64,000 nucleotides of DNA from Ignavibacteriota bacterium. GTDB taxonomy: Bacteria > Bacteroidota > Ignavibacteria > UBA10030 > UBA6906. Positions within the stretch are counted from its first letter, which is position 1. Each line of letters opens with the position of its first letter. The translations under genes and the position numbers were made by a program. The notes beneath the pieces were generated by a model. It was not told the DNA's origin. It searched no databases and saw only the letters and a list, made by a program, of their open reading frames with translations. Where the stretch lies: contig CAWDEM010000008.1 of the NCBI GenBank assembly GCA_963801355.1, positions 163,458-227,457 of the forward strand, in the 5' to 3' direction. Of the stretch, positions 1 to 64,000 are shown in pieces.

Positions 1-11
1 GGAGATCGCAC

Positions 12-731
12 ATGACAGCCGTACCCCATTTTCCGGTACTGATCATCACCGGCCGGCCGGCGGCGGGGAAGTCGGAGGTGATAGACTTTCTCAAGAAGGC
101 CGATCCTGCCGACCGCCTCAGACGGTTCCACATTGCCGACTTTGAAGAGCTGGATGATTTCGTGTACGTATGGGAGACTTTTGAAACAGACGATATTCTC
201 ACCCGTCATGGAAAACAGCGGGTCTGGACGGATCCCAGGTACTACTTCACCGACGACTTCATCTGGAATCTGTACATCGAGCGCATCAGCCTCGAATACA
301 GGAAGAAGCTCGCTCGCGATCCGCATTATCACGAGTCGAAGACAACGCTCATTGAATTCGCACGCGGCGGGGAAAACGGGATTGCAGAAGCAATGAGTTA
401 CCTGCACGAGGATGTGCTGAAACGTGCCTGCTTAATCTACATCCGTGTGTCCTATGAGGAGTCCCTCCGGAAAAACCGCCGGCGCGCACGGAAAGGGCAG
501 GAAGATTCGATCCTCTACCACTCGTTGCCGGACGAGAAGATGGATTTCTATTACAGGACGAACGACTGGGAAAAGCTTGAGGCAAAAGACCCGCAATTCC
601 TTCAGGTCAAGGGGCACAAGATCCCTTATGCGGTCTTCGAAAACGAGCCGGAGAAGACCCACAAGCCGGAGTTGATTGCCGCGGAGCTGGAGAGGGTGAC
701 GGGAAGGTTGTGGGAGAGTATTGATGCCTAA
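12..731 (+). CDS. P-loop NTPase / kinase-like protein, substrate unknown
   Basis: 239-aa ORF with a Walker A motif (LIITGRPAAGKSEV) at the N-terminus. A GGAGA Shine-Dalgarno-like sequence lies at 1-5. No closer family is recognisable by eye. Confidence 0.55.
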   Translation: MTAVPHFPVLIITGRPAAGKSEVIDFLKKADPADRLRRFHIADFEELDDFVYVWETFETDDILTRHGKQRVWTDPRYYFTDDFIWNLYIERISLEYRKKLARDPHYHESKTTLIEFARGGENGIAEAMSYLHEDVLKRACLIYIRVSYEESLRKNRRRARKGQEDSILYHSLPDEKMDFYYRTNDWEKLEAKDPQFLQVKGHKIPYAVFENEPEKTHKPELIAAELERVTGRLWESIDA

Positions 732-2083
732 TGCCCCGCGGCCTTTCCTTGGGGGATCGCATTCCAGATCCGTCTCGTCAGAGCAAAGCCGGCAACGGCG
801 AAGGGAACAAGAAAGACCGGCCAGTACTGCCAGTTCCATGTGGTGATGAAGCCGAGCGACAATGACTGTACGCCCGTGCCGAGGTACACCAACCCGTCGA
901 TCAGGCCCACCGCGGTTGCCGCAGCCTTTTTCCCCCCGAAGTCCATAGTTGCGGTACCGCTGAGCATGCCGTGTGTGCCGATCACAGCCACCGAGACGAG
1001 GCACACGACGATGCCCAGCACGGTCGGGTTTCCGTACAGGGTGAAGATCATTGTGATTGTCGCTGCGAGCAGGACCGCATAAAAGATCCCTGCTACGGGT
1101 GCCCGGCGCGATCCGAACAGGTGGTCGGACATCCATCCGGCCAGCATCCCGCCGCCCGCGCCCGCGAGCATCAGCATCAGACCCCAGTGGTTCAACCAGA
1201 ACTGCCAGGAGCCGGCCACTCCGGGCCCGGCGGCGATCTGCTCCTTGGCGAAGATGGGGAACCAGTGCATCACCCCGTTCCGCAGGACGCCCGTGCAGAA
1301 CTCAATCATCCCGACGACAATGAGCACTTTGTTGGTGAAGATCCGCCGGAAGATATCTTTCAGATTGAACGGGGCATCAGCCTCGCCCGACGACGCATCT
1401 CCCGTGTTGAAGTCTTCGAATCCCGCCTCGCCCGGCGTATCGCGGAGCACAAGAAGATCAAGGAGCACCCAGAGGAAGAGGATTACGGCGGGGATGAAAA
1501 ACACAAGCCAGTACTGGGGATTGGCCGGGCTCATCTGCTCGGTGAAGTTCACGATGGCCTGACTCCAGTCGAAGGCAAAGTAGAGCCCGAGTGAGATGAG
1601 GATGCCGAAGATGCCGCCGAAGATTCCCCGTTCGCGCACGTGGAACCACGCCGCATTGACCTTCACAATTGCCACCGCGCCGTAACTCTGGAAGTACATG
1701 TTGAGGGCATAGACCACGGAGAATGCGACCGTCAAATTGAGCGTCCAGTTCAGCGAGAGGATCCCGTAGACGATGATGCCGAGGATGATATTCATCAGGG
1801 CGGATCCCGCCGCCCCGATCAGCATGGCGCGTTTGCCCCCTATCCGGTCGGTCAAGGGCCCGTTGATCAGGAACGAGAAAGCGTAGGTGATTGTACCCGC
1901 GGCGAAGATGATCCCGAAGGCCTCTTTGGGCATCAGGTCGCCCAGGGCATTCTTGGACACCGTGAGGTTATATCGCGCCATGTAGAGGAAGGCATACGTC
2001 AGGCCGAGAGGGAGCCAGTTGAACGCACGCCGGCGTCGATACGCGGCGGAATGGACCGGGCGACTGAGAGAAGTATCGGGCAT
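728..2083 (-). CDS. MFS transporter, organophosphate:Pi antiporter (GlpT/UhpC)-like
   Basis: Polytopic hydrophobic protein with the MFS loop signature GPLTDRIGGKRAM. The N-terminal region RRAFNWLPLGLTYAFLYMARYNL resembles GlpT/UhpC. Start placed at MPDTS (2083) rather than the longest ORF start (2143). Confidence 0.7.
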   Translation of the reverse strand: MPDTSLSRPVHSAAYRRRRAFNWLPLGLTYAFLYMARYNLTVSKNALGDLMPKEAFGIIFAAGTITYAFSFLINGPLTDRIGGKRAMLIGAAGSALMNIILGIIVYGILSLNWTLNLTVAFSVVYALNMYFQSYGAVAIVKVNAAWFHVRERGIFGGIFGILISLGLYFAFDWSQAIVNFTEQMSPANPQYWLVFFIPAVILFLWVLLDLLVLRDTPGEAGFEDFNTGDASSGEADAPFNLKDIFRRIFTNKVLIVVGMIEFCTGVLRNGVMHWFPIFAKEQIAAGPGVAGSWQFWLNHWGLMLMLAGAGGGMLAGWMSDHLFGSRRAPVAGIFYAVLLAATITMIFTLYGNPTVLGIVVCLVSVAVIGTHGMLSGTATMDFGGKKAAATAVGLIDGLVYLGTGVQSLSLGFITTWNWQYWPVFLVPFAVAGFALTRRIWNAIPQGKAAGH

Positions 2084-2231
2084 AGGGACAGTGGTGCGGT
2101 GTGAATGACGGGATAACCTGATCATTCCAATATACGCAAGCACAACCGCTTGAACAAGTCAGATTTTCTGAGTACACTGATTTGTTCTGCCGTGATGGAC
2201 CAGCCATAACGCCATTCAGGAAGCACACCGC

Positions 2232-3458
2232 ATGGACAAAGTCCTCGAACACACAGAATTGTACCGGCTTCCATGGACACTTCCCGATAATGCCATCAGC
2301 TGGCTTGAGCCGACGAGCTCGTGCAACCTGTACTGCGATGGATGCTACAGGAAGAACGACCCCAAGGGTCACAAACCCGTGGAAGAGATCCGGAAGGAAC
2401 TCGAAGTCTTCAAGAGCCTCCGCAAAACCGATGGAGTCTCGATTGCAGGCGGGGATCCGTTGACCCACCCGGAGATCGAACAGATCGTTGCTCTGGTGGC
2501 GGAGATGGGGCATAAGCCCATCATCAACACGAACGGGCTTGCGCTCACGATGGAGAAACTCCGGGCGCTGAAGAAAGCCGGTGTCGCAGGGTTCACATTT
2601 CATATTGACAGCGGCCAGAATCGTCCGCACATGAAGGGCAAGACAGAAGCCGAGTTGAACGAGTTGCGGCTCACGTATGCCCGGATGCTGGCGGAGGTGG
2701 GCGACATTTCCTGTGCGTTCAATGCCACCGTGTACGAGCACACGTTGAAGGACGTGCCGGAGATCGTCTCATGGGGTCAGGAGCACATCGACATTGTGCA
2801 TATCCTGGTATTCATCGCATATCGGGCAGCGCCTGTCTACAAGGGGTACGACTACTTCGTGGGCGGGAAGAAGATCGACATGACGCCGATCGCCTATGCG
2901 ATCCAGGAGGATCGCATGACCAGCATCATGTCAACAGATATCGTGACGGAGATCCGGAAGCGGTATCCGGACTTCATGCCGTCGGCCTACCTGAACGGCA
3001 CCGAGCGTCCCGATCACTTCAAGTGGCTGCTGACCATGCGCGTCGGCACCAAGAACAAGATCTACGGCTACACGGGGCCGAAATTCATGGAAATGGGGCA
3101 GACGCTTCACCATCTTCTGCGTGGGACGTATCTTGCGTACACCGCCACGAAGACACTCCGCCGGGGGAAATCGATGCTCCTGCTTTCACCCCTGGACCAC
3201 GGTCTCGCGAAAACCGCCAGCGCATATTTGCACGGGGTCATGCGGTCGCCCGGCGAGATGTTCCGGCGCCTGCACATGCAGTCGGTCATGATCATCCAGC
3301 CGGCGGATTTCATGGAAAACGGAGCCATCAGTATGTGTGACGGCTGCCCGGACATCACCGTGTATGACAACAAACTCGTCTGGTCCTGCCGGATGGAGGA
3401 ACTGATCAACTTCGGTGACTGGATCCGCCCGGTCATCGCTCAACCGGATCGGCAATAA
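2232..3458 (+). CDS. Radical SAM enzyme with C-terminal Cys-rich extension
   Basis: Canonical CxxxCxxC motif (SSCNLYCDGCY) near the N-terminus. GGDPLTHPE follows as a SAM-binding GGEP-like motif. The C-terminus has MCDGCPD...WSC. Confidence 0.8.
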   Translation: MDKVLEHTELYRLPWTLPDNAISWLEPTSSCNLYCDGCYRKNDPKGHKPVEEIRKELEVFKSLRKTDGVSIAGGDPLTHPEIEQIVALVAEMGHKPIINTNGLALTMEKLRALKKAGVAGFTFHIDSGQNRPHMKGKTEAELNELRLTYARMLAEVGDISCAFNATVYEHTLKDVPEIVSWGQEHIDIVHILVFIAYRAAPVYKGYDYFVGGKKIDMTPIAYAIQEDRMTSIMSTDIVTEIRKRYPDFMPSAYLNGTERPDHFKWLLTMRVGTKNKIYGYTGPKFMEMGQTLHHLLRGTYLAYTATKTLRRGKSMLLLSPLDHGLAKTASAYLHGVMRSPGEMFRRLHMQSVMIIQPADFMENGAISMCDGCPDITVYDNKLVWSCRMEELINFGDWIRPVIAQPDRQ

Positions 3459-3464
3459 TACATC

Positions 3465-4466
3465 ATGATCACCATCTATCAATTTCTCAACGGCGCCATC
3501 CGTACCATTGATCTGAAGGAATTGCACCGGTCGCTGCATGGGGAGGCGGGTGTCATCTGGGTGGACATGGAGAATCCGAAGGAGGCGGAGGAAGAGACGC
3601 TGCTCGTGTCGATCTTCGGTTTCCATTCACTTACCATTGAGGACTCCCAAAAGGGGAACGATCCGGAAGGACATCTCCCGAAAGTAGAGGATTTTGGCGA
3701 CTATCTGTTCATCATCTTCAATCCCGTTGAAGGGGTCATGGAGACCGAAGATGAGGATGCCATGTTCCGGATGGAAATCCGCACATCCCAGCTGAGTGCA
3801 TATTTGACTTCCCGGGTGCTGGTAACCCACCACTATACGCCGCTCCGGTCAATCACCAACGCGATGCAGCTCCTGACAAAAAACCCGCTGACGCTCGGGA
3901 AGGGGCCGGATTTTCTTTTCCATTTCATTATTGACGACATCGTCGACAACTACACGCCGATTCTCGACAAGCTGGATGATGCCATTGATGCAATGGAAGA
4001 CGAGGTCTTCCAGAAGCCGTCGACGAAATCGATGGTGCGCATTCTGCACCTCAAAAGGAACATCATGACCATACGGCGGGTTGCCGTGTACCAGCGCGAG
4101 ATGCTCAGCCGGTTGTCGCGGGGCGAATTTGATCTGATCAACCGCGACGAGATGATCTTCTATCGGAACGTGTATGATCATCTCGTGCGTATGACGGACA
4201 TGGCGGACTCCTACCGCGATATTGTTACATCCCTGCTGGATGCCTATCTCTCGGTGACGTCGAACCAGTTGAACCAGGTGATGAAGGTCCTGACGATCAT
4301 TTCGACAATATTCCTGCCCCTGAGCGTTATCACGGGTTTTTTCGGCATGAACTTCGTTCACCTGCCGCTCGCCAGCTGGGAGTACGGTGTCTCGATCACT
4401 GCGGTATTCATGCTTGTCGTGGCGTGGGGGATGCTGTGGATGTTCAAACGGAACAAGTGGATGTAG
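3465..4466 (+). CDS. corA: CorA-family magnesium/cobalt transporter
   Basis: GMN signature (FFGMNFVHLP) lies between two C-terminal TM helices. Length is about 330 aa with an acidic N-terminal cytoplasmic domain. Confidence 0.85.
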   Translation: MITIYQFLNGAIRTIDLKELHRSLHGEAGVIWVDMENPKEAEEETLLVSIFGFHSLTIEDSQKGNDPEGHLPKVEDFGDYLFIIFNPVEGVMETEDEDAMFRMEIRTSQLSAYLTSRVLVTHHYTPLRSITNAMQLLTKNPLTLGKGPDFLFHFIIDDIVDNYTPILDKLDDAIDAMEDEVFQKPSTKSMVRILHLKRNIMTIRRVAVYQREMLSRLSRGEFDLINRDEMIFYRNVYDHLVRMTDMADSYRDIVTSLLDAYLSVTSNQLNQVMKVLTIISTIFLPLSVITGFFGMNFVHLPLASWEYGVSITAVFMLVVAWGMLWMFKRNKWM

Positions 4467-4511
4467 TGTCCGAAATACTCTATGCAATGAATCCCGGGCG
4501 ATTGATGCCAA

Positions 4512-5660
4512 ATGACAACTTCTCCCATTCAGATCCCGGCGTGTAAGCACTTCACCGGGTACAAGCCCTGTTTCCCGGGTGAAAACTGCCTGCAGGAGTG
4601 CGTGCAGCCCGAGCCCATCGGCACGAAAATCCTCATCGTCAACCTAGACGCAATGGGGAATGTCCTTCTGACGACGGCGTTGCTCCCGGCGCTCAAGCGG
4701 CAGTATCCCGAAAGCACGATTTCCTGGATCACGCTGAAGAATGCGGCACCGCTGTTACAGGAGAATCCGCTTATCGACCGGGTATATCTCTGGGAGCCCG
4801 ACAGCTGGCTTATCCTGAACCGGATGACGTTCGATCTTGTGCTGAACATCGACAAATCCCAGCGCGCCGCAGCGTTCACGATGGGAGTGACCGCACGAAA
4901 GCGCAAAGGATTCGGGTTGAATGATGACGGGAAGATCATCCCGCTGAACGCGGCCGCGGTGGAAAATTTCCGTCTCGGGTTGGATGACCATCTCAAGTTT
5001 CACGTGAATCAGAAAACCGTTTCCCAGCTGCAATGCGAGGAATTTGGACTGGAGTTCCGCCGCGACGAGTACTTGCTCGTGCTCACGCCGGAGGAGCGGG
5101 CGTTTTGCGACGAGTACAAAGTACAACAGGGTCTTGACCGGGCCGCCCTCGTGGTGGGTTTCAATACGGGGTGTTCGGAACTCTACCCGAACAAGAAAAT
5201 GACAGTTGAGCAACACGTGCAGCTGATTGAGCGGCTGGCGGGCATTGAGGGTGTCCGCCTCCTCTTGCTCGGCGGGCCGGAAGACACGATCAGGAATGCG
5301 GAGATTGCCCGTCGGGTCGGCAGCAAGGTCCTCAGTACCCCGACGACGGAAGGGGTACGTCAGGGTCTGTGCTACATTAATCTCTGTGACCTCGTGATCT
5401 CGGGCGACTCCTTCGGCATGCACGCGGCCATCGGGCTGAAGAAGGAGATTGTCGTCTGGTTCGGTGTGAGTTGCCCAGCGGAGATCGATCTCTACGGCCG
5501 CGGTGTCAAGCTCATTCCCGAAGGACTCGCCTGCGCGCCCTGCTGGAAGCGCGTCTGCCCCTTCAACCTCGAGTGCATTCAGCAGATCGATCTCGACGCG
5601 ATCGTCCGGCACGCGGAGAGTTTTCTCGCACGGCGTGCGGGATCTCCGTCCGCCCGATGA
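4512..5660 (+). CDS. Glycosyltransferase family 9 (heptosyltransferase-like)
   Basis: KILIVNLDAMGNVLLTTALLPALKRQYPESTISWI matches the GT9 N-terminal consensus. GDSFGMHAA is the GT9 C-terminal motif. Extra Cys clusters are present at both termini. Confidence 0.75.
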   Translation: MTTSPIQIPACKHFTGYKPCFPGENCLQECVQPEPIGTKILIVNLDAMGNVLLTTALLPALKRQYPESTISWITLKNAAPLLQENPLIDRVYLWEPDSWLILNRMTFDLVLNIDKSQRAAAFTMGVTARKRKGFGLNDDGKIIPLNAAAVENFRLGLDDHLKFHVNQKTVSQLQCEEFGLEFRRDEYLLVLTPEERAFCDEYKVQQGLDRAALVVGFNTGCSELYPNKKMTVEQHVQLIERLAGIEGVRLLLLGGPEDTIRNAEIARRVGSKVLSTPTTEGVRQGLCYINLCDLVISGDSFGMHAAIGLKKEIVVWFGVSCPAEIDLYGRGVKLIPEGLACAPCWKRVCPFNLECIQQIDLDAIVRHAESFLARRAGSPSAR

Positions 5661-6505
5661 GGTTATTTCTCTGCATACTCCTGCTGGCGGCACAGTCGCT
5701 GCCGGCCCAGGACACGCTCACCGCACATTCTGCGCCTCCTCCGGACTCCACCTGGTCCACCCGAAAAATCGTTGCCACCACTGCGGTCGGAGGGCTGTTC
5801 GCCGGTTCGCTGGCCAGCTCGTATTACGATTGGTGGAAAGGCTCTTCCGATCACTTCCATTTTGTCGACGACGGACTGTTCACAAACTACTCCCTGGGTA
5901 TCGACAAGATCGGTCATGCCTATACGTCCTACTTCTATTTTCACTCGTTCCGGAATGTCATGCTCTGGGGCGGGTATGACAGCTCGACGGCGTACTGGGT
6001 TGCGGCGGGGGGGTCTGCGTTTTTCGCGCTCTCCATAGAGATCGGCGACGGGTTCAGTCCGTTCGGCTTTTCGCTGTACGATTTCGCGTTCAATCTGGGC
6101 GGGCTCGGCTTCGCAATGGCCCAGATTGCCGTGCCGTTTCTGCGCAATATATCACTGAAGTGGTCGTACGTGCCGGCCGGGGGATACCGGTGGCCCCCCC
6201 ATTTCACCGATCACTACGATGCACATACCTACTGGTTGACATTCAATGTCCATAATCTGTTGCCGGCGGATTGGCGGGAGTACTGGCCCGAATTCATCCA
6301 GCTGGCGGTCGGCTACGGAGTGGATGAGAGGATAGCAAAAAGAGAAGCGGTGTTCGGGCTGGACATCAACCTCGACGTGTTACATGTGGAGAATCCGGAG
6401 TTGAAGTTGTTGCAGCAGACAGTGACAATGATCCACCTCCCCTCGCCGGCGGTGAAGTTCACCGAATGGGAGAGACCCCGCTGGTACGCGGTGCACTGGA
6501 ATTGA
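5657..6505 (+). CDS. DUF2279-like secreted/periplasmic protein
   Basis: ATG at 5657 overlaps the GT9 stop codon (ATGA coupling). Signal peptide MRLFLCILLLAAQSLPAQD. GIDKIGHAY motif (DKxxH), as I recall for DUF2279. The longer track ORF from 5471 is an overlapping extension. Confidence 0.5.
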   Translation: MRLFLCILLLAAQSLPAQDTLTAHSAPPPDSTWSTRKIVATTAVGGLFAGSLASSYYDWWKGSSDHFHFVDDGLFTNYSLGIDKIGHAYTSYFYFHSFRNVMLWGGYDSSTAYWVAAGGSAFFALSIEIGDGFSPFGFSLYDFAFNLGGLGFAMAQIAVPFLRNISLKWSYVPAGGYRWPPHFTDHYDAHTYWLTFNVHNLLPADWREYWPEFIQLAVGYGVDERIAKREAVFGLDINLDVLHVENPELKLLQQTVTMIHLPSPAVKFTEWERPRWYAVHWN

Positions 6506-6512
6506 GCCGGGG

Positions 6513-7460
6513 CTATGCCTTCTGTTCTTTCCTTGCCTCGGTGAAGATCTTGCTCACCATCGCCACGAAGCCGGCGGCATCAGAGAGATTCGAAGGGATG
6601 ATCATCGTATTCGAGGTTTTCGCCAGCTTACCGAATTCTGAGATGTAGGCTTCGGCGATCCTCAGATTCACCGCATCCGAACCGCCGCGCTCGTTGATGG
6701 CGTTTGCGATTTCGCGGATCCCCTTGGCCGTTGCCATGGCCACGCGCTCGATCTCCTGCCCCCGTCCCTCCGCCTCATTGATGCGCTTCATTTTCTCGCC
6801 CTCGGACTTGGCGATGGCTTCCTGTTTGTCACCCTCTGCGCGGTTGATCTTGGCCTGTTTGTCTCCTTCCGACTCCGCTATCAGTGCCCGCTTCTCGCGC
6901 TCGGCGCGCATCTGTTTCTCCATGGCATCTTTGATGCTGACCGGCGGCTGAATATTCTTGATTTCATAGCGCGTGACTTTTAATCCCCAGGGCTCGGCTG
7001 CCTTGTCGATGGCCGAGACCACTTCGTGATTGATCTTCTCGCGTTCTTCGAAGCTCCTGTCGAGTTCAATCTTCCCGACCTCGCTGCGCATGGTCGTCTG
7101 GGCGAGCTGTACCGATGCGAAGGCGTAATCGCTTACACCGTAGGAGGTCTTGACGGGATCGATGATCTGGTAGTACAGGACGCCGTCCACTTCCACCTGG
7201 ATATTATCCTTGGTGATACAGATCTGAGGAGCCACATCGATGGCGATCTCCTTCAGTGAGTGCTTGTAGGCGATCCTGTCGATGAACGGCACAAGGATAT
7301 GGAAGCCGGCTTCGAGGGTACGGCTGTACTTGCCGAGGCGCTCAATAATAAACACCGTCTTCTGTGGCACGACACGCGCCGTCTTGATCAATATGATGAA
7401 CGCGACAAGAATCAGCCCGAGAATGATGAGCATCTGCACTGCGCTGGCCTTTTCTTCCAT
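6513..7460 (-). CDS. SPFH/band-7 (stomatin/paraslipin-like) protein
   Basis: N-terminal TM helix followed by an SPFH core (VPQKTVFIIERLGKYSRTLEAGFHILVPFIDR...). A charged coiled-coil tail (AEREKRALIAESEGDKQAKINRAEG) is present. Confidence 0.9.
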   Translation of the reverse strand: MEEKASAVQMLIILGLILVAFIILIKTARVVPQKTVFIIERLGKYSRTLEAGFHILVPFIDRIAYKHSLKEIAIDVAPQICITKDNIQVEVDGVLYYQIIDPVKTSYGVSDYAFASVQLAQTTMRSEVGKIELDRSFEEREKINHEVVSAIDKAAEPWGLKVTRYEIKNIQPPVSIKDAMEKQMRAEREKRALIAESEGDKQAKINRAEGDKQEAIAKSEGEKMKRINEAEGRGQEIERVAMATAKGIREIANAINERGGSDAVNLRIAEAYISEFGKLAKTSNTMIIPSNLSDAAGFVAMVSKIFTEARKEQKA

Positions 7461-7472
7461 GGTGTCCTCTCC

Positions 7473-7931
7473 TTAGGATACGGGTTTGACGCGCAAGACG
7501 AGACTCTGTTGGGCGATGATTTCCACCGGCTGGCCGGCGGCGATCGGCGTGTCGGATTCCGCATTCCATGGTGTGCCGTGGAATTCCACCTGACCGCCGG
7601 GCATGTTCGGGTTGATGGGGGAGATCGTGACGGCGCGCTGCCCGCGAATGTCGTCCAGAGATTCCCCGGGTTTCATGGCTCTTGTCACGTCGCCCTTGAA
7701 GTACTTTTGCCCCTTCTTTCTGAAGAGCACTAGCGACAGGACCGAGGAGATGAGGAAGACGAGGAGCTGGGCGTTGAGCCCGGGGAGGAGTCCGAAGGCT
7801 GCAAGCGCCGCCGTGATCCATGCACCGATGCCGAAAAAGACGATAACGAAACCGGGCAGTATCAATTCCGAGAGGAGCAACACGAGGCCGATAATGAACC
7901 AGAGGAGTTCGGCATTGGTCGAGTCGAACAT
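7473..7931 (-). CDS. NfeD-family membrane protein
   Basis: Three N-terminal TM helices plus a C-terminal OB-like soluble domain (GQVEFHGTPWNAESD). Lies 12 nt upstream of the SPFH gene, the classic NfeD-SPFH pairing. Confidence 0.8.
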   Translation of the reverse strand: MFDSTNAELLWFIIGLVLLLSELILPGFVIVFFGIGAWITAALAAFGLLPGLNAQLLVFLISSVLSLVLFRKKGQKYFKGDVTRAMKPGESLDDIRGQRAVTISPINPNMPGGQVEFHGTPWNAESDTPIAAGQPVEIIAQQSLVLRVKPVS

Positions 7932-7957
7932 GGCGAAGCCTCTTCAGTTGTGTGTCG

Positions 7958-8914
7958 TCAGAACTCTACTCTCACTGCAATGGTATGTCCGTTGCCAAGA
8001 TCATCCGCCAGGCGGCTGAAGCCGTAATCGACGCCGAAGACGCCGTACTGAATCCCGCCGCCCAGGCTGAGCCCCCGGCCGGTGGACCCGAATTGATATC
8101 CGGAACGGAGAAAGAATGTGTTCTTGAATCCCCACTCGCCGCCGATTCTGGCAAGGAATTGCGATTCGGCGAAGACATGTTCGACGTCCGCAGCCAGAAT
8201 CGTCGTGGAGAAGAGATCGGGGAGATCGAATGCATAAGCGGCCCCCGCGCGCATCAGGGCGGGAAGCTCCAGTGGCTCACTCCTGAATTTCGACATGGAA
8301 CCGATATTGGCAATCACCGCACCCACGGTCAAGCCGTCGGCCAGGCCGTCGTACTGAACGCCCGCGTCCAGGGCTGCACCCTGCGCGTCGTCCACGAGAA
8401 TCTGTTCGTAGAGATAGCGCGCTGTGAAGCCGGCCCGCAGGCCGGGCTCGATCTCGTAACAATATGAAAGCCCGACAGCGAGATCGCGCGAGGAAAATGT
8501 CCCCTGGGATTCCCCGGGCCGGGTGCGGATCTCGATATCCGGTACCGCGCTAGTGAGAACAGAAACCCCCAGGGAGTGCTGTCCGCCGAGGCTCATCCGC
8601 GCTGCAAGAAACTCGGTGCGGGTGTCCTGAATCCATTCCTTGTGCATAAAGAGAAGATCGGAACTACTCCCGGAAGAAGTGCCGGCACGGAGCCCGGCGG
8701 GATTGTAGAACGTTGCCGCTGCGCCGCGGACGGCCCCTGTCATGGCGTCCCCCATCGCCACTCCCCGGGCGGATGTGCCCAGTTTCATGAATGCCAGTCC
8801 GGTTGCACCGGCGCCCGCACGCGCGTGTGTTCCGGCGGCGAGGAGCAGAGACATCAGGAGAAGAGCAAAACAAGCTCCCCGCGACAACACAAAGGATGTT
8901 GGATCACGGTGCAT
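7958..8914 (-). CDS. PorV/PorQ-family outer-membrane beta-barrel (paralog 1)
   Basis: Signal peptide followed by GLAFMKLGTSARGVAMGDAMTGAV...FYNPAGL. Shows an alternating beta-strand pattern and ends ..AVRVEF with a terminal Phe. Start placed at ATG 8914, because the longest ORF (8989) would overlap the upstream gene. Confidence 0.6.
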   Translation of the reverse strand: MHRDPTSFVLSRGACFALLLMSLLLAAGTHARAGAGATGLAFMKLGTSARGVAMGDAMTGAVRGAAATFYNPAGLRAGTSSGSSSDLLFMHKEWIQDTRTEFLAARMSLGGQHSLGVSVLTSAVPDIEIRTRPGESQGTFSSRDLAVGLSYCYEIEPGLRAGFTARYLYEQILVDDAQGAALDAGVQYDGLADGLTVGAVIANIGSMSKFRSEPLELPALMRAGAAYAFDLPDLFSTTILAADVEHVFAESQFLARIGGEWGFKNTFFLRSGYQFGSTGRGLSLGGGIQYGVFGVDYGFSRLADDLGNGHTIAVRVEF

Positions 8915-8921
8915 GATTTCC

Positions 8922-9893
8922 TCAGAACGCCACAGAAACGGTAATGACATGGATGTCCGCCGGGGAGAAGGGTTCGATGATGAAGGCATAATGCACAGCG
9001 GGCGTCCACCCGCTCATCGGCTGCCTGAATGTGAATCCCACGGAAGGTTTGATGCCGTTGCCTTTTTCCTTGAGATCCATCCGGTCCACCCCGGCGCGGA
9101 CGGAAATCTCGGGAAGGATGGAGAATTCCGCTCCAGCCCGCGCGAGGACGGATGCCTTGTTGCTGAATTCCACTTCGGCACCGATGATACCCAGACTGTC
9201 CGGCAATTGATACGACAGCGCCGCGGTGTAGAGTTGCGGCAAGGGTGCCTCGCTGGTCTGCCCGCTCTGGCCAAAGAGCGTTCCGGTGTCCCATTTGTAG
9301 CGGGAGTTGAAATTGCGCACCGTAAACGCCGCGCCAAGCCGCGGGGTAACCAGGTAGTAGGCCCCGAAATCGAATCCCACAGTGGTGGACGCCACATCGG
9401 TGTAGAGATGGTAATAGTGCAGCTTCACATTTATGCCGGCACTGAACTCCGGACTGAATCGTATGCCGAAGCCGAGGAAGAACAGGTTTTCCGATGTCCG
9501 CAGGGCACCGGTTTGCTCGCCGTCCCCGTCCCGTCCATCGATGTCGTGGACTCCCGAGTTGATCACGTTGATGGCAAGCCCCGCTTTCGGCGGGAGGGGC
9601 ATTGCATACGACAGGAAATTGAGAGAGCGGTCAAGGCTGAGAATTCCCATCGAAGCAGATCCCGAGCGGGATTCGGCAAACGGAAGCAGCGCCGGATTGT
9701 AATAGCTCGTCGGGTCACCCGTTGTCACAGCGGACAGGGCATTGCCCATTGCCATGCCCCGCGCGCCGAAGCCCATTCGTCCCATTGCGCCGGGTTGACC
9801 GGCGAGCTGCGCGTGGGCTACGGATAAAGCGCATGGTGCGGCAAACACCGCGATCAAGAAAATGCGAACGAGTCCCGGATACAGGCGGTTCAT
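8922..9893 (-). CDS. PorV/PorQ-family outer-membrane beta-barrel (paralog 2)
   Basis: Signal peptide LIAVFAAPCALSVAHAQ followed by MGFGARGMAMGNALSAV..YYNPALL. Ends ..VSVAF. ATG 9893 forms an ATGA overlap with the stop codon of the upstream gene. Confidence 0.6.
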   Translation of the reverse strand: MNRLYPGLVRIFLIAVFAAPCALSVAHAQLAGQPGAMGRMGFGARGMAMGNALSAVTTGDPTSYYNPALLPFAESRSGSASMGILSLDRSLNFLSYAMPLPPKAGLAINVINSGVHDIDGRDGDGEQTGALRTSENLFFLGFGIRFSPEFSAGINVKLHYYHLYTDVASTTVGFDFGAYYLVTPRLGAAFTVRNFNSRYKWDTGTLFGQSGQTSEAPLPQLYTAALSYQLPDSLGIIGAEVEFSNKASVLARAGAEFSILPEISVRAGVDRMDLKEKGNGIKPSVGFTFRQPMSGWTPAVHYAFIIEPFSPADIHVITVSVAF

Positions 9894-11458
9894 TGCAGCA
9901 CCATGATTTTGCCCCACACCGGTTCCTGCCCGTCGAGTGTCACGCGGTAGAAATAGACGCCATTGGTTAACACCTGCCCGGCGTCGTCGGCGCCGTTCCA
10001 GATTTCATCCTGCTCGCCCCCGCCGGTCCGCTGCGCGTCTTTGACCAGGGTGCGGATCCGGTTCATCCCGAAATCGAAAACTTCGACCGTCACCGATGCT
10101 CCGCCGGAGGGGACCGCATAGTGGATCCGGATCGCTTCTGATTTCGGTGAGAACGGGTTCGGGTAGGCGTACGTTGCCGGGGATGCGGGGAGAGGAGCGA
10201 AAGAGCGGAGGATTTCCCACTCTTCGCCGAACGGATGGACGGGGGAGTCTTCTGTCTTCAACAGGCCTTCTGAGCTTCCGCAGTAGACTGTGCTGCCCTC
10301 GACGCCGACCGCAAAGAACTTGTTTTCGGTGATCCTCCCGCGGGTGATCTGATCGATGATCGTGCCGGTGCGGGTCCACGAAGTCCCGCCATCGGACGTC
10401 CGAAAGACGCCGGCTTCCGTCGCCACGTAGGTGATGGTGTCCCTGAAGGCGAAGCCGTAGGCTTTGTATCCGGCGAGATGGTTTCTCCAGGTCCGCCCGC
10501 CGTTGTCGGTGTATGACACGCCGTACTTCTGATCCGCGCCTTCCGCCGGCCAGTTGGTAGTCCAGATCCGCGTGCCCCAGGGAAACCGCTGCCCGTCGAT
10601 GGCGATCACCCAGTCGCTGAGAATGCCTTCGCTCTGAAGATCCTTCCTGAACTTCGTCCAACTGATTCCGCCGTCGGTCGACCGGTTGATGCCTCCCGCT
10701 GTTCCCACCCAGATGGTATCGTCGTCCTGGGCATAGACCGAGAATGCGAGATAGTTGTTGTCCTGCCGCGGGTCGATCTTGTAGCCCACCAGCGTATCGG
10801 TGGGTGCGATGGAGGGCATCAGTTTCGATGGCAGGACGATGCGCTGCCATGTTGCTCCGCGATCGGTGGATTTGCGTACCCCGCTTGACCAGCTCGCAAT
10901 CCAGACGGTGCCCGCACTCAGGGCGATGTCAAACGTCACGTTTTGTTCGGGGACGACGATCGGGAGAAATCTGACGGTATTGATTCCGTACGTCACGACG
11001 CTGTCACCCCGGGGGTCAAGAGTCTGGGCGAGTGCGGACCACGCGGTCCCGTTGTCAAGCGAATAGGTGTACCCACTGCCGGTCTGCACGGATTGTCCAT
11101 CCACATCTTTGGAGAAGCCCGTCGAAACCCAGACGGAATCACCGCGCACGGCCACTGCAAAGATGCCTTTGCTTGCGAACTGGGGAACGTGTACGAACCG
11201 CTCCCATGTCCGTCCGCCGTCAGAGCTGCGGGCGAGACCTTTGCTCGTTCCTATCCATACGGTGGTACCGCGTACAGAGATGTGGGAGACGGAATTGCTG
11301 GGGATTATTCCCGAGATCTCGCCGCGCGCGCCGTCAAGAGTATAAGACTTCAAGAAACGGGATTGAGCGCGGGCGGCTGAAGGAGAGCCGTCTGTGCCGG
11401 CTCCCAGAACGGCCGCGACGAGGGTCAGGATGATCGCTAATCGTGTCATGGCCGTCAA
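9890..11458 (-). CDS. Asp-box (BNR/Ycf48-like) beta-propeller protein with T9SS C-terminal domain
   Basis: Repeated SxDxGxTW Asp-boxes: SSDGGRTWERF, STDRGATWQR, STDGGISWTK, TDNGGRTWRN, TSDGGTSWTR. C-terminal sorting domain YAYPNPFSP...GVYFYRV...KIMVLQ. The start is TTG at 11458 or ATG at 11449. Confidence 0.75.
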   Translation of the reverse strand: MTAMTRLAIILTLVAAVLGAGTDGSPSAARAQSRFLKSYTLDGARGEISGIIPSNSVSHISVRGTTVWIGTSKGLARSSDGGRTWERFVHVPQFASKGIFAVAVRGDSVWVSTGFSKDVDGQSVQTGSGYTYSLDNGTAWSALAQTLDPRGDSVVTYGINTVRFLPIVVPEQNVTFDIALSAGTVWIASWSSGVRKSTDRGATWQRIVLPSKLMPSIAPTDTLVGYKIDPRQDNNYLAFSVYAQDDDTIWVGTAGGINRSTDGGISWTKFRKDLQSEGILSDWVIAIDGQRFPWGTRIWTTNWPAEGADQKYGVSYTDNGGRTWRNHLAGYKAYGFAFRDTITYVATEAGVFRTSDGGTSWTRTGTIIDQITRGRITENKFFAVGVEGSTVYCGSSEGLLKTEDSPVHPFGEEWEILRSFAPLPASPATYAYPNPFSPKSEAIRIHYAVPSGGASVTVEVFDFGMNRIRTLVKDAQRTGGGEQDEIWNGADDAGQVLTNGVYFYRVTLDGQEPVWGKIMVLQ

Positions 11459-12594
11459 TTGATAGTGATGTTCTTTGTGGAGTCGGCGCGCGCGGCAAAA
11501 CGGTCCGTGACCGAGAACATGAATGCCTTCACTCCCGGGGAGTTCGAGGAACTGATTTCCAGGATTGAGGCGTACGAGCCGTCATGTGCGGTGGAGTCGC
11601 CATGGGTCTGCAGGTTTCCATCGTCATAGAGTGGAAAGGGAACCGGACTCGCGGCGCTCATGTTGCGGAAATAGACAGAATCGATATCCGTGAGGCCGTC
11701 ATCATCGGCCACCGTGACCCTGAAAATGACCGTGCTGGTGCCGCTGGCGGGCCGCTGAATGGTGGATGGCACAGAGAGGGCGACAAACCGCGGAACCGCG
11801 TTGGCCACGGGCCGGCGGGCAACGTTGCTCGCATGGCCTGCCCTGTCCGCGGCGCTGAATTCAAAAATGACATCGTGGATATCACCGAGCGGCGCTACCC
11901 ACAAAGGCAGCGAAAATATCCCGTCGCCCGCAACTGCGTCGGCGTGTAGTTTCACGCCGTCGTCATACATTGCGTGCAGGGTGTTGTCTTTCGCCCCAAT
12001 GGCACGCACGGTCACCTGTGATATATCCCCAAGGCCATTTGCGTCAGTTGCAGTGATGCTGAGTGCGTATCTGGTGGAATCGGCACCGGACGTGACAAGG
12101 AGACGGGCACCAGGCGAACTCAGGGCGGGAGTGCTCTTTCCCCTGAAGACCGGGATCTGCTGCACAAATGTCGCGCTCGCGTGGCCCGCCTGATCGACCG
12201 CCGAGATCTCCAGACGGTAGACTCCGGTTGCACCTGCATCGACGGTGAACGAAAGCGGGCTGTTGCCAGTGACGGGTTCTGACTGGGTGGATGGCATGAC
12301 GATGGTGCATTTCCCGGATGCCAGCCGCGAATCGCCGGACGGAGCGAACAGGACATACGTGATGGAAGTGACGTCAGAGGCCCCCTGAGGATCTCTGACA
12401 GTTGCGGCGAGCGCTGCATAGAGCGGATACGAAGTCCCCTGGGTCATTGCGTCGAGGTCGAAAGCCGCCGGGGTGACGGTCGCCGACTGCAGATACGGCG
12501 CGGAGCCTTGAGTGTCTACCGGGTCGAGGGGATTATTCTCGCACGAGACAAACGGAAGCAAGAAAAGAATAATCGCGAGGGAGGATATGCGCAT
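11455..12594 (-). CDS. Lipoprotein with repeated Ig-like modules, unknown function
   Basis: Lipobox LLPFVSC after MRISSLAIILF (ATG at 12594). Repeated motif xYDDGxxxHxDxxAxDGxxS (MYDDGVKLHADAVAGDGIFS / LYDDGNLQTHGDSTAHDGSYAS). The stop codon overlaps the next gene start. Confidence 0.5.
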   Translation of the reverse strand: MRISSLAIILFLLPFVSCENNPLDPVDTQGSAPYLQSATVTPAAFDLDAMTQGTSYPLYAALAATVRDPQGASDVTSITYVLFAPSGDSRLASGKCTIVMPSTQSEPVTGNSPLSFTVDAGATGVYRLEISAVDQAGHASATFVQQIPVFRGKSTPALSSPGARLLVTSGADSTRYALSITATDANGLGDISQVTVRAIGAKDNTLHAMYDDGVKLHADAVAGDGIFSLPLWVAPLGDIHDVIFEFSAADRAGHASNVARRPVANAVPRFVALSVPSTIQRPASGTSTVIFRVTVADDDGLTDIDSVYFRNMSAASPVPFPLYDDGNLQTHGDSTAHDGSYASILEISSSNSPGVKAFMFSVTDRFAARADSTKNITIN

Positions 12595-12830
12595 AGGACG
12601 TTCGGTTCCGGAATCCGACATACACAGCTGCTCTTCAGTACCAACGTCCAGTATGCGTGCGATCCCGTGCGAGTTGAACAATGGTGGAGTAGTTGCACCA
12701 AAAGTACGCAAAACTGGCAGGAAAGTCAATATGAATTCCGGCGGCAGCGGGATGCGGCACCGAAATGCCAGGCGGCACCGGGATGCCCCTTGCATTCACG
12801 GTCATTCATTCGTTTCTTTAAGGAACGACC

Positions 12831-15800
12831 ATGTATCACAACCGCCACCTTAAGTTGCGCCCATATCTTCTTCTCGCAGTCGCCCTGGTCGTGAACGGTT
12901 TAGGGCCGCACCCGCTGGGAGCGGCATTACGCGCAGGACACCCCGCTGCCTGTGAATCGCAGCAAACGGCAGCGGGAGATGTCATTCCGGGCACGGTGAT
13001 CGTCAAGTTCAGATCTGACCCGACGCAAACCTCCGGGATCCCCGGCAAGGCCGGCACGACGCTCTTCCTTTCGTGGACCCGACTGGGAGCGACGTCGATG
13101 CGCAGGATGTTCCCGCCGACCCCCTCTCTCGGGAAGGTACCGCCATCCACCGACAGCGTCGGGCTCTCCCGGGTGTATACACTCACGCTACGCGACGGTC
13201 TCGATCCTGTCGCAGTTGCCAGGCACATTGCGGAAGATCCCGGTGTGGAGTACGCCGAACCGAAGTACTACCAGCGCCTGTGCACCGAACCGAACGATCC
13301 CTTGCTGGTCAATCAGGCAGCCGCGCTCACACGCATGAACGCATACGCCGGCTGGAGCCTTGCCAGAGGGAGCGCTGCGGTGATCATTGCGGATGTGGAC
13401 GGCGGGACTGATTGGCAGCACGAAGACCTGCTGGCGAACGTCCACGTCAAACAGGGTGAAGACCTGAACCAAAACGGCGTGTTCGATCCCGGCGACCTGA
13501 ACGGCATTGATGATGACGGCAACGGGTACGTTGACGATATTGTCGGCTGGAATTTCACAACCAATACCTACAATCCGGCCGGCGTGAGCACTGCGCCTGG
13601 AAGTTATGCGCATGGCACGGCAACCGCAAGCCATTTCGGGGCCGTCACCAACAACGGCAAGGGGATGGCGGGCTCAAGCTGGAACTGCGCATTGATGCCC
13701 GTCTGTGCCGCGGCCACTTCCGGGGACAATCTCATTTCCTTTGGCTACGAGGGGATAGTCTACGCATACCAGAACGGTGCCTCGGTCATCAATTGCAGCT
13801 GGGGCCGGGCAGGCGGTTATTCGCAATTCGAACAGGATGTGATCACGGCCGCCACGGCCGCGGGTGCGCTCGTCGTCGCTGCGGCAGGGAATGAGAGCAG
13901 CAATAACGACCTTGCTGCGCATTACCCATCGAACTATACGGGGGTACTCGGTGTCGGAGCCACGTACGCCACGGACGATGTAGTTGCACCGTTCTCCAAC
14001 TATGGCAAGCGGGTTCAGGTTTTCGCCTCCGGCGTGAACATCTTCAGCGCGATTGCCGGCGGGGGATACGGAAACGGGGGAAGCGGCACGTCGTATTCAA
14101 GTCCGTATGTCGCAGGACTCGCGGGAATCCTGCGTGGGGCCTTCCCGGCATGGACGCCGGTGCAGATTGCCGCACAGATCCGAACAACCGCAGACCCGAT
14201 CGAGAGCGTGAACCCCGGCTATGGCGGCTCCCTGGGCCGCGGAAGAGTGAATTTCGAGCGCGCATTGACGGAATCGCATGCTGCCCTGAACCTTACATCA
14301 GGTGAACTCCGGACCGCCGACGGTCAGAAGCTCTTTCTTACGGGAGACACGCTTGTGCTTTCATTGCGGGTGAAGAACGTGCTCTTTGTGCCTGCAACCG
14401 ATTGCCGGATTGCGGCCACCACGTCTGACCCGTCGCTGGAGGTCATCAGCGGTGTTGCCGCTGTGAGCGGAATTGCACCGGGCGAAGAAACAGACGTGCT
14501 GGTGATGACGTTTCGGGTCGGCGCTCTTGACCGCGTGCGTGAGGTTGCTCTGCGGGTGGTCTGGACCTATAACGGAACGGAACAAGACGGTGCGGTATTC
14601 CGCGCTGTGCTGTTTCCGGAGGTTCCGCTCTGGCTCCTCCAGCGCGACGGATCCAGTGCGAGCCTGTACAGCGTGCGCGCGGCGAGCAAAGATGTCGTCT
14701 GGGCTTCCGGAGGCAATGGATCCGCTTCCGGACCTCTGGTCCTTCGATCCACTGACGGTGGAGGAAGTTGGGAGGATGCCACGGGGTCGCTGCAGGACGT
14801 GGACCTCTACTGTATTGATGCCCTCGATGACCGGCGCGCATGGGTCGGCACTTCCGACGGCCGTATCTTTGCCACGGCCGACGGGGGATCGACCTGGACG
14901 GTACAGTCGTATCCGGGGCGCCAGAGTCCGTTTATTGACGCAGTGAGAATCTTCCCCGACGGCACGGGTTATGCACTCGGTGATCCGCCGTTCGACGGGA
15001 AGTTCGTTGTACTCAAGACGCAGGATTTCGGCGGCACGTGGGTTCACCTGGCAAACGAACCCGGACTCAACACATCCGAGGCCGGCTGGAACAATTCGTT
15101 CTGGTGGTCGGATGCGCAGAACGGATGGTTCGGGACGAACATGAACCGTGTCTGGCATACCTCTGACGCAGGAGCCACGTGGTCCTCCGCTGCAACAGGT
15201 TCAAGCAACAGCTTTGGTGTCGCCTTCAACAGCGCTACCACAGGTTACGCGGTTCACGATAACGGCTATGTGGCACGGTCGACCAACGGGGGACAGTCGT
15301 GGAGCCCCGTGCCGCTCTCCACTACCGAACAGGTGGCTGCGGTTGCCTGTGTACCGGCGACAGGTGTGGCGTGGGTGGCCACCGGCACGAAGCCGTTCAG
15401 CACACGGGACGACGGAGTCACCTGGACTGCCGAGACGTTGTACCCGTTCTCGGGTTCGATCACGCATGTGAGTTTCGCCGACACCACGATCGGATGGGCT
15501 GTAACTTCGAATGGGGAGATTCTCTGCTACGACCCATCCGCGGTGACCGCTGTTGCGGAGTCGCCTGTGCCGGAAGTGCCACTGGAGTATGCGCTGGAGC
15601 AGAACTATCCTAATCCGTTTAATCCGAGCACAATCATACAATTTTCGATTGTGGACCCACAATTCACTACTCTTCGCGTGTACGACGTGCTCGGACGAGA
15701 GGTTGCCGTCCTTGTACACGAGTGGAAGGCGCCCGGCAGGTACCAGGTGGTATTCGACGGCAGCGGGTTGGCGAGCGGGATGTATTTCTGCCGGCTCCAG

Positions 15801-15866
15801 ATCCGGGATGAACACGGTGCGGGCAGGCGGATTGTTGCCACAAAGAAGATGTTGTTGACCAGATAG
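12831..15866 (+). CDS. S8 subtilisin-family serine peptidase fused to an Asp-box propeller and T9SS C-terminal domain
   Basis: Catalytic triad contexts IADVDGG (Asp), HGTATASH (His) and GTSYSSPYVAG (Ser). Six Asp-boxes: STDGGGSWED, TADGGSTWTV, TQDFGGTWVH, TSDAGATWSS, STNGGQSWSP, TRDDGVTWTA. Sorting domain LEQNYPNPFNPSTII...GMYFCRL. Confidence 0.85.
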   Translation: MYHNRHLKLRPYLLLAVALVVNGLGPHPLGAALRAGHPAACESQQTAAGDVIPGTVIVKFRSDPTQTSGIPGKAGTTLFLSWTRLGATSMRRMFPPTPSLGKVPPSTDSVGLSRVYTLTLRDGLDPVAVARHIAEDPGVEYAEPKYYQRLCTEPNDPLLVNQAAALTRMNAYAGWSLARGSAAVIIADVDGGTDWQHEDLLANVHVKQGEDLNQNGVFDPGDLNGIDDDGNGYVDDIVGWNFTTNTYNPAGVSTAPGSYAHGTATASHFGAVTNNGKGMAGSSWNCALMPVCAAATSGDNLISFGYEGIVYAYQNGASVINCSWGRAGGYSQFEQDVITAATAAGALVVAAAGNESSNNDLAAHYPSNYTGVLGVGATYATDDVVAPFSNYGKRVQVFASGVNIFSAIAGGGYGNGGSGTSYSSPYVAGLAGILRGAFPAWTPVQIAAQIRTTADPIESVNPGYGGSLGRGRVNFERALTESHAALNLTSGELRTADGQKLFLTGDTLVLSLRVKNVLFVPATDCRIAATTSDPSLEVISGVAAVSGIAPGEETDVLVMTFRVGALDRVREVALRVVWTYNGTEQDGAVFRAVLFPEVPLWLLQRDGSSASLYSVRAASKDVVWASGGNGSASGPLVLRSTDGGGSWEDATGSLQDVDLYCIDALDDRRAWVGTSDGRIFATADGGSTWTVQSYPGRQSPFIDAVRIFPDGTGYALGDPPFDGKFVVLKTQDFGGTWVHLANEPGLNTSEAGWNNSFWWSDAQNGWFGTNMNRVWHTSDAGATWSSAATGSSNSFGVAFNSATTGYAVHDNGYVARSTNGGQSWSPVPLSTTEQVAAVACVPATGVAWVATGTKPFSTRDDGVTWTAETLYPFSGSITHVSFADTTIGWAVTSNGEILCYDPSAVTAVAESPVPEVPLEYALEQNYPNPFNPSTIIQFSIVDPQFTTLRVYDVLGREVAVLVHEWKAPGRYQVVFDGSGLASGMYFCRLQIRDEHGAGRRIVATKKMLLTR

Positions 15867-15872
15867 GGGACG

Positions 15873-16556
15873 ATGAAGGCATTGTCGAAGTCATTGCTTG
15901 TCGCGCTGCTGATTGCGGCGGCCCGTGCGAATGCGCAGTTCGAGGGAATTGTCGAGAGCCGCAATTACACGCTCGATGAGCGCGGCGCCGGCCAGTATTT
16001 CAACATGACCATCTGGGTGCGCCGCGACATGGCCAAGATCCGCATTCCATCGATGGGGGAAATTCCCGGATCGACCGTCATCTACCGGCACGATCGCAAG
16101 ATCTCGTATGTGTTCAACGATGAGGACAAGACATACTTTGAGGTCTCGCTCGCGAATCAAGAGACGGAGCAACCACAGCGCGACCAGGATCCTGACAAGC
16201 CGAAAGTGGTGCGCACCAAGCGCGTGCGTAAGATTCTGGGCTTCCCGTGCGAGCAGCTGAAGTTGAAAAGAGGAGAATCGGAGACAGAAATCTGGGGGAC
16301 GAAGAGCCTTGGCGATCTTGCCGCCCGCCTGGACTCGCTCCTGGGAGATTCAGAGACACGATCCCAGGGAACCGACATGGAGTTGCTCCGACAACTCAAG
16401 CTGTTTCCTCTGGTATCAGTGACCCGGTTCGAAGGGAAAATCGTTGATTCGCAGGAAGTAACAAAAATCATTCGCCGTGGGCTCACTGAAGATCTCTTCA
16501 CCGTCCCCATCGGTTACAGGAAACAACCGGCAATGGAGTCGATGGACGACCACTAG
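15873..16556 (+). CDS. Secreted hypothetical protein (DUF4412/LolA-like by impression)
   Basis: Signal peptide MKALSKSLLVALLIAAARANA. Lies 6 nt downstream of the S8 peptidase gene. No catalytic motifs seen. Confidence 0.4.
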   Translation: MKALSKSLLVALLIAAARANAQFEGIVESRNYTLDERGAGQYFNMTIWVRRDMAKIRIPSMGEIPGSTVIYRHDRKISYVFNDEDKTYFEVSLANQETEQPQRDQDPDKPKVVRTKRVRKILGFPCEQLKLKRGESETEIWGTKSLGDLAARLDSLLGDSETRSQGTDMELLRQLKLFPLVSVTRFEGKIVDSQEVTKIIRRGLTEDLFTVPIGYRKQPAMESMDDH

Positions 16557-16586
16557 GGCTCGTGACGACCCCGCGCAGGAACGCCG

Positions 16587-17417
16587 CTAACGCACCAATC
16601 CAAGCTGCTTTTCCGCTTCAACCCCCGCCTCTTCGACGCTCAGGTGTGTGCGGTCAAGCCTCCCGTACATCTGTACAGGCACCATGCCCCGCGGATTGTG
16701 ACGGTATTCGTCAATGCCACGGCACAGATACGTTTTGAAGTGCGGATTGATTGCAAGGTCGCACTTCACGTTGGTCTTTGAGTAGCGGATCGTGAGCCCG
16801 GCCCTTCTCATCGGAGAAGGATTGCCGGGGGAACCGTGGACGAGTTTGTCATCGTGAATAGATACCTGGCCCGCCCGCAGCGTGGCCTGGAGGGCGCCTG
16901 CTTCGCTGAACTGTCCAGGTTCGCATTCCAACTGCAGTACAGAACTGGTTCTGTCAGGCCGTACATGCTTCAGGAGTCCTCCCCTGTGTGACCCGGGGAT
17001 TACGGTCATCGCCCCGTTCTCCGTTGTGCTGTCATCGAAGGCAAGCCAGACGGTCAGGGATTCGTGGGGATGGAGAGGCCAGTAATACGCATCCTGGTGC
17101 CAGCCGACGGTGGAGAGACTGTGCGGTTCCTTGATGAAAAAGTTCGAACCCCAGAGGAAGAAATTGGGGCCGAGGAGATCCTCGACGTAGTCCAAAATGA
17201 CACCGTTCATGCAAATGTCATAGAGAAAGAGACTGGTTTCATGCCACTCGCGGATTTCCTTGGACGTCTCGCCCGGCCTGAGGAGGGCCAGCAGGTTATC
17301 GAGTCCACTATTGAGTCCATCCATCTCACTGCTAGAAAATACGGGCGGGAGCGTATGCACATAGCCGTCCCCCGCAAAGGTCTTCTTTTGCTCCGGTGAA
17401 AGACGTTTGAGTGCCAT
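16587..17417 (-). CDS. Phytanoyl-CoA dioxygenase (PhyH) family Fe(II)/2-oxoglutarate oxygenase
   Basis: WHQDAYYWPL supplies the H-x-D iron ligands. A distal HGSPGN provides the third His, and RRAGLTIRY the 2OG-binding Arg. AGGAGG RBS lies 10 nt upstream of ATG 17417. Confidence 0.7.
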   Translation of the reverse strand: MALKRLSPEQKKTFAGDGYVHTLPPVFSSSEMDGLNSGLDNLLALLRPGETSKEIREWHETSLFLYDICMNGVILDYVEDLLGPNFFLWGSNFFIKEPHSLSTVGWHQDAYYWPLHPHESLTVWLAFDDSTTENGAMTVIPGSHRGGLLKHVRPDRTSSVLQLECEPGQFSEAGALQATLRAGQVSIHDDKLVHGSPGNPSPMRRAGLTIRYSKTNVKCDLAINPHFKTYLCRGIDEYRHNPRGMVPVQMYGRLDRTHLSVEEAGVEAEKQLGLVR

Positions 17418-17589
17418 CGTCTGAAATCCTCCTGAGTATATAATGTATAACACGGCGAGACTCGACGAAGTTTCGCTCCTCCCGTAACCAAGTGGCCCGG
17501 AACTCATTCAGTCCTTTCTGCGTTCACAAGGATGGAGCTGCATGCATTGACCTGCAGCCTATTCAGGAACTCGCTCAAAGGAGCCGTGT

Positions 17590-18255
17590 ATGGAGCAACG
17601 AGCACAATTTGCCGGGCGGTTATTCCGGGTTGCCATGGCCGGACTGTTGTTTGCGCTGTCCTCGTCGACAGCGTCCAGTGCAGCAGCGGTTTACGTTGTA
17701 ACCTTCGGTGGAAGCGTCGGGTTGGCGTATTCGCCGAGCGCTATCTCAGTTTCGGTGGGGGATACCATACGATGGCAGGGGAATTTCGAGTTCCATCCTC
17801 TGAGTTCGACGACCATTCCTGCCGGCGCTGCAACCTTCGCGGTATCGGCGGGGTCATCATTCGACTACGTTGTCCTGGTTCCCGGGGCGTATGGCTACAC
17901 GTGCCAAATTCATGGACCCGCGATGAGCGGCTCGTTCAACGCAACCGTAGCTGACGTAAGCGATGGGCCGGGGCAGCGGGAGCCGGCGGCGTACGAACTC
18001 CGGCAAAACTTCCCGAATCCGTTTAACCCGAGTACGACTATCGGGTTCACCGTGGGGGGGCAGGGATTCGGCATGGTGAATCTCACCGTGTATAATCTGA
18101 TTGGTCAAGCAGTGGCGACAGTCGTGAACGGGATGCTGCCTGCGGGCCCTCACATCGTGACATTCGACGCCACCAATCTTCCGAGCGGCGTTTACGTATA
18201 CAGGCTGGAGGCTGACGGCTTCAGGATGTCCAGGGCGATGGTGCTGATGCGATAA
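17590..18255 (+). CDS. Cupredoxin (plastocyanin/azurin-like type-1 copper protein) with T9SS C-terminal domain
   Basis: Signal peptide followed by a cupredoxin fold pattern. Candidate copper ligands are His in FEFHPL and C-x2-H-x3-M in YTCQIHGPAM. Sorting domain LRQNFPNPFNPSTTI...GVYVYRL. Confidence 0.7.
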   Translation: MEQRAQFAGRLFRVAMAGLLFALSSSTASSAAAVYVVTFGGSVGLAYSPSAISVSVGDTIRWQGNFEFHPLSSTTIPAGAATFAVSAGSSFDYVVLVPGAYGYTCQIHGPAMSGSFNATVADVSDGPGQREPAAYELRQNFPNPFNPSTTIGFTVGGQGFGMVNLTVYNLIGQAVATVVNGMLPAGPHIVTFDATNLPSGVYVYRLEADGFRMSRAMVLMR

Positions 18256-18280
18256 CGTTCCCCCCCCGGCACAAACAGGA

Positions 18281-18311
18281 AGGCCCCCGGGTTACAGGGG
18301 CCTTTTTTTTT
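18281..18311 (+). terminator. Rho-independent terminator
   Basis: 7-bp GC stem AGGCCCC/GGGGCCT (18281-18287 and 18297-18303) with a 9-nt loop and a run of nine T. Lies between convergent genes. Confidence 0.8.
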
Positions 18312-18329
18312 GTGTGAGGGTCCGGTTGA

Positions 18330-18737
18330 TTAGTGAACCAGCACCACGCTATCCGCTTTGTCGTTGAAGACGTAGATGTCCATCGTTACAAAGTTGGACG
18401 CATCGGAATGCTCGGTCCCGACGCCGCGGATCACGACACCGGTTGCCGATCCGGCAGTTTGAATCGTATAGCTCCCGTTTGCATTGACGGCACGGTTGGT
18501 CAGTTTTGCCAGGCCGGTTGTACCGGTCAGACCGACAAATGAGTTCCCGCCACCGCCGAGGGCAGTCGGACGGCGATAGAACTGCTGGGCACGCGCAGCC
18601 AGGTTGACGAGGTCATTGGTGACCGCATCGCGGTTGGCATTCACTGCGTTGTCCGTGAACATCGTGATTCCGACCGCCACTGCGATACCGACAACGATAA
18701 CGCCGAGGATGATCAGAAGAAGTTGCTGCTGTCCCAT
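18330..18737 (-). CDS. Small membrane-anchored pilin-like protein (non-canonical)
   Basis: MGQQQLLLIILGVIVVGIAVAVGITMF is a hydrophobic N-terminal helix. It continues into an amphipathic segment (AVNANRDAVTNDLVNLAARAQQFY) and then a beta-rich domain, as in type IV pilin architecture. The G/FTLIE prepilin motif is absent. AAGGAG RBS is present. Confidence 0.45.
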   Translation of the reverse strand: MGQQQLLLIILGVIVVGIAVAVGITMFTDNAVNANRDAVTNDLVNLAARAQQFYRRPTALGGGGNSFVGLTGTTGLAKLTNRAVNANGSYTIQTAGSATGVVIRGVGTEHSDASNFVTMDIYVFNDKADSVVLVH

Positions 18738-18815
18738 GGTGTAGCTCCTTTAGTATTGTGGTGGATGTGAGTGAATGTCTGTCGTTTTGTTCTCTTACAT
18801 TCGTGACGACATAAG

Positions 18816-18833
18816 TTACAACTGCTGTGCCAA
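18816..18833 (-). promoter_or_regulatory. Possible sigma54 (-24/-12) promoter
   Basis: Minus strand reads TTGGCACAGCAGTTGTAA. TGGCAC-N5-TTGT compares with the consensus TGGCAC-N5-TTGC, with a mismatch at the conserved -12 C. It lies about 80 nt upstream of the pilin-like start codon. Confidence 0.3.
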
Positions 18834-18944
18834 TCTCCTCCCGGGTGAAATCTCCTGCGTTTTGCCATGCAACCCATGTCTCTTCGGCCGGGGGGAGGTC
18901 AAATCTACCGGTCTCAGAAAAAGTTGCATGCAAGGGCTTCCCAC

Positions 18945-19424
18945 TCATTTCACGGGCGGGAGTGCCGACAGCAGATCCTCAAGCTTCAAGAGGACCGGCC
19001 GCCCGTCCGGAGAGCTCAAAGGGCCCGTAATGAAACCCTGATCGTTCGCCATGAAGACGGTAACGACAGGGTCCTGTGCAGATCCCGCGTAGTCTCCCGT
19101 GAGTGGCAACAGCAATCGCTGCAGGGCGTATGTGCCCTGAGCGGGCGAAGCAAACTCCGTCGGTGTGTCAAACTCGAATTCCAGCGCGATTGCGCCTTTT
19201 CGAATTCCCTCGATCAGGTCTTCACCGACATGCACACGGAGCATGTCGTTTGTTCCGGCAAACAAATTCCTCAGCAAGGCCATTGCGGTCTTCTGGTCGG
19301 CGCAGCTCACACGGTGCTCGACGGTGATCCCGTTCTTGTGGACAAACGCTTTCATCCCTCTGGAGTCTCCTTCGCATTGAAAGAAGGTCAGGACAAGCGA
19401 CAGAATCAGGAGTATGCGCGTCAT
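18945..19424 (-). CDS. Small lipoprotein, unknown function
   Basis: Lipobox LTFFQC after MTRILLILSLV. ATGA overlap with the upstream 687-aa lipoprotein gene indicates translational coupling. Confidence 0.5.
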   Translation of the reverse strand: MTRILLILSLVLTFFQCEGDSRGMKAFVHKNGITVEHRVSCADQKTAMALLRNLFAGTNDMLRVHVGEDLIEGIRKGAIALEFEFDTPTEFASPAQGTYALQRLLLPLTGDYAGSAQDPVVTVFMANDQGFITGPLSSPDGRPVLLKLEDLLSALPPVK

Positions 19425-21484
19425 TTCACCGACACATCGTCAATGAGGATTGCGGTGTCATACACACTGTCGCCCACATCACCGGCACGGATGATAAGCG
19501 TGATCCGCTTGCCGGCGAACGCGCTCACGTTCAGATTCGAGGTCTGCCAGCCGGTCATATACACCCCGCCTTCATCGAAGGTAATCCCGGGGGAAGCGCT
19601 GATCAGGGTGCCCGGAGATTCCTTTGTCGCTCCAAAGCTCGACGCGATTGCGTCCACCGTCCGGCTGAGGAGAACCGTTTCGGCGCCATTCTGATCCCTG
19701 ACGGCAATCTGGAAGTAGTCCTGATACTGGGAGCCGATATACTCCAGGAACTCTTCGGAGAGGAAGTTCCACTTCACGGTCAGCGTCGACTGATTTGTCT
19801 TGATGGTGAATGTCTGGAAGATGCTTCCCGTACTTGTTGTGAAGCCGAGGCCGGTGGAGATGATGCCCATGTAACTTCCCCCGGTGGGATTCACGCTGCC
19901 AAGCTGTGTGATCACGCGCCCGTCGCCGGATCTCGTCCAGCCGTCAATTTTGCCAAACTCAAAATCACCATTGATCAGAGAATCCGGATAACGGACGTCG
20001 TTGGCGCCTTTGATCTCATACACCGCGTGCTGGCTGCCCGGATCGCTTCCCGCCATGAACGATTCGGCCGTCGTCTTGAGATCTTTGGCGAGCCGTTTCG
20101 CCAGCGTGTCGGCGTTGAGGACGCAGAAGGTGCTGCTCACGACCTTGGTATACCCGTAGTAGGTCTTGGCACCCTTGCCGATGAAGGCGTTTTGAAGATC
20201 GGGGTTCATCGTGCTTTCACACGAATTGTTCAGGATCACCGAATTCGAGAAGGTCCCTGTGAGGTCACTGATGAACGGGGCCCGGATGACGTACACATTG
20301 CCCTGCACCTTCACCGCCCCGGCGGTGCTGATCGTCATGTTCTTCCAGATCGCCAGTTTGCCCGCTTTGATCAGCGCTTTGTAACTGTTCTTGTAGATCA
20401 CCGAGTTGGTGTCGACGAGTTCACCGGTGGCAAATTCCTTGCCTTGTGACCCGTGCGTTGCCAGGACGACAAAACCGTATGCCGTGAGGTTGTTCAACGC
20501 TGCGACCGTCGCGGCCTGGTTCGAGAGGTACGTGATGTCGAACTGGAATCCCGAAGTTTGCAGGACGGCCTGTACTTTTCCTCCTTCATTGGCCGGCGAG
20601 AATGCCGCTTCAAAAGGCGCATAGATGAGAACGCTGCGGTTCCCGATGATCTTTGGGTCCAGATCACCTGTGGCGACGGATTTGGAAAGGGGCGCCCGGG
20701 ATGTTGTCCCCACCGTCTGCCGCGCAAGAGGGATCCGGTTGCCGGTCCGGCGTGACTCGATGGCTGCGCCGCCGCGCGTCAACACCGTGCCGCTCGCATT
20801 TTCCTCGTTGATGAACAAGCCTCCGTACAGCCCCGAGGTATACAGGATGCTGATGGAAGAGGAGCCCCCGGAGGTGATCGACTGCACTGCCGGTTTTCCC
20901 TGCAGCCATGTCTTCAATTGCGTGATTGCCGTGGCAAGGTTGGCGGGATTTCCTGCCAGGAACTGGCTCAACTTGATTGCGGCTGAATCCTGGGTCTGGA
21001 CGATTGTTTGATACTCGGTCGTCGTGAGGTTGGAGTACACGCCCAACGGTGCGGCATTGGAATTTCCGGCCGGACCCTGCTTTGTGCTTGCGGTGACCCG
21101 GAGGTTCAGGGTCCCCGTAGTTGTCGCCGTGAAGGGGAAACTGTTGTTGTAGATGTTGTCGCCCTTGATGTCGTCAAAGTGCGAGAGAGATCCGTCGTCA
21201 TACAGCTGGCCGAGAAGCGTCGCATTGGCCCCGGCGGCGTCCAGACTGTAGGCCTTCACTGTGGAGTCATACAACTTCACGTTGGCCGGGACGGTAAGGC
21301 GGAGCTGAATGGTTGTCGGATTGCTGACGAGCACGACATTCGGCGTCGTGCTTAGCACACCGATCGTGGCCGCCGTCTGAATTGCATCGACGGGGTTGTC
21401 GCTGTCCTTCTTGCACGATTGGAGTGTCGCCATCGACATGAGGAGCAGAACGACCGCGAGAGCAGAGTACCGTGGTGATTTCAT
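19421..21484 (-). CDS. Large lipoprotein: Ig-like N-terminus, possible clan-CD (gingipain/CHAT-like) peptidase core, C-terminal jelly-roll domain
   Basis: Lipobox ATLQSC after MKSPRYSALAVVLLLMSM (ATG 21484). FVVLATHGSQG (His-Gly) and VILNNSCES (Cys) resemble the clan CD catalytic dyad context. C-terminal GDFEFGKIDGW...YMGIISTG resembles CBM/choice-of-anchor-type jelly-rolls. Confidence 0.5.
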   Translation of the reverse strand: MKSPRYSALAVVLLLMSMATLQSCKKDSDNPVDAIQTAATIGVLSTTPNVVLVSNPTTIQLRLTVPANVKLYDSTVKAYSLDAAGANATLLGQLYDDGSLSHFDDIKGDNIYNNSFPFTATTTGTLNLRVTASTKQGPAGNSNAAPLGVYSNLTTTEYQTIVQTQDSAAIKLSQFLAGNPANLATAITQLKTWLQGKPAVQSITSGGSSSISILYTSGLYGGLFINEENASGTVLTRGGAAIESRRTGNRIPLARQTVGTTSRAPLSKSVATGDLDPKIIGNRSVLIYAPFEAAFSPANEGGKVQAVLQTSGFQFDITYLSNQAATVAALNNLTAYGFVVLATHGSQGKEFATGELVDTNSVIYKNSYKALIKAGKLAIWKNMTISTAGAVKVQGNVYVIRAPFISDLTGTFSNSVILNNSCESTMNPDLQNAFIGKGAKTYYGYTKVVSSTFCVLNADTLAKRLAKDLKTTAESFMAGSDPGSQHAVYEIKGANDVRYPDSLINGDFEFGKIDGWTRSGDGRVITQLGSVNPTGGSYMGIISTGLGFTTSTGSIFQTFTIKTNQSTLTVKWNFLSEEFLEYIGSQYQDYFQIAVRDQNGAETVLLSRTVDAIASSFGATKESPGTLISASPGITFDEGGVYMTGWQTSNLNVSAFAGKRITLIIRAGDVGDSVYDTAILIDDVSVK

Positions 21485-21728
21485 CTGTGGATCTCCGTTG
21501 AACTTGTTGATGTGGGTAATCTCCGGTTTGCCGTCCATCAGGAACGAACAGGCGCTTCGAAATTCGGTAAACGTGTCGCAAGCCGTATGCCACAGAGTGA
21601 CGGGGTCATTTCCATGGACTTCACTTCAAGCTATACGATTTGTTGGTTGTGAAATGGTTAATATTAGCCAACTATCCATATAGTGCCATGGCTGCAGGCC
21701 TTTTTACACAATGAAGGAGATTTTGTCC

Positions 21729-21764
21729 TTGACAAGCCGAAACTAATATCGTTATATTACGATA
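21729..21764 (+). promoter_or_regulatory. arsR promoter with overlapping palindromic operator
   Basis: TTGACA at 21729-21734. TATATT at 21753-21758 with an 18-nt spacer. Perfect inverted repeat TATCGT-TATATT-ACGATA at 21747-21764, with the -10 hexamer as its centre. Confidence 0.6.
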
Positions 21765-21772
21765 GGACAATT

Positions 21773-22093
21773 ATGGGGATCTCCAAGAGAACATCATTCC
21801 GCGAGCGTGAGAACCGCATCGCAGATCTGGGGAAGGCGCTGGCACATCCCGCCCGGGTAGCAATACTGGAATTCTTGGCCGGCCAGAATGTGTGTATGTG
21901 CGCTGACATCGTCGATCACATTCCGCTCTCTCAGGCCACCGTGTCGCAGCATCTCGCGGAGCTGAAACGGGTCGGACTCATCAATGGTGAAATTGATGGC
22001 CCGCGTGTGTGCTATTGCATTGACCGGAAGGCCTGGAACGAGGCGAGAGAAATGCTCACTCAATTTCTGACTGATGTCGGGGGATGTTGTTGA
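21773..22093 (+). CDS. arsR: ArsR/SmtB-family metalloregulator
   Basis: Winged-helix core [53 protein letters not shown] CxC motif sits in the position of the As(III)-binding ELCVCDL site. Start placed at MGISK (21773). Confidence 0.85.
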
Positions 22094-22143
22094 CGTTCGC
22101 ATTTTAATGGTCCCGTTGTATATTGTGCACAGTGGAGGATACT

Positions 22144-22962
22144 ATGAAGACCGGGCAGGAATTAAAGGAGATGGTGAAAGAGAAATACAGCGCCATCGCC
22201 GACAAAGCAAAAGTTCAGAATCAGTCGTCATGTTGCGGAAGCACCTGCGGCTGTTCGGATGTGGAATTCACGGTCATGGCAGAGGATTATGCCAGGCTTC
22301 CAGGGTATGTTCCCGAAGCGGACCTTGCTCTGGGGTGCGGGTTGCCGACTGAATTCGCACTGATTAAACCCGGCGACACCGTTGTGGATCTTGGTTCGGG
22401 TGCAGGGAACGACTGCTTCGTCGCGCGCTCGATTGCGGGCGAGAGCGGGCATATCATCGGCATTGACATGACCGACGCAATGACGGAGAAGGCCCGCGTC
22501 AATGCGGCACGCCTCGGTTTTGCCAACGTCGAATTCCGTGCCGGTGACATCGAGAAGATCCCTGTCGACGATACTGTCGCCGACGTCGTTGTGAGCAACT
22601 GCGTGATGAACCTTGTGCCCGACAAAGCTCGGGCGTTCGCCGAAACATACCGGATTATCAAACCCGGTGGCCACTTCTGCATTTCGGACATCGTGCTGCA
22701 AGGGGAGCTTCCACGGGGACTGCGCGATGAAGCCGCGCTCTATGCAGGGTGTATTGCGGGGGCTGTGCAGAAAGACGAATACCTGAGAATTATCGGCGAG
22801 GCGGGTTTCGTACACATCCGCATCCAGAAGGAACGCAAGATCGAAGTTCCCAATGAGATTCTCGCGCGCCATCTCTCACTCGATCAGCTCCGGGAATTCA
22901 AACGGAATCGGGTGGGAATCTTCAGCGTGACGGTGTACGGCGAGCGGCCCGCGGAGAAGTAG
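22144..22962 (+). CDS. arsM: Arsenite S-adenosylmethionine methyltransferase
   Basis: N-terminal EKYSAIADKA...SSCCGSTCGC. SAM motif I VVDLGSGAGND. Conserved cysteine contexts LGCGLP, VSNCVMNLV and YAGCIAGA. GGAGGA RBS precedes ATG 22144. Confidence 0.85.
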   Translation: MKTGQELKEMVKEKYSAIADKAKVQNQSSCCGSTCGCSDVEFTVMAEDYARLPGYVPEADLALGCGLPTEFALIKPGDTVVDLGSGAGNDCFVARSIAGESGHIIGIDMTDAMTEKARVNAARLGFANVEFRAGDIEKIPVDDTVADVVVSNCVMNLVPDKARAFAETYRIIKPGGHFCISDIVLQGELPRGLRDEAALYAGCIAGAVQKDEYLRIIGEAGFVHIRIQKERKIEVPNEILARHLSLDQLREFKRNRVGIFSVTVYGERPAEK

Positions 22963-23044
22963 GGGCGTCACGGTCTGCCTGTGTGCGGCCGCTTCTGCGG
23001 TATTGCGTTTCCATCGTTCATCCGCACTTCATGGAGTCACATCG

Positions 23045-23791
23045 ATGCATCCAGTCAACAAAATCCTGCACCCGGTAGGACTACGGTTAACCCGCGCACT
23101 GGAGGCCGTGAAGATCCCGCGGGAATTCGAACGGCGCTACTCACAGCAGCTGCACGCATTGAAAAACGGCGGCGGGAGATTCAGGGTGTTCAAGGAGTTC
23201 CGGTATGACGCCGGGACCCACCCTGCTTCGTACATGGACTATGAGTGCGAGTTTGCCGCCAGGCATCTCGCAGCGTGCAACCCGGCGGCTGTTCTCGATA
23301 TCGGTTCGTACCGTCTCTTCGTCATCGGCATGCTGTCGGGCTACAAAGTAACGACACTGGATGTCCGCCCCAGGCAATCTGCCCTGGCCAATGAAACCAT
23401 CGTCACCTCCGACGCCAAGAAACTCGAAATTCCCTCCGGCGCTTTTGACATGGTGGTCTCCCTCTGCACGCTCGAGCATTTCGGTCTGGGACGGTATGGC
23501 GACGACATCGATATGGAGGCCGACAGGAAAGCGTTTGAGGAAATGATGAGAGTCCTTAAACCCGGCGGGACGTTGGTCTTTTCCACCACGATCACGCGAG
23601 CCGCCCCCCAAATTGCCTTCAATTCCCACCGGATTTACGATCATGCCATGATCAGATCATTTTGTGACAAGCTGCAGTGCGTCGACGAGGGCTTCTTTAG
23701 CAACGATTTGGGCACCGGATGCGACCTCGAGCGCGTGACCGACACGCCCGCCGCATGCGATGTCTACTGCGGGTGCTGGAGAAAGCCATAG
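23045..23791 (+). CDS. Class I SAM-dependent methyltransferase (DUF268-like)
   Basis: VLDIGSYRLFVIGMLSGY...FDMVVSLCTLEHFGLGRYGD...LKPGGTLVFST matches a methyltransferase fold. Start uncertain: 23003 or 23045. Confidence 0.6.
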   Translation: MHPVNKILHPVGLRLTRALEAVKIPREFERRYSQQLHALKNGGGRFRVFKEFRYDAGTHPASYMDYECEFAARHLAACNPAAVLDIGSYRLFVIGMLSGYKVTTLDVRPRQSALANETIVTSDAKKLEIPSGAFDMVVSLCTLEHFGLGRYGDDIDMEADRKAFEEMMRVLKPGGTLVFSTTITRAAPQIAFNSHRIYDHAMIRSFCDKLQCVDEGFFSNDLGTGCDLERVTDTPAACDVYCGCWRKP

Positions 23792-23798
23792 ATTTCCC

Positions 23799-23827
23799 TT
23801 GACAAATCGATATTCCTGCCCTATATT
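23799..23827 (+). promoter_or_regulatory. Sigma70-type promoter of the glycan locus
   Basis: TTGACA (23799-23804), a 17-nt spacer, and TATATT (23822-23827). Confidence 0.65.
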
Positions 23828-23831
23828 TCCA

Positions 23832-23845
23832 TGTAAACGTTTACA
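23832..23845 (+). promoter_or_regulatory. LacI-family operator O1 (TGTAAACGTTTACA)
   Basis: Perfect 14-bp palindrome matching the LacI/GalR-family consensus TGnAAnCGnTTnCA. It sits at the predicted transcription start. Confidence 0.7.
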
Positions 23846-23864
23846 ATTCTTCGTATCAGGATGA

Positions 23865-23878
23865 TGTAAACGTTTACA
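23865..23878 (+). promoter_or_regulatory. LacI-family operator O2 (TGTAAACGTTTACA)
   Basis: Second identical 14-bp palindrome, 33 bp centre-to-centre from O1. Confidence 0.7.
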
Positions 23879-23988
23879 GATGTTTTTCGCTCGTTGTCAA
23901 CGATACCTTCCTGCAGCGAGCTTCTTCAATTTCAGAGCTGGTTAATAGTCCACCTAACACCATCACCACACAATCAACAGAGGTCTTT

Positions 23989-26900
23989 ATGGGCACAATG
24001 CGCCGATTGACAATTCCCCTGGTACTGATCCTCGCAGTCTGCTCTCTTGCCAACGCCCAGGTGTTGTGGCGTTCTGTCGCAAGCGGCAACTGGGGGGCCA
24101 TCACAACCTGGGAGTATTCCACCGATTGGGGGGGGACGTGGGGAGTTCCTCCTGCGGCTCCAGCCACGCGTGATACAGCCAGTGGGTTTATCATCAATAC
24201 CGGTCACACGGTGGTCGTGGAAGCAAGTCCGAAGTACTGCGGCGATCTGTTGGTCAAAGCAGGTGGAGTTCTCACGACGAACGTCAAGCAGCCCACAAGT
24301 GACATCCGTTACATCCGCATCAAGGGGACTCAGTTGACGGTGGACGGAGTCTTTGGATTTGCAGTCGATCCGTCCGACAGTGCGGATGTGCTCAGCCTGC
24401 AGGTATACGGTCCGAACCAGACGCTGGTTATCAAGGGTTCGGGCACGATAAACATCTGTCGCATCCGTCCACATACAGGAGCCGGGAGAACGAATATCGG
24501 AGTGGAATTCGAGACCAACGCGACGATCACCTATATCGGATCGACCGGCACAGGTGGCGCGGGTATCTACTCTGCTAATGATGCAAACAATGACAATATC
24601 ACATTCGCTGTGAATCCGGGGCGGACGGTCACGATGGTTGACGGTTGCAACCTCGCGACCAGTTCGAGCACATCGACTGACGGCACTGCCAGCACAACAT
24701 TCAACATTGGCGGTACAGTGAACATGCTCGGCGGAAACTTGAACCTCCGCGGTGCTGCCGGGAAGAACATAGTGCTGAACGTTACCGGCACGCTGAATGT
24801 CGGCGGGAGCGTCTATCCCACCGGCACGACAGGCGTGACGAGCACGATGAATGTTTCGGGTACAATGAATACCGGTACCCTCGGAAAAGGGACGCTGTAC
24901 TTTGACGCCCCGGCGCAGCTTGTAACCGGAGCAGGCACCTTCACGGTAGGCCAAGGTGCGACGTTCCGGACGGGTTTGCCTCAGGGTCTTCCTGCCTCGG
25001 GCGGCCAGATCCGGACCAACACCGTGACATTCAGTCCGGGTGCCAACTATGCCTACGTCGGGACCGCTGCGCAAACAACGGGCGCACTTCTTCCCGTACA
25101 TGTCAGAGGGCTCGCGGTTGCCAACGCGGCCGGCGTAACGCTCTCGAAGAGCACCCTTGTGGATTCCACACTCACGTTGACGAGTGGCGCTCTCCTCACC
25201 GGAGCTGACACACTGGCTGTCGGACCCGGAGGAGAAGTCGAGCGGACAAGCGGGTATGTTGATGGCAATCTCGCAAAGCCCACTCCCGGCGGCGCCACGA
25301 CTTTTGAAGTCGGAGCGGCCGGCGGGTATTCGCCGGTCGTTGTCAACGTGACATCCGGTTCCGGATATGCCGCGGTGAAAGCGGTCAATGGCAGCCATCC
25401 GAACCTCATCAACAGCGCGCTAGCATTGAAGCGCTACTGGAAGCTAGCGAATATGGGGATCACGTCGGCTGATCTGACTTTTGCCTATCCCGCGGCGGAT
25501 GTGCAGGGAACCGAGACTGCATATGTCGGTGCGCGGAATACGACAGGCAAGGAGTGGAGCAAATATACCACGACAGTCGACGCCGTGGCGCACACCGCAA
25601 CGGTGACCGGCGCCACAGTCGCATCAGACTGGACGCTCGGGGAACCGCGTGCGTTCTCGCCGTTTGACGATCCGGCTGCCTTGATCGTCCCCAATGCGCT
25701 CAGGCCAATGACACTTGACGGGAAGCTCGACGAGTCGGAGTGGGCTTCGGCGCCGACGTTGCTCTTTGGCAACGGCGCCTACCTGAAGAAGGGGATGGGA
25801 GAGCAGACGGTGACCGGAGGTTTCGACATCAAGGCCACCTACGACTACTGGGATCAGGGTGTGTTCTACGGCACCTTCCATCGGCCGAACACTGACAGTT
25901 CTCTTGCAAAGGTGAAGTTCCTGCGCAAGGGTGTGAACCTGTACATCGGCATACAGTCGGACGACAAGAGTATCTGCAAGTTCGACTGGGAAGGCGACGG
26001 ACTGTTCGTCAAAATCAAGCGGTCGAACGGAAACGATCTGGAATACAAGCTGTACTACCAGAACATCGGCACCGCGGCCGACACGATCCGGTACGAAGGC
26101 CCCGGAGGGTTGACCAACTTTGGCGACGGAGCGGGGTATCTCATGACCGGCTCCACAGCCAACGACACGACGAATGTGGACAATGGATACTCAGCCGAGT
26201 TGATGATCAAGTTGGATTCGCTCGGCTACACCGCCACGCTTGACACGGTGAAGCTGTCGATGGCGGTGTTCGATCCTGACGGGTACCAGCACCCGATGAA
26301 CTCCTACGACACGACGGCGGGATCATACTACAAGTCGTGGTGGGGGAGTGAATGGGGTGGAGTCTACCGCTCGCTCCTCTTCTCACCGGAGCCGGTGAAG
26401 TTCGATGACCCGCCGGGTATTGCGGTGCAGAATGCTTTGCGCGCAATGACGGTGGACGGCAAACTTGATGAGTCGGAGTGGGCCACCGCTCCCACACTCG
26501 CCTTTGGCAACGGTGCCTTCGTGAAGAAGGCTGCCGGCCAGAAGACGGTGACCGGGGAATTCGACATCAAAGCCACGTACGACTACTACGACCAGGGCAA
26601 GTTCTACGGCACGTTCCATCTGCCGAACACGGATAGTTCTCTTGCGACGGTGAAGTTCCTGCGCAAGGGTGTGAACCTGTACATCGGCATACAGTCGAAC
26701 GACAAGAGTATCTGCAAGTTCGACTGGGAAGGCGACGGACTGTTCGTGAAAATCAAACGGTCGAACGGGACCGATCTGGAATATAAGCTGTATTACCAGA
26801 ACATCGGGACCGCGGCCGACACGATCCGGTACGAACCACCCGCAGCGAACTACGGTGAAGGGGCAGGCTATCTCTTCGCCGGTTCGAAGGTTAATGACAC

Positions 26901-28176
26901 GACGGGCGTGGACAAAGGCTACTCAGCCGAGTTGATGATCAGGCTCGACTCGCTCGGGTACAAGGCCACGCTCGACACGGTGAAGCTGTCGATGGCGGTG
27001 TTTGATCCTGACGGGTACCAGCACCCGATGAACTCCTACGACACGACGGCGGGATCGTACTTCAAGTCGTGGTGGGGGAGTGAATGGGGCGGAGTCTACC
27101 GGTCGCTGACGTTCTCGACGGAGCCTGTGAAGTTTGACGACCCCGATACCGTATTCGCGCCTACCGCCACCGGGACAATTACGGTTGACGGTGTGTTGGA
27201 CGAGGCAGACTGGGCAAGAAGGTCTACACATCTGCTCTTCGGCAACGGTGCCTTCCTGAAGAAGGCATCCGGCCAGAATACGGTGACCGGAGAATTCGAC
27301 ATTAAAGCCACGTACGACTACTGGGATCAGGGTGTGTTCTACGGCACATTCCATCGGCCGAACACGGATAGTTCACTTGCAACGGTGAAGTTCCTGCGCA
27401 AGGGAGCAAACCTGTATATCGGCATCCAATCGGACGACAAGAGTATCTGCAAGTTCGACTGGGAAGGCGACGGGATGTTCCTGAAGATCAGGCGCGCGAA
27501 CGGGACCGATGTAGAGTTCAAGCTGTACTACCAGAACACCGGTACAGCGGCCGACACAATCCGGTACGAGCCACCCGCGGCCAATTACGGTCTGGGAGCG
27601 GGCAAGCTCGCTTCGGGTTCGAAAGCAAACGACACGACGGGTGTGGACAACGGGTACACGGCAGAATTGATGGTTAAGCTGGATTCTCTAGGCTATCTGC
27701 CGACGGCGCGTAACGTCCAGCTGTCGATGGCGGTGTTTGACCCCGACGGGTACCAGCACCCGATGAACTCCTACGACACGACGGCAGGATCGTACTACAA
27801 GTCGTGGTGGGGAAGCGAGTGGGGTGGGGTGTGGCGCGTCGTTTCCTTCGACAACCTCCTGGGAGTTGAGGGCGAACCGGGTGTCATTCCGCAGGTGTAC
27901 GCTCTGCACCAGAACTTCCCGAATCCATTTAATCCCAGCACGCGAATTCGCTTTGACGTGCCGGCGGCGAGCACGGTCCGCATTGCCGTCTTCGACGTCA
28001 CCGGCCGTGAAGTGGCATCGTTGGTGCAGGGGGATTATGCTCCCGGCACGTACACAACGACATTTGACGCCAGCAGGCTCGCGAGCGGCGTGTACTTCTA
28101 CAGGATGATGGCATTCGGTGTGGAAGGTGGCGGTGCTGCCTTCGTCACTACGAACAAGTTGGTGCTTTTGAAATAG
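23989..28176 (+). CDS. Giant T9SS-secreted surface protein: beta-helix-like N-terminus, 3 tandem CBM9/DOMON-like modules and a C-terminal sorting domain
   Basis: Signal peptide MGTMRRLTIPLVLILAVCSLANA. Gly/Thr-rich N-terminal ~550 aa. Three ~245-aa repeats each start FDDP...(L/V)DG(K/V)LDE(S/A)(E/D)W. Sorting domain LHQNFPNPFNPSTRI...GVYFYRM. Confidence 0.8.
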   Translation: MGTMRRLTIPLVLILAVCSLANAQVLWRSVASGNWGAITTWEYSTDWGGTWGVPPAAPATRDTASGFIINTGHTVVVEASPKYCGDLLVKAGGVLTTNVKQPTSDIRYIRIKGTQLTVDGVFGFAVDPSDSADVLSLQVYGPNQTLVIKGSGTINICRIRPHTGAGRTNIGVEFETNATITYIGSTGTGGAGIYSANDANNDNITFAVNPGRTVTMVDGCNLATSSSTSTDGTASTTFNIGGTVNMLGGNLNLRGAAGKNIVLNVTGTLNVGGSVYPTGTTGVTSTMNVSGTMNTGTLGKGTLYFDAPAQLVTGAGTFTVGQGATFRTGLPQGLPASGGQIRTNTVTFSPGANYAYVGTAAQTTGALLPVHVRGLAVANAAGVTLSKSTLVDSTLTLTSGALLTGADTLAVGPGGEVERTSGYVDGNLAKPTPGGATTFEVGAAGGYSPVVVNVTSGSGYAAVKAVNGSHPNLINSALALKRYWKLANMGITSADLTFAYPAADVQGTETAYVGARNTTGKEWSKYTTTVDAVAHTATVTGATVASDWTLGEPRAFSPFDDPAALIVPNALRPMTLDGKLDESEWASAPTLLFGNGAYLKKGMGEQTVTGGFDIKATYDYWDQGVFYGTFHRPNTDSSLAKVKFLRKGVNLYIGIQSDDKSICKFDWEGDGLFVKIKRSNGNDLEYKLYYQNIGTAADTIRYEGPGGLTNFGDGAGYLMTGSTANDTTNVDNGYSAELMIKLDSLGYTATLDTVKLSMAVFDPDGYQHPMNSYDTTAGSYYKSWWGSEWGGVYRSLLFSPEPVKFDDPPGIAVQNALRAMTVDGKLDESEWATAPTLAFGNGAFVKKAAGQKTVTGEFDIKATYDYYDQGKFYGTFHLPNTDSSLATVKFLRKGVNLYIGIQSNDKSICKFDWEGDGLFVKIKRSNGTDLEYKLYYQNIGTAADTIRYEPPAANYGEGAGYLFAGSKVNDTTGVDKGYSAELMIRLDSLGYKATLDTVKLSMAVFDPDGYQHPMNSYDTTAGSYFKSWWGSEWGGVYRSLTFSTEPVKFDDPDTVFAPTATGTITVDGVLDEADWARRSTHLLFGNGAFLKKASGQNTVTGEFDIKATYDYWDQGVFYGTFHRPNTDSSLATVKFLRKGANLYIGIQSDDKSICKFDWEGDGMFLKIRRANGTDVEFKLYYQNTGTAADTIRYEPPAANYGLGAGKLASGSKANDTTGVDNGYTAELMVKLDSLGYLPTARNVQLSMAVFDPDGYQHPMNSYDTTAGSYYKSWWGSEWGGVWRVVSFDNLLGVEGEPGVIPQVYALHQNFPNPFNPSTRIRFDVPAASTVRIAVFDVTGREVASLVQGDYAPGTYTTTFDASRLASGVYFYRMMAFGVEGGGAAFVTTNKLVLLK
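25663..27865 (+). repeat. Three in-frame tandem repeats of about 735 bp (coding)
   Basis: Units start at 25663, 26401 and 27133. Long identical peptide runs include KSICKFDWEGDG, LSMAVFDPDGYQHPMNSYDTTAGSY and KSWWGSEWGGV, with near-identical DNA. Confidence 0.9.
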
Positions 28177-28198
28177 TTGAATTGATGCAGACGAAGAG

Positions 28199-28233
28199 GT
28201 GGGGCTTTCTTTCATGACGGAAGAAAGCCCCAC
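28199..28233 (+). terminator. Stem-loop terminator/attenuator without a U-tract
   Basis: Perfect 13-bp stem GTGGGGCTTTCTT/AAGAAAGCCCCAC with a 9-nt loop, 23 nt after the stop codon at 28176. Confidence 0.55.
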
Positions 28234-28280
28234 TCTGCTGCCCGGAGGAGTTTCCAGACTTCGTAGAGGCACACCCGGCC

Positions 28281-29312
28281 GTGACCACAATCAAAGAAGT
28301 AGCCAGGAAGGCAGGCGTTTCGATTGCCACAGTTTCCCGCGTGTTGAACAACGTGGGAGCGGTGGATGAACGGACACGGGCGCTTGTGTCAAAGACCGTG
28401 GTGGAACTTCGGTACGTCCCCAATCCACTGGGGCGCGGTCTGAGCAGGCAAAAAACGGAAGCCATCGGTTTGCTGCTCCCCGATCTGTTCGGCGAGTTCT
28501 TCTCGGAAGTGATTCGCGGGGCTGACCAGACGGCGCAGCTCCACCGGTATCATCTGATGGTCTCCAGTTCTCATAACAGCCGCGCGGAGATCGAAGCTGC
28601 AATCCGGATGATGCGCGGACGTGTTGACGGTCTCCTGATCATGTCTCCGCATATCGACGAGCGGACTCTGAGGGAGAACCTCCCCCAGCACCTTCCTGTC
28701 GTACTCATCAATGCGCGGGTTTGTGGAGACGACTACGACTCGTACAACGTCGACAATCTTGCCGGGTCGGCGGCAATGGTGGAGCACCTTGTTACTCACG
28801 GTCACCACCGCATTGCGCTGATCAAGGGGATCGAAGACAACATCGACGCACTTGAGCGTCACCAGGGGTACCGGAAAGCGCTCGCCGCGGGCGGGATTGA
28901 GCAAGTACCCGAATACGAGATTGCCGGTGACTTCACGGAGGCGTCGGGATACAACGCCGTCCGTCAGATTCTTCAGCTTGATCCGCGGCCAACGGCGATA
29001 TTCGCGTGCAACGACACTGCGGCGATCGGTGCCATGAGCGCGCTCCGGGGAGCAGGCCTCCGCGTCCCCGACGACATTGCCGTGGCAGGCTTTGATGATA
29101 TTCCCATCAGTTCATATCTGAGACCTTCACTCACCACGGTACACGTGGGCATCGATAGAGTGGGAGTGCTTGCGGTGGAAACGCTTCTCCGCGCACTCGC
29201 AGAACGGAATGCCCACCGGAAGGAACACCGGATGATCCCCACGACACTGGCCCTCCGTGGATCCTGCGGATGTCCCGAAGTGAGCCTGCCGGTGTCCGCT
29301 GTTGCATCATAA
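28281..29312 (+). CDS. LacI-family transcriptional regulator
   Basis: N-terminal HTH TIKEVARKAGVSIATVSRVLNN followed by a periplasmic-binding-protein-like sugar-binding core. GTG start. Confidence 0.9.
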   Translation: MTTIKEVARKAGVSIATVSRVLNNVGAVDERTRALVSKTVVELRYVPNPLGRGLSRQKTEAIGLLLPDLFGEFFSEVIRGADQTAQLHRYHLMVSSSHNSRAEIEAAIRMMRGRVDGLLIMSPHIDERTLRENLPQHLPVVLINARVCGDDYDSYNVDNLAGSAAMVEHLVTHGHHRIALIKGIEDNIDALERHQGYRKALAAGGIEQVPEYEIAGDFTEASGYNAVRQILQLDPRPTAIFACNDTAAIGAMSALRGAGLRVPDDIAVAGFDDIPISSYLRPSLTTVHVGIDRVGVLAVETLLRALAERNAHRKEHRMIPTTLALRGSCGCPEVSLPVSAVAS

Positions 29313-29398
29313 GCGCGGGGAGCCATCCCCGGTCCCATGTACAAATGAGCAAATGCATACAGGAGTGTTCAGTCAACATACCATTGAGGGAGGTACGT

Positions 29399-31267
29399 AT
29401 GTATCAACGGCGACTCCTTGTGAGCGTGGCGCTGGTGCTGTGCGGAGTCACGCTTGCGTTGGGGCAGTATTCCCCGCGTAAGGATTATGTCTGGGCGCGG
29501 GATATTTCCGTGGCGGCGAGCCCTGCCATCACGCTTGACGGGCTGCTGACGGAAGCAGTCTGGGCGAAGGCGGAATCGATTCAGATTGCCTATGGTGTCA
29601 AAGACGGCAATCCCAACAGTGGATGGCTCACCAGAACACTCGGCGGAATACCGGCCGATAGTCCCCGCGCCACCATCAAGTTTCTTTCCGATAAGACCAC
29701 CAATCGCGTTTACATCGCCGTGATTGCCCAAGACAGTTCGGTTGGCGGTGCCGGATGGGAGAACGCTGACGGCCTTCTGGCGGGGATCTGTGATCGTAAG
29801 CAGAAGGCCTCGAGTCAGGTGACACTGCACCGTGATATCTTCATATCCTGGGTCGATTCCTCGGCCGAGGGGGCACTCCCGAATCTCACCGGCGGATCTC
29901 TGCCGAAAGCGGGGATCGTGACTGCCGCGGCTTCGGTAAATGGTGTCTCCAACAGCGACACGAATGCAACGGGTCAGCGTGTCGCTGACCTGGGCTATAC
30001 GATCGAGCTGGCCGTGGCACTCGACAGCATTGGATACAGGGCGAATAGCGATACGGTGGATGAGGTTCAGATCAACATAGATATCTGGGATGCCGACTGG
30101 CGCGGTGCCGCGGATGCTATCTTCTCGTGTGCTTGGTGGGGTCATGAGTGGGGAAATGACGGCGGGGGCATGGCGGGACGAATACTTGTGCGGCAGGATG
30201 TCAACGTCAATACCGCCACTCTTCCCGTGTACGGCCCGGACCTAGTCATCAAGAACGGGAGCAACTATCCGGCGATCGCCGTGGACGGTAGTCTGAACGA
30301 CGAGGTCTGGAGCGCGGTGGCTTCGTTCGATATCCAGTATGGAAACGCCGCTCTGCGTGCGACGTATCCGACTATCGGGAAGGACCGGAGCGGCGAGTGG
30401 AACCCCCAAATGAGTCAGCCCGTCGTAAATGCCGGTGTGACCAAAGTGAAGCTGACGTTCCAGGGAGACAAGCTGTTTCTCGGTGCCGATGTGAGCGACC
30501 GCTCTCTAAATAGCTTCGCGAGCGCCACTGCGTTTGATGGTGTCCAACTCACAATGACGCTCCCCATCGACTCACTCCGCGACAAACTTGCCCACGCCCT
30601 GCCGGATCGGCGCTTCGGGATTGCCCTCAATGCGGGGTCTCCAATGCTGCTCTGGGACGGGGTTGACTGGACTTCGACCATTGCGTACGGGATCGCGCTG
30701 AAGACCGGCTCGACGATCGACAACAACAACGACGTGGACTTGGGGTACACGGTTGAAGCTTCCTTTGACCTGTCAAAGATGGGGTACACGGCGGGCCAGC
30801 AGAACAAAACAGTGGCAATCGGCGTGACCGCGTACGATTATGACATCACTCCCACAAGTAGCCCGGGGGTGTGGGCATGGTGGTTCCGAGAAGCGCCGGG
30901 AAAAGCCAGTCCCGCATTCTGTGTCCTTGACAATAGCGCCTTGCTTGTGAGTGTGGCTGATGACCCGGTTGCAGGGTTCCCCCTGGAATTCACACTGCGG
31001 GGGGCCTATCCGAATCCCTTCAATCCCACAACGACATTCTGTTTCGACCTGCCGGAAGCCGGGCGGGCAACCCTGGTCCTGTACGACGTCCTCGGACGCA
31101 TGGTGCGGCACATCGATCTCGGACGGTTGGAGAGCGGTTCGTACGAACGACCGGTGGATGCTTCGTCGCTTGCGAGCGGTGCATATGTGAGCCGGATCGA
31201 GTTTGTTGCGGAGCGGACCGGTGCGCGGAGGTTGTCGGAGAGCATTCGTCTGATGCTTGTCAAATAG
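29399..31267 (+). CDS. T9SS-secreted protein with two CBM9/DOMON-like modules
   Basis: GGGAGG RBS before ATG 29399. Signal peptide LLVSVALVLCGVTLALGQ. ITLDGLLTEAVWAKAESIQI and IAVDGSLNDEVWSAVASFDI match the CBM9-like IDGxLDExxW signature. Sorting domain LRGAYPNPFNPTTTF. Confidence 0.7.
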   Translation: MYQRRLLVSVALVLCGVTLALGQYSPRKDYVWARDISVAASPAITLDGLLTEAVWAKAESIQIAYGVKDGNPNSGWLTRTLGGIPADSPRATIKFLSDKTTNRVYIAVIAQDSSVGGAGWENADGLLAGICDRKQKASSQVTLHRDIFISWVDSSAEGALPNLTGGSLPKAGIVTAAASVNGVSNSDTNATGQRVADLGYTIELAVALDSIGYRANSDTVDEVQINIDIWDADWRGAADAIFSCAWWGHEWGNDGGGMAGRILVRQDVNVNTATLPVYGPDLVIKNGSNYPAIAVDGSLNDEVWSAVASFDIQYGNAALRATYPTIGKDRSGEWNPQMSQPVVNAGVTKVKLTFQGDKLFLGADVSDRSLNSFASATAFDGVQLTMTLPIDSLRDKLAHALPDRRFGIALNAGSPMLLWDGVDWTSTIAYGIALKTGSTIDNNNDVDLGYTVEASFDLSKMGYTAGQQNKTVAIGVTAYDYDITPTSSPGVWAWWFREAPGKASPAFCVLDNSALLVSVADDPVAGFPLEFTLRGAYPNPFNPTTTFCFDLPEAGRATLVLYDVLGRMVRHIDLGRLESGSYERPVDASSLASGAYVSRIEFVAERTGARRLSESIRLMLVK

Positions 31268-31348
31268 GCTGTGCCTTTCCTGCATCGTCTCATGGAGGAG
31301 GCAGCGCTGCAACCGCCTCCTCTTCCTTTCCATGGTGGTGAGGAACGT

Positions 31349-34024
31349 ATGAAGCATCCACGCTTTCAACGCGCATGCCTCTTCATAAGTCCGGCCGCCG
31401 TTGTGCTGCTCGCCGGCTTCATGGGGCTGCTCCTGCTGTCCCCGCAGGCTCTGGCTGACACCAGCGGAAAACTGACGGGGAAAATCATTGATCAGAACAA
31501 TCAGCCTGTGCCTTCCGCCAATATCGTTCTCCTGGGAACGACCACAGGGACAGTCGCAGATGTGGAAGGCGATTTCACGGTATTGAACGTTCCCGTGGGC
31601 ACGTATGACGTCCGTGTGGGAGCCGTCGGGTATCAACCCCGGTTGGTGAAGGGTGTTGTGATCAGTGCCGGGCAAACCACCACATTGAACGTCACCATCA
31701 CCGAGACCATGATCGAAACCAACGAGGTGGTCACCGTGGCGGAGCGGCCGCTCGTGGATACGCGGATGACGAGTTCAATGGCAATTCTGAGCAAGGATGA
31801 TATTTCCGCGCTCCCTGTCCAGAGTCTGAACGACGTTGTCAGCCTTCAGGCGGGTGTCGTGGACGGGCATTTCCGGGGGGGGCGGGCCGGGGAAGTGCAG
31901 TATCAGGTCGACGGCGTATCGGTGAATAACCCGTACGATAACTCTTCGGTACTGACGCTCGACAAGTCCGTCCTGCAGGAAGTTCAGGTGATCAGCGGGT
32001 CGTTCGACCCTGAGTACGGACAGGCGATGAGCGGGGTTGTCAACGCCGTGCTGCGGACCGGTTCTGAAGAGCGGTACGAAGCCAGTGCCGAGGTATTTGC
32101 CGGCTCGTATCTTCCGGGTCCGGCTGATGCCGGTGATTTTCCCTATATGAAAGCAGTCCCTCCGGCCATTCAGAACTACACTATTTCCATCGGGGGCCCG
32201 GTGCCCCTGCCGCGCACATCATTTCTCCTTAACGTCCGACGCTATCAGGACAACGGGTATCTGTACGGGGTCCGTCGTTTCGTACCTTCAGATATATCCG
32301 ACTTCGCACAAAAGGTCTTTCGCCCCACAGGCGACGATGAGGAAGTCCCGCTGGCGAAGTCTGAAGAATGGTCGGGCCAATTGAAGATTGCGAACCGTGC
32401 CCTCGGCGATCTTCAGATAAGCTATCAGGCGATCGGGAGTACCAGCAAGGCAAGCGCCTCTGATTTTGCCTACAGGTTCAATCCTGACGGACAACGGACG
32501 CAAAGGCGATTCTCTCTCGTCCACGGTTTCGAGGTGTCACATTCTCTTTCGCCTGCGCTCTTCTATACGGTCAGCCTGCGGCAAAACTATTTTCATTACA
32601 AGGATTACGCCTTCGAATCAGTGCTCGACCCCGGGTATCTTGCGGCGGGGGTTCCGCGCGGCGATGCAAACTATGAGCTCGGGGCGATCCTGCAGGGGTA
32701 CAACCTCGGCAGGTTCGAGCAGAAGACAAATGCCTTTCTGGTGAAGGGAGCGGTGACGGCGCAGATCGGGCCGTACAATCTGGTGAAGCTCGGCATTGAA
32801 GGGCAGACGTCGGCCATCGGATTTGGTTCGCCGGGAACCCTCGGAGGTGTTGTGCTCGACGGGACGCACTCCGATGTCTATCTGGTGCCTGACTCCCTGG
32901 CGCAGAATTACCGGACCTATTATCCGGTCTCGATCGCGGCGTTTTTGCAGGACCGGATTGAGTTCACCGACTTTCTCGTCCGCGCCGGAGTCCGCGCGGA
33001 ATACTATGATTCCCGCTCAACGGTTCCGAGTGATCTCGAAAATCCCGCAAACGTGATTGCGGGAGCTCCCGAGTCTGTCCCGGTGAGGACTTCCCGGAAG
33101 GTCGTTATCGCTCCCCGGCTCGGGATCTCGTATCCCATTACCGCCGGCGGGGCGATCTACTTTTCCTGGGGACACTTCTACCAGATGCCGGGATTCGGCA
33201 ATCTGTACGCCAGTTCGGACTACTCGATTCTCAAGAACCTGCAGGCCGGTTCTTCACGGTTCAGCGTGATGGGCAATCCCGACATCAAACCGGAGTTCAC
33301 CGAACAGTACGAATTCGGTGTGAAGCAGGAATTCGCGCGCCAGCTGGGGATAGACCTCAGCGTGTATTACAAGGACATAGAGAATCTTCTGGGGGTGGAG
33401 TTCATTGACACCTACGCCGACTCGCGTTATGCCAGATACACGAACGTCGATTTCGGTTCGGTGTATGGCGTGAAGACAACGGTGGATTACCGTCTATCGG
33501 CATCGCTGTCGTTCTCGCTGAACTACACATTCCAGAACGCGCTGGGCAATTCGAGTGATCCGGCGGAGACAGCGAACCGGGCGGCAGCGGGGGAGGATCC
33601 GCGTCCCCGGCAGATACCGTTCGGGTGGGATCAGCGTCACACGCTGAATCTTTCCGCCGCACTGGCTGAGCCGAAGAGCTACAGTGCCACCGTCATCCTC
33701 CGGTACGGGAGCGGAAGTCCGTATACGCCGGCAGTCGGGTCCGGGTTCGGGGCGCAGCTCGAGCGCAATTCCTCCCCGAAACCGGCGTGGGTGAGCGTGG
33801 ACCTTCGCGGCGAATGGTACCCGCCGATCGACGTCCTGGATTGCTCGGTGTTCCTGCGCGTCGTGAACCTGTTTGATTCCCGTTACTCCAACGGATTTGT
33901 GTTTGCCACGACCGGGAGCCCATACTACACGCTGACCCCGCCGGCGGATGCCGTTTCGCTGATCAACCCGTCGCGCTTTGCCGCGCCCCGGCGCATCGAA
34001 CTCGGAATCGGGCTTCGTTATTGA
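31349..34024 (+). CDS. TonB-dependent receptor with N-terminal carboxypeptidase-regulatory-like domain
   Basis: GKLTGKIIDQNNQPVPSANIVLLGTTTGTVADVEGDFTVLNVPVGTYDV is CarboxypepD_reg-like. Plug region SKDDISALPVQSLNDVVSLQAGV. Long beta-barrel ending ELGIGLRY with a terminal aromatic residue. Confidence 0.8.
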   Translation: MKHPRFQRACLFISPAAVVLLAGFMGLLLLSPQALADTSGKLTGKIIDQNNQPVPSANIVLLGTTTGTVADVEGDFTVLNVPVGTYDVRVGAVGYQPRLVKGVVISAGQTTTLNVTITETMIETNEVVTVAERPLVDTRMTSSMAILSKDDISALPVQSLNDVVSLQAGVVDGHFRGGRAGEVQYQVDGVSVNNPYDNSSVLTLDKSVLQEVQVISGSFDPEYGQAMSGVVNAVLRTGSEERYEASAEVFAGSYLPGPADAGDFPYMKAVPPAIQNYTISIGGPVPLPRTSFLLNVRRYQDNGYLYGVRRFVPSDISDFAQKVFRPTGDDEEVPLAKSEEWSGQLKIANRALGDLQISYQAIGSTSKASASDFAYRFNPDGQRTQRRFSLVHGFEVSHSLSPALFYTVSLRQNYFHYKDYAFESVLDPGYLAAGVPRGDANYELGAILQGYNLGRFEQKTNAFLVKGAVTAQIGPYNLVKLGIEGQTSAIGFGSPGTLGGVVLDGTHSDVYLVPDSLAQNYRTYYPVSIAAFLQDRIEFTDFLVRAGVRAEYYDSRSTVPSDLENPANVIAGAPESVPVRTSRKVVIAPRLGISYPITAGGAIYFSWGHFYQMPGFGNLYASSDYSILKNLQAGSSRFSVMGNPDIKPEFTEQYEFGVKQEFARQLGIDLSVYYKDIENLLGVEFIDTYADSRYARYTNVDFGSVYGVKTTVDYRLSASLSFSLNYTFQNALGNSSDPAETANRAAAGEDPRPRQIPFGWDQRHTLNLSAALAEPKSYSATVILRYGSGSPYTPAVGSGFGAQLERNSSPKPAWVSVDLRGEWYPPIDVLDCSVFLRVVNLFDSRYSNGFVFATTGSPYYTLTPPADAVSLINPSRFAAPRRIELGIGLRY

Positions 34025-34034
34025 AGGAGTTGCC

Positions 34035-37000
34035 ATGAACCGGATCTTGAACAAAGCGTCCCACGTTGAAGGAATCGCCCGGTGGCCCGGAATGCTGGTG
34101 CTCTGCTTCTGCCTTGCCGGGAGCGCGATTGCACAGGATGTCCTGCAGCCTGTGGTGCCGAAACACCTCCGCGGCCGGAACGATGCGGAGCGCTCGGGAA
34201 CGCATGATGCGGGGAATATCCGGACCGTGTTCTACAACTACGGCATGGTGGGTTCGTATCCTGATGATCCGATCAACGTGGATCTCTCCATCTTTCATTC
34301 GGCCGAGGTCCCCAAAGGGACAGGAATGAACTACAGTGACGGGATCACTCCTTTTGTCCTCGGCCGCGTGCAGCAGCAAAACGGCGTGCCCGCATACATC
34401 ATGGAGACGGGTTTCCGTGAGCGGCAGGTAGAGAGCCCGTACACGCAGAAGATCATGCGGTTTGAACCGCGCCCGGGGTATATGCAGGCGAATCCCGGCA
34501 TCAACGTCGGGCGGTCCATCGCGATGAGCAATGACAGCAGGACCTGGCCGGACACGTGGCCGGACAAAGAGAGCGACGCCTTCGACCCCGGCTGGCCCGG
34601 GAGCTGGAACGGCTATTTCGGGAAACGACCGAACGCCGATCAGGAAAGTTTCTTCGTCATGGATGACGATTTCTACGATGCGTGGAATTTCTATCCCGAC
34701 GCGACGCGTGATATGACACGGCGCGGGCTGGGATTGCGTGTGGAAGTGCGCGGATTCCAGTGGGCAAATCCGCAGGCAACGAATGTCATCTTCTGGCATT
34801 ATGACATCGTGAACGAAGGGAGCACGTCCTACTCCGACATTCTCTTCGGCCTCTACATGGACTCCGGCGTCGGAGGATCGACATACTCGTGCGATGGGAT
34901 TGCAGAGTCGGACGACGACAACGCCTATTTTGACCGATCATTCGGACTAAATCTCACCTATACATGGGACAAGTTCGGGCACGGGACCGATCTCTCGAGC
35001 AACTGTGCGGTGACCGGCTATCTGGGCTATGCCTACCTGGAGACACCCGGCAACAGTTTCAACGCCCAGGATGACGATCAGGACGGGATTGTCGATGAGA
35101 GCCGCGACAATGCGGCGGGAGAACTGGTGCTCGGCCGGGACAATATCCGGGCCCGCGTGCAGGCGAAGTACGGGATGTCGTCATTCGAAATCTTTTACGG
35201 GCCGCTTGCGTCACGCCCCGCCTACCGCGTCGGCCGCTGGTGGACCGGCGATGAGAACATGAACTGGGTCGCGGACTATGATGATGTCGGCCAGGACGGA
35301 CTTGCCGGCACGAACGACCCCGGTGAAGGGGATGGAATGCCCACAGACGGAGAACCTGACTTCAATCAGACCGACAAGGATGAATCGGACCAGATCGGCC
35401 TGACCGGATTCAAGATGAACCGGATCAAAGGGCCGTCGCGGAGCGACCCCGTGGACGACATCGTGTTCTTCGGGCTCTGGCCGCCCTTGCTCTACCAGCA
35501 GTTCACCGATCCGACCCCCTCCGCACGGTTCGATGCCTCTGTCGTCCTCAACTACAACATCGGCTTTCTGTTTGCTTCCGGCCCGTTCGAACTCCGCAAG
35601 GGAAAGCGCGAGCGTTTCAGCCTTGCGCTGGCCTACGGGGCGGATCTGGACGAGCTGCGGACCCAGGTGAAAACCGTGCAGCAGATCTACAACGCCAACT
35701 ACCAGTTTGCCGTCCCCCCACCGGTCCCCGTCGTGCGTGCCGAAACCGGTGACACCTTTGTCCGGCTTTCGTGGAGCGACGTCTCGGAGCGGGGGATCGA
35801 CCCGGTAACGAGAGAAAACGATTTCGAAGGGTTCCGGGTCTACAGATCAACAGATCCGGAGTTTCGCGATCCGAGAGTCGTCACCAACGCCCGGGGAACC
35901 GGTACGTTCGGCAACGGGAGACCGATAGCGCAGTTCGATCTGAAGAATGACATCAAAGGTTTTTCACGGCAGGTGATTGACGGGGTTGCGTACGATCTGG
36001 GGACGGATTCCGGTCTCCGGCACACGTACCTCGACACCCTGGTCAACAACGGGCAGGAGTATTTCTACGCCGTGTGTGCATACGACCGGGGATCGGATTC
36101 CCTGGGTTTCTATCCTTCGGAAAATTCCATTCCCGTCTCCCGCACGCCGCGGGGCGGGGTCGTTCTGCCGCCGAACGTGGTCCAGGTCCGGCCCGAGCCG
36201 CGCGTGCCGGGTTTCGTTGACGCCGGCGCATCGCCCGTGAGGCAGGTCCAGGGTGACGGCACGGCCGATATCCAGATCGAGATCGTCGATTCGAAGCAGG
36301 TGCCGGACACCCGCACGTACCATCTCCGGTTCGCGACGGATCGGGTCAACGGGATACATGCGACGCGATACGAACTGGTGGACAGCGTGTTGCAGAAAGC
36401 CGTCTTCAGTTTCGGGACGGATTTCTCCGGCGAGCGGCGCGGTCCGGTGGGGAACGGGTTGCTGCCGGTTATCAGGACGCCCGAGTTTCCTCAGGTTGAC
36501 ACCCTCAAAAGCGGCTTCCGGCCCGGTGCCGTCACGAACGCGAAACTGCGGATCACCAATGTGGATAAGGACTCGACGGATGTGCGCCGGGAGGGGTACC
36601 CGAGTGACTTCAGGATCACATTCGGCACCGTGGCGCTTGACACGACGGTTCTCTCGATCTACGGCGATGCCATGCCGGTGAAGTTCAAGGTCGAGGCGGT
36701 CTCGTCGCAAGAGCCCCGGAAGATGAAGGTCTATTTCCTCGACGCGGATGCGGACAGCACGCTGAGTGTCGCCGGGGATCTTCTGATTGTCGTGACCTCC
36801 ATCGCGGGATCTTCCTCACCGACCGTCACGTGGCTTGTGCAGATCGACACGACCGGCCCCGGGGGGGCAGCCGGCGTGATCCCCCCCCGCGCAGGGGATA
36901 TCTATGATGCGAAGTTGAGAATCCCGCTCGGTCCTGCAGACATCTTCTCTTTCACTGTCACCGGACAGCGCGTGGATGCCGGCACGGCGGTCGCGGACTA

Positions 37001-37313
37001 TGCGTCAAAGCCATATGTAGTGCCAAACCCCTATGTGGGGGCCGCGAGTTTCGAGCCGGAACGGTATGCAGTCACCGGAAGAGGCGAACGGCGGCTGGAA
37101 TTCCGGGGGATTCCCGTCGGTGCGACCATCAGGATATACACGGTGGCAGGCTATCTCGTGCAGACGCTCTATCATGATGGGTCGACGAATTCCATGATCC
37201 CGTGGAATCTCCGCACGAAAGACAATCTCGACGTCGCCCCGGGTCTCTATCTTTTCCATGTCGAGGCCGCCGGCTTCGATGAGTTCATCGGCAAGTTTGC
37301 GATCGTGAGGTGA
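34035..37313 (+). CDS. 1092-aa secreted protein of unknown function with Ca-binding-like Asp clusters, an FN3-like module and a divergent T9SS-like C-terminal domain
   Basis: AAGGAG RBS. Signal peptide MLVLCFCLAGSAIAQ. Asp-rich loops DDDQDGIVDE and GEGDGMPTDGEPDFNQTDKDESD. FVRLSWSDVSE..FEGFRVYRS is FN3-like. C-terminus YVVPNPYVGAASF...GLYLFHVE..KFAIVR. Confidence 0.6.
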   Translation: MNRILNKASHVEGIARWPGMLVLCFCLAGSAIAQDVLQPVVPKHLRGRNDAERSGTHDAGNIRTVFYNYGMVGSYPDDPINVDLSIFHSAEVPKGTGMNYSDGITPFVLGRVQQQNGVPAYIMETGFRERQVESPYTQKIMRFEPRPGYMQANPGINVGRSIAMSNDSRTWPDTWPDKESDAFDPGWPGSWNGYFGKRPNADQESFFVMDDDFYDAWNFYPDATRDMTRRGLGLRVEVRGFQWANPQATNVIFWHYDIVNEGSTSYSDILFGLYMDSGVGGSTYSCDGIAESDDDNAYFDRSFGLNLTYTWDKFGHGTDLSSNCAVTGYLGYAYLETPGNSFNAQDDDQDGIVDESRDNAAGELVLGRDNIRARVQAKYGMSSFEIFYGPLASRPAYRVGRWWTGDENMNWVADYDDVGQDGLAGTNDPGEGDGMPTDGEPDFNQTDKDESDQIGLTGFKMNRIKGPSRSDPVDDIVFFGLWPPLLYQQFTDPTPSARFDASVVLNYNIGFLFASGPFELRKGKRERFSLALAYGADLDELRTQVKTVQQIYNANYQFAVPPPVPVVRAETGDTFVRLSWSDVSERGIDPVTRENDFEGFRVYRSTDPEFRDPRVVTNARGTGTFGNGRPIAQFDLKNDIKGFSRQVIDGVAYDLGTDSGLRHTYLDTLVNNGQEYFYAVCAYDRGSDSLGFYPSENSIPVSRTPRGGVVLPPNVVQVRPEPRVPGFVDAGASPVRQVQGDGTADIQIEIVDSKQVPDTRTYHLRFATDRVNGIHATRYELVDSVLQKAVFSFGTDFSGERRGPVGNGLLPVIRTPEFPQVDTLKSGFRPGAVTNAKLRITNVDKDSTDVRREGYPSDFRITFGTVALDTTVLSIYGDAMPVKFKVEAVSSQEPRKMKVYFLDADADSTLSVAGDLLIVVTSIAGSSSPTVTWLVQIDTTGPGGAAGVIPPRAGDIYDAKLRIPLGPADIFSFTVTGQRVDAGTAVADYASKPYVVPNPYVGAASFEPERYAVTGRGERRLEFRGIPVGATIRIYTVAGYLVQTLYHDGSTNSMIPWNLRTKDNLDVAPGLYLFHVEAAGFDEFIGKFAIVR

Positions 37314-37317
37314 TGCG

Positions 37318-38325
37318 ATGACACGAACCATACTGATAGCCGCGGCAGCGTTGCTGACCTGGTCGGTGCTTCACGGGCAGTCCAAGACCGGCACTTCGGT
37401 GGGACAATTCACACTCATTGAGCCGAGCGCCCGCTCTTCTGCAATGGGAGGTGTGGGGGTGACCTCCTCTGCGGAGGCCATGTCTGCATACTACAACCCT
37501 GCTGCACTCGGCTCACTGCTCCAGTCAGACCTGCAGTTTACGCACAACGTCTGGTTTGGCGACATCGTGCTAAACCATGCTGCGGCGGCGCTTCACCTCG
37601 GGGAGCGGAGCACCGTGGCCGTTGCCGTCACGCACCTCTCGTCAGGTGATATTGATGTGCGGACCGTGGAACAACCGATGGGGACCGGCGAACGCTATTC
37701 CGTCACAGACCTTCTGATCGGTGCCGGCTTCGGCATGATGATCACCGACCGGTTCAGCTGCGGGATCCAGGTGAACTATGCCACCGAACGAATATGGCAC
37801 AGCAGCATCGGACTCTTCTCTGTCAACCTGGGGACACTCTACCGGCTCTCGGAAGATGGCTTGCGCATCGGTGCCAGTCTGGTGAATTTCGGGACCAAGG
37901 GCGCATTCGATGGGACCGACCTGCGCGTACGGTACGATCTGGATGCGTCGAGATACGGTGACAACGCGAGCCTGCCCGCTTCCCTCGTGACCGATCAGTT
38001 CGCCCTGCCGATTGTCTTCCGTGTCGGTCTGGGTTATCCCTGGCGCGTTGACAACGGCAACATTCTGGACGTGGCGGTGGAGGCAATAAACCCCAGCGAC
38101 AACAGTCCCGCGATTAATGTAGGCGCGGAATGGTTTTACCGCGAGGTGTTTGCTCTGCGCGCCGGATATGCAGCCCTTTTCCAGACCGACAGCGACTTTG
38201 GTCTGACGCTCGGTGCGGGAGTTGTCTGGGACGGTCTGGGCAATGATCTCCGGGTTGACTACAGCTGGGCCGACCACGCCCGCCTCGGCGGAGTCCAGCG
38301 GGTGACGCTGGGGATCGCTTTCTGA
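37318..38325 (+). CDS. PorV/PorQ-family outer-membrane beta-barrel (paralog 3)
   Basis: Signal peptide followed by GTSVGQFTLIEPSARSSAMGGVGVTSSAEAMSAYYNPAAL. Ends ..VTLGIAF. Lies 4 nt after the preceding gene. Confidence 0.65.
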   Translation: MTRTILIAAAALLTWSVLHGQSKTGTSVGQFTLIEPSARSSAMGGVGVTSSAEAMSAYYNPAALGSLLQSDLQFTHNVWFGDIVLNHAAAALHLGERSTVAVAVTHLSSGDIDVRTVEQPMGTGERYSVTDLLIGAGFGMMITDRFSCGIQVNYATERIWHSSIGLFSVNLGTLYRLSEDGLRIGASLVNFGTKGAFDGTDLRVRYDLDASRYGDNASLPASLVTDQFALPIVFRVGLGYPWRVDNGNILDVAVEAINPSDNSPAINVGAEWFYREVFALRAGYAALFQTDSDFGLTLGAGVVWDGLGNDLRVDYSWADHARLGGVQRVTLGIAF

Positions 38326-38366
38326 TTCCCTTTCTGTTCTGAGCTCCTTTTCATTGAGAGCGTGTC

Positions 38367-40772
38367 ATGCCTGAGCCGAATCTCTTTCCAGGAAAATACG
38401 GTCACTTCTCCGCGGACGGGCGGGAGTATGTCATCACCGATCCGCGCACGCCGCGACCCTGGATCAACGTCATCAGCAACGGCGACTACGGCCTCACGTT
38501 TTCACAGGGCGGTAGCGGATACAGCTGGCGGACGCATGCACAGCTCAACCGGCTGACCAGGTGGGAACAGGACCTGCTGAGGGACGACTGGGGAAAATAC
38601 ATTTATATCACTGACGAGTCCGGCCACTGCTGGTCGGCGGCATGGAAACCCGTCGCGGTCGAGCCCTCGGAATACCGCTGCCGTCACGGCTTCGGATACT
38701 CTGTTATCGAGTCGCGCAACTTCGGCATACGGAGCGTTTTCACGGTCTTTGTCCCCAATGACGAACCCTGTGAAGTCTGGATGCTCGAGCTGAAGAACAC
38801 GTCGCGGCGGACCCGGCGGTTGCGTCTGACTACCTACCTTGAATGGTGTCTCGGTGCCGCGCCCGATTGGCATCGCGAATTTCACCGGACGTTCATCGAG
38901 ACGGAATTCGACCGGGACGCGCGCGCGATATTTGCCAGAAAACGTCTCTGGGAAATCCCCACGGCGAAGGGACACTGGAATGCAGACTGGAACTATGTAG
39001 GATTCCACGGCTGCAGCCAGGCCCCGAATTCCTTCGACACCGACAAGGAGACCTTCCTCGGGCGCTACGGTTCCCTCCGGCAGCCCGAAGGGGTGAAGGG
39101 CTCCGCTCTCAAGGGCCGGTCGGGGAAATGGCTTGACCCGATCGCGAGCCTCAGAGCACACATCGTGCTGCAACCGGGTGAGGAGAAGACGGTCTGCTTC
39201 ACGCTCGGAGCTGCAGGTTCCCTTCAGGAAGCGCGGGATATCGCGAAGAAATACCAATCCCGGGAGTCAGCAAAGAAAGCTCTTGCAGCAGTGAGCCAGC
39301 GGTGGGAGACGCTTCTCGGAACTACGTCTGTGACTACTCCTGATCCCGCACTGGACCTCATGGTCAACTACTGGTTGAAGTACCAGGCAATCTCAGGGAG
39401 GATCTGGGGTAGGACGGCATACTACCAGACGGGCGGAGCATTCGGGTTCCGCGACCAGTTGCAGGATTCCCAGATCTTTCTTCCCATCGATGCTGCGCGA
39501 ACCCGGGATCAGATACTCCTGCATGCACGGCATCAGTTCAAAGACGGCTCCGTATATCACTGGTGGCACCCCATCACGGAGGTCGGTCTTCGCAACGACA
39601 TGAGCGACAATCTGCTCTGGCTCCCGTTCGTTGTTGCGAACTACCTTGCGGAAACCGGTGAGGTTGCAGTTCTCCAGGACCGGCAGCCATTTCTTGACGA
39701 CAGTACGCCTGCGACACTCTTCGACCATTGTCACCGGGCGATCGACCGCGTGTGGGGAAGAAGAAGCCCGCGCGGCTTGCCACTGATCGGGGCGGGCGAC
39801 TGGAATGACGGATTGAGTGCCGTGGGTCTGGATATGAAGGGAGAGTCGGTCTGGCTGGGGCATTTCCTTCACAGGATACTCCTCGATTTTTCGGATATCG
39901 CGGCCCGGACGGGCGAGCGGAACCGTTCCGTGGAATACCGGGGACGGGCAGAGATTCTACGTGAAGTGCTCAATCAGGAGGGATGGGATGGCGAGTGGTA
40001 CTGGCGTGCAACGAAGGACTCCGGAGAGAAACTTGGCAGCAAAGAGAACAAAGAAGGAATGATTTATCTGAACGCCCAGACCTGGGCGGTCATAGCTGAT
40101 GTGGCGGACGAAACACGCGGCGGGCTGGTGATGGATGCCGTTGAACGGTTCCTCGAATACAAGGCGGGTCCTCTCCTTCTCGTCCCCGCATACCAGACGC
40201 CGGACGTGAACATCGGGTATCTCTCCAGGTACGCGCCCGGTGTGCGGGAAAACGGGGGCGTCTACACTCATGCCGCCACGTGGTCGGTGCTTGCGGCAGC
40301 CAGGATCGGGCGAGGGGAGATGGCGTACCGCCTCTTCTCCAAGATCAATCCCATCGTACGCGGAAGGAAGCCGGACGAGTATTATGCCGAACCGTATGTC
40401 ACCGCGGGAAATATCGATGGTCCGGATTCACCCTGGTACGGTCGTGGCGGGTGGACGTGGTACACAGGTTCTGCAGCGTGGCTCTTCCGGGCTGCCATGG
40501 AAGGCATCCTCGGAATCAGGCCGACCGCCGGGGGATTACTCGTGGATCCCTGCATCATGCCGGCCTGGAAGGGATTTCACGTGCGCAGGAGGTTCCGTGG
40601 AGCTCTGTACGACATCGAAGTGAGGAATCCCGACAAGACGACCGTCGGGGTGTCTGCGTTGGAGATTGATGGCGTGGCTGTGAATGTCACTTCCCGGGGC
40701 CGGGGCGTCCTTCTTCCAATGTTCCCTCCGGAAACCGATCACCGCGTTGTTGTCACGATGGGGAACTCTTAG
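38367..40772 (+). CDS. GH94 glycoside phosphorylase (cellobiose/chitobiose/beta-1,2-oligoglucan phosphorylase family)
   Basis: N-terminus YGHFSADGREYVITDPRTPRPWINV aligns with cellobiose phosphorylase [24 protein letters not shown]. Also GFRDQLQD, the catalytic-loop LPLIGAGDWNDGL, ENGGVYTH and YTGSAAW. No signal peptide, so it is cytoplasmic. Confidence 0.85.
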   Translation: MPEPNLFPGKYGHFSADGREYVITDPRTPRPWINVISNGDYGLTFSQGGSGYSWRTHAQLNRLTRWEQDLLRDDWGKYIYITDESGHCWSAAWKPVAVEPSEYRCRHGFGYSVIESRNFGIRSVFTVFVPNDEPCEVWMLELKNTSRRTRRLRLTTYLEWCLGAAPDWHREFHRTFIETEFDRDARAIFARKRLWEIPTAKGHWNADWNYVGFHGCSQAPNSFDTDKETFLGRYGSLRQPEGVKGSALKGRSGKWLDPIASLRAHIVLQPGEEKTVCFTLGAAGSLQEARDIAKKYQSRESAKKALAAVSQRWETLLGTTSVTTPDPALDLMVNYWLKYQAISGRIWGRTAYYQTGGAFGFRDQLQDSQIFLPIDAARTRDQILLHARHQFKDGSVYHWWHPITEVGLRNDMSDNLLWLPFVVANYLAETGEVAVLQDRQPFLDDSTPATLFDHCHRAIDRVWGRRSPRGLPLIGAGDWNDGLSAVGLDMKGESVWLGHFLHRILLDFSDIAARTGERNRSVEYRGRAEILREVLNQEGWDGEWYWRATKDSGEKLGSKENKEGMIYLNAQTWAVIADVADETRGGLVMDAVERFLEYKAGPLLLVPAYQTPDVNIGYLSRYAPGVRENGGVYTHAATWSVLAAARIGRGEMAYRLFSKINPIVRGRKPDEYYAEPYVTAGNIDGPDSPWYGRGGWTWYTGSAAWLFRAAMEGILGIRPTAGGLLVDPCIMPAWKGFHVRRRFRGALYDIEVRNPDKTTVGVSALEIDGVAVNVTSRGRGVLLPMFPPETDHRVVVTMGNS

Positions 40773-40774
40773 CG

Positions 40775-43300
40775 ATGAACACATACGCTGTCTCGAACTA
40801 CCAGAAGAAAACACGCGTGCTCGGTCTTGCCATACTGACGGTTCTTGGTGCAGCCGGGATCCAGACGTCGCCCTGCCACGCTCAGACGACACCGCCGATT
40901 GTCATCTTTGACGAGGACGATGCGGCCGGTACGGGGTACTACGATGCTTCGTTCGGCACACGCCAGGGCGGCAGCCTGCTGACGCTTGCAGGTGCGGCGA
41001 GCGACAAACTCCCGATAATTACCGGACGCGCGTACTCAGGGACGCAGTGCGGTCTCCTGCAATGGACATCAGGCCCGGGGGCTCTCTGGGGTCTCTACGT
41101 CTCCAGTCCGGCCTGGATGGCGCGTGATGCGTCGAAATATGATTCGTTGACGTTGATGTTCAATGGCCCGGCGATCATCGATACGGCCATGCTTCCCTGG
41201 ATCAGTTTGGAAAGCACCACGAATCAAAAAGCCTCCACCGTAAGTCTGGCGACATTCCTGCCTCAGGGCCTTGACGCTGACACTGCGACGTGGCAGCGGA
41301 TAAGCATCCCGCTCGGTGCTTTCAAACCGTACGGTTCCTTCCTGCTCGAGCAGTTCAAGGATTTCTGGTTCAGTCAGCGGGCTGCGGACAATGTACAGCA
41401 CACGATCTGGTTTGACAACGTCTGCCTGGTCGGGAAAGAGGGCACTCTTGCCCCCGTTGCTGTGCGGGAGCTGGTAGCCCGGAGCGGCGATCGGAGCGTA
41501 CTTCTCCATTGGGAGCCGGATTCGGTACAGCTGGCGGATGGCTACTATGTCTACCGCGCCATACAAACCGCCGGTCCATATACCCGTCTGACGGCAACTG
41601 CAGCTCCGCTCTCAGGCTGGGCGGATGTCACGGTGAGCAACGGACAAACCTATTGGTATTACGTTCGCGCTGTCGGGGGTGGAGCAGTGGAGGGTCCCCC
41701 CTCGGACACCGTTGCCGTCGCTCCTGCGGCGTTTCTGAACGACGGGGATTTTCTGGATTACGTGCAGCGTGCTGCAATCGACTATTTCTGGTACGAGGCG
41801 AATCCGTCAAATGGCCTGATCCGTGACCGTAGCCAGCGTGGCTCGCCGGCCAGCATCGCCGCTACCGGTTTCGGCCTTTCTGCGATTCATGTCGGAGCTG
41901 ACCACGGGTGGATCCCCCGTGCGGCGGCGCGAGACCGCGTACTCAGAACATTGCAGACATTCTGGGAGGGGCCCCAGGGGACCGGGATCTCCGGGACGAT
42001 CGGCTACCGCGGTTTCTTCTACCATTTTCTCGACATGACCACGGCAACGCGGATGGTCAGCTGGGATCCCGAACTCTCGTCGATCGACACAGGGTTGTTG
42101 CTCGCGGGGATTCTGGATGCGCGCCAGTACTTCAACGGTGCGGATTCCCTTGAGTCGCGAATCCGCGAGCTTGCCGATTCAATCTACGCCAGGGTCGAAT
42201 GGGACTGGATGCGCAACGGCGGAGTGTCGCTGACCCATGGGTGGCAACCGGCGTCCGGTTTTCTTCCATACCGGTGGACCGGGTATTGCGAGGCGATGAT
42301 TTTGTATATCCTGGCAATGGGAGCGCCTGCCCACGCCATTCCCGGGAGTGCATGGGGGTCATGGACGAGCGGGTACAGCTGGTACTCAAACCAGTACGGT
42401 TTTTCCTTCCTGGGTTTTCCTCCTCTCTTCGGTCATCAGTATACGCACTGCTGGGTGGACTTCAGAGGAATCGCTGATGCCTACATGACTGCAAAGGGCA
42501 TCACCTACGCAGAGAACACCCGGCGTGCCACACTTGCCCAGCAGGCCTACTGCATTGCGAACCCGAGAGGGTTCGCCGGATATGGCGCGCTTGTGTGGGG
42601 GTTGACTGCGTGCGACGGTCCAAACGGTACAGGCTACCTGGGTTACAGTGCCCGGGGGGCGCCCGGCCCTGGCACAATTGACGATGGGACGATTGCGCCC
42701 ACCGCTGCAGCGGGGTCCATGCCGTTCACCCCGGAGATCTCTCTGCCCACGCTGCGCAATATGTACGATCAGTACAGGACGAATATCTGGACGCTGTACG
42801 GCTTTGCCGATGCGTTCAATCTTAAGGCGAATTGGTGGGATGCCGACGTCATCGGAATCGACCAGGGGCCAATTGCGTTGATGACCGAGAATCACAGGAC
42901 CGGATCTCTCTGGACACGCTACATGGCCGCGCCGGAGATACAGCGCGGATTGTCCGCGGCTGGCTTCGCGACGTTGGTCTCTGTGCCGGGCGAGAAACAC
43001 AACGTCCCCCTGCAGTGGGCACTCGAGCAGAACTATCCCAATCCTTTCAACCCGAGTACAACGATAGGATACACGGTACCGGGAACAGGCAGTAGGCACG
43101 AGGCAATAGGCAACGGGTGGATGCGGCTCAGCGTACATGACATACTGGGCCGTGAGGTCGCGGTGCTCGTGGATGAAAAGAAAGAACCCGGGAGCTACAC
43201 GGTGACATGGAATGCGGCCGGCCTCGCGAGCGGCGTCTATCTGTGCAGGCTCACCGCAGGTGAGTTCACCGATGTGAAGCGGATGGTGCTGCTCCGCTAG
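40775..43300 (+). CDS. Secreted GH144-like (PF10091 glucoamylase-like; endo-beta-1,2-glucanase family) protein with CBM-like, FN3 and T9SS C-terminal domains
   Basis: Signal peptide. FN3-like VLLHWEPDS..YYVYRA. Core motifs ASIAATGFGL, YRGFFYHFLD, LSSIDTGLL, GHQYTHCWVDFRGI, GFADAFN and VIGIDQGPIALMTENHR. Sorting domain LEQNYPNPFNPSTTI. Confidence 0.65.
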   Translation: MNTYAVSNYQKKTRVLGLAILTVLGAAGIQTSPCHAQTTPPIVIFDEDDAAGTGYYDASFGTRQGGSLLTLAGAASDKLPIITGRAYSGTQCGLLQWTSGPGALWGLYVSSPAWMARDASKYDSLTLMFNGPAIIDTAMLPWISLESTTNQKASTVSLATFLPQGLDADTATWQRISIPLGAFKPYGSFLLEQFKDFWFSQRAADNVQHTIWFDNVCLVGKEGTLAPVAVRELVARSGDRSVLLHWEPDSVQLADGYYVYRAIQTAGPYTRLTATAAPLSGWADVTVSNGQTYWYYVRAVGGGAVEGPPSDTVAVAPAAFLNDGDFLDYVQRAAIDYFWYEANPSNGLIRDRSQRGSPASIAATGFGLSAIHVGADHGWIPRAAARDRVLRTLQTFWEGPQGTGISGTIGYRGFFYHFLDMTTATRMVSWDPELSSIDTGLLLAGILDARQYFNGADSLESRIRELADSIYARVEWDWMRNGGVSLTHGWQPASGFLPYRWTGYCEAMILYILAMGAPAHAIPGSAWGSWTSGYSWYSNQYGFSFLGFPPLFGHQYTHCWVDFRGIADAYMTAKGITYAENTRRATLAQQAYCIANPRGFAGYGALVWGLTACDGPNGTGYLGYSARGAPGPGTIDDGTIAPTAAAGSMPFTPEISLPTLRNMYDQYRTNIWTLYGFADAFNLKANWWDADVIGIDQGPIALMTENHRTGSLWTRYMAAPEIQRGLSAAGFATLVSVPGEKHNVPLQWALEQNYPNPFNPSTTIGYTVPGTGSRHEAIGNGWMRLSVHDILGREVAVLVDEKKEPGSYTVTWNAAGLASGVYLCRLTAGEFTDVKRMVLLR

Positions 43301-43419
43301 CATCGATCGAATTCAGGGGCAAGCAGTTATGATTGTCTCTTGGTTAGAACAGCATGCAGGGGCTGGCATTGATCATCGGAAGAGTACATAGTCACTGGCA
43401 CTCATGATTCTCCATTAGC

Positions 43420-44814
43420 ATGGTACGCACGCGCTCGCTCGCCATATGTGGATTTCTCCTGCTTGCCTTCCTCTCCCTTCATTGCGGGGGGAGCGGCACC
43501 TCGACCGTTTCGAATTACGCCTCATGGGATCCGTTCCTCGACACCCTGCAATCACGTACGCTGCAGTTCTTCCTGGCGACCGCTGATTCCACAACCGGTC
43601 TGAGTCCTGACCGATGGCCTTCCGCTTCACCCTCGAGCATCGCGGCGGTGGGATATGCCCTGACCGGATACCCCATTGCGGCGGAGAGGGGATTGATCAC
43701 GCGCGCGGAGGCGGCCCGGCGTGTCCTGAATGTGCTGGAGTTCCTCTGGAAGCTCCCTCAAAGCGACCGGCCGGTCTCGACAGCCGGCTACCGCGGACTC
43801 TTCTATCATTTCATAGCGATGCAAACCGGGCTCCGTGTCTGGAATTGTGAACTCTCCACGATCGACACAGGCCTGCTCATGGCAGGCGCTCTCTTCTGCC
43901 AGAGCTACTTCGATGCCGCGGAGCCGCAGGAGGCCGAGATCCGGGCGATGGCCGACAGTCTCTACCGGCGGGTCGACTGGCTCTGGGCGAGTGATGGGTC
44001 CCAGGGCATTCGTCTTGGCTGGTATCCCGAACGAGGGTTCGTGAAGAAGACCTGGACCGGTTACGATGAGGCGATGATCCTGTATATTCTTGCTCTCGGT
44101 TCACCGACCCATGCAATCCCGGCGGAGTCATGGAATTACTACACCTCGACATATCTCTGGGCGGAGTACCAGGGGTCCGAGTTCGTCAGCTTTGGACCCC
44201 TCTTTGGACACCAGTACTCCCACTGCTGGATTGATTTCCGGGGGATTCAGGATGTGTATATGCGGTCCCGTGGCATTGACTACTTCGAGAACTCCCGGCG
44301 GGCAACCGCTTCGCAACGATCCTATGCAATTGCGAATCCGGCCGGATTTGCCGGCTATTCGGACAGCATCTGGGGGCTGACGGCGTGCGATGGTCCCCGC
44401 GACGTTGTTCTTCACGTCGAGGGGCGGGAGCGGAAGTTCCAAACATATGCCGCCCGGGGAGTCTCGGTGGACTGGGTTAATGATGATGGGACAATTGCTC
44501 CCACTGCGGCGGGGGGATCCGTGGCATTTGCGCCGGAGCTCTGCGTTCCTGCCCTCAAGGCATTGCGGAACCGCCACGGGGACCGTCTCTTCCGGGAGTT
44601 CGGCTTCGCCGATGCGTTCAACATGACCTTCATTACCCCGGAAACCCCGGCGGGGTGGTATGATGCGGATTATATCGGGATCGATCAGGGGCCGATTGCG
44701 GTCATGATCGAAAACCTCCGGAATGGTTTCGTGTGGGAGACCATGAAGAAGAATCCATATGTTGTGAGCGGATTGAAGCGAGCAGGGTTCACCGGGGCAT
44801 GGCTCCAGCATTGA
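43420..44814 (+). CDS. GH144-like (PF10091) lipoprotein, paralog of the catalytic core of 40775-43300
   Basis: Lipobox FLSLHCGG. Same core motif set: SSIAAVGYAL, YRGLFYHFIA, LSTIDTGLL, GHQYSHCWIDFRGI, GFADAFN and YIGIDQGPIAVMIENLR. No sorting domain. Confidence 0.65.
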   Translation: MVRTRSLAICGFLLLAFLSLHCGGSGTSTVSNYASWDPFLDTLQSRTLQFFLATADSTTGLSPDRWPSASPSSIAAVGYALTGYPIAAERGLITRAEAARRVLNVLEFLWKLPQSDRPVSTAGYRGLFYHFIAMQTGLRVWNCELSTIDTGLLMAGALFCQSYFDAAEPQEAEIRAMADSLYRRVDWLWASDGSQGIRLGWYPERGFVKKTWTGYDEAMILYILALGSPTHAIPAESWNYYTSTYLWAEYQGSEFVSFGPLFGHQYSHCWIDFRGIQDVYMRSRGIDYFENSRRATASQRSYAIANPAGFAGYSDSIWGLTACDGPRDVVLHVEGRERKFQTYAARGVSVDWVNDDGTIAPTAAGGSVAFAPELCVPALKALRNRHGDRLFREFGFADAFNMTFITPETPAGWYDADYIGIDQGPIAVMIENLRNGFVWETMKKNPYVVSGLKRAGFTGAWLQH

Positions 44815-44824
44815 GGGCTCTGGC

Positions 44825-47800
44825 ATGATGTTCACAATTCCCCTCCTCCTTGCCTTCCTTTTTTCTACAGTTCCTCAGACTGTTCCTGTGTCAGTCCTTC
44901 TGGATGATTTCTCGACGCTTGCCGGTTGGAAGACCATCGTTTCCGACGGGGCGGCGCTCAGGCTGGAAGCCGCCAGGGGAGCGTCCGGAATGTGTATGAT
45001 GATGGAATTCGACCTGACCGGAGGGGCCGGCTACGTGATTGCGGAAAAGCCGTTCAACATCGATCTTCCCGCAGACTATCAATTCACGTTTGACCTCCGT
45101 GGAGAGACTCCGATCAACAACTTCGAGTTTAAGGTCATTGACGAATACGAAAACGTTCACTGGATAAAGAAGCTGAATGTCACCTATCCGACAGAGTGGA
45201 CGAAGCAACGGATCAAGAAGCGGCATCTCAGCTTTGCCTGGGGTCCGGCAGCGGGGAAAGAACTCCGGCATGTGCGTGCGCTGCAGTTCGTCGTGTCAGC
45301 GGGAACGGGAGGGAGGGGGAGAGTCTGGGTGGACAATTTCCGGTTCGAGCGCCTGGATGACAGCGCTGCGGCCGGGGCAGTCGCCGTTGTGATCAATGGC
45401 GAAGCACGGATTGACGCTGCCGGAACTGTCCTGACATTCTGGGCCTCCGGTGCCGCTCCCGATTCCCTGGTCATCGACTTCCATCACACGAAGGAGGTAG
45501 GCGGAGCCGTGATCGACTGGGACAGTGCGGATTATGCGAGCTCCTATGACATACTCACGTCGGATGATGGAAATGACTGGAATCATGTATATGGTGTTCA
45601 GCGTGGGAAGCCGGGGCGCGCGTACATCCCCTGTGGCGAGGCGGAGGGGAGATTCTTGAAATTGCGCACTCGTGGCGACAGTCGCGGCCGGGGTGCGGTC
45701 ATGCTGAGAATGTACATCAAAGATCCCTCCTTCTCTTCCTCATCCAACAACCTGTACCGGACAATTGCTGGAGAGGCGCCTCCAGGTTATTTTCCGAAGT
45801 ACTTCCTGGACCAGCAATCGTACTGGACGGTGGTCGGAGTGAGCGGGGACGCCAAAGAGGCGTTGATCAACGAGCAGGGTCAGATCGAGGTGGACCGTGT
45901 GCGGTTTTCCCTTGAGCCCTTCCTCTTCGTCGATGGGAGGCTGGTAACCTGGAATGACGTCAACACAACCCCTTCGCTGCGCAAAGGCTATCTGCCCATT
46001 CCTTCCGTCACGTGGAACTACAGAGGCGCGGTGACATTGACGATCGAAGCAGTCGCAGCCGGAGCACGCGGACAGTCGTTCCTCGGCATCCGGTATTCTC
46101 TGACAACCAGGGTGGAAAACCTCCACGGGAAGCTGTTTGTAGCGATCCGGCCATTCCAGGTCAACCCGCCCTGGCAATTCCTGAACATTCAAGGTGGGAC
46201 AGCGCGCGTCGACACTATCTCGTACCGGGACGGAATGGTCTTCGTGGACAGCACCATGATAATCCCGATGAAGGCGCCGACCGGATTCGGCGCACTGGAG
46301 TTCGACGAGGGTGATATTACTGAATATCTTGCACGGGGCGAATTGCCGCGCGCGCAACACGTGTACGATCACTCCGGCCATGCCTCGGCAGGGCTCTCGT
46401 ATGATTTTCGTCTCGACCGGAGTGAGACAAAGGAAGTACACTTCGTCATCCCCTTCCATGGCCGGGACCCTTCTGCGATTCCGGAGTTTGACGAGTTGAT
46501 GCAGGCGAGCGTGAAGGCATGGGAGGGCAGTCTTGATAGGGTGGAGTTCTCCCTGCCTCCTTCCGCGCAAGATGTCGCGCGGACACTCAAATCGAATCTC
46601 GCATACATTTTCATCAATCGTGATGGTCCCGGAATTCAGCCCGGCTCGCGGAGCTACGAGCGTTCGTGGATTCGCGACGGATCGTTGACCTGTGCCGCTC
46701 TTCTGCGGCTCGGGCACCAGGAGGAGGTGCGGGAGTTCATCGACTGGTATGCACGGGGACAATTCCCGAATGGCAAGGTCCCGTGCGTGATTGATGCCCG
46801 GGGTTCCGACCCGGTGCCCGAACATGACAGCCACGGAGAATTCATCTATGCAATACGGCAGTACTTCCTCTTCTCAAAGGACACGGCCTGGCTGCGGGGG
46901 AAGTTTGACGGGGTGACCAGAGCAGTCCGCTACATCCAGTCTCTCCGCGCTGAGCGGAAGACGGAGGTGTACCGCACCGGAACGCCGGAGCAACGTGCCT
47001 GTTTCGGTCTGGTGCCGGAGTCCATCAGTCACGAGGGATATTCTGACGTTCCGCGTCACTCCTACTGGGATTGTTTTTTTGTTCTGCGCGGGCTGAAAGA
47101 CGCCACAGCAATCGCGGAGGCACTCGGCGAAAACGCTTTAAGCCGGGAGTTCGCTGAAGAACGGGACGATTTCCAGCGGGATCTCTATGCATCGATGCGT
47201 CTGGCGATGCACACAACCGGCGTCGACTATATCCCCGGCTGTGTGGAGCTCGGTGATTTTGACGCGACATCCACGACGGTCGGACTCGCGCCGGGCGGAG
47301 AACTCGGAGCGATACCGGAACCGCAGTTGCACAACACGTTCGACCGGTACTACGGGTTCTTCCAGAAACGGAAGGCCGATGCCATGTTCGTCAATTACAC
47401 GCCGTACGAGGCCCGCATCATCGGATCCTTCGTCCTGCTGGGGGAGAAGGAGCGTGCGGCGGATCTCATGCAGTTCCTTCTCAACGATCGCCGGCCCACT
47501 GCATGGAATCACTGGGCCGAGGTTGTGTGGCGGCATCCGGCAACCCCGAAATATATCGGCGACATGCCCCACACATGGGTGGGATCTGATTTCATCCGGT
47601 CGGTGCTCACGATGTTCCTGTACGATCGCGAACGGGATTCGGCTCATGTCCTGTGCGCCGGAATTCCGGACCGGTGGATCCTCGACCCTGCCGGTGTCAG
47701 AGTCGAGCGGCTTCCCACATATCACGGGACGATCAGCTACACATTGCGGAGAAGCGGGAAGAGTGTTCTCGCTGCTGTATCAGGCAGCTTTGACGCTGCG

Positions 47801-47941
47801 CATCATAGATTGCTCATTGCTTCCCCCCTGGCGAGCAGGCTTCGCGGCGTGGAGGTTAATGGCCGGCCGGTGCCGGTCCTTGAGAGTCGTGAAATTATCT
47901 TGAAGGCATTACCCGCACAGGTGGAGTTCATGTACCGATGA
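44825..47941 (+). CDS. Secreted multidomain protein: N-terminal jelly-roll, discoidin (F5/8 type C)-like domain and C-terminal (alpha/alpha)6-barrel glycoside-hydrolase-like domain
   Basis: Signal peptide MMFTIPLLLAFLFS. Discoidin-like segment VIDWDSADYASSYDILTSDDGNDWNHV..RFLKLR. The C-terminal ERSWIRDGSLTCAALLRLGH..EFIDWYA resembles GH15/GH63-type barrels. The stop codon overlaps the SBP start (ATGA). Confidence 0.5.
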   Translation: MMFTIPLLLAFLFSTVPQTVPVSVLLDDFSTLAGWKTIVSDGAALRLEAARGASGMCMMMEFDLTGGAGYVIAEKPFNIDLPADYQFTFDLRGETPINNFEFKVIDEYENVHWIKKLNVTYPTEWTKQRIKKRHLSFAWGPAAGKELRHVRALQFVVSAGTGGRGRVWVDNFRFERLDDSAAAGAVAVVINGEARIDAAGTVLTFWASGAAPDSLVIDFHHTKEVGGAVIDWDSADYASSYDILTSDDGNDWNHVYGVQRGKPGRAYIPCGEAEGRFLKLRTRGDSRGRGAVMLRMYIKDPSFSSSSNNLYRTIAGEAPPGYFPKYFLDQQSYWTVVGVSGDAKEALINEQGQIEVDRVRFSLEPFLFVDGRLVTWNDVNTTPSLRKGYLPIPSVTWNYRGAVTLTIEAVAAGARGQSFLGIRYSLTTRVENLHGKLFVAIRPFQVNPPWQFLNIQGGTARVDTISYRDGMVFVDSTMIIPMKAPTGFGALEFDEGDITEYLARGELPRAQHVYDHSGHASAGLSYDFRLDRSETKEVHFVIPFHGRDPSAIPEFDELMQASVKAWEGSLDRVEFSLPPSAQDVARTLKSNLAYIFINRDGPGIQPGSRSYERSWIRDGSLTCAALLRLGHQEEVREFIDWYARGQFPNGKVPCVIDARGSDPVPEHDSHGEFIYAIRQYFLFSKDTAWLRGKFDGVTRAVRYIQSLRAERKTEVYRTGTPEQRACFGLVPESISHEGYSDVPRHSYWDCFFVLRGLKDATAIAEALGENALSREFAEERDDFQRDLYASMRLAMHTTGVDYIPGCVELGDFDATSTTVGLAPGGELGAIPEPQLHNTFDRYYGFFQKRKADAMFVNYTPYEARIIGSFVLLGEKERAADLMQFLLNDRRPTAWNHWAEVVWRHPATPKYIGDMPHTWVGSDFIRSVLTMFLYDRERDSAHVLCAGIPDRWILDPAGVRVERLPTYHGTISYTLRRSGKSVLAAVSGSFDAAHHRLLIASPLASRLRGVEVNGRPVPVLESREIILKALPAQVEFMYR

Positions 47942-49227
47942 ACAGGCTTCTGTGGCGAGCATATCCGGTCTGCCTGCTGTTGTCCCTTGCCGCCCTCATC
48001 AGTGGGTGCGACGGCCGTTCTCCGGAAAAAACCGTCATCCGTTTCTGGGCGCTGGGGGCGGAGGGGGACAACATCCGGCAGCTCATGCCGGAATTCGAGC
48101 GGCGGAATCCCGGAATCTCCGTGAAAGTGCAATCACTCCCCTGGACCGCCGCACACGAGAAACTGCTGACCTCCTATGCGGGGAATTCGATGCCCGATCT
48201 GTTCCAGCTGGGGAACACGTGGATCCCGGAGTTCCAGGTGCTCGGAGCGATCGAGGACCTGGACCCGTGGATCAACACATCGCGCGTTGTCAGCGAGCAA
48301 TCGTTCTTCCCTGGTGTCTGGGCGACCAACCGCGCCGACAGTGCGATCGTTGGAATCCCCTGGTACGTCGACACGAGGGTCCTGTTCTACCGGAAGGATC
48401 TCTGTGCCGCCGCGGGGTACGTCCGGCCTCCGGCCACATGGGACGAGTGGAAGGATCTGTCGCGGAAGCTCAAGCAGGCTGCCGTGCGTGAGGGAAGACA
48501 GGCCTATGCGATTTTGCTCCCGACCAACGAGTGGGCTCCGCCTACGATCCTTGCGCTGCAGCGGGGCGCTTCTTTTCTGAAGGAACAGAACACGCGTGGT
48601 GCGTTCAGTGACTCACTTTTCCGTGACGCCTTTGAGTTCTACTGCAGCTTCTTTGCCGAGCGCCTGGCGCCGATCGGAGTCACCCAGGTCACCAATGTCT
48701 ACCAGGGTTTTGCAGAAGGGTTCTTCGCGATGTACATCACCGGCCCGTGGAACGTCGGCGAGTTTCGCCGGCGCCTTCCGCCGGAGATGCGGGATCGATG
48801 GATGACTGCGCCGTTGCCCGGTCCCGGGCCCGCTGGGACGGGTGTGTCTCTGGCAGGAGGATCGAGTCTGGCCATGGCAAGGTCGGCGTCAGACAAGGAT
48901 GCAGTCTGGAAGCTGATCGAGTATCTATCCGATGCCCCTCAGCAGCGGGAGTTCTACCGGATTACGGGCAATCTCCCTGCACGCAAAGAGGTGTGGGATG
49001 ACACGCTTCTGGCTGTCGACCCCTATCTGCATGCCTTTCGGATCCAGCTTGGCGCGCTTGCCTCTCCCCCCGCAATTCCGCAGTGGGAGCAGATAGCCAT
49101 GAAGGTACAGGATTATGCCGAGATCGGGTCGGTGGGAAAGACGCCCGTGCCCGAAATTCTCGCCCGGCTTGACCGGGATGCAGACGTGATACTCGAAAAA
49201 CGCCGCTGGCTGCTCTTCGGTGAATAG
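47938..49227 (+). CDS. ABC transporter sugar-binding lipoprotein (solute-binding family 1)
   Basis: Lipobox ALISGCDG. VIRFWALGAEGDNIRQLMPEFERRNPGISVKVQSLPWTAAHEKLLT is typical of oligosaccharide SBPs. Confidence 0.85.
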   Translation: MNRLLWRAYPVCLLLSLAALISGCDGRSPEKTVIRFWALGAEGDNIRQLMPEFERRNPGISVKVQSLPWTAAHEKLLTSYAGNSMPDLFQLGNTWIPEFQVLGAIEDLDPWINTSRVVSEQSFFPGVWATNRADSAIVGIPWYVDTRVLFYRKDLCAAAGYVRPPATWDEWKDLSRKLKQAAVREGRQAYAILLPTNEWAPPTILALQRGASFLKEQNTRGAFSDSLFRDAFEFYCSFFAERLAPIGVTQVTNVYQGFAEGFFAMYITGPWNVGEFRRRLPPEMRDRWMTAPLPGPGPAGTGVSLAGGSSLAMARSASDKDAVWKLIEYLSDAPQQREFYRITGNLPARKEVWDDTLLAVDPYLHAFRIQLGALASPPAIPQWEQIAMKVQDYAEIGSVGKTPVPEILARLDRDADVILEKRRWLLFGE

Positions 49228-50101
49228 TCAAAGACCATATGCGCTTGTGCTCTTCCTGGCGCCGGCCCTGACGGCGATAGGACTCTTCTTTTTTATCCCT
49301 GTTCTTGCCGCCCTGGTTCTCAGCTTCACTGATTTCGATATCTATGCGCTCGGCAATTTTTCGGTGGCGCGGTTTGTCGGCCTTCGCAACTATCTGCAGA
49401 TTGCCGGGGATCCGCTCTTCTGGAAGGCCCTGAAAAACACCCTCTACTTCCTGCTGGCAGGCGGTCCGCTTTCCATTGCTGTTTCGCTTGGTGCGGCGCT
49501 CCTCTTGAACGCGAAGATGGTCCGGTGGAAGCCGGTCTTCCGGTTCGTCTATTTTGCCCCGGTCGTGACCACTCTTGTCGCGGTTGCCGTGGTCTGGCGC
49601 TTTGTGTACCATCCCCGCTTTGGTCTGTTGAACTATGCGCTCGGGCTTGTGGGGATAAATCCCATCGACTGGCTGGGGGACCCGAACTGGGCCATGCCGG
49701 CGATGATCATCCTGGCCGTCTGGAAGAATTTTGGCTACAACATGATCATCTTTATCGCCGGACTTCAGAATATCCCGGAATCTCTGTACGAAGCTGCGAG
49801 CATCGATGGCGCCGGGTCCTGGCAGCGTTTCCGCACGATTACGTTGCCACTCCTGGCTCCGACGACGTTGTTCATCACGATCATCACGATGATCGGGTAT
49901 TTCCAGTTCTTTGCCGAGCCATATGTCATGACCCAGGGGGGGCCGCTGAACAGCACCCTCAGCATTGTCATGCTCATGTACCAGCAGGGCTTCCGGTGGT
50001 GGAGTATGGGGTATGCCGCCGCGATCGCGTTCGTTCTGTTCCTGTTCATTCTCCTTGTCTCCGTGGCGCAAACGAGATTACAGCGAGGGAGGGCCGGCTG
50101 A
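49220..50101 (+). CDS. Carbohydrate ABC transporter permease (MalF/UgpA-like)
   Basis: Six TM segments. EAA loop ESLYEAASIDGAGSWQRFRTITLPLL. Confidence 0.85.
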   Translation: MNSQRPYALVLFLAPALTAIGLFFFIPVLAALVLSFTDFDIYALGNFSVARFVGLRNYLQIAGDPLFWKALKNTLYFLLAGGPLSIAVSLGAALLLNAKMVRWKPVFRFVYFAPVVTTLVAVAVVWRFVYHPRFGLLNYALGLVGINPIDWLGDPNWAMPAMIILAVWKNFGYNMIIFIAGLQNIPESLYEAASIDGAGSWQRFRTITLPLLAPTTLFITIITMIGYFQFFAEPYVMTQGGPLNSTLSIVMLMYQQGFRWWSMGYAAAIAFVLFLFILLVSVAQTRLQRGRAG

Positions 50102-50919
50102 TGCGCATCGTGAAATCCTTGGGGCTGCATGGAGTACTGCTCATGCTGGCTGTCGTCACGATGGCGCCGCTGTTCTGGATGGTTTCCGCGTCGTTCATGG
50201 CCGGTGGCGAGGCAAGCTCGTTCCCTCCGCCGTTCCTTCCGGCGCACCCGACGATGCAGCAGTACGTCGAGCTTTTCACGCGGCTAAATATCACACACTA
50301 TGTCATCAACAGCGCCTTGCTTGCACTCACCGTGACAGGGATCTCGTTGCTGGTCAACTCCATGGCGGGATATGCGTTTGCGAAATACCGTTTCGCGGGC
50401 CGGGAGAAACTGTTCAAGCTATTGATTGCTTCCATGGTGATCCCGGCCCAGGTGACAATGCTTCCGCTGTTTCTTATGCTCAACAAGATGGGGCTTGTCA
50501 ACACGTATCTCGGTGTCATTATCCCGGGCCTGGCGAGCATTTTCGGGATCTTCCTCATCCGCCAGTTCGCGCTTTCAATTCCGGACAGTCTGATCGAGGC
50601 CGCGAGAATGGACGGAGCCGGGGATTTCCGCATTTACTGGTCGGTCATTCTTCCCCTCTGCAAGCCCATACTCATCACGCTCGCAATTTTCACCTTCATG
50701 GGAACCTGGAACGATTTTCTCTGGCCGCTCATCATCATGACAGATGACTCGATGTACACGCTCCCTGTGGCGCTCGCGAGTCTGTCGGGCGAGCACGTGC
50801 AGGATACCGAGCTCATGATGGCCGGATCGGTGATGACCGTCCTCCCGGTGATGCTGGTGTTCCTTGCCCTCCAGAAGTACTACATCAGCGGGATCATGGC
50901 TGGAGGAGTGAAAGAGTAG
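50101..50919 (+). CDS. Carbohydrate ABC transporter permease (MalG/UgpE-like)
   Basis: ATG 50101 overlaps the preceding stop codon. EAA loop DSLIEAARMDGAGDFRIYWSVILPL. The 464-aa track ORF from 49525 is an out-of-frame overlap artefact upstream of this start. Confidence 0.85.
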   Translation: MRIVKSLGLHGVLLMLAVVTMAPLFWMVSASFMAGGEASSFPPPFLPAHPTMQQYVELFTRLNITHYVINSALLALTVTGISLLVNSMAGYAFAKYRFAGREKLFKLLIASMVIPAQVTMLPLFLMLNKMGLVNTYLGVIIPGLASIFGIFLIRQFALSIPDSLIEAARMDGAGDFRIYWSVILPLCKPILITLAIFTFMGTWNDFLWPLIIMTDDSMYTLPVALASLSGEHVQDTELMMAGSVMTVLPVMLVFLALQKYYISGIMAGGVKE

Positions 50920-50936
50920 GTCCCATGAAAACGCAG

Positions 50937-50989
50937 AGGCCCTTCATTTCGGAAGGGCCTCGCGGTGAGCGACCTTGTTTCAAGGTCGG
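50937..50989 (+). terminator. Two tandem stem-loops at the end of the glycan operon
   Basis: Perfect 10-bp stem GAGGCCCTTC/GAAGGGCCTC (50937-50962). A 7-bp stem CGACCTT/AAGGTCG (50971-50989) follows. They lie between convergent genes. Confidence 0.6.
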
Positions 50990-51032
50990 CTGTTATCTTA
51001 TGTCACTGTCGGGCAATGTGCCGACTAGTAGA

Positions 51033-51938
51033 CTAGCGGATGAGCGTCATGAGCTTTGTTTGCACGAAGGATGGTGTTTGAGAACCCTCGGCATACGCAC
51101 TGAGGCGATACAGATAAACCCCGCTTGCTGCTCCTGATGCATTCCATTTTACTTCGTGAGTGCCCGGGCTCTGCTTCGCATCTACCAGCACAGCCACTTC
51201 CCGGCCAAGCATATCGTACACCACCAACCGTACACTACTGGCAGCCTTTCCGTCGACACCTCCCTGGGCGGGCAGCTGATACGTGATGGTGGTTGACGGG
51301 TTGAAGGGATTGGGGTAGTTCTGCTCGAGCGCAAATCGGTCGGGTGAGGTGTTGTCGGAGGATCCCACCGCACTCGCTGCGCCCCAGGCAAGATCATCCA
51401 CGATGTAGTATGACCCAATGGTCGCCAACCCTGACGTTCCGCTAAGCTGTATGGACACGATCGCGCTATCGGGCGTTTCTCCCGAGATATAACCTATGTT
51501 GACGACAAATTCTTGGTACGCGTTTGTGGATGTGGTAGTGTTGAACGCGCCACCTCCGATGCCGGAATCAGCCTTCATGAGGGCTACAACAACGTGGAAA
51601 AAATCCCCTGTAGCCAGCGAAGCTTTGTACCATCCATGCAGGGCTCCCGGCCGGGAATTCATGGTGAACGCAGGTTCAGTGAGGAGGGCGGGGGGGAACC
51701 CGAAACCAGGGGCGATCTGAGTGACCTCCCCCCGAGCCGCAGACGACCCTGAATGGACTTCAGTGGATTGCGTGACATTGAGGAACGTTGGCGGGTCGTT
51801 TGTTGTCGACCATCCGGTCGGGTTACCTGCAACCCAAGCCTCAAAACCAGCATTGGGAATAGTCTGAGCGTTGCTGCTGTCTTGCTGAGCAAGTGCAGAA
51901 AACGCCGCGATCGCCAACCAGTAACGGAAACGTTTCAT
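51033..51938 (-). CDS. T9SS-secreted protein of unknown function
   Basis: AAGGAG RBS. Signal peptide MKRFRYWLAIAAFSALAQ. Jelly-roll-like N-terminal domain. Sorting domain LEQNYPNPFNPSTTI...GVYLYRL. Confidence 0.7.
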   Translation of the reverse strand: MKRFRYWLAIAAFSALAQQDSSNAQTIPNAGFEAWVAGNPTGWSTTNDPPTFLNVTQSTEVHSGSSAARGEVTQIAPGFGFPPALLTEPAFTMNSRPGALHGWYKASLATGDFFHVVVALMKADSGIGGGAFNTTTSTNAYQEFVVNIGYISGETPDSAIVSIQLSGTSGLATIGSYYIVDDLAWGAASAVGSSDNTSPDRFALEQNYPNPFNPSTTITYQLPAQGGVDGKAASSVRLVVYDMLGREVAVLVDAKQSPGTHEVKWNASGAASGVYLYRLSAYAEGSQTPSFVQTKLMTLIR

Positions 51939-52071
51939 CGCCGACTCCTTCTATAGTGAATCCAGTACCTCTATTAACACTGGTGTCGGCGACAATGTTC
52001 CCGGATCCCGGGCGTGGTGGGAACCGATTGACTATGGTCAGTTGACTAATTGACTATCGTCAATCGGCTTG

Positions 52072-52157
52072 TACCAAAGGAGGGACTCGAACCCTCACCT
52101 GGTGTGAGCCAGACTGGATTTTGAGTCCAGCGCGTCTACCAATTCCGCCACTTTGGC
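52072..52157 (-). tRNA. tRNA-Leu (anticodon CAA)
   Basis: Minus strand reads GCCAAAGTGGCGGAATTGGTAGACGCGCTGGACTCAAAATCCAGTCTGGCTCACACCAGGTGAGGGTTCGAGTCCCTCCTTTGGTA. It folds as a cloverleaf with anticodon loop CTCAAAA, a long variable arm and T-loop GGTTCGAGTCC. CCA is not encoded. Confidence 0.9.
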
Positions 52158-52364
52158 TTGTGAGAACTTTAGCATACAAATTTACGCTCTGCGCAGCCGA
52201 GAATCAAGGAGAAAAGCGCACACAGCCACCCTCGACCCATTGCCCCTACCCATTGTCCACTACCCCATTGTCCATGCCGATCGTTGTCTTTACTCCCACC
52301 CCCCATTGCCGTATATTTCCACCGCATGACCCCGCCGGCCGAAATACCATTATCAGTTGCACGC

Positions 52365-55300
52365 ATGTTGATCATACTCCTCGCATGCGTTACCGGTGTG
52401 GTCCCGTCGTTTCTCAATGCCCAATCGCTTCCATCTGCCGACGAAAGAATTTCGCTCGCATCCCTCCACCCCGACTCCGCTTTTGTCCTTGCCCACCGGT
52501 TCATGGCCGCGGGCAGCGATTCGGTCGTTTTGAATGATACCACGACTCTGGTCCGCGGCCGGGACTACCGAATCGATTACCGGCGGGGGATGATCTGGTT
52601 CGACAGCACCCTGATCAAGGCAGTGGTGACGGGCCGTGTGGCATCCTACGCCCGCGTCAGGTACGAGTTTTTCCCATTTACGTTCCGGGATTCCTATCAA
52701 CGGCGGATCCTGGTTCTTTCCACTGATTCACTTTCACGCGCTGACTCGCTCCGCGTGGCTAAGCCGGTTTCGACGTTTTCGATGAATGATGTTTTCGGTC
52801 CCGACCTCAGGAAGAGCGGAAGTATATTCCGGGGATTTACGGTGGGATCGAATCGCGACCTCTCACTCACATCCGGACTGCGTCTCGAGCTGTCCGGGCG
52901 CATCATGTCCGATATAGAAATCGCAGCTGCCCTTACCGACGAGAACACGCCCATACAACCCGAAGGGACTACCCAGACCCTCCAGGAATTCGACAAGGTG
53001 TTTGTCGAGATCCGCAGCACGGATCTCGCGGCGACGCTCGGTGACTTCACGCTTGATTTTTCCGGCACGGAATTCGCCCGGCTGAGCCGGAAGCTTCAGG
53101 GTGCCCGGAGCACCGCCGCATACCGGCTCGGAAGAGTCAATGGTGAAGCTCTGATCTCGGGTGCCGTCACGCGCGGTAAGTTTGTCACGAAACAGTTCAC
53201 CGGCCTTGAAGGCGTGCAGGGACCCTATATCCTCACGGGAAGGAACAACGAACGGGATATCATCGTCATCGCGGGCACTGAACGCGTTTACATCGACGGG
53301 GAACAACAAACCCGCGGCGAGACGAACGACTATACCATAGACTACTCCACCGGCGAGATCACATTCATGACGCGCAGGCTCATCACATCGGCCTCGCGCA
53401 TCACGGTGGATTTCGAGTACACTGACCGGCAATTCTCCCGCTCGCTGTTTGCAGCGCAGAACTCCACTTCCATGTTCGACAATGCTCTCCGCCTCACGGC
53501 GAGCTATTTTCGTGAGGCGGATGATCCTGATGCGCCCATCGACTTCTCATTCAGCGATTCTGCTCGAGCCGCCCTGGCGAATGCCGGCAACGATGCGTCC
53601 AGGGCGATTTTGAGCGGCGCCACACGCGTGGATTCCAACGGGGCGTACGTGCAGGTTGATACCGTTCTTGCCGGGGGTGGCATGGCGCAGTTCTACCGGT
53701 ACGCGCCCGGCAGCCCGGCTGCCCTGTACAACGTGACCTTTACCTATGTGGGCGCGGGGAAGGGCGACTATAACCGGCAACGCGCAGGGCTCTTCGTCTG
53801 GGTCGGCCCGGGTGGCGGCGCATACCTGCCAATCCGTCGACTGCCGCTTCCCCAGCTCCACGAGCTGGTCGATCTGGCAATTGAGTCGAAACCGAGAGAG
53901 GATCTCCGGATAGCGGGAGAATATGCCCACAGCTCGCTCGATGCAAATCGTCTTTCTTCACTGGGAGACGAAGCCAACAGCGCTCATGCCGTGACGCTTG
54001 CGGCTGCATATGAGCCCAAGGCGATCCGCATCGGAGGATGGGATCTCGGCGGCATGCAGCTGAAAGCCAGGGAGCGTTTCGTGCAGGCTCAGTTCGTTCC
54101 GATCGATCGCGTCGATGACATCGAGTTCACACGGAAGTGGGGGGTCGATTCTCTGGCAAAGGCGGATGAAGAGATACAGGAGATCTCACTGGCGTACATA
54201 CCGGTGAACGGAGTATCTGTCAGCGGCGGATACGGAAGGAATCACCGCGGGGCATTGCAGGATTCGCGACGCCGGGAAGCGGCATTTGCGCTGCAAGGGG
54301 ATGGACTGCCGACGGCGGGATTCAACGTCGAAGAAATCACGTCGACGGATGCGTTGTCGGATACACGAAGCGAATGGACCAGACGCAAAGGAGGACTGGA
54401 ATACACCTTCATGAACCTCACGCCCGGGGTCCGCTATGAGAGCGAGCGCCGCGAGATCGGCTCTCAGGCCGCCGGTGTCCTCCGGACGGGGAGTCTGAAG
54501 TTCGATGCGTACTCCGGTTACATCCGCTACAAACCGCCCGGACCATTCTCCATGCAGGCGGAGCTCGGATGGCGGAGCGACGACCAGTTCCGGGGCGGTG
54601 CGGTTGTCCGCGAGTCGCAATCGTTCACGCAGTCGTACAACGCCCGCCTCACCGAATGGCATGCGCTCTCGTCCTCCACCGACGTTACGGTGCGCAAGAA
54701 AACCTATTCGGAGGTTTTCCGGCTGGCAGGGAGTCAGGACATCCAGACCGTCCTGGTGCGCAACCGCACGCGGTATGCACCCCTCAATCGCGGCGTGGAG
54801 ACAGATCTCTACTATGAGGTTACCACGGAGCAGGCCTCGAAGTTCGAACGGGTGTTCGTGAAAGTGACACCCGGCACGGGGACGTATCGGTACCTCGGCG
54901 ACCAGAACGGCAACGGCCTTGCCGACGACAGCGAGTTCGTTCTTGCCCGGTTCGACGGTGACTTCGTTGCCGTGACGCTGCCGACCGATGAACTCACCCC
55001 CGTCATCGATTTGAAAACCAGCATCCGGCTCCGGATCGTGCCGTCGCGCTTTATCGGGAATGAAGGCACTATCGCCCGCATACTTTCAGCCCTGACATCG
55101 GAAACCTACCTGCGCCTTGAAGAGAAGAGTACGGCGCGCGATCTCTCGAGCATCTATCTGCTTCACTTGTCGAGGTTCCAGCAGGACGCGACCACCATAG
55201 CCGGGTCGACGATTTTCACGCAGGATGTTTTGATGTTCGAGGGGAGCCCGCTGTTCTCGACACGTCTCCGGTTTTCCGAGCGCAGAGGAGTGACAAACCT

Positions 55301-55847
55301 GAGCGGCGGGATTGAGCATGCCTTTCAGCGCGAACGGTCGGTGCGGGTGCGCCTGCAGCTCATGCCGGAGATTGCCAATCAGATTGATTATGTGAACCGG
55401 ATTGACCGGGTGAGTGGACTCACCGCGTCACCACGCTTGCGGGATATCGTCAGTAACGGCTTCACGTACGATCTCTCTTACCGGCCCCGGCAGAACGCCG
55501 AGCTCGGATTCAAGCTTGACGTAAGCCGGGCGAACGACGGGTTGCCGGCTCCGGAACTCAGAGCTGACCTGAATGCGCAGTCGGTGAGAGTCGTTTATGC
55601 TCTCCAGGGGTCAGGTCAGGCCCGTGCGGAGTTTGTGCGTGAAGAAGTGCAGCTTGCGCGTGCCCTTGACACTTTTCCGTTTGAATTGACCGGGGGGCGT
55701 GTCAATGGAAAAACATGGATCTGGCGCGGTGCCTTCGAGTATCGCATGACACAATTCCTTCAAGCGACGGTGAACTACGAGGGACGCATCGAGGGTGGGA
55801 GCCGTCCGGTGCATACGGCGAGGGCGGAGGTTCGGGCGTTTTTCTGA
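52365..55847 (+). CDS. Very large (~1160 aa) outer-membrane beta-barrel-like protein, family unknown
   Basis: Signal peptide MLIILLACVTGVVPSFLNAQS (alternative start 52326). Long alternating-strand C-terminal region ending ARAEVRAFF with a terminal Phe. Two copies of a DYxIDYxxGxIxF motif. Confidence 0.55.
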   Translation: MLIILLACVTGVVPSFLNAQSLPSADERISLASLHPDSAFVLAHRFMAAGSDSVVLNDTTTLVRGRDYRIDYRRGMIWFDSTLIKAVVTGRVASYARVRYEFFPFTFRDSYQRRILVLSTDSLSRADSLRVAKPVSTFSMNDVFGPDLRKSGSIFRGFTVGSNRDLSLTSGLRLELSGRIMSDIEIAAALTDENTPIQPEGTTQTLQEFDKVFVEIRSTDLAATLGDFTLDFSGTEFARLSRKLQGARSTAAYRLGRVNGEALISGAVTRGKFVTKQFTGLEGVQGPYILTGRNNERDIIVIAGTERVYIDGEQQTRGETNDYTIDYSTGEITFMTRRLITSASRITVDFEYTDRQFSRSLFAAQNSTSMFDNALRLTASYFREADDPDAPIDFSFSDSARAALANAGNDASRAILSGATRVDSNGAYVQVDTVLAGGGMAQFYRYAPGSPAALYNVTFTYVGAGKGDYNRQRAGLFVWVGPGGGAYLPIRRLPLPQLHELVDLAIESKPREDLRIAGEYAHSSLDANRLSSLGDEANSAHAVTLAAAYEPKAIRIGGWDLGGMQLKARERFVQAQFVPIDRVDDIEFTRKWGVDSLAKADEEIQEISLAYIPVNGVSVSGGYGRNHRGALQDSRRREAAFALQGDGLPTAGFNVEEITSTDALSDTRSEWTRRKGGLEYTFMNLTPGVRYESERREIGSQAAGVLRTGSLKFDAYSGYIRYKPPGPFSMQAELGWRSDDQFRGGAVVRESQSFTQSYNARLTEWHALSSSTDVTVRKKTYSEVFRLAGSQDIQTVLVRNRTRYAPLNRGVETDLYYEVTTEQASKFERVFVKVTPGTGTYRYLGDQNGNGLADDSEFVLARFDGDFVAVTLPTDELTPVIDLKTSIRLRIVPSRFIGNEGTIARILSALTSETYLRLEEKSTARDLSSIYLLHLSRFQQDATTIAGSTIFTQDVLMFEGSPLFSTRLRFSERRGVTNLSGGIEHAFQRERSVRVRLQLMPEIANQIDYVNRIDRVSGLTASPRLRDIVSNGFTYDLSYRPRQNAELGFKLDVSRANDGLPAPELRADLNAQSVRVVYALQGSGQARAEFVREEVQLARALDTFPFELTGGRVNGKTWIWRGAFEYRMTQFLQATVNYEGRIEGGSRPVHTARAEVRAFF

Positions 55848-56005
55848 AAGACTGATGACGGTCACGGGATTCTGTCTCTGATTTCAGAATTGATGCGTGA
55901 TAAACTTGCGTTTCAAATGTCTATTCTGTATACTCCAACGTCCCTCCCGTGGGGACGTCGGCGATTTTCCTAGCCATCATCTCGCGGGGCTCTCTTCCTC
56001 GTCCC

Positions 56006-56509
56006 ATGGTCTACTGCACATCATTTGAGTCCAAGATAGGCCTGATCTACGTCGCTTCGACGGAGAAAGGTGTCTGCAAAGTCAGTGTTCCGCGTCAGAC
56101 AAAGCGGGATTTTTTCCGCTGGCTCCGCGAGAACTTTGACGACAGTGAAGTAGCAGACAACAAGTCCCGCAACCGTGAAGTGATCGATCAGCTTGCACGC
56201 TACTTCAACGGTAGGCTCGCGAAGTTCACGGTGACCGTCGATCTCATCGGCACGCCGTTTCAGGTGCGTGTGTGGCGGGAACTCGGAAAGATTCCCTACG
56301 GCACAACGATCAGCTACAAGCAACTGGCAAAGCGTCTGGGGACGAGCCGGGGATTTCAAGCTGTCGGACGTGCGAATGCCGCCAATCCCGTGCCCATCAT
56401 CGTGCCGTGCCACCGCGTGCTGGGAACCGACGGTTCACTTGTCGGCTATGCCAGCGGTGTGAAGACGAAAGAGTTCCTCCTGAAGCTTGAGGGTGCCTTG
56501 ATGATTTGA
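56006..56509 (+). CDS. ogt: Methylated-DNA--protein-cysteine methyltransferase
   Basis: Active-site IIVPCHRVLG, plus GTPFQVRVWRELGKIPYGTTISY and NANPVPI. Start uncertain: 55949 or 56006. Confidence 0.85.
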   Translation: MVYCTSFESKIGLIYVASTEKGVCKVSVPRQTKRDFFRWLRENFDDSEVADNKSRNREVIDQLARYFNGRLAKFTVTVDLIGTPFQVRVWRELGKIPYGTTISYKQLAKRLGTSRGFQAVGRANAANPVPIIVPCHRVLGTDGSLVGYASGVKTKEFLLKLEGALMI

Positions 56510-56568
56510 AGATGTGTTCTGTTCCCGCCGCGCGTTGCCTTCCGTAACCAATTTCCGTATCATGCCTC

Positions 56569-58809
56569 ATGTCTTTTCTGCAACAGCTCAATGACGTCCA
56601 ACGTGATGCCGTAGAGGCCACGGAAGGACCGGTAATGATTGTCGCCGGCGCCGGGAGCGGGAAGACGCGCGTGCTCACATACCGCGCGGCGTATCTCCTG
56701 CAACAGGGTATCCGTCCTGAAAGCATTCTTGCCCTGACGTTCACCAACAAAGCGGCCAACGAAATGAAGGGCCGCATTGCCGATCTCGTCGGTCCATCGA
56801 ACCGCGCGATTTGGATGGGCACCTTTCATTCGATCTTCGCCCGCATCCTGCGTATTGAGGCTGAACGGCTCGGCTACACGCGCACGTTTTCGATCTACGA
56901 TACCGATGATTCGCAGTCCCTGATCAAGGGCATCATGAACGATCTGGGGGTTTCCGCGCAGCAGTATCCGCCTGCGGGCATCCGCAGCCGCATCAGCGTT
57001 GCCAAAAACTCTATGATTTCCAGCGCTGATTACCAGAAGGGCGCGCGCGACCCGGCCGCGCAGCGTGCAGGCGATATCTTCGAGGAGTACGAACGCCGCC
57101 TCTTCAAGAACAACGCACTGGACTTTGACGACCTGCTCCTGAAACCCCTGGAGCTGTTCCGCCGTCATCGTGATGTGCTTCAACGATATCAGATGCGATT
57201 CCAATTCATCCTGGTCGACGAGTACCAGGACACCAACAGGGTGCAGTATCTCCTGTTGCAGGAGCTGGCCGCCCGGCTCAAGAATATCTGTGTGGTTGGG
57301 GATGACGCGCAGAGCATCTACGCCTTCCGCGGAGCCGACATCCGGAACATTCTCGATTTTGAAAAAGACTATCCAGAGTGTCGCGTGTTCCGGCTCGAAC
57401 AAAACTACAGGTCCACCAAGACCATTCTCGGTGCGGCCGATTCGCTCATCAGGCACAACGAGCGGCAGATTCCGAAGAAGCTCTGGACGAGCAATGCCGC
57501 CGGCGACGCGGTCATACTGGATATCTGTAACGACGATAGGGAGGAAGCCCGGAGGATTGTCGCCCACATTCAGGAGGAAACACACAAGCGCAAGCTGGGC
57601 CTGAATGACTTTGCCGTCTTGTACCGGACGAACGCACAATCCCGGACAATCGAAGATGCGCTCCGCAGGGCCGCAATACCCTACGTCATCGTGGGAGGGG
57701 TTGCGTTCTACAAGCGGAAGGAAATCAAGGATATTCTTGCGTACCTGCGCGTCATTGCGAACCCGAAGGACGACGAAAGCGTCGTACGAATCCTGAATGT
57801 GCCCGCGCGGGCAATAGGGAACACTACCCTGCAACGGATCCGTACAGTCGCGGCGGCGGAGAGAATTCCGATCATGGCTGCCCTGAACTCGCGGAGCCTT
57901 GAGGGACTGCTGGCCGACCGCACGCTGAAATCCGTCAGGGAGTTTCATGCGATGCTGCAGAAGTATATTGTGCTGAAAACAGAAATGTCGGCGAATGAAC
58001 TTGCCAGGGCGGTCGTGGATGAGACCGGCATCCTCCGCGCCCTCAAGGAAGAGAACACTCCCGAATCCCTGGCACGGAGGGACAACATACAGGAATTGAT
58101 TTCGGCGCTGGCCGAATTCGCCGACCAGCATCCCGGTTCGACCCTGGAGGACTTTCTCTCCGAAGTATCGCTGGTCTCGGATGTGGATATGGCCGAGTTC
58201 GGCCGCAATGCCGTAACGCTCATGACGCTGCACGCGGCAAAAGGGCTCGAGTTTCCGGTCGTGTTCATCGCCGGACTGGAGGAGGGGCTGCTGCCGATCT
58301 CCCTTGCACTTGACAGCAAGGAGGAAGTGGAGGAAGAACGACGCCTGCTCTACGTGGGTATGACGCGTGCGGAACAGCTCCTCTATCTCTCATTCGCACA
58401 TACACGCTACCACCAGGGCGAGATGCTCTATTCACTCCGCTCGCGGTTTCTCGATGACATCGATCCGACTTTTGTTTTTTCCTCCGAGAAGACCGGTCTC
58501 CTCCGGCATGCGGCAGCCGGTACGGCCCCGACATCCATGCGCACGCCGCGGACCGTGCTCCACCCGAGCCGCCACCGGGCACCGGAGACGGATCAATTTG
58601 CGGCCGACACCATGCCGGACTACGAGAATCATTCCCAGGAAGAATTCGAGCCCCGGGTGGGATTGCGCGTCACGCATGAAACATTCGGGACCGGGCACAT
58701 TGTCGCCCTGGACGGTCACGGTGACGATGCGCGGGCAATTGTAGAATTTACCTCTGTCGGACGGAAGAAACTCCTCCTGAAGTTCGCCCGGCTCAGAATT
58801 CCCCGGTAG
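56569..58809 (+). CDS. pcrA: ATP-dependent DNA helicase, UvrD/PcrA family
   Basis: Motif I AGAGSGKTRVL, motif II LVDEYQDTN and motif VI VGMTRAEQLLYLS. The C-terminal RVTHETFGTGHIV element is typical of PcrA/UvrD. Confidence 0.9.
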   Translation: MSFLQQLNDVQRDAVEATEGPVMIVAGAGSGKTRVLTYRAAYLLQQGIRPESILALTFTNKAANEMKGRIADLVGPSNRAIWMGTFHSIFARILRIEAERLGYTRTFSIYDTDDSQSLIKGIMNDLGVSAQQYPPAGIRSRISVAKNSMISSADYQKGARDPAAQRAGDIFEEYERRLFKNNALDFDDLLLKPLELFRRHRDVLQRYQMRFQFILVDEYQDTNRVQYLLLQELAARLKNICVVGDDAQSIYAFRGADIRNILDFEKDYPECRVFRLEQNYRSTKTILGAADSLIRHNERQIPKKLWTSNAAGDAVILDICNDDREEARRIVAHIQEETHKRKLGLNDFAVLYRTNAQSRTIEDALRRAAIPYVIVGGVAFYKRKEIKDILAYLRVIANPKDDESVVRILNVPARAIGNTTLQRIRTVAAAERIPIMAALNSRSLEGLLADRTLKSVREFHAMLQKYIVLKTEMSANELARAVVDETGILRALKEENTPESLARRDNIQELISALAEFADQHPGSTLEDFLSEVSLVSDVDMAEFGRNAVTLMTLHAAKGLEFPVVFIAGLEEGLLPISLALDSKEEVEEERRLLYVGMTRAEQLLYLSFAHTRYHQGEMLYSLRSRFLDDIDPTFVFSSEKTGLLRHAAAGTAPTSMRTPRTVLHPSRHRAPETDQFAADTMPDYENHSQEEFEPRVGLRVTHETFGTGHIVALDGHGDDARAIVEFTSVGRKKLLLKFARLRIPR

Positions 58810-58818
58810 TTCTTCTTC

Positions 58819-58847
58819 TTGACACTCAGCAGAGGATGGCGTATTAT
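58819..58847 (+). promoter_or_regulatory. Sigma70-type promoter upstream of the transglycosylase gene
   Basis: TTGACA (58819-58824), a 17-nt spacer, and TATTAT (58842-58847). Confidence 0.45.
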
Positions 58848-58908
58848 GTGTAATCTTCTTCGCAAGCATAGTGCAGAGTGAGAAGGAACTCATAGTAGCG
58901 AAAGGTGC

Positions 58909-61143
58909 ATGATGAGAAGTACGTGTCTGTTTGCCGCTGCAGCGGCGATGTTGGTAGTGGGGTGTGCTTCCCAGCAGTCGGCAGAATACCTCATGCCCCA
59001 GACTGTGTCCACCGCGTTACCTGACTCTCTCCCCGCAGAACCCGTTCAACCTGAAAACCTCGAAACCGATTCGACGATTGTGTTTACCCAATCGTACGGC
59101 GTTCCGGACGACTCGTTAATTGCCGCGATGCTGGAAACAGCCCGGCAACACTATCTGTCTGCGACGACCGCCGCTGCAAACGGCGACTCCCTCAGGTCGA
59201 TGGTGCAGTTTGAAGAGGCCATTGCCCTCCTGGACGAGCTCAGCGACGTACCGGGGATTGAATCGAACAAAGACTTTGCGGACTTGAGCAAGGCGGTGGT
59301 GGAGGACTATGAATTGCATATTGCGCGTATCGACAGCCTTTCGCCCGAGTCTTCGATTTCGGCCCTGCGGGAGAAGATGAACCAGGTCGCCGAACTGGCG
59401 GATACAGTTGCACTGGGACCACAGCTGACCCTGGTGCAGGGAACGACGGTCCCGCTGGTAATGAATTCCCTCGTTGAGAGTCACATAAACTTCTACACCG
59501 GTCGGGGCCGTGTGCACGTGGAGCGATGGATCAAGAATTCGGGACGGTACTTTCCTCTCCTGCGGAAAATCCTGAACGAAGAAAAGGTCCCCGAGGAACT
59601 TGTGCACCTGAGCATGATCGAGAGCGGTGTGAACCCGAATGCGCGTTCCTGGGCGCGGGCCGTGGGTATGTGGCAGTTCATAAAGGGCACGGGACGGCTC
59701 TACGGGTTGCGCACATCGTTCTTTCTGGACGAGCGTCGCGATTTTGAGAAGGCCACCCGCGCTGCTGCACGGCATCTGCGCGACCTGTACGAGGAATTCG
59801 GCGACTGGTATCTTGTGCTCTCTGCTTACAACTCCGGAGCAGGGAGGATTTATTCCGGCATCCGGCGGACCGGCTCGACAGATTTCTGGGAGATGCGGCG
59901 CCGCCTTCCCCGGGAGACCCGCAACTACGTTCCGCAGTATATTGCGGCAACCTTGATCTCCTTAAACCCCACACAGTATGGTTTCGAATCCGTTGTGCCG
60001 TATCCTCCTCTCGTATTTGACACCGTACGCGTGGACGACGGCATTGATCTCTCTCTTCTGGCAGATTGTGCCGGCGTGGATGAGCAGACGATCCGGGATC
60101 TGAATCCGGAACTCATCCAATGGTGCACCCCTCCGGGCATCAAGCGTTATACGCTGCGCATTCCTCCGGGGCGAACGCAAATGTTCCGGGCAAAGTACGC
60201 GCAAATCCCGGAAAGCGCCAGACGCGACTGGGTCGTCCACACGGTGCGACGCGGTGAAACCCTCGGTGGAATTGCGGTTCGCTACGGTATTACTGTGGAG
60301 GTGCTCAAGGAAGCCAACCGGCTTGCGTCGGCAAAACGTCTTTCTGTGGGGAAACAGGTTGTCATTCCGGTGCCGCGCGGGTCACATCGGTTTGCTTCGC
60401 TCGTAAATTCTTCGGCCACGATGGAATCTGTGCGTGAAAGATCGCGACGCTCGGTTGACAGGACACGGGTCGCCAGGGCGTTGGCCCGCTCCACCCGACA
60501 GGCCTCCGCGGCGCAGCCCAGGGGAACAACGCGTATCGCGTACTCGGTGAAGAAGGGCGATACCATCGGACACATCGCTGAGTGGTTCGATTGCCGGGCT
60601 GCTGACATACGCAACTGGAATGACATCGCCTATGGCAGCCGTATCCGTGTCGGACAGACACTCGAGATCTACGTCCACGAGTCCAACGCGGCATCGTACA
60701 AACGCATTGAGGGAATGTCCTTCGCCCAGAAGGAAGCTCTCGCCAGCAAGACTGCCCGTCCGGCACGGTCGGCGACACCCGAAAACGGCGACAGCCATAT
60801 CGTGAAATCCGGTGAGACGCTGGAGTCCATCGCCCACGATCATGGCGTCAGCATCGACCAGCTGAAGCATTGGAACCGTCTGCGAACATCACGCATCAAC
60901 GGCGGTCAGAGTCTCGTCATCCACAAGAGTGCGCAGAACATGCGCATCGTGACGCCTCAGAGTTCTCCCGCTGCATCGCGCACGACAAGGGGTGGCAAGG
61001 CCGTCGTGTACATCGTTAAAAAAGGGGACACACTGTGGGATATCGCAAAAGCCTTTGAGGTCACACCAACAGACCTGAAGGCGTGGAACGATCTGGGCAG
61101 GAACAAGATTATTGCAGGACAGGAGCTGGTGATCAGGAAGTAG
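58909..61143 (+). CDS. mltD: Membrane-bound lytic murein transglycosylase D-like lipoprotein with four LysM domains
   Basis: Lipobox LVVGCAS. SLT catalytic region SMIESGVNPNARSWARAVGMWQF. Four LysM repeats: HTVRRGETLGGIA.., YSVKKGDTIGHIA.., HIVKSGETLESIA.., YIVKKGDTLWDIA.. Confidence 0.85.
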   Translation: MMRSTCLFAAAAAMLVVGCASQQSAEYLMPQTVSTALPDSLPAEPVQPENLETDSTIVFTQSYGVPDDSLIAAMLETARQHYLSATTAAANGDSLRSMVQFEEAIALLDELSDVPGIESNKDFADLSKAVVEDYELHIARIDSLSPESSISALREKMNQVAELADTVALGPQLTLVQGTTVPLVMNSLVESHINFYTGRGRVHVERWIKNSGRYFPLLRKILNEEKVPEELVHLSMIESGVNPNARSWARAVGMWQFIKGTGRLYGLRTSFFLDERRDFEKATRAAARHLRDLYEEFGDWYLVLSAYNSGAGRIYSGIRRTGSTDFWEMRRRLPRETRNYVPQYIAATLISLNPTQYGFESVVPYPPLVFDTVRVDDGIDLSLLADCAGVDEQTIRDLNPELIQWCTPPGIKRYTLRIPPGRTQMFRAKYAQIPESARRDWVVHTVRRGETLGGIAVRYGITVEVLKEANRLASAKRLSVGKQVVIPVPRGSHRFASLVNSSATMESVRERSRRSVDRTRVARALARSTRQASAAQPRGTTRIAYSVKKGDTIGHIAEWFDCRAADIRNWNDIAYGSRIRVGQTLEIYVHESNAASYKRIEGMSFAQKEALASKTARPARSATPENGDSHIVKSGETLESIAHDHGVSIDQLKHWNRLRTSRINGGQSLVIHKSAQNMRIVTPQSSPAASRTTRGGKAVVYIVKKGDTLWDIAKAFEVTPTDLKAWNDLGRNKIIAGQELVIRK

Positions 61144-61188
61144 TGGAGGGGGAACGCATCACGTCACCCCTCCGTTACGATCGTTTTC

Positions 61189-61677
61189 CTAATCCTTCTC
61201 TTCGATCTTCTTCTCAATCCTCCGTTCGATCACCCGATCGCGCATTCCATGGCCTCCCTGCTGCAGGTGCTTTTTCCAGATCTTCTGTTGCTCGGGGTTG
61301 AGGATCGCCTTCACACCGAACTGATGATCCAGCATGGCGATTTTTTCCTGATATTGCAAATCAGAAACTTCCTTCATTTTCTTTTCAATCGCCGCCTTGT
61401 CGGGATTGGTTGCGCCGTACAGTTCCTCCATTTCCAATCTGGCGATGCGAATCTTGGCCTGCAGCGCCGTCTGTTTCTTCTGGAGGTCCAGACGCATCTT
61501 CTGCATCTGTGACTGCTGGTCTTCGCTCAAGTTAAGCTTGGCCATCATGTCCTGGCGTTCGTGCATCGGGCCTGTCCCGTCGCCGGGGCCCATCCCTCTG
61601 CCCATGCCGGTCCGGTTCTGAGCGAAGGCAAGCGTTCCCATCATTACCATCAACACCACTGCCACGAGTCGTCTCAT
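61189..61677 (-). CDS. Spy/CpxP-family periplasmic chaperone-like protein
   Basis: Signal peptide. LTxxQ-like motif LNLSEDQQSQMQKM followed by helical KQTALQAKIRIARLEMEEL. Confidence 0.65.
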   Translation of the reverse strand: MRRLVAVVLMVMMGTLAFAQNRTGMGRGMGPGDGTGPMHERQDMMAKLNLSEDQQSQMQKMRLDLQKKQTALQAKIRIARLEMEELYGATNPDKAAIEKKMKEVSDLQYQEKIAMLDHQFGVKAILNPEQQKIWKKHLQQGGHGMRDRVIERRIEKKIEEKD

Positions 61678-61762
61678 GGAATCACCTATCGTTTATGTTG
61701 TGAGAGTACAGCACGCCGGTTACATGTGTTAGACCTCGTGGCGGGGTAAAGGTTTAACGTTT

Positions 61763-61791
61763 GACTTTCCCCGCCCCTTTCGCTATGTTCT
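61763..61791 (+). promoter_or_regulatory. Sigma70-type promoter upstream of the TPR lipoprotein gene
   Basis: TTGACT (61763-61768), a 17-nt spacer, and TATGTT (61786-61791). Confidence 0.4.
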
Positions 61792-61820
61792 TATGATCCT
61801 CGTGCGATCCGGAGCTTACT

Positions 61821-64000
61821 GTGCGGACTGCTGTCCATCGTCTTCTCCCCATCCTTGCGACTCTTGCCCTGATGCAGTTTTCCTCCTGCGGCGTCTGGGA
61901 CTCCTTCACTGCATATTTCAACACCTATTACAACGCCCAGCGGGCGTTTACCGAAGCGCAGGATGAAGTGTGGGCGATGCCCGAGACCAAGGAATCCGGC
62001 CGGAATCTCTTGATTCCGTTCAACATCAGCCCGGGGACCAAGACCAAGTTCACATCTGTCATCGAAAAGTGCTCGAAGCTCCTCCAATATCATCCTGATG
62101 CCGGCCTGGTAGACGACGCGCTGATGATGATCGGGCGCTCTTACTACTATCAGAACGACTACCAGAAAGCCGAACGGAAGTTCACAGAATTGATCGACGG
62201 CTACCCTGAAAGCGACCTCGTTCTGCAGGCGCAGGTAATGCTCGCTTTTTCGTACTACAAAAGCAAGGAAGTGGAGAAGGCCACCATGACCGCCCAGCAA
62301 GTGCTGGATCTGGCAACGACCAGGGGTGAATACAAGGTGGCAGCCGAAGCGGCACTTGTGCTGGGGCAGATTGCTCTTGATGACAAAGCATACGCCCGTG
62401 CCCGTACTTTCTTCGAACAAGTGGGCGAGAATGGCGATACATCCGAAAAACGCGCGCAAGCGTTGATGAAGGTGGGAGAAATGTACGCCCTGGAGCGGAA
62501 GTACGTCGACGCCCGGGCTGCCTACGAGCGGGCGTATTCGCTGAGCACTTCGTATCTGGGGGAATACCGGGCCCGGATCAGCGTCGCACAAATGCTCAAC
62601 AAGCAACAACGGTTCGGCGATGCAGAGGAAACGCTCCTTGCGCTCCGCTCCAACTCGAACTATCGTGAATTCTTCGGTCAGATTGAATACGAGCTGGGAA
62701 ATGTTGACCGTGATCGGGGTGATATTCAGAAAGCCATCGAACAGTACGCGTACGTCGATACCGCTTATGCGCGCACGGAGGCGGCCGCAGATGCAAATCT
62801 CGCCCTCGGGATGCTGTATGAGACCGTCCTGTTTCAGTACGATTCTGCCCGTGCCGTCTACGAACGGGGACGAGGTGCCATCAACACTGCCGAATCGAGA
62901 CTCCAGATCATCCGCAGGGCGGACTACCTTTCCCGATATGTAGTGTTCCGGAATGACCTCATCAAACTCGACAGTCTCCGTTACTCTGCCCTTCATATTT
63001 CCGATACGGTGCATGCAGCCGGGGGCGGCACCCGGACCGACTCCACTCGCAATGCCCGTGCCGACTCCACTCGCAATGCCCATGCCGACTCGACCGGACA
63101 TTTGCCTGCAGTTGCGGCCGGACATGCACTCGCCGACACGACAGGACGCGCACTTGCAGATACGGCAAGGCCTGCGCATGCCGACTCAGTCAGGCTCGGG
63201 CTTGCCGACTCAGTCAGGCTCGCGCTTGCCGACACCGCACGCCGCGCCCAGGCAGACAGCACAAAGCCCCCTGTCCTGCAGCCGCCCGTCCCTCAGACAC
63301 CCGCACTCTCGCTCGACACCATCAATGTCCGCCTCGCAGACCGCATGGATGACATCGCGGGATTGTTTTATGCCACCATGGGTCTTCCAGACTCGGCGCG
63401 GTTCTGGTACCATCGTCTATTGCGCGAGTATCCTGACAGCCGTGGGGCACCGCGTGCCCTCTACGTGCTCGCACGGATGGAAGGGGAAGATTCGAGCGGG
63501 ACGCCGTTGTTCGCCGACTCGCTCCACAGGGAGATCATCCGGCGCTTTCCGGAATCGCCCTTTGCCGAAGAGTCCAGGCGTTTGCTCGGACTTCCGCCTA
63601 CGGTTCAGGCTCCGGATTCGCTGGCTCAGAGCTACCGCCGCGCGACTGCACTGCTGCAAGCAGGAAAGAATGGAGCTGCAATTGATTCGTTCAGGGCTAT
63701 CGTCCGCCGAGCCCCGGCCTCTCCGCTGGCGCCGCGGGCGTTGTATGCCGTCGGGTGGGTGTATGAGTTTCAAACCAGTCAGATGGACAGCGCAGGGGCA
63801 AATTACGAACGTCTGGTGGCGCTCTATCCGGGAACTCCGTATGCGCAGCGGGTGCAGCCGCGGGTGACGGAAATCCAGAGTGCCCGTCAGGCGAAGCTGG
63901 CCGCGCCCAAAACAGACACGACGTCGGCCGCCCAACCCAAAACGGGCACGATATCGCCCGCCCGGTCGAAGACGGACACGACATCGGTTGCCCGGTTAAA
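61821..64000 (+). CDS. TPR-repeat lipoprotein (3'-partial, runs off the window end; not in the supplied ORF track)
   Basis: I translated codon by codon from GTG 61821 to 63998 and found no stop. N-terminus VRTAVHRLLPILATLALMQFSSCG contains the lipobox FSSC. TPR-like helices include ALMMIGRSYYYQNDYQKAERKF, EYELGNVDRDRGDIQKAIEQY and PRALYAVGWVYEF. Confidence 0.75.
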   Translation, partial: MRTAVHRLLPILATLALMQFSSCGVWDSFTAYFNTYYNAQRAFTEAQDEVWAMPETKESGRNLLIPFNISPGTKTKFTSVIEKCSKLLQYHPDAGLVDDALMMIGRSYYYQNDYQKAERKFTELIDGYPESDLVLQAQVMLAFSYYKSKEVEKATMTAQQVLDLATTRGEYKVAAEAALVLGQIALDDKAYARARTFFEQVGENGDTSEKRAQALMKVGEMYALERKYVDARAAYERAYSLSTSYLGEYRARISVAQMLNKQQRFGDAEETLLALRSNSNYREFFGQIEYELGNVDRDRGDIQKAIEQYAYVDTAYARTEAAADANLALGMLYETVLFQYDSARAVYERGRGAINTAESRLQIIRRADYLSRYVVFRNDLIKLDSLRYSALHISDTVHAAGGGTRTDSTRNARADSTRNAHADSTGHLPAVAAGHALADTTGRALADTARPAHADSVRLGLADSVRLALADTARRAQADSTKPPVLQPPVPQTPALSLDTINVRLADRMDDIAGLFYATMGLPDSARFWYHRLLREYPDSRGAPRALYVLARMEGEDSSGTPLFADSLHREIIRRFPESPFAEESRRLLGLPPTVQAPDSLAQSYRRATALLQAGKNGAAIDSFRAIVRRAPASPLAPRALYAVGWVYEFQTSQMDSAGANYERLVALYPGTPYAQRVQPRVTEIQSARQAKLAAPKTDTTSAAQPKTGTISPARSKTDTTSVARL
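63036..63265 (+). repeat. About 9-10 in-frame 24-bp tandem repeats (octapeptide A-D-S/T-x-R-x-x-x)
   Basis: Peptide units are ADSTRNAR, ADSTRNAH, ADSTGHLP, AVAAGHAL, ADTTGRAL, ADTARPAH, ADSVRLGL, ADSVRLAL, ADTARRAQ and ADSTKPP. Adjacent units such as gccgactcagtcaggctcgggctt / gccgactcagtcaggctcgcgctt are nearly identical at the DNA level. Confidence 0.85.

Follow-up and report, generated by a model that had tools for sequence, protein, structure and literature searches.

A 27-kb, one-strand, 13-gene locus in an FCB-group bacterium, most likely for beta-1,2-glucan capture, import and breakdown

Which glycan does this locus serve, and do its genes act together as one system? Our analysis points most likely to a locus, 27 kb long and on a single strand, with which an uncultured FCB-group bacterium would capture beta-1,2-glucan, import it and degrade it. 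Within the window (the whole 64,000-nucleotide stretch of DNA analysed), the ORF listing counted 13 + strand genes from 23989 to 50919. The original prediction had given 14, and its own enumeration also sums to 13; its placement of every gene on the + strand agrees with the listing, and the minus-strand ORFs within the locus are shadow ORFs inside + strand genes. From 31349 onward the intergenic gaps are 10, 4, 41, 2, 119 and 10 nt (2–119 nt, where 0–120 nt had been claimed), with three stop/start overlaps, as predicted, of 4, 8 and 1 nt, the last being TGATG. The locus is bounded on one side by a strong promoter and its LacI-type operator pair (23799-23878) and on the other by a hairpin (50936-50961), and its neighbours are unrelated to it (methyltransferases upstream, a minus-strand gene and tRNA-Leu downstream). 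GC content is uniform throughout the window. The features are as follows.

23799..23827, + strand: sigma-70-like promoter, TTGACA-17 nt-TATATT, 11/12 consensus positions
23832..23845, no strand: LacI-type operator 1, perfect 14-bp palindrome TGTAAACGTTTACA
23865..23878, no strand: LacI-type operator 2, palindrome identical to operator 1 and 33 bp downstream of it
23989..28176, + strand: g01, secreted, 1395 aa, made up of repeated ~250-aa CBM9-like modules with a T9SS type-A domain at the C-terminus
28199..28233, + strand: G+C-rich hairpin between g01 and g02, GTGGGGCTTTCTT...AAGAAAGCCCCAC, read directly
28281..29312, + strand: g02, LacI-family repressor (PF00356 and Peripla_BP_3)
29399..31267, + strand: g03, 622 aa, two CBM9-like modules plus a T9SS type-A domain at the C-terminus
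31349..34024, + strand: g04, TonB-dependent receptor with N-terminal CarboxypepD_reg domain and Plug
34035..37313, + strand: g05, 1092-aa orphan that has a signal peptide and acidic loops of Ca-binding-like type and ends in a divergent T9SS-type domain
37318..38325, + strand: g06, PorV/PorQ-family (FadL-like) outer-membrane barrel (NF033709)
38367..40772, + strand: g07, GH94, 801 aa, without signal peptide
40775..43300, + strand: g08, 841-aa GH144 with ~300-aa N-terminal extension and T9SS C-terminal domain
43420..44814, + strand: g09, 464-aa GH144 with signal peptide
44825..47941, + strand: g10, 1038-aa orphan enzyme candidate with CBM11-like, F5/8-type-C, beta-supersandwich, (alpha/alpha)6 barrel and C-terminal beta-sandwich parts
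47938..49227, + strand: g11, solute-binding lipoprotein (SBP_bac_1, lipobox ISGC) of a sugar ABC importer of the CUT1 type
49220..50101, + strand: g12, ABC permease 1 (BPD_transp_1)
50101..50919, + strand: g13, ABC permease 2 (BPD_transp_1), whose ATG shares TGATG with the g12 stop codon
50936..50961, + strand: terminal hairpin, GAGGCCCTTC-ATTTCG-GAAGGGCCTC, read directly

Domain searches reproduced every family call of the original prediction. Among these were the LacI regulator, the TonB-dependent receptor with its 1092-aa unknown protein and PorV-like barrel, a cytoplasmic GH94 (family confirmed, no signal peptide), a discoidin/(alpha/alpha)6 protein (the F5/8-type-C domain and barrel of g10), and a sugar ABC importer with a binding protein and two permeases. 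No SusD-like protein was found among the 13 products by these searches, consistent with the SusD-less locus that had been described.

The TGTAAACGTTTACA palindrome occurs twice in the window, where 0.02 matches would be expected, and the operator motif (at most one mismatch) is found in 11 related loci, upstream of the LacI, g03-like or g01-like gene. The repressor g02 best matches RbsR/PurR/GalS-like models at ~1e-70, below their equivalog cut-offs. Between 23.5 and 38.5 kb, promoter-like matches are fewer than in shuffles (2 in 15 kb vs 5.6 expected), and 23799..23827 is the only such site on the + strand. The hairpin at 28199..28233 is a possible attenuator or processing site, and the g03-g04 gap also holds a strong hairpin; because of these two hairpins the region might be transcribed in several pieces. 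The terminal hairpin probably marks the end of the transcription unit, where we only infer termination because no T-run follows it.

Both proteins predicted to be T9SS-exported and CBM9-like carry the export domain (TIGR04183 scores of 29.5 bits for g01 and 24.1 for g03, cut-off 23). The CBM9 half of that claim is borderline for g03 (CBM9_1, 23.5 bits vs a cut-off of 23.4) and follows from paralogy for g01, which is 27% identical to g03 over the repeated ~250-aa modules and has a further paralogue in a 1130-aa protein of locus L084. From its sequence, g01 is probably a surface glycan binder. The position of g03 directly upstream of the TonB receptor is conserved in synteny, and in locus L090 a g01-like gene lies directly upstream of the LacI gene, as in the window.

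The receptor g04 falls outside SusC/RagA (TIGR04056, 68.6 bits vs a cut-off of 368) and matches its nearest solved structure over the N-terminal region only. For g05, a Pfam search returned no family. Its C-terminus can be aligned to the type-A domains of g01, g03 and g08, Foldseek matched it to PorZ and to the C-terminal domains of RgpB and NucA (probability 0.98–0.99), and structure prediction gave no usable model of its N-terminal 700 aa (mean pLDDT 51). From gene order and the C-terminal domain only, we propose that g05 is a surface partner of the TonB receptor. Its family comprises 3372 clusters at 50% identity, and g05 itself is ~60% identical across phyla, with many invariant acidic and aromatic residues. 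The barrel g06 scores 168 bits against NF033709 (cut-off 90), with PorV and PorQ equivalog scores under their cut-offs. Orphan and barrel are always paired, g05 being found without g06 in none of 80 loci. Around six of seven distant paralogues (32–40% identity), the receptor, g05-like and PorV-like genes follow one another in this order, 4–80 nt apart, and the cargo genes of these loci differ widely; in the scanned loci an upstream receptor is missing only at contig ends or 10-kb flank limits. This outer-membrane uptake trio of TonB receptor, 1092-aa orphan and PorV/PorQ-family barrel seems to be undescribed so far and, recurring beside unrelated functions, is underexplored.

PF10091/GH144 membership of the products at 40775 and 43420, a check set by the original prediction, was found for both, and each has XcSGL (XCC2207, GH144) as its best match (g08, 355 bits; g09, 495 bits and ~58% identity over the whole domain). 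As far as we know, every GH144 enzyme with an established activity targets beta-1,2 linkages. The structure of XcSGL, a GH144 SGL, was determined in complex with Sop7 (beta-1,2-glucoheptaose) (PMC12102758). By sequence, g08 is a predicted cell-surface endo-beta-1,2-glucanase and g09 a predicted periplasmic beta-1,2-glucanase; the T9SS signal claimed for g08 holds, and g09, claimed as a lipoprotein, is only a possible one because its lipobox is atypical. The GH94 had been tied to the 1,2-beta-oligoglucan phosphorylases. Its product g07 retains the GDWNDG block and scores 504 bits to the main Cgs domain, 455 to the C. thermocellum CBP and 32 to LpSOGP, which puts it outside the Lin1839/LpSOGP clade, and we therefore infer its specificity. 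Its great distance from characterised SOGPs, and a CBP score not far under the Cgs-domain score, count against the pathway proposed below. The orphan g10, which is also underexplored, has a hydrophobic leader at its N-terminus and a confident AF2 model (mean pLDDT 82, pTM 0.77) that Foldseek relates to GH94, GH15, GH65, GH116 and GH78 at 9–13% identity; a PDB sequence search found no match for it. The binding protein g11 scores 378 bits to PDB 3uor and 228 bits to Lin1841, the Listeria Sopn-binding protein, and together with the XcSGL matches this gives good support to the predicted beta-1,2-glucan target.

The suggested neighbourhood comparison revealed colinear copies of the cassette in dozens of MAGs that span at least eight FCB lineages, and colinearity with the window was also seen in loci labelled Ignavibacteriaceae. 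In the scan of GH94 loci, where the MAGs were labelled Ignavibacteriota, Kryptoniota, KSB1, Neomarinimicrobiota and Delongbacteria, g04, g05 and g06 were present in 38 of 80 loci and GH144 in 52; loci of Eisenbacteria, Calditrichota and Zhuqueibacterota were found through g05 homologues. The claimed co-occurrence of GH94 and GH144 extends, with the ABC genes, across phyla: Acidobacteriota, Thermoanaerobaculia and Phycisphaerae keep GH94, GH144, g10 and the ABC genes without the outer-membrane trio. ABC or LacI genes lie elsewhere in the gene order in many related loci.

We hold with good confidence that this is a LacI-controlled, operon-like beta-1,2-glucan locus, related at the level of orthologues to the 'SGL gene cluster' of Ignavibacterium album. 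Every step of its pathway is deduced from sequence similarities, and the compartments from signal peptides and T9SS C-terminal domains. When inducer is absent, g02 would occupy the two operators just downstream of the promoter. The T9SS cargo would be four proteins, namely the CBM9-like g01 and g03, the GH144 g08 and the 1092-aa g05, the last anchored at the surface by its cognate barrel g06 beside the receptor g04. Linear or cyclic beta-1,2-glucan would be cut by g08 to sophoro-oligosaccharides, which g04, g05 and g06 would capture and pass to the periplasm for trimming by g09; g10 is probably active there too. Sop3-5-sized products would then enter the cytoplasm through g11–g13, with an ATPase encoded elsewhere, and g07 would release glucose-1-phosphate by phosphorolysis. 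Counting against this pathway, the locus contains no ABC ATPase gene and, unless g10 fills that role, no beta-glucosidase to finish off sophorose.

The region might instead consist of two or three co-oriented but independent units (g01; g02 with g03; g04–g13), which we consider unlikely. The strong hairpins after g01 and in the g03-g04 gap suit such a division, as do the reordered ABC or LacI genes of many related loci and the single operator region across the 27 kb, upstream of g01 only, which counts against one unit. However, all parts occur together on one strand in dozens of genomes, the g01–LacI adjacency recurs in L090, relatives carry the operator motif upstream of the LacI gene or g03, and no further + strand promoter-like site was found from 23.5 to 38.5 kb. 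That the target is another beta-glucan (cellodextrins, laminarin or mixed-linkage), with g07 a cellobiose-type phosphorylase and the PF10091 proteins having a specificity new to GH144, strikes us as very unlikely. At 801 aa, g07 matches cellobiose and chitobiose phosphorylases in size, and its CBP score and the JGI label 'cellobiose phosphorylase' on its homologues fit this target, but CBP is less close to it than the phosphorylase domain of Cgs. Some g07-clade loci (e.g. Planctomycetia, Omnitrophota) have no GH144 within 10 kb, whereas here g09 closely resembles the enzyme crystallised with Sop7, g11 groups with Lin1841 and not with cellodextrin binders, and domain searches found no GH5, GH9, GH16 or GH17 among the locus products.

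For the trio, it is conceivable, though rather doubtful, that g05 and g06 are accessories of the T9SS or of outer-membrane biogenesis, or that g05 is a secreted enzyme for which g06 is the shuttle barrel, and that only operon packing has put them beside the receptor. Known members of the PorV/PorQ family, to which g06 belongs, have secretion and attachment roles (P. gingivalis attachment complex); g06 also weakly matches BamG (E 1e-4), and the ~60% cross-phylum identity of g05 and its invariant acidic and aromatic residues would suit an enzyme or machine part. That conservation is, however, explained by orthology within one conserved locus, and both the trio order, kept at six of seven distant paralogues despite differing cargo genes, and the receptor, missing upstream only at contig or flank ends, argue for the uptake role preferred here.

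The original prediction held that, as far as was known to it, the system had not yet been described, but a homologous I. album cluster with the same predicted pathway appears in Kobayashi et al. 2022 (PMC8861115). In that cluster (~IALB_1177-1187), a GH94 resembling Cgs and two GH144 genes stand together with a TonB-dependent transporter and an ABC system that includes a homologue of Lin1841, and the speculative pathway drawn for it runs from the extracellular space via TonB, periplasm and ABC to the cytoplasm (PMC8861115). It resembles the window in its standalone GH94 similar to the Cgs C-terminal domain, its two GH144 genes, TonB transporter and Lin1841-like ABC binder, and differs in carrying the GH35 transglycosylase IaSGT, whereas the window has no GH35 and g10 in that slot. 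Several of its genes were listed as 'function difficult to predict', and T9SS export, the PorV-like barrel and the 1092-aa protein were not discussed for it (PMC8861115).

The Listeria innocua SOGP cluster (Lin1839 phosphorylase, Lin1840 GH3, Lin1841 binding protein and ABC transporter) shares ABC import of Sopn via a Lin1841-type binder followed by GH94 phosphorolysis. Being Gram-positive, it lacks an outer-membrane stage, and GH144 is absent too; the GH94 there, of the SOGP type (~1080 aa), is only a remote relative of g07, and the cluster has a GH3 beta-glucosidase that the window lacks. With Bacteroidota SusC/SusD loci, including the B. thetaiotaomicron and Chitinophaga SGL loci, the window shares surface binders, a surface endo-enzyme, a CarboxypepD_reg-type TonB-dependent importer, periplasmic trimming and a dedicated regulator. 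Unlike them, it has no SusD and a receptor that fails the SusC/RagA model, its surface proteins are T9SS cargo and not lipoproteins, inner-membrane uptake is by an ABC system, and the regulator is of the LacI type, not a hybrid two-component, SusR or ECF system. Among solved structures, those nearest to g08 and g09 (Xanthomonas campestris XcSGL) and to g11 (PDB 3uor) come, to our knowledge, from a proteobacterial setting without T9SS or the trio. A FadL/PorV-like barrel holding a large surface-exposed partner is also seen in PorZ-PorQ and PorU-PorV of the T9SS attachment complex and in BamG-BamH of the Flavobacterium BAM complex (PMC12611786), and g06 is of the PorV/PorQ family while the g05 C-terminus resembles PorZ and other T9SS C-terminal domains. 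Those pairs are single-copy and housekeeping, serving secretion or outer-membrane biogenesis, whereas the g05-g06 pair is multi-copy, diversified (the 3372 clusters) and placed directly after a TonB receptor in nutrient-use loci.

The locus comprises 13 genes in the ORF list, with starts refined by N-terminal sequences; the original prediction had announced 14, a miscount, as its own tally comes to 13. All 13 lie on the + strand between 23989 and 50919, as had been predicted, and from the TonB receptor gene onwards they are tightly packed, with gaps of 2-119 nt and three stop/start overlaps. The family assignments of the original prediction were all reproduced when the 13 products were compared with Pfam and NCBIfam. 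The genes and the features around them are as follows.

23799-23827, + strand: near-consensus promoter TTGACA-17-TATATT, from a motif search
starts 23832 and 23865: two copies of the 14-bp perfect palindrome TGTAAACGTTTACA, downstream of the promoter
23989-28176, + strand: g01, putative CBM9-like binder
28199-28233: strong G+C-rich hairpin between g01 and g02
28281-29312, + strand: g02, LacI regulator
29399-31267, + strand: g03, putative CBM9-like binder
31290-31325: strong G+C-rich hairpin between g03 and g04
31349-34024, + strand: g04, TonB-dependent receptor
34035-37313, + strand: g05, 1092-aa orphan
37318-38325, + strand: g06, PorV/PorQ-family barrel
38367-40772, + strand: g07, GH94 protein
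40775-43300, + strand: g08, first GH144 protein
43420-44814, + strand: g09, second GH144 protein
44825-47941, + strand: g10, 1038-aa (α/α)6 orphan
47938-49227, + strand: g11, binding protein
49220-50101, + strand: g12, ABC permease
50101-50919, + strand: g13, ABC permease
50936-50961: G+C-rich hairpin after g13

The promoter is one of only two promoter-like matches in 15 kb, fewer than in shuffled sequences, and the sole one on the + strand. The palindrome TGTAAACGTTTACA has two matches in the window against 0.02 expected, and the pair is predicted to be a classic LacI/GalR-type operator, so sited that repressor binding would block the promoter. Allowing one mismatch, 11 related loci also have the motif, upstream of either their LacI gene or a g03 or g01 homologue, a count to be read knowing that most of the remaining loci end before that position. 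A single long transcript over the locus is likely, and is put no more strongly because hairpins also follow g01 and g03; these two may serve as attenuators or partial terminators, or as elements for RNA processing or stabilisation, within the long unit. Rfam returned no riboswitch or other RNA element in the locus.

On neither side are the flanking genes related to the locus: two methyltransferase genes precede it, and a T9SS-tailed gene on the minus strand and a tRNA-Leu follow it. A recently transferred island was ruled out, as the GC content of the window is uniform (0.55-0.61). Other T9SS-tailed proteins in the window include a 301-aa protein in which the sorting domain alone is recognisable (51033-51938, - strand) and an S8 subtilase of 1011 aa that contains BNR/sortilin repeats (12831-15866, + strand). 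Three large ORFs without a Pfam family at E <= 0.001 lie at 52284-55847 (+ strand, 1187 aa), 19421-21538 (- strand, 705 aa) and 61791-63179 (- strand, 462 aa).

Both g08 and g09 match PF10091 (257 and 270 bits, cut-off 27), and for each the best PDB match is XcSGL (XCC2207, PDB 8xul; 355 and 495 bits), to which g09 is ~58% identical over residues 38-462, the whole catalytic domain. With the family model matched and a characterised GH144 enzyme as closest solved relative, the GH144 assignment, for which a missing PF10091 match had been named in advance as counter-evidence, stands for both proteins. Their remaining PDB matches are CpSGL (the founding endo-β-1,2-glucanase), the sophorohydrolase BDI_3064 and structural-genomics "glucoamylases". 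The lipoprotein status proposed for g09 was not accepted, its lipobox being atypical. In the published account, XcSGL is treated as a GH144 β-1,2-glucanase, with a reported complex with a β-1,2-heptasaccharide, and CpSGL is given E211 as general acid and E142 as candidate base (PMC12102758).

The binding protein g11 scored highest against Xanthomonas 3uor (378 bits), and next against the Listeria protein Lin1841, a binder of sophoro-oligosaccharides (228 bits); maltose and cellodextrin binders score far lower than these two. The putative CUT1 set comprises this protein and two permeases, and the locus holds no ATPase gene; importers of the CUT1 class commonly share an ATPase encoded elsewhere. 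The prediction of a β-1,2-glucan target is well supported for g08, g09 and g11, and contextual for the GH94 protein.

The GH94 protein g07 matches PF06165 (287 bits) and PF17167 (395 bits), has no signal peptide, and carries a GAGDWNDGLS segment that aligns with GGDWNDGMN of Cgs, the cyclic β-1,2-glucan enzyme with a GH94 C-terminal domain. Its supersandwich and catalytic (α/α)6 domains and the DWND block, in which we take the catalytic Asp to lie by the CBP and ChBP structures, place it in GH94. The original prediction had pointed to the 1,2-β-oligoglucan phosphorylases within GH94, and g07 does not fall in their Lin1839/LpSOGP clade (EC 2.4.1.333): it scores 32 bits against LpSOGP (5h3z) and 455 bits against the C. 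thermocellum cellobiose phosphorylase, and has 801 aa versus ~1080-1120 aa for the Lin1839/LpSOGP type. Nor does g07 clearly belong to the cellobiose or chitobiose phosphorylase clade, the outcome that had been named as counting against the prediction, and that criterion needs rephrasing. Judged on its sequence, g07 belongs to an uncharacterised, standalone "Cgs-C-terminal-like" clade, the clade of GH94 in which Kobayashi et al. placed IALB_1177 (PMC8861115). The Eisenbacteria locus L081 has no 801-aa GH94 protein; instead, beside the cassette and adjoining a GH1 gene, a 1291-aa GH94 protein is encoded divergently (8-3883, - strand). This protein has an additional supersandwich at its N-terminus and a two-part layout like that of the whole Cgs phosphorylase region. 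Such a layout fits a β-1,2 role for the g07 clade, whose specificity we infer.

Conservation was assessed by scanning one genome per species with the GH94 alignment as query and comparing the best 80 loci, with all 13 products searched against the scanned loci by tblastn. The cassette proved colinear on one strand in multiple FCB lineages, bearing out the neighbourhood check proposed with the original prediction. The order LacI, CBM9/T9SS protein, receptor, g05, g06, GH94, GH144, GH144, variable slot, binding protein, permease, permease is kept in MAGs labelled Ignavibacteriota, Ignavibacteriaceae, Melioribacteraceae, "Bacteroidota", Kryptoniota, KSB1, Neomarinimicrobiota and Delongbacteria, and loci from Eisenbacteria, Calditrichota and Zhuqueibacterota were reached via g05 homologues. 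Among the best 80 loci, GH144 occurs in 52 and g04, g05 and g06 occur together in 38, and g05 is never found without g06; the I. album locus is not one of these 80. Loci from beyond the FCB group (Acidobacteriota, Thermoanaerobaculia, Phycisphaerae and Dictyoglomaceae) keep the GH94, GH144 and ABC genes, often with g10, and lack the outer-membrane trio as well as the T9SS proteins.

What lies between the second GH144 gene and the ABC genes varies from locus to locus. This slot carries g10 in the window and in 21 of the best 80 loci, GH35 transglycosylase IaSGT in I. album (PMC8861115), and elsewhere the following genes.

L062, 15747-18392: GH2-like gene
L029, 18149-20842: GH2-like gene
L082, a Calditrichota locus, 19089-21353: GH3 gene

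As the contents differ in this way, the slot is suggested to encode an exo-acting or finishing enzyme. For g10 itself there was no PDB sequence match, and NCBIfam gave only a weak GH15-type match. Its AlphaFold2 model is good (mean pLDDT 82, pTM 0.77), displaying CBM11-like and F5/8-type-C domains, a β-supersandwich, an (α/α)6 barrel and a C-terminal β-sandwich. Foldseek matched the model to GH94 phosphorylases, the GH15 dextran dextrinase and glucodextranase, GH65, GH116 and GH78 at 9-13% identity and a TM-score of ~0.44. Most simply, the model would describe a glycosidase of an uncharacterised family, which we place in the periplasm because of its N-terminal hydrophobic leader and the lack of a T9SS tail. 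More speculatively, a GH15-like enzyme such as g10 might open the α-1,6 closure of Xanthomonas-type cyclic glucans. It also accompanies GH94 and GH144 in Acidobacteriota and Phycisphaerae.

At the cell surface, g01, g03 and g08 carry the type-A sorting domain (TIGR04183/PF18962) at 29.5, 24.1 and 29.6 bits, above the cut-off of 23, and all three are T9SS type-A cargo on this measure; the organism clearly depends strongly on the T9SS for export. The CBM9 match (PF06452) of g03 is borderline, at 23.5 bits against a gathering score of 23.4 with no single stretch passing, and its sequence search against the PDB gave no meaningful match. PF06452 does not match g01, which is built of at least three copies of a ~250-aa module seen in g03, making the two paralogous; g01 also matches a 1130-aa protein whose gene lies ahead of that of the receptor in other phyla, and orthologues of these CBM9-like proteins give 'faint' CBM9 matches. 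A Rep_trans (replication initiator) match in g01 (34.9 bits, residues 1097-1154, 27277-27450) is almost certainly a false positive: no stretch passes, it lies inside the CBM9-like repeat, and it recurs faintly in the orthologue of locus L090 (853-4146).

None of the 13 products matches the SusD family, so the locus is SusD-less, as predicted, and is not a polysaccharide utilisation locus of the SusC/SusD type, with SusD/RagB beside SusC/RagA. The receptor g04 has a CarboxypepD_reg N-terminal domain and no close solved relative, and reaches 68.6 bits against the SusC/RagA model TIGR04056 (cut-off 368), in the N-terminal region only. The barrel g06 passes the PorV/PorQ family model NF033709 (168 bits, cut-off 90) and falls below both equivalogs (PorQ, 88 versus 220; PorV, 76 versus 250); because the family model is passed and both equivalog models are failed, these profiles identify it as a family member that is neither PorV nor PorQ.

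Encoded between these two, g05 begins with a signal peptide and contains acidic loops of the DxDxDG type, with EF-hand-like matches in some orthologues, and matches no Pfam or NCBIfam family, nor TIGR04183. Its last ~70 aa align with the type-A sorting domains of g01, g03 and g08, its C-terminus has a weak PorZ C-terminal match (E 0.004), and FlgD_ig is matched at E <= 1 in 12 of 25 orthologues (best E about 1e-3). Searched against the PDB and Pfam, the alignment profile gave nothing except FlgD_ig and EF-hand-like motifs. An AlphaFold2 model from 25 orthologues (58-87% identical) is poor, with a mean pLDDT of 51 and confidence solely over ~720-1092. Foldseek matches of this confident part, usable for the C-terminal domain only, are PorZ, the RgpB CTD and the CTD of a T9SS-complex-bound substrate (NucA), at probability 0.98-0.99, with 0.99 for the RgpB and NucA domains. 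The family spans 3372 clusters at 50% identity (E <= 1e-3), 516 of them at E <= 1e-30. Among named relatives, the closest to g05 (87% identity) comes from a 'Bacteroidetes bacterium' MAG, and the 60%-identical matches across phyla are orthologues within the same β-1,2-glucan cassette.

Distant g05 paralogues (32-40% identity, n = 7) extend the arrangement beyond this cassette. Six of the seven follow the order CarboxypepD_reg receptor, paralogue, ~340-355-aa barrel, and the seventh sits on a truncated contig. In these trios (L085, L086, L087/L088, L089, L091 and L093), the middle protein has ~1000-1600 aa and no Pfam family, and the barrel has a Pfam PorV match in four of the six loci, with no PorV match on record in the other two. 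The neighbours vary by locus: GH130 with an MFS transporter, glycerophosphodiesterase (GDPD) with an FAD-dependent oxidoreductase (DAO), FG-GAP/ASPIC with CBM9 proteins, and a GntR-type regulator with a second such receptor. L085 and L091 each have two such receptors close together. Rotamase (peptidyl-prolyl isomerase) proteins of ~550-630 aa lie within or just after some cassettes (L029, 16296-18197; L091, 12246-13907), and the PPIase fold also occurs in BamM of the Flavobacterium BAM complex.

A barrel that holds a large surface partner is familiar from PorQ-PorZ and PorV-PorU. A further pair, BamG-BamH of the Flavobacterium BAM complex, has a PorV/FadL-like barrel in this role (PMC12611786). 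In our reading, g05 would leave the cell through the T9SS, stay attached to g06 and capture substrate together with g04; gene order and one domain suggest that it would be a functional analogue of SusD. In such a model, a barrel-retained, T9SS-exported large protein would fill the role of SusD and the surface glycan-binding lipoproteins of Bacteroidota, and the g05 family may have diversified by substrate. We found no description of a receptor, unknown protein and PorV-like arrangement in the open-access literature. The trio looks like a general uptake module. That it is a general, SusD-independent nutrient-capture module of non-Bacteroidia FCB phyla and, separately, that g10 founds a new glycoside hydrolase family linked to β-1,2-glucan, we consider possible, at slightly less than even chances.

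β-1,2-Glucans act as bacterial factors in symbiosis, virulence and osmoregulation; to our knowledge little is known of their natural degraders. The complete predicted catabolic route is a conserved, widespread cassette in uncultured FCB lineages of soils, sediments and waters, and is not peculiar to Ignavibacterium. Its interest is in three uncharacterised components, each an experimental target: the standalone Cgs-like clade of GH94, so far without a measured specificity; the orphan (α/α)6 enzyme g10, found with GH94 and GH144 even beyond the FCB group; and the trio, which may explain TonB-receptor glycan uptake by SusD-less FCB bacteria.

The architecture had been put forward as undescribed, and as a claim of novelty for the system this fails, because Kobayashi et al. 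2022 described the I. album cluster (PMC8861115). The kind of locus is thus known, and experimentally almost untouched. The pathway they drew runs from an extracellular GH144 through a TonB transporter, a periplasmic GH144 and an ABC transporter to a cytoplasmic GH94, with the TonB step marked as lacking evidence and several genes left unpredictable (PMC8861115). The window locus differs from the I. album SGL cluster in having no GH35 (IaSGT) among its 13 products and a different accessory enzyme, but shares with it a Cgs-like GH94, two GH144 proteins, a TonB-dependent transporter and a Lin1841-like binding protein.
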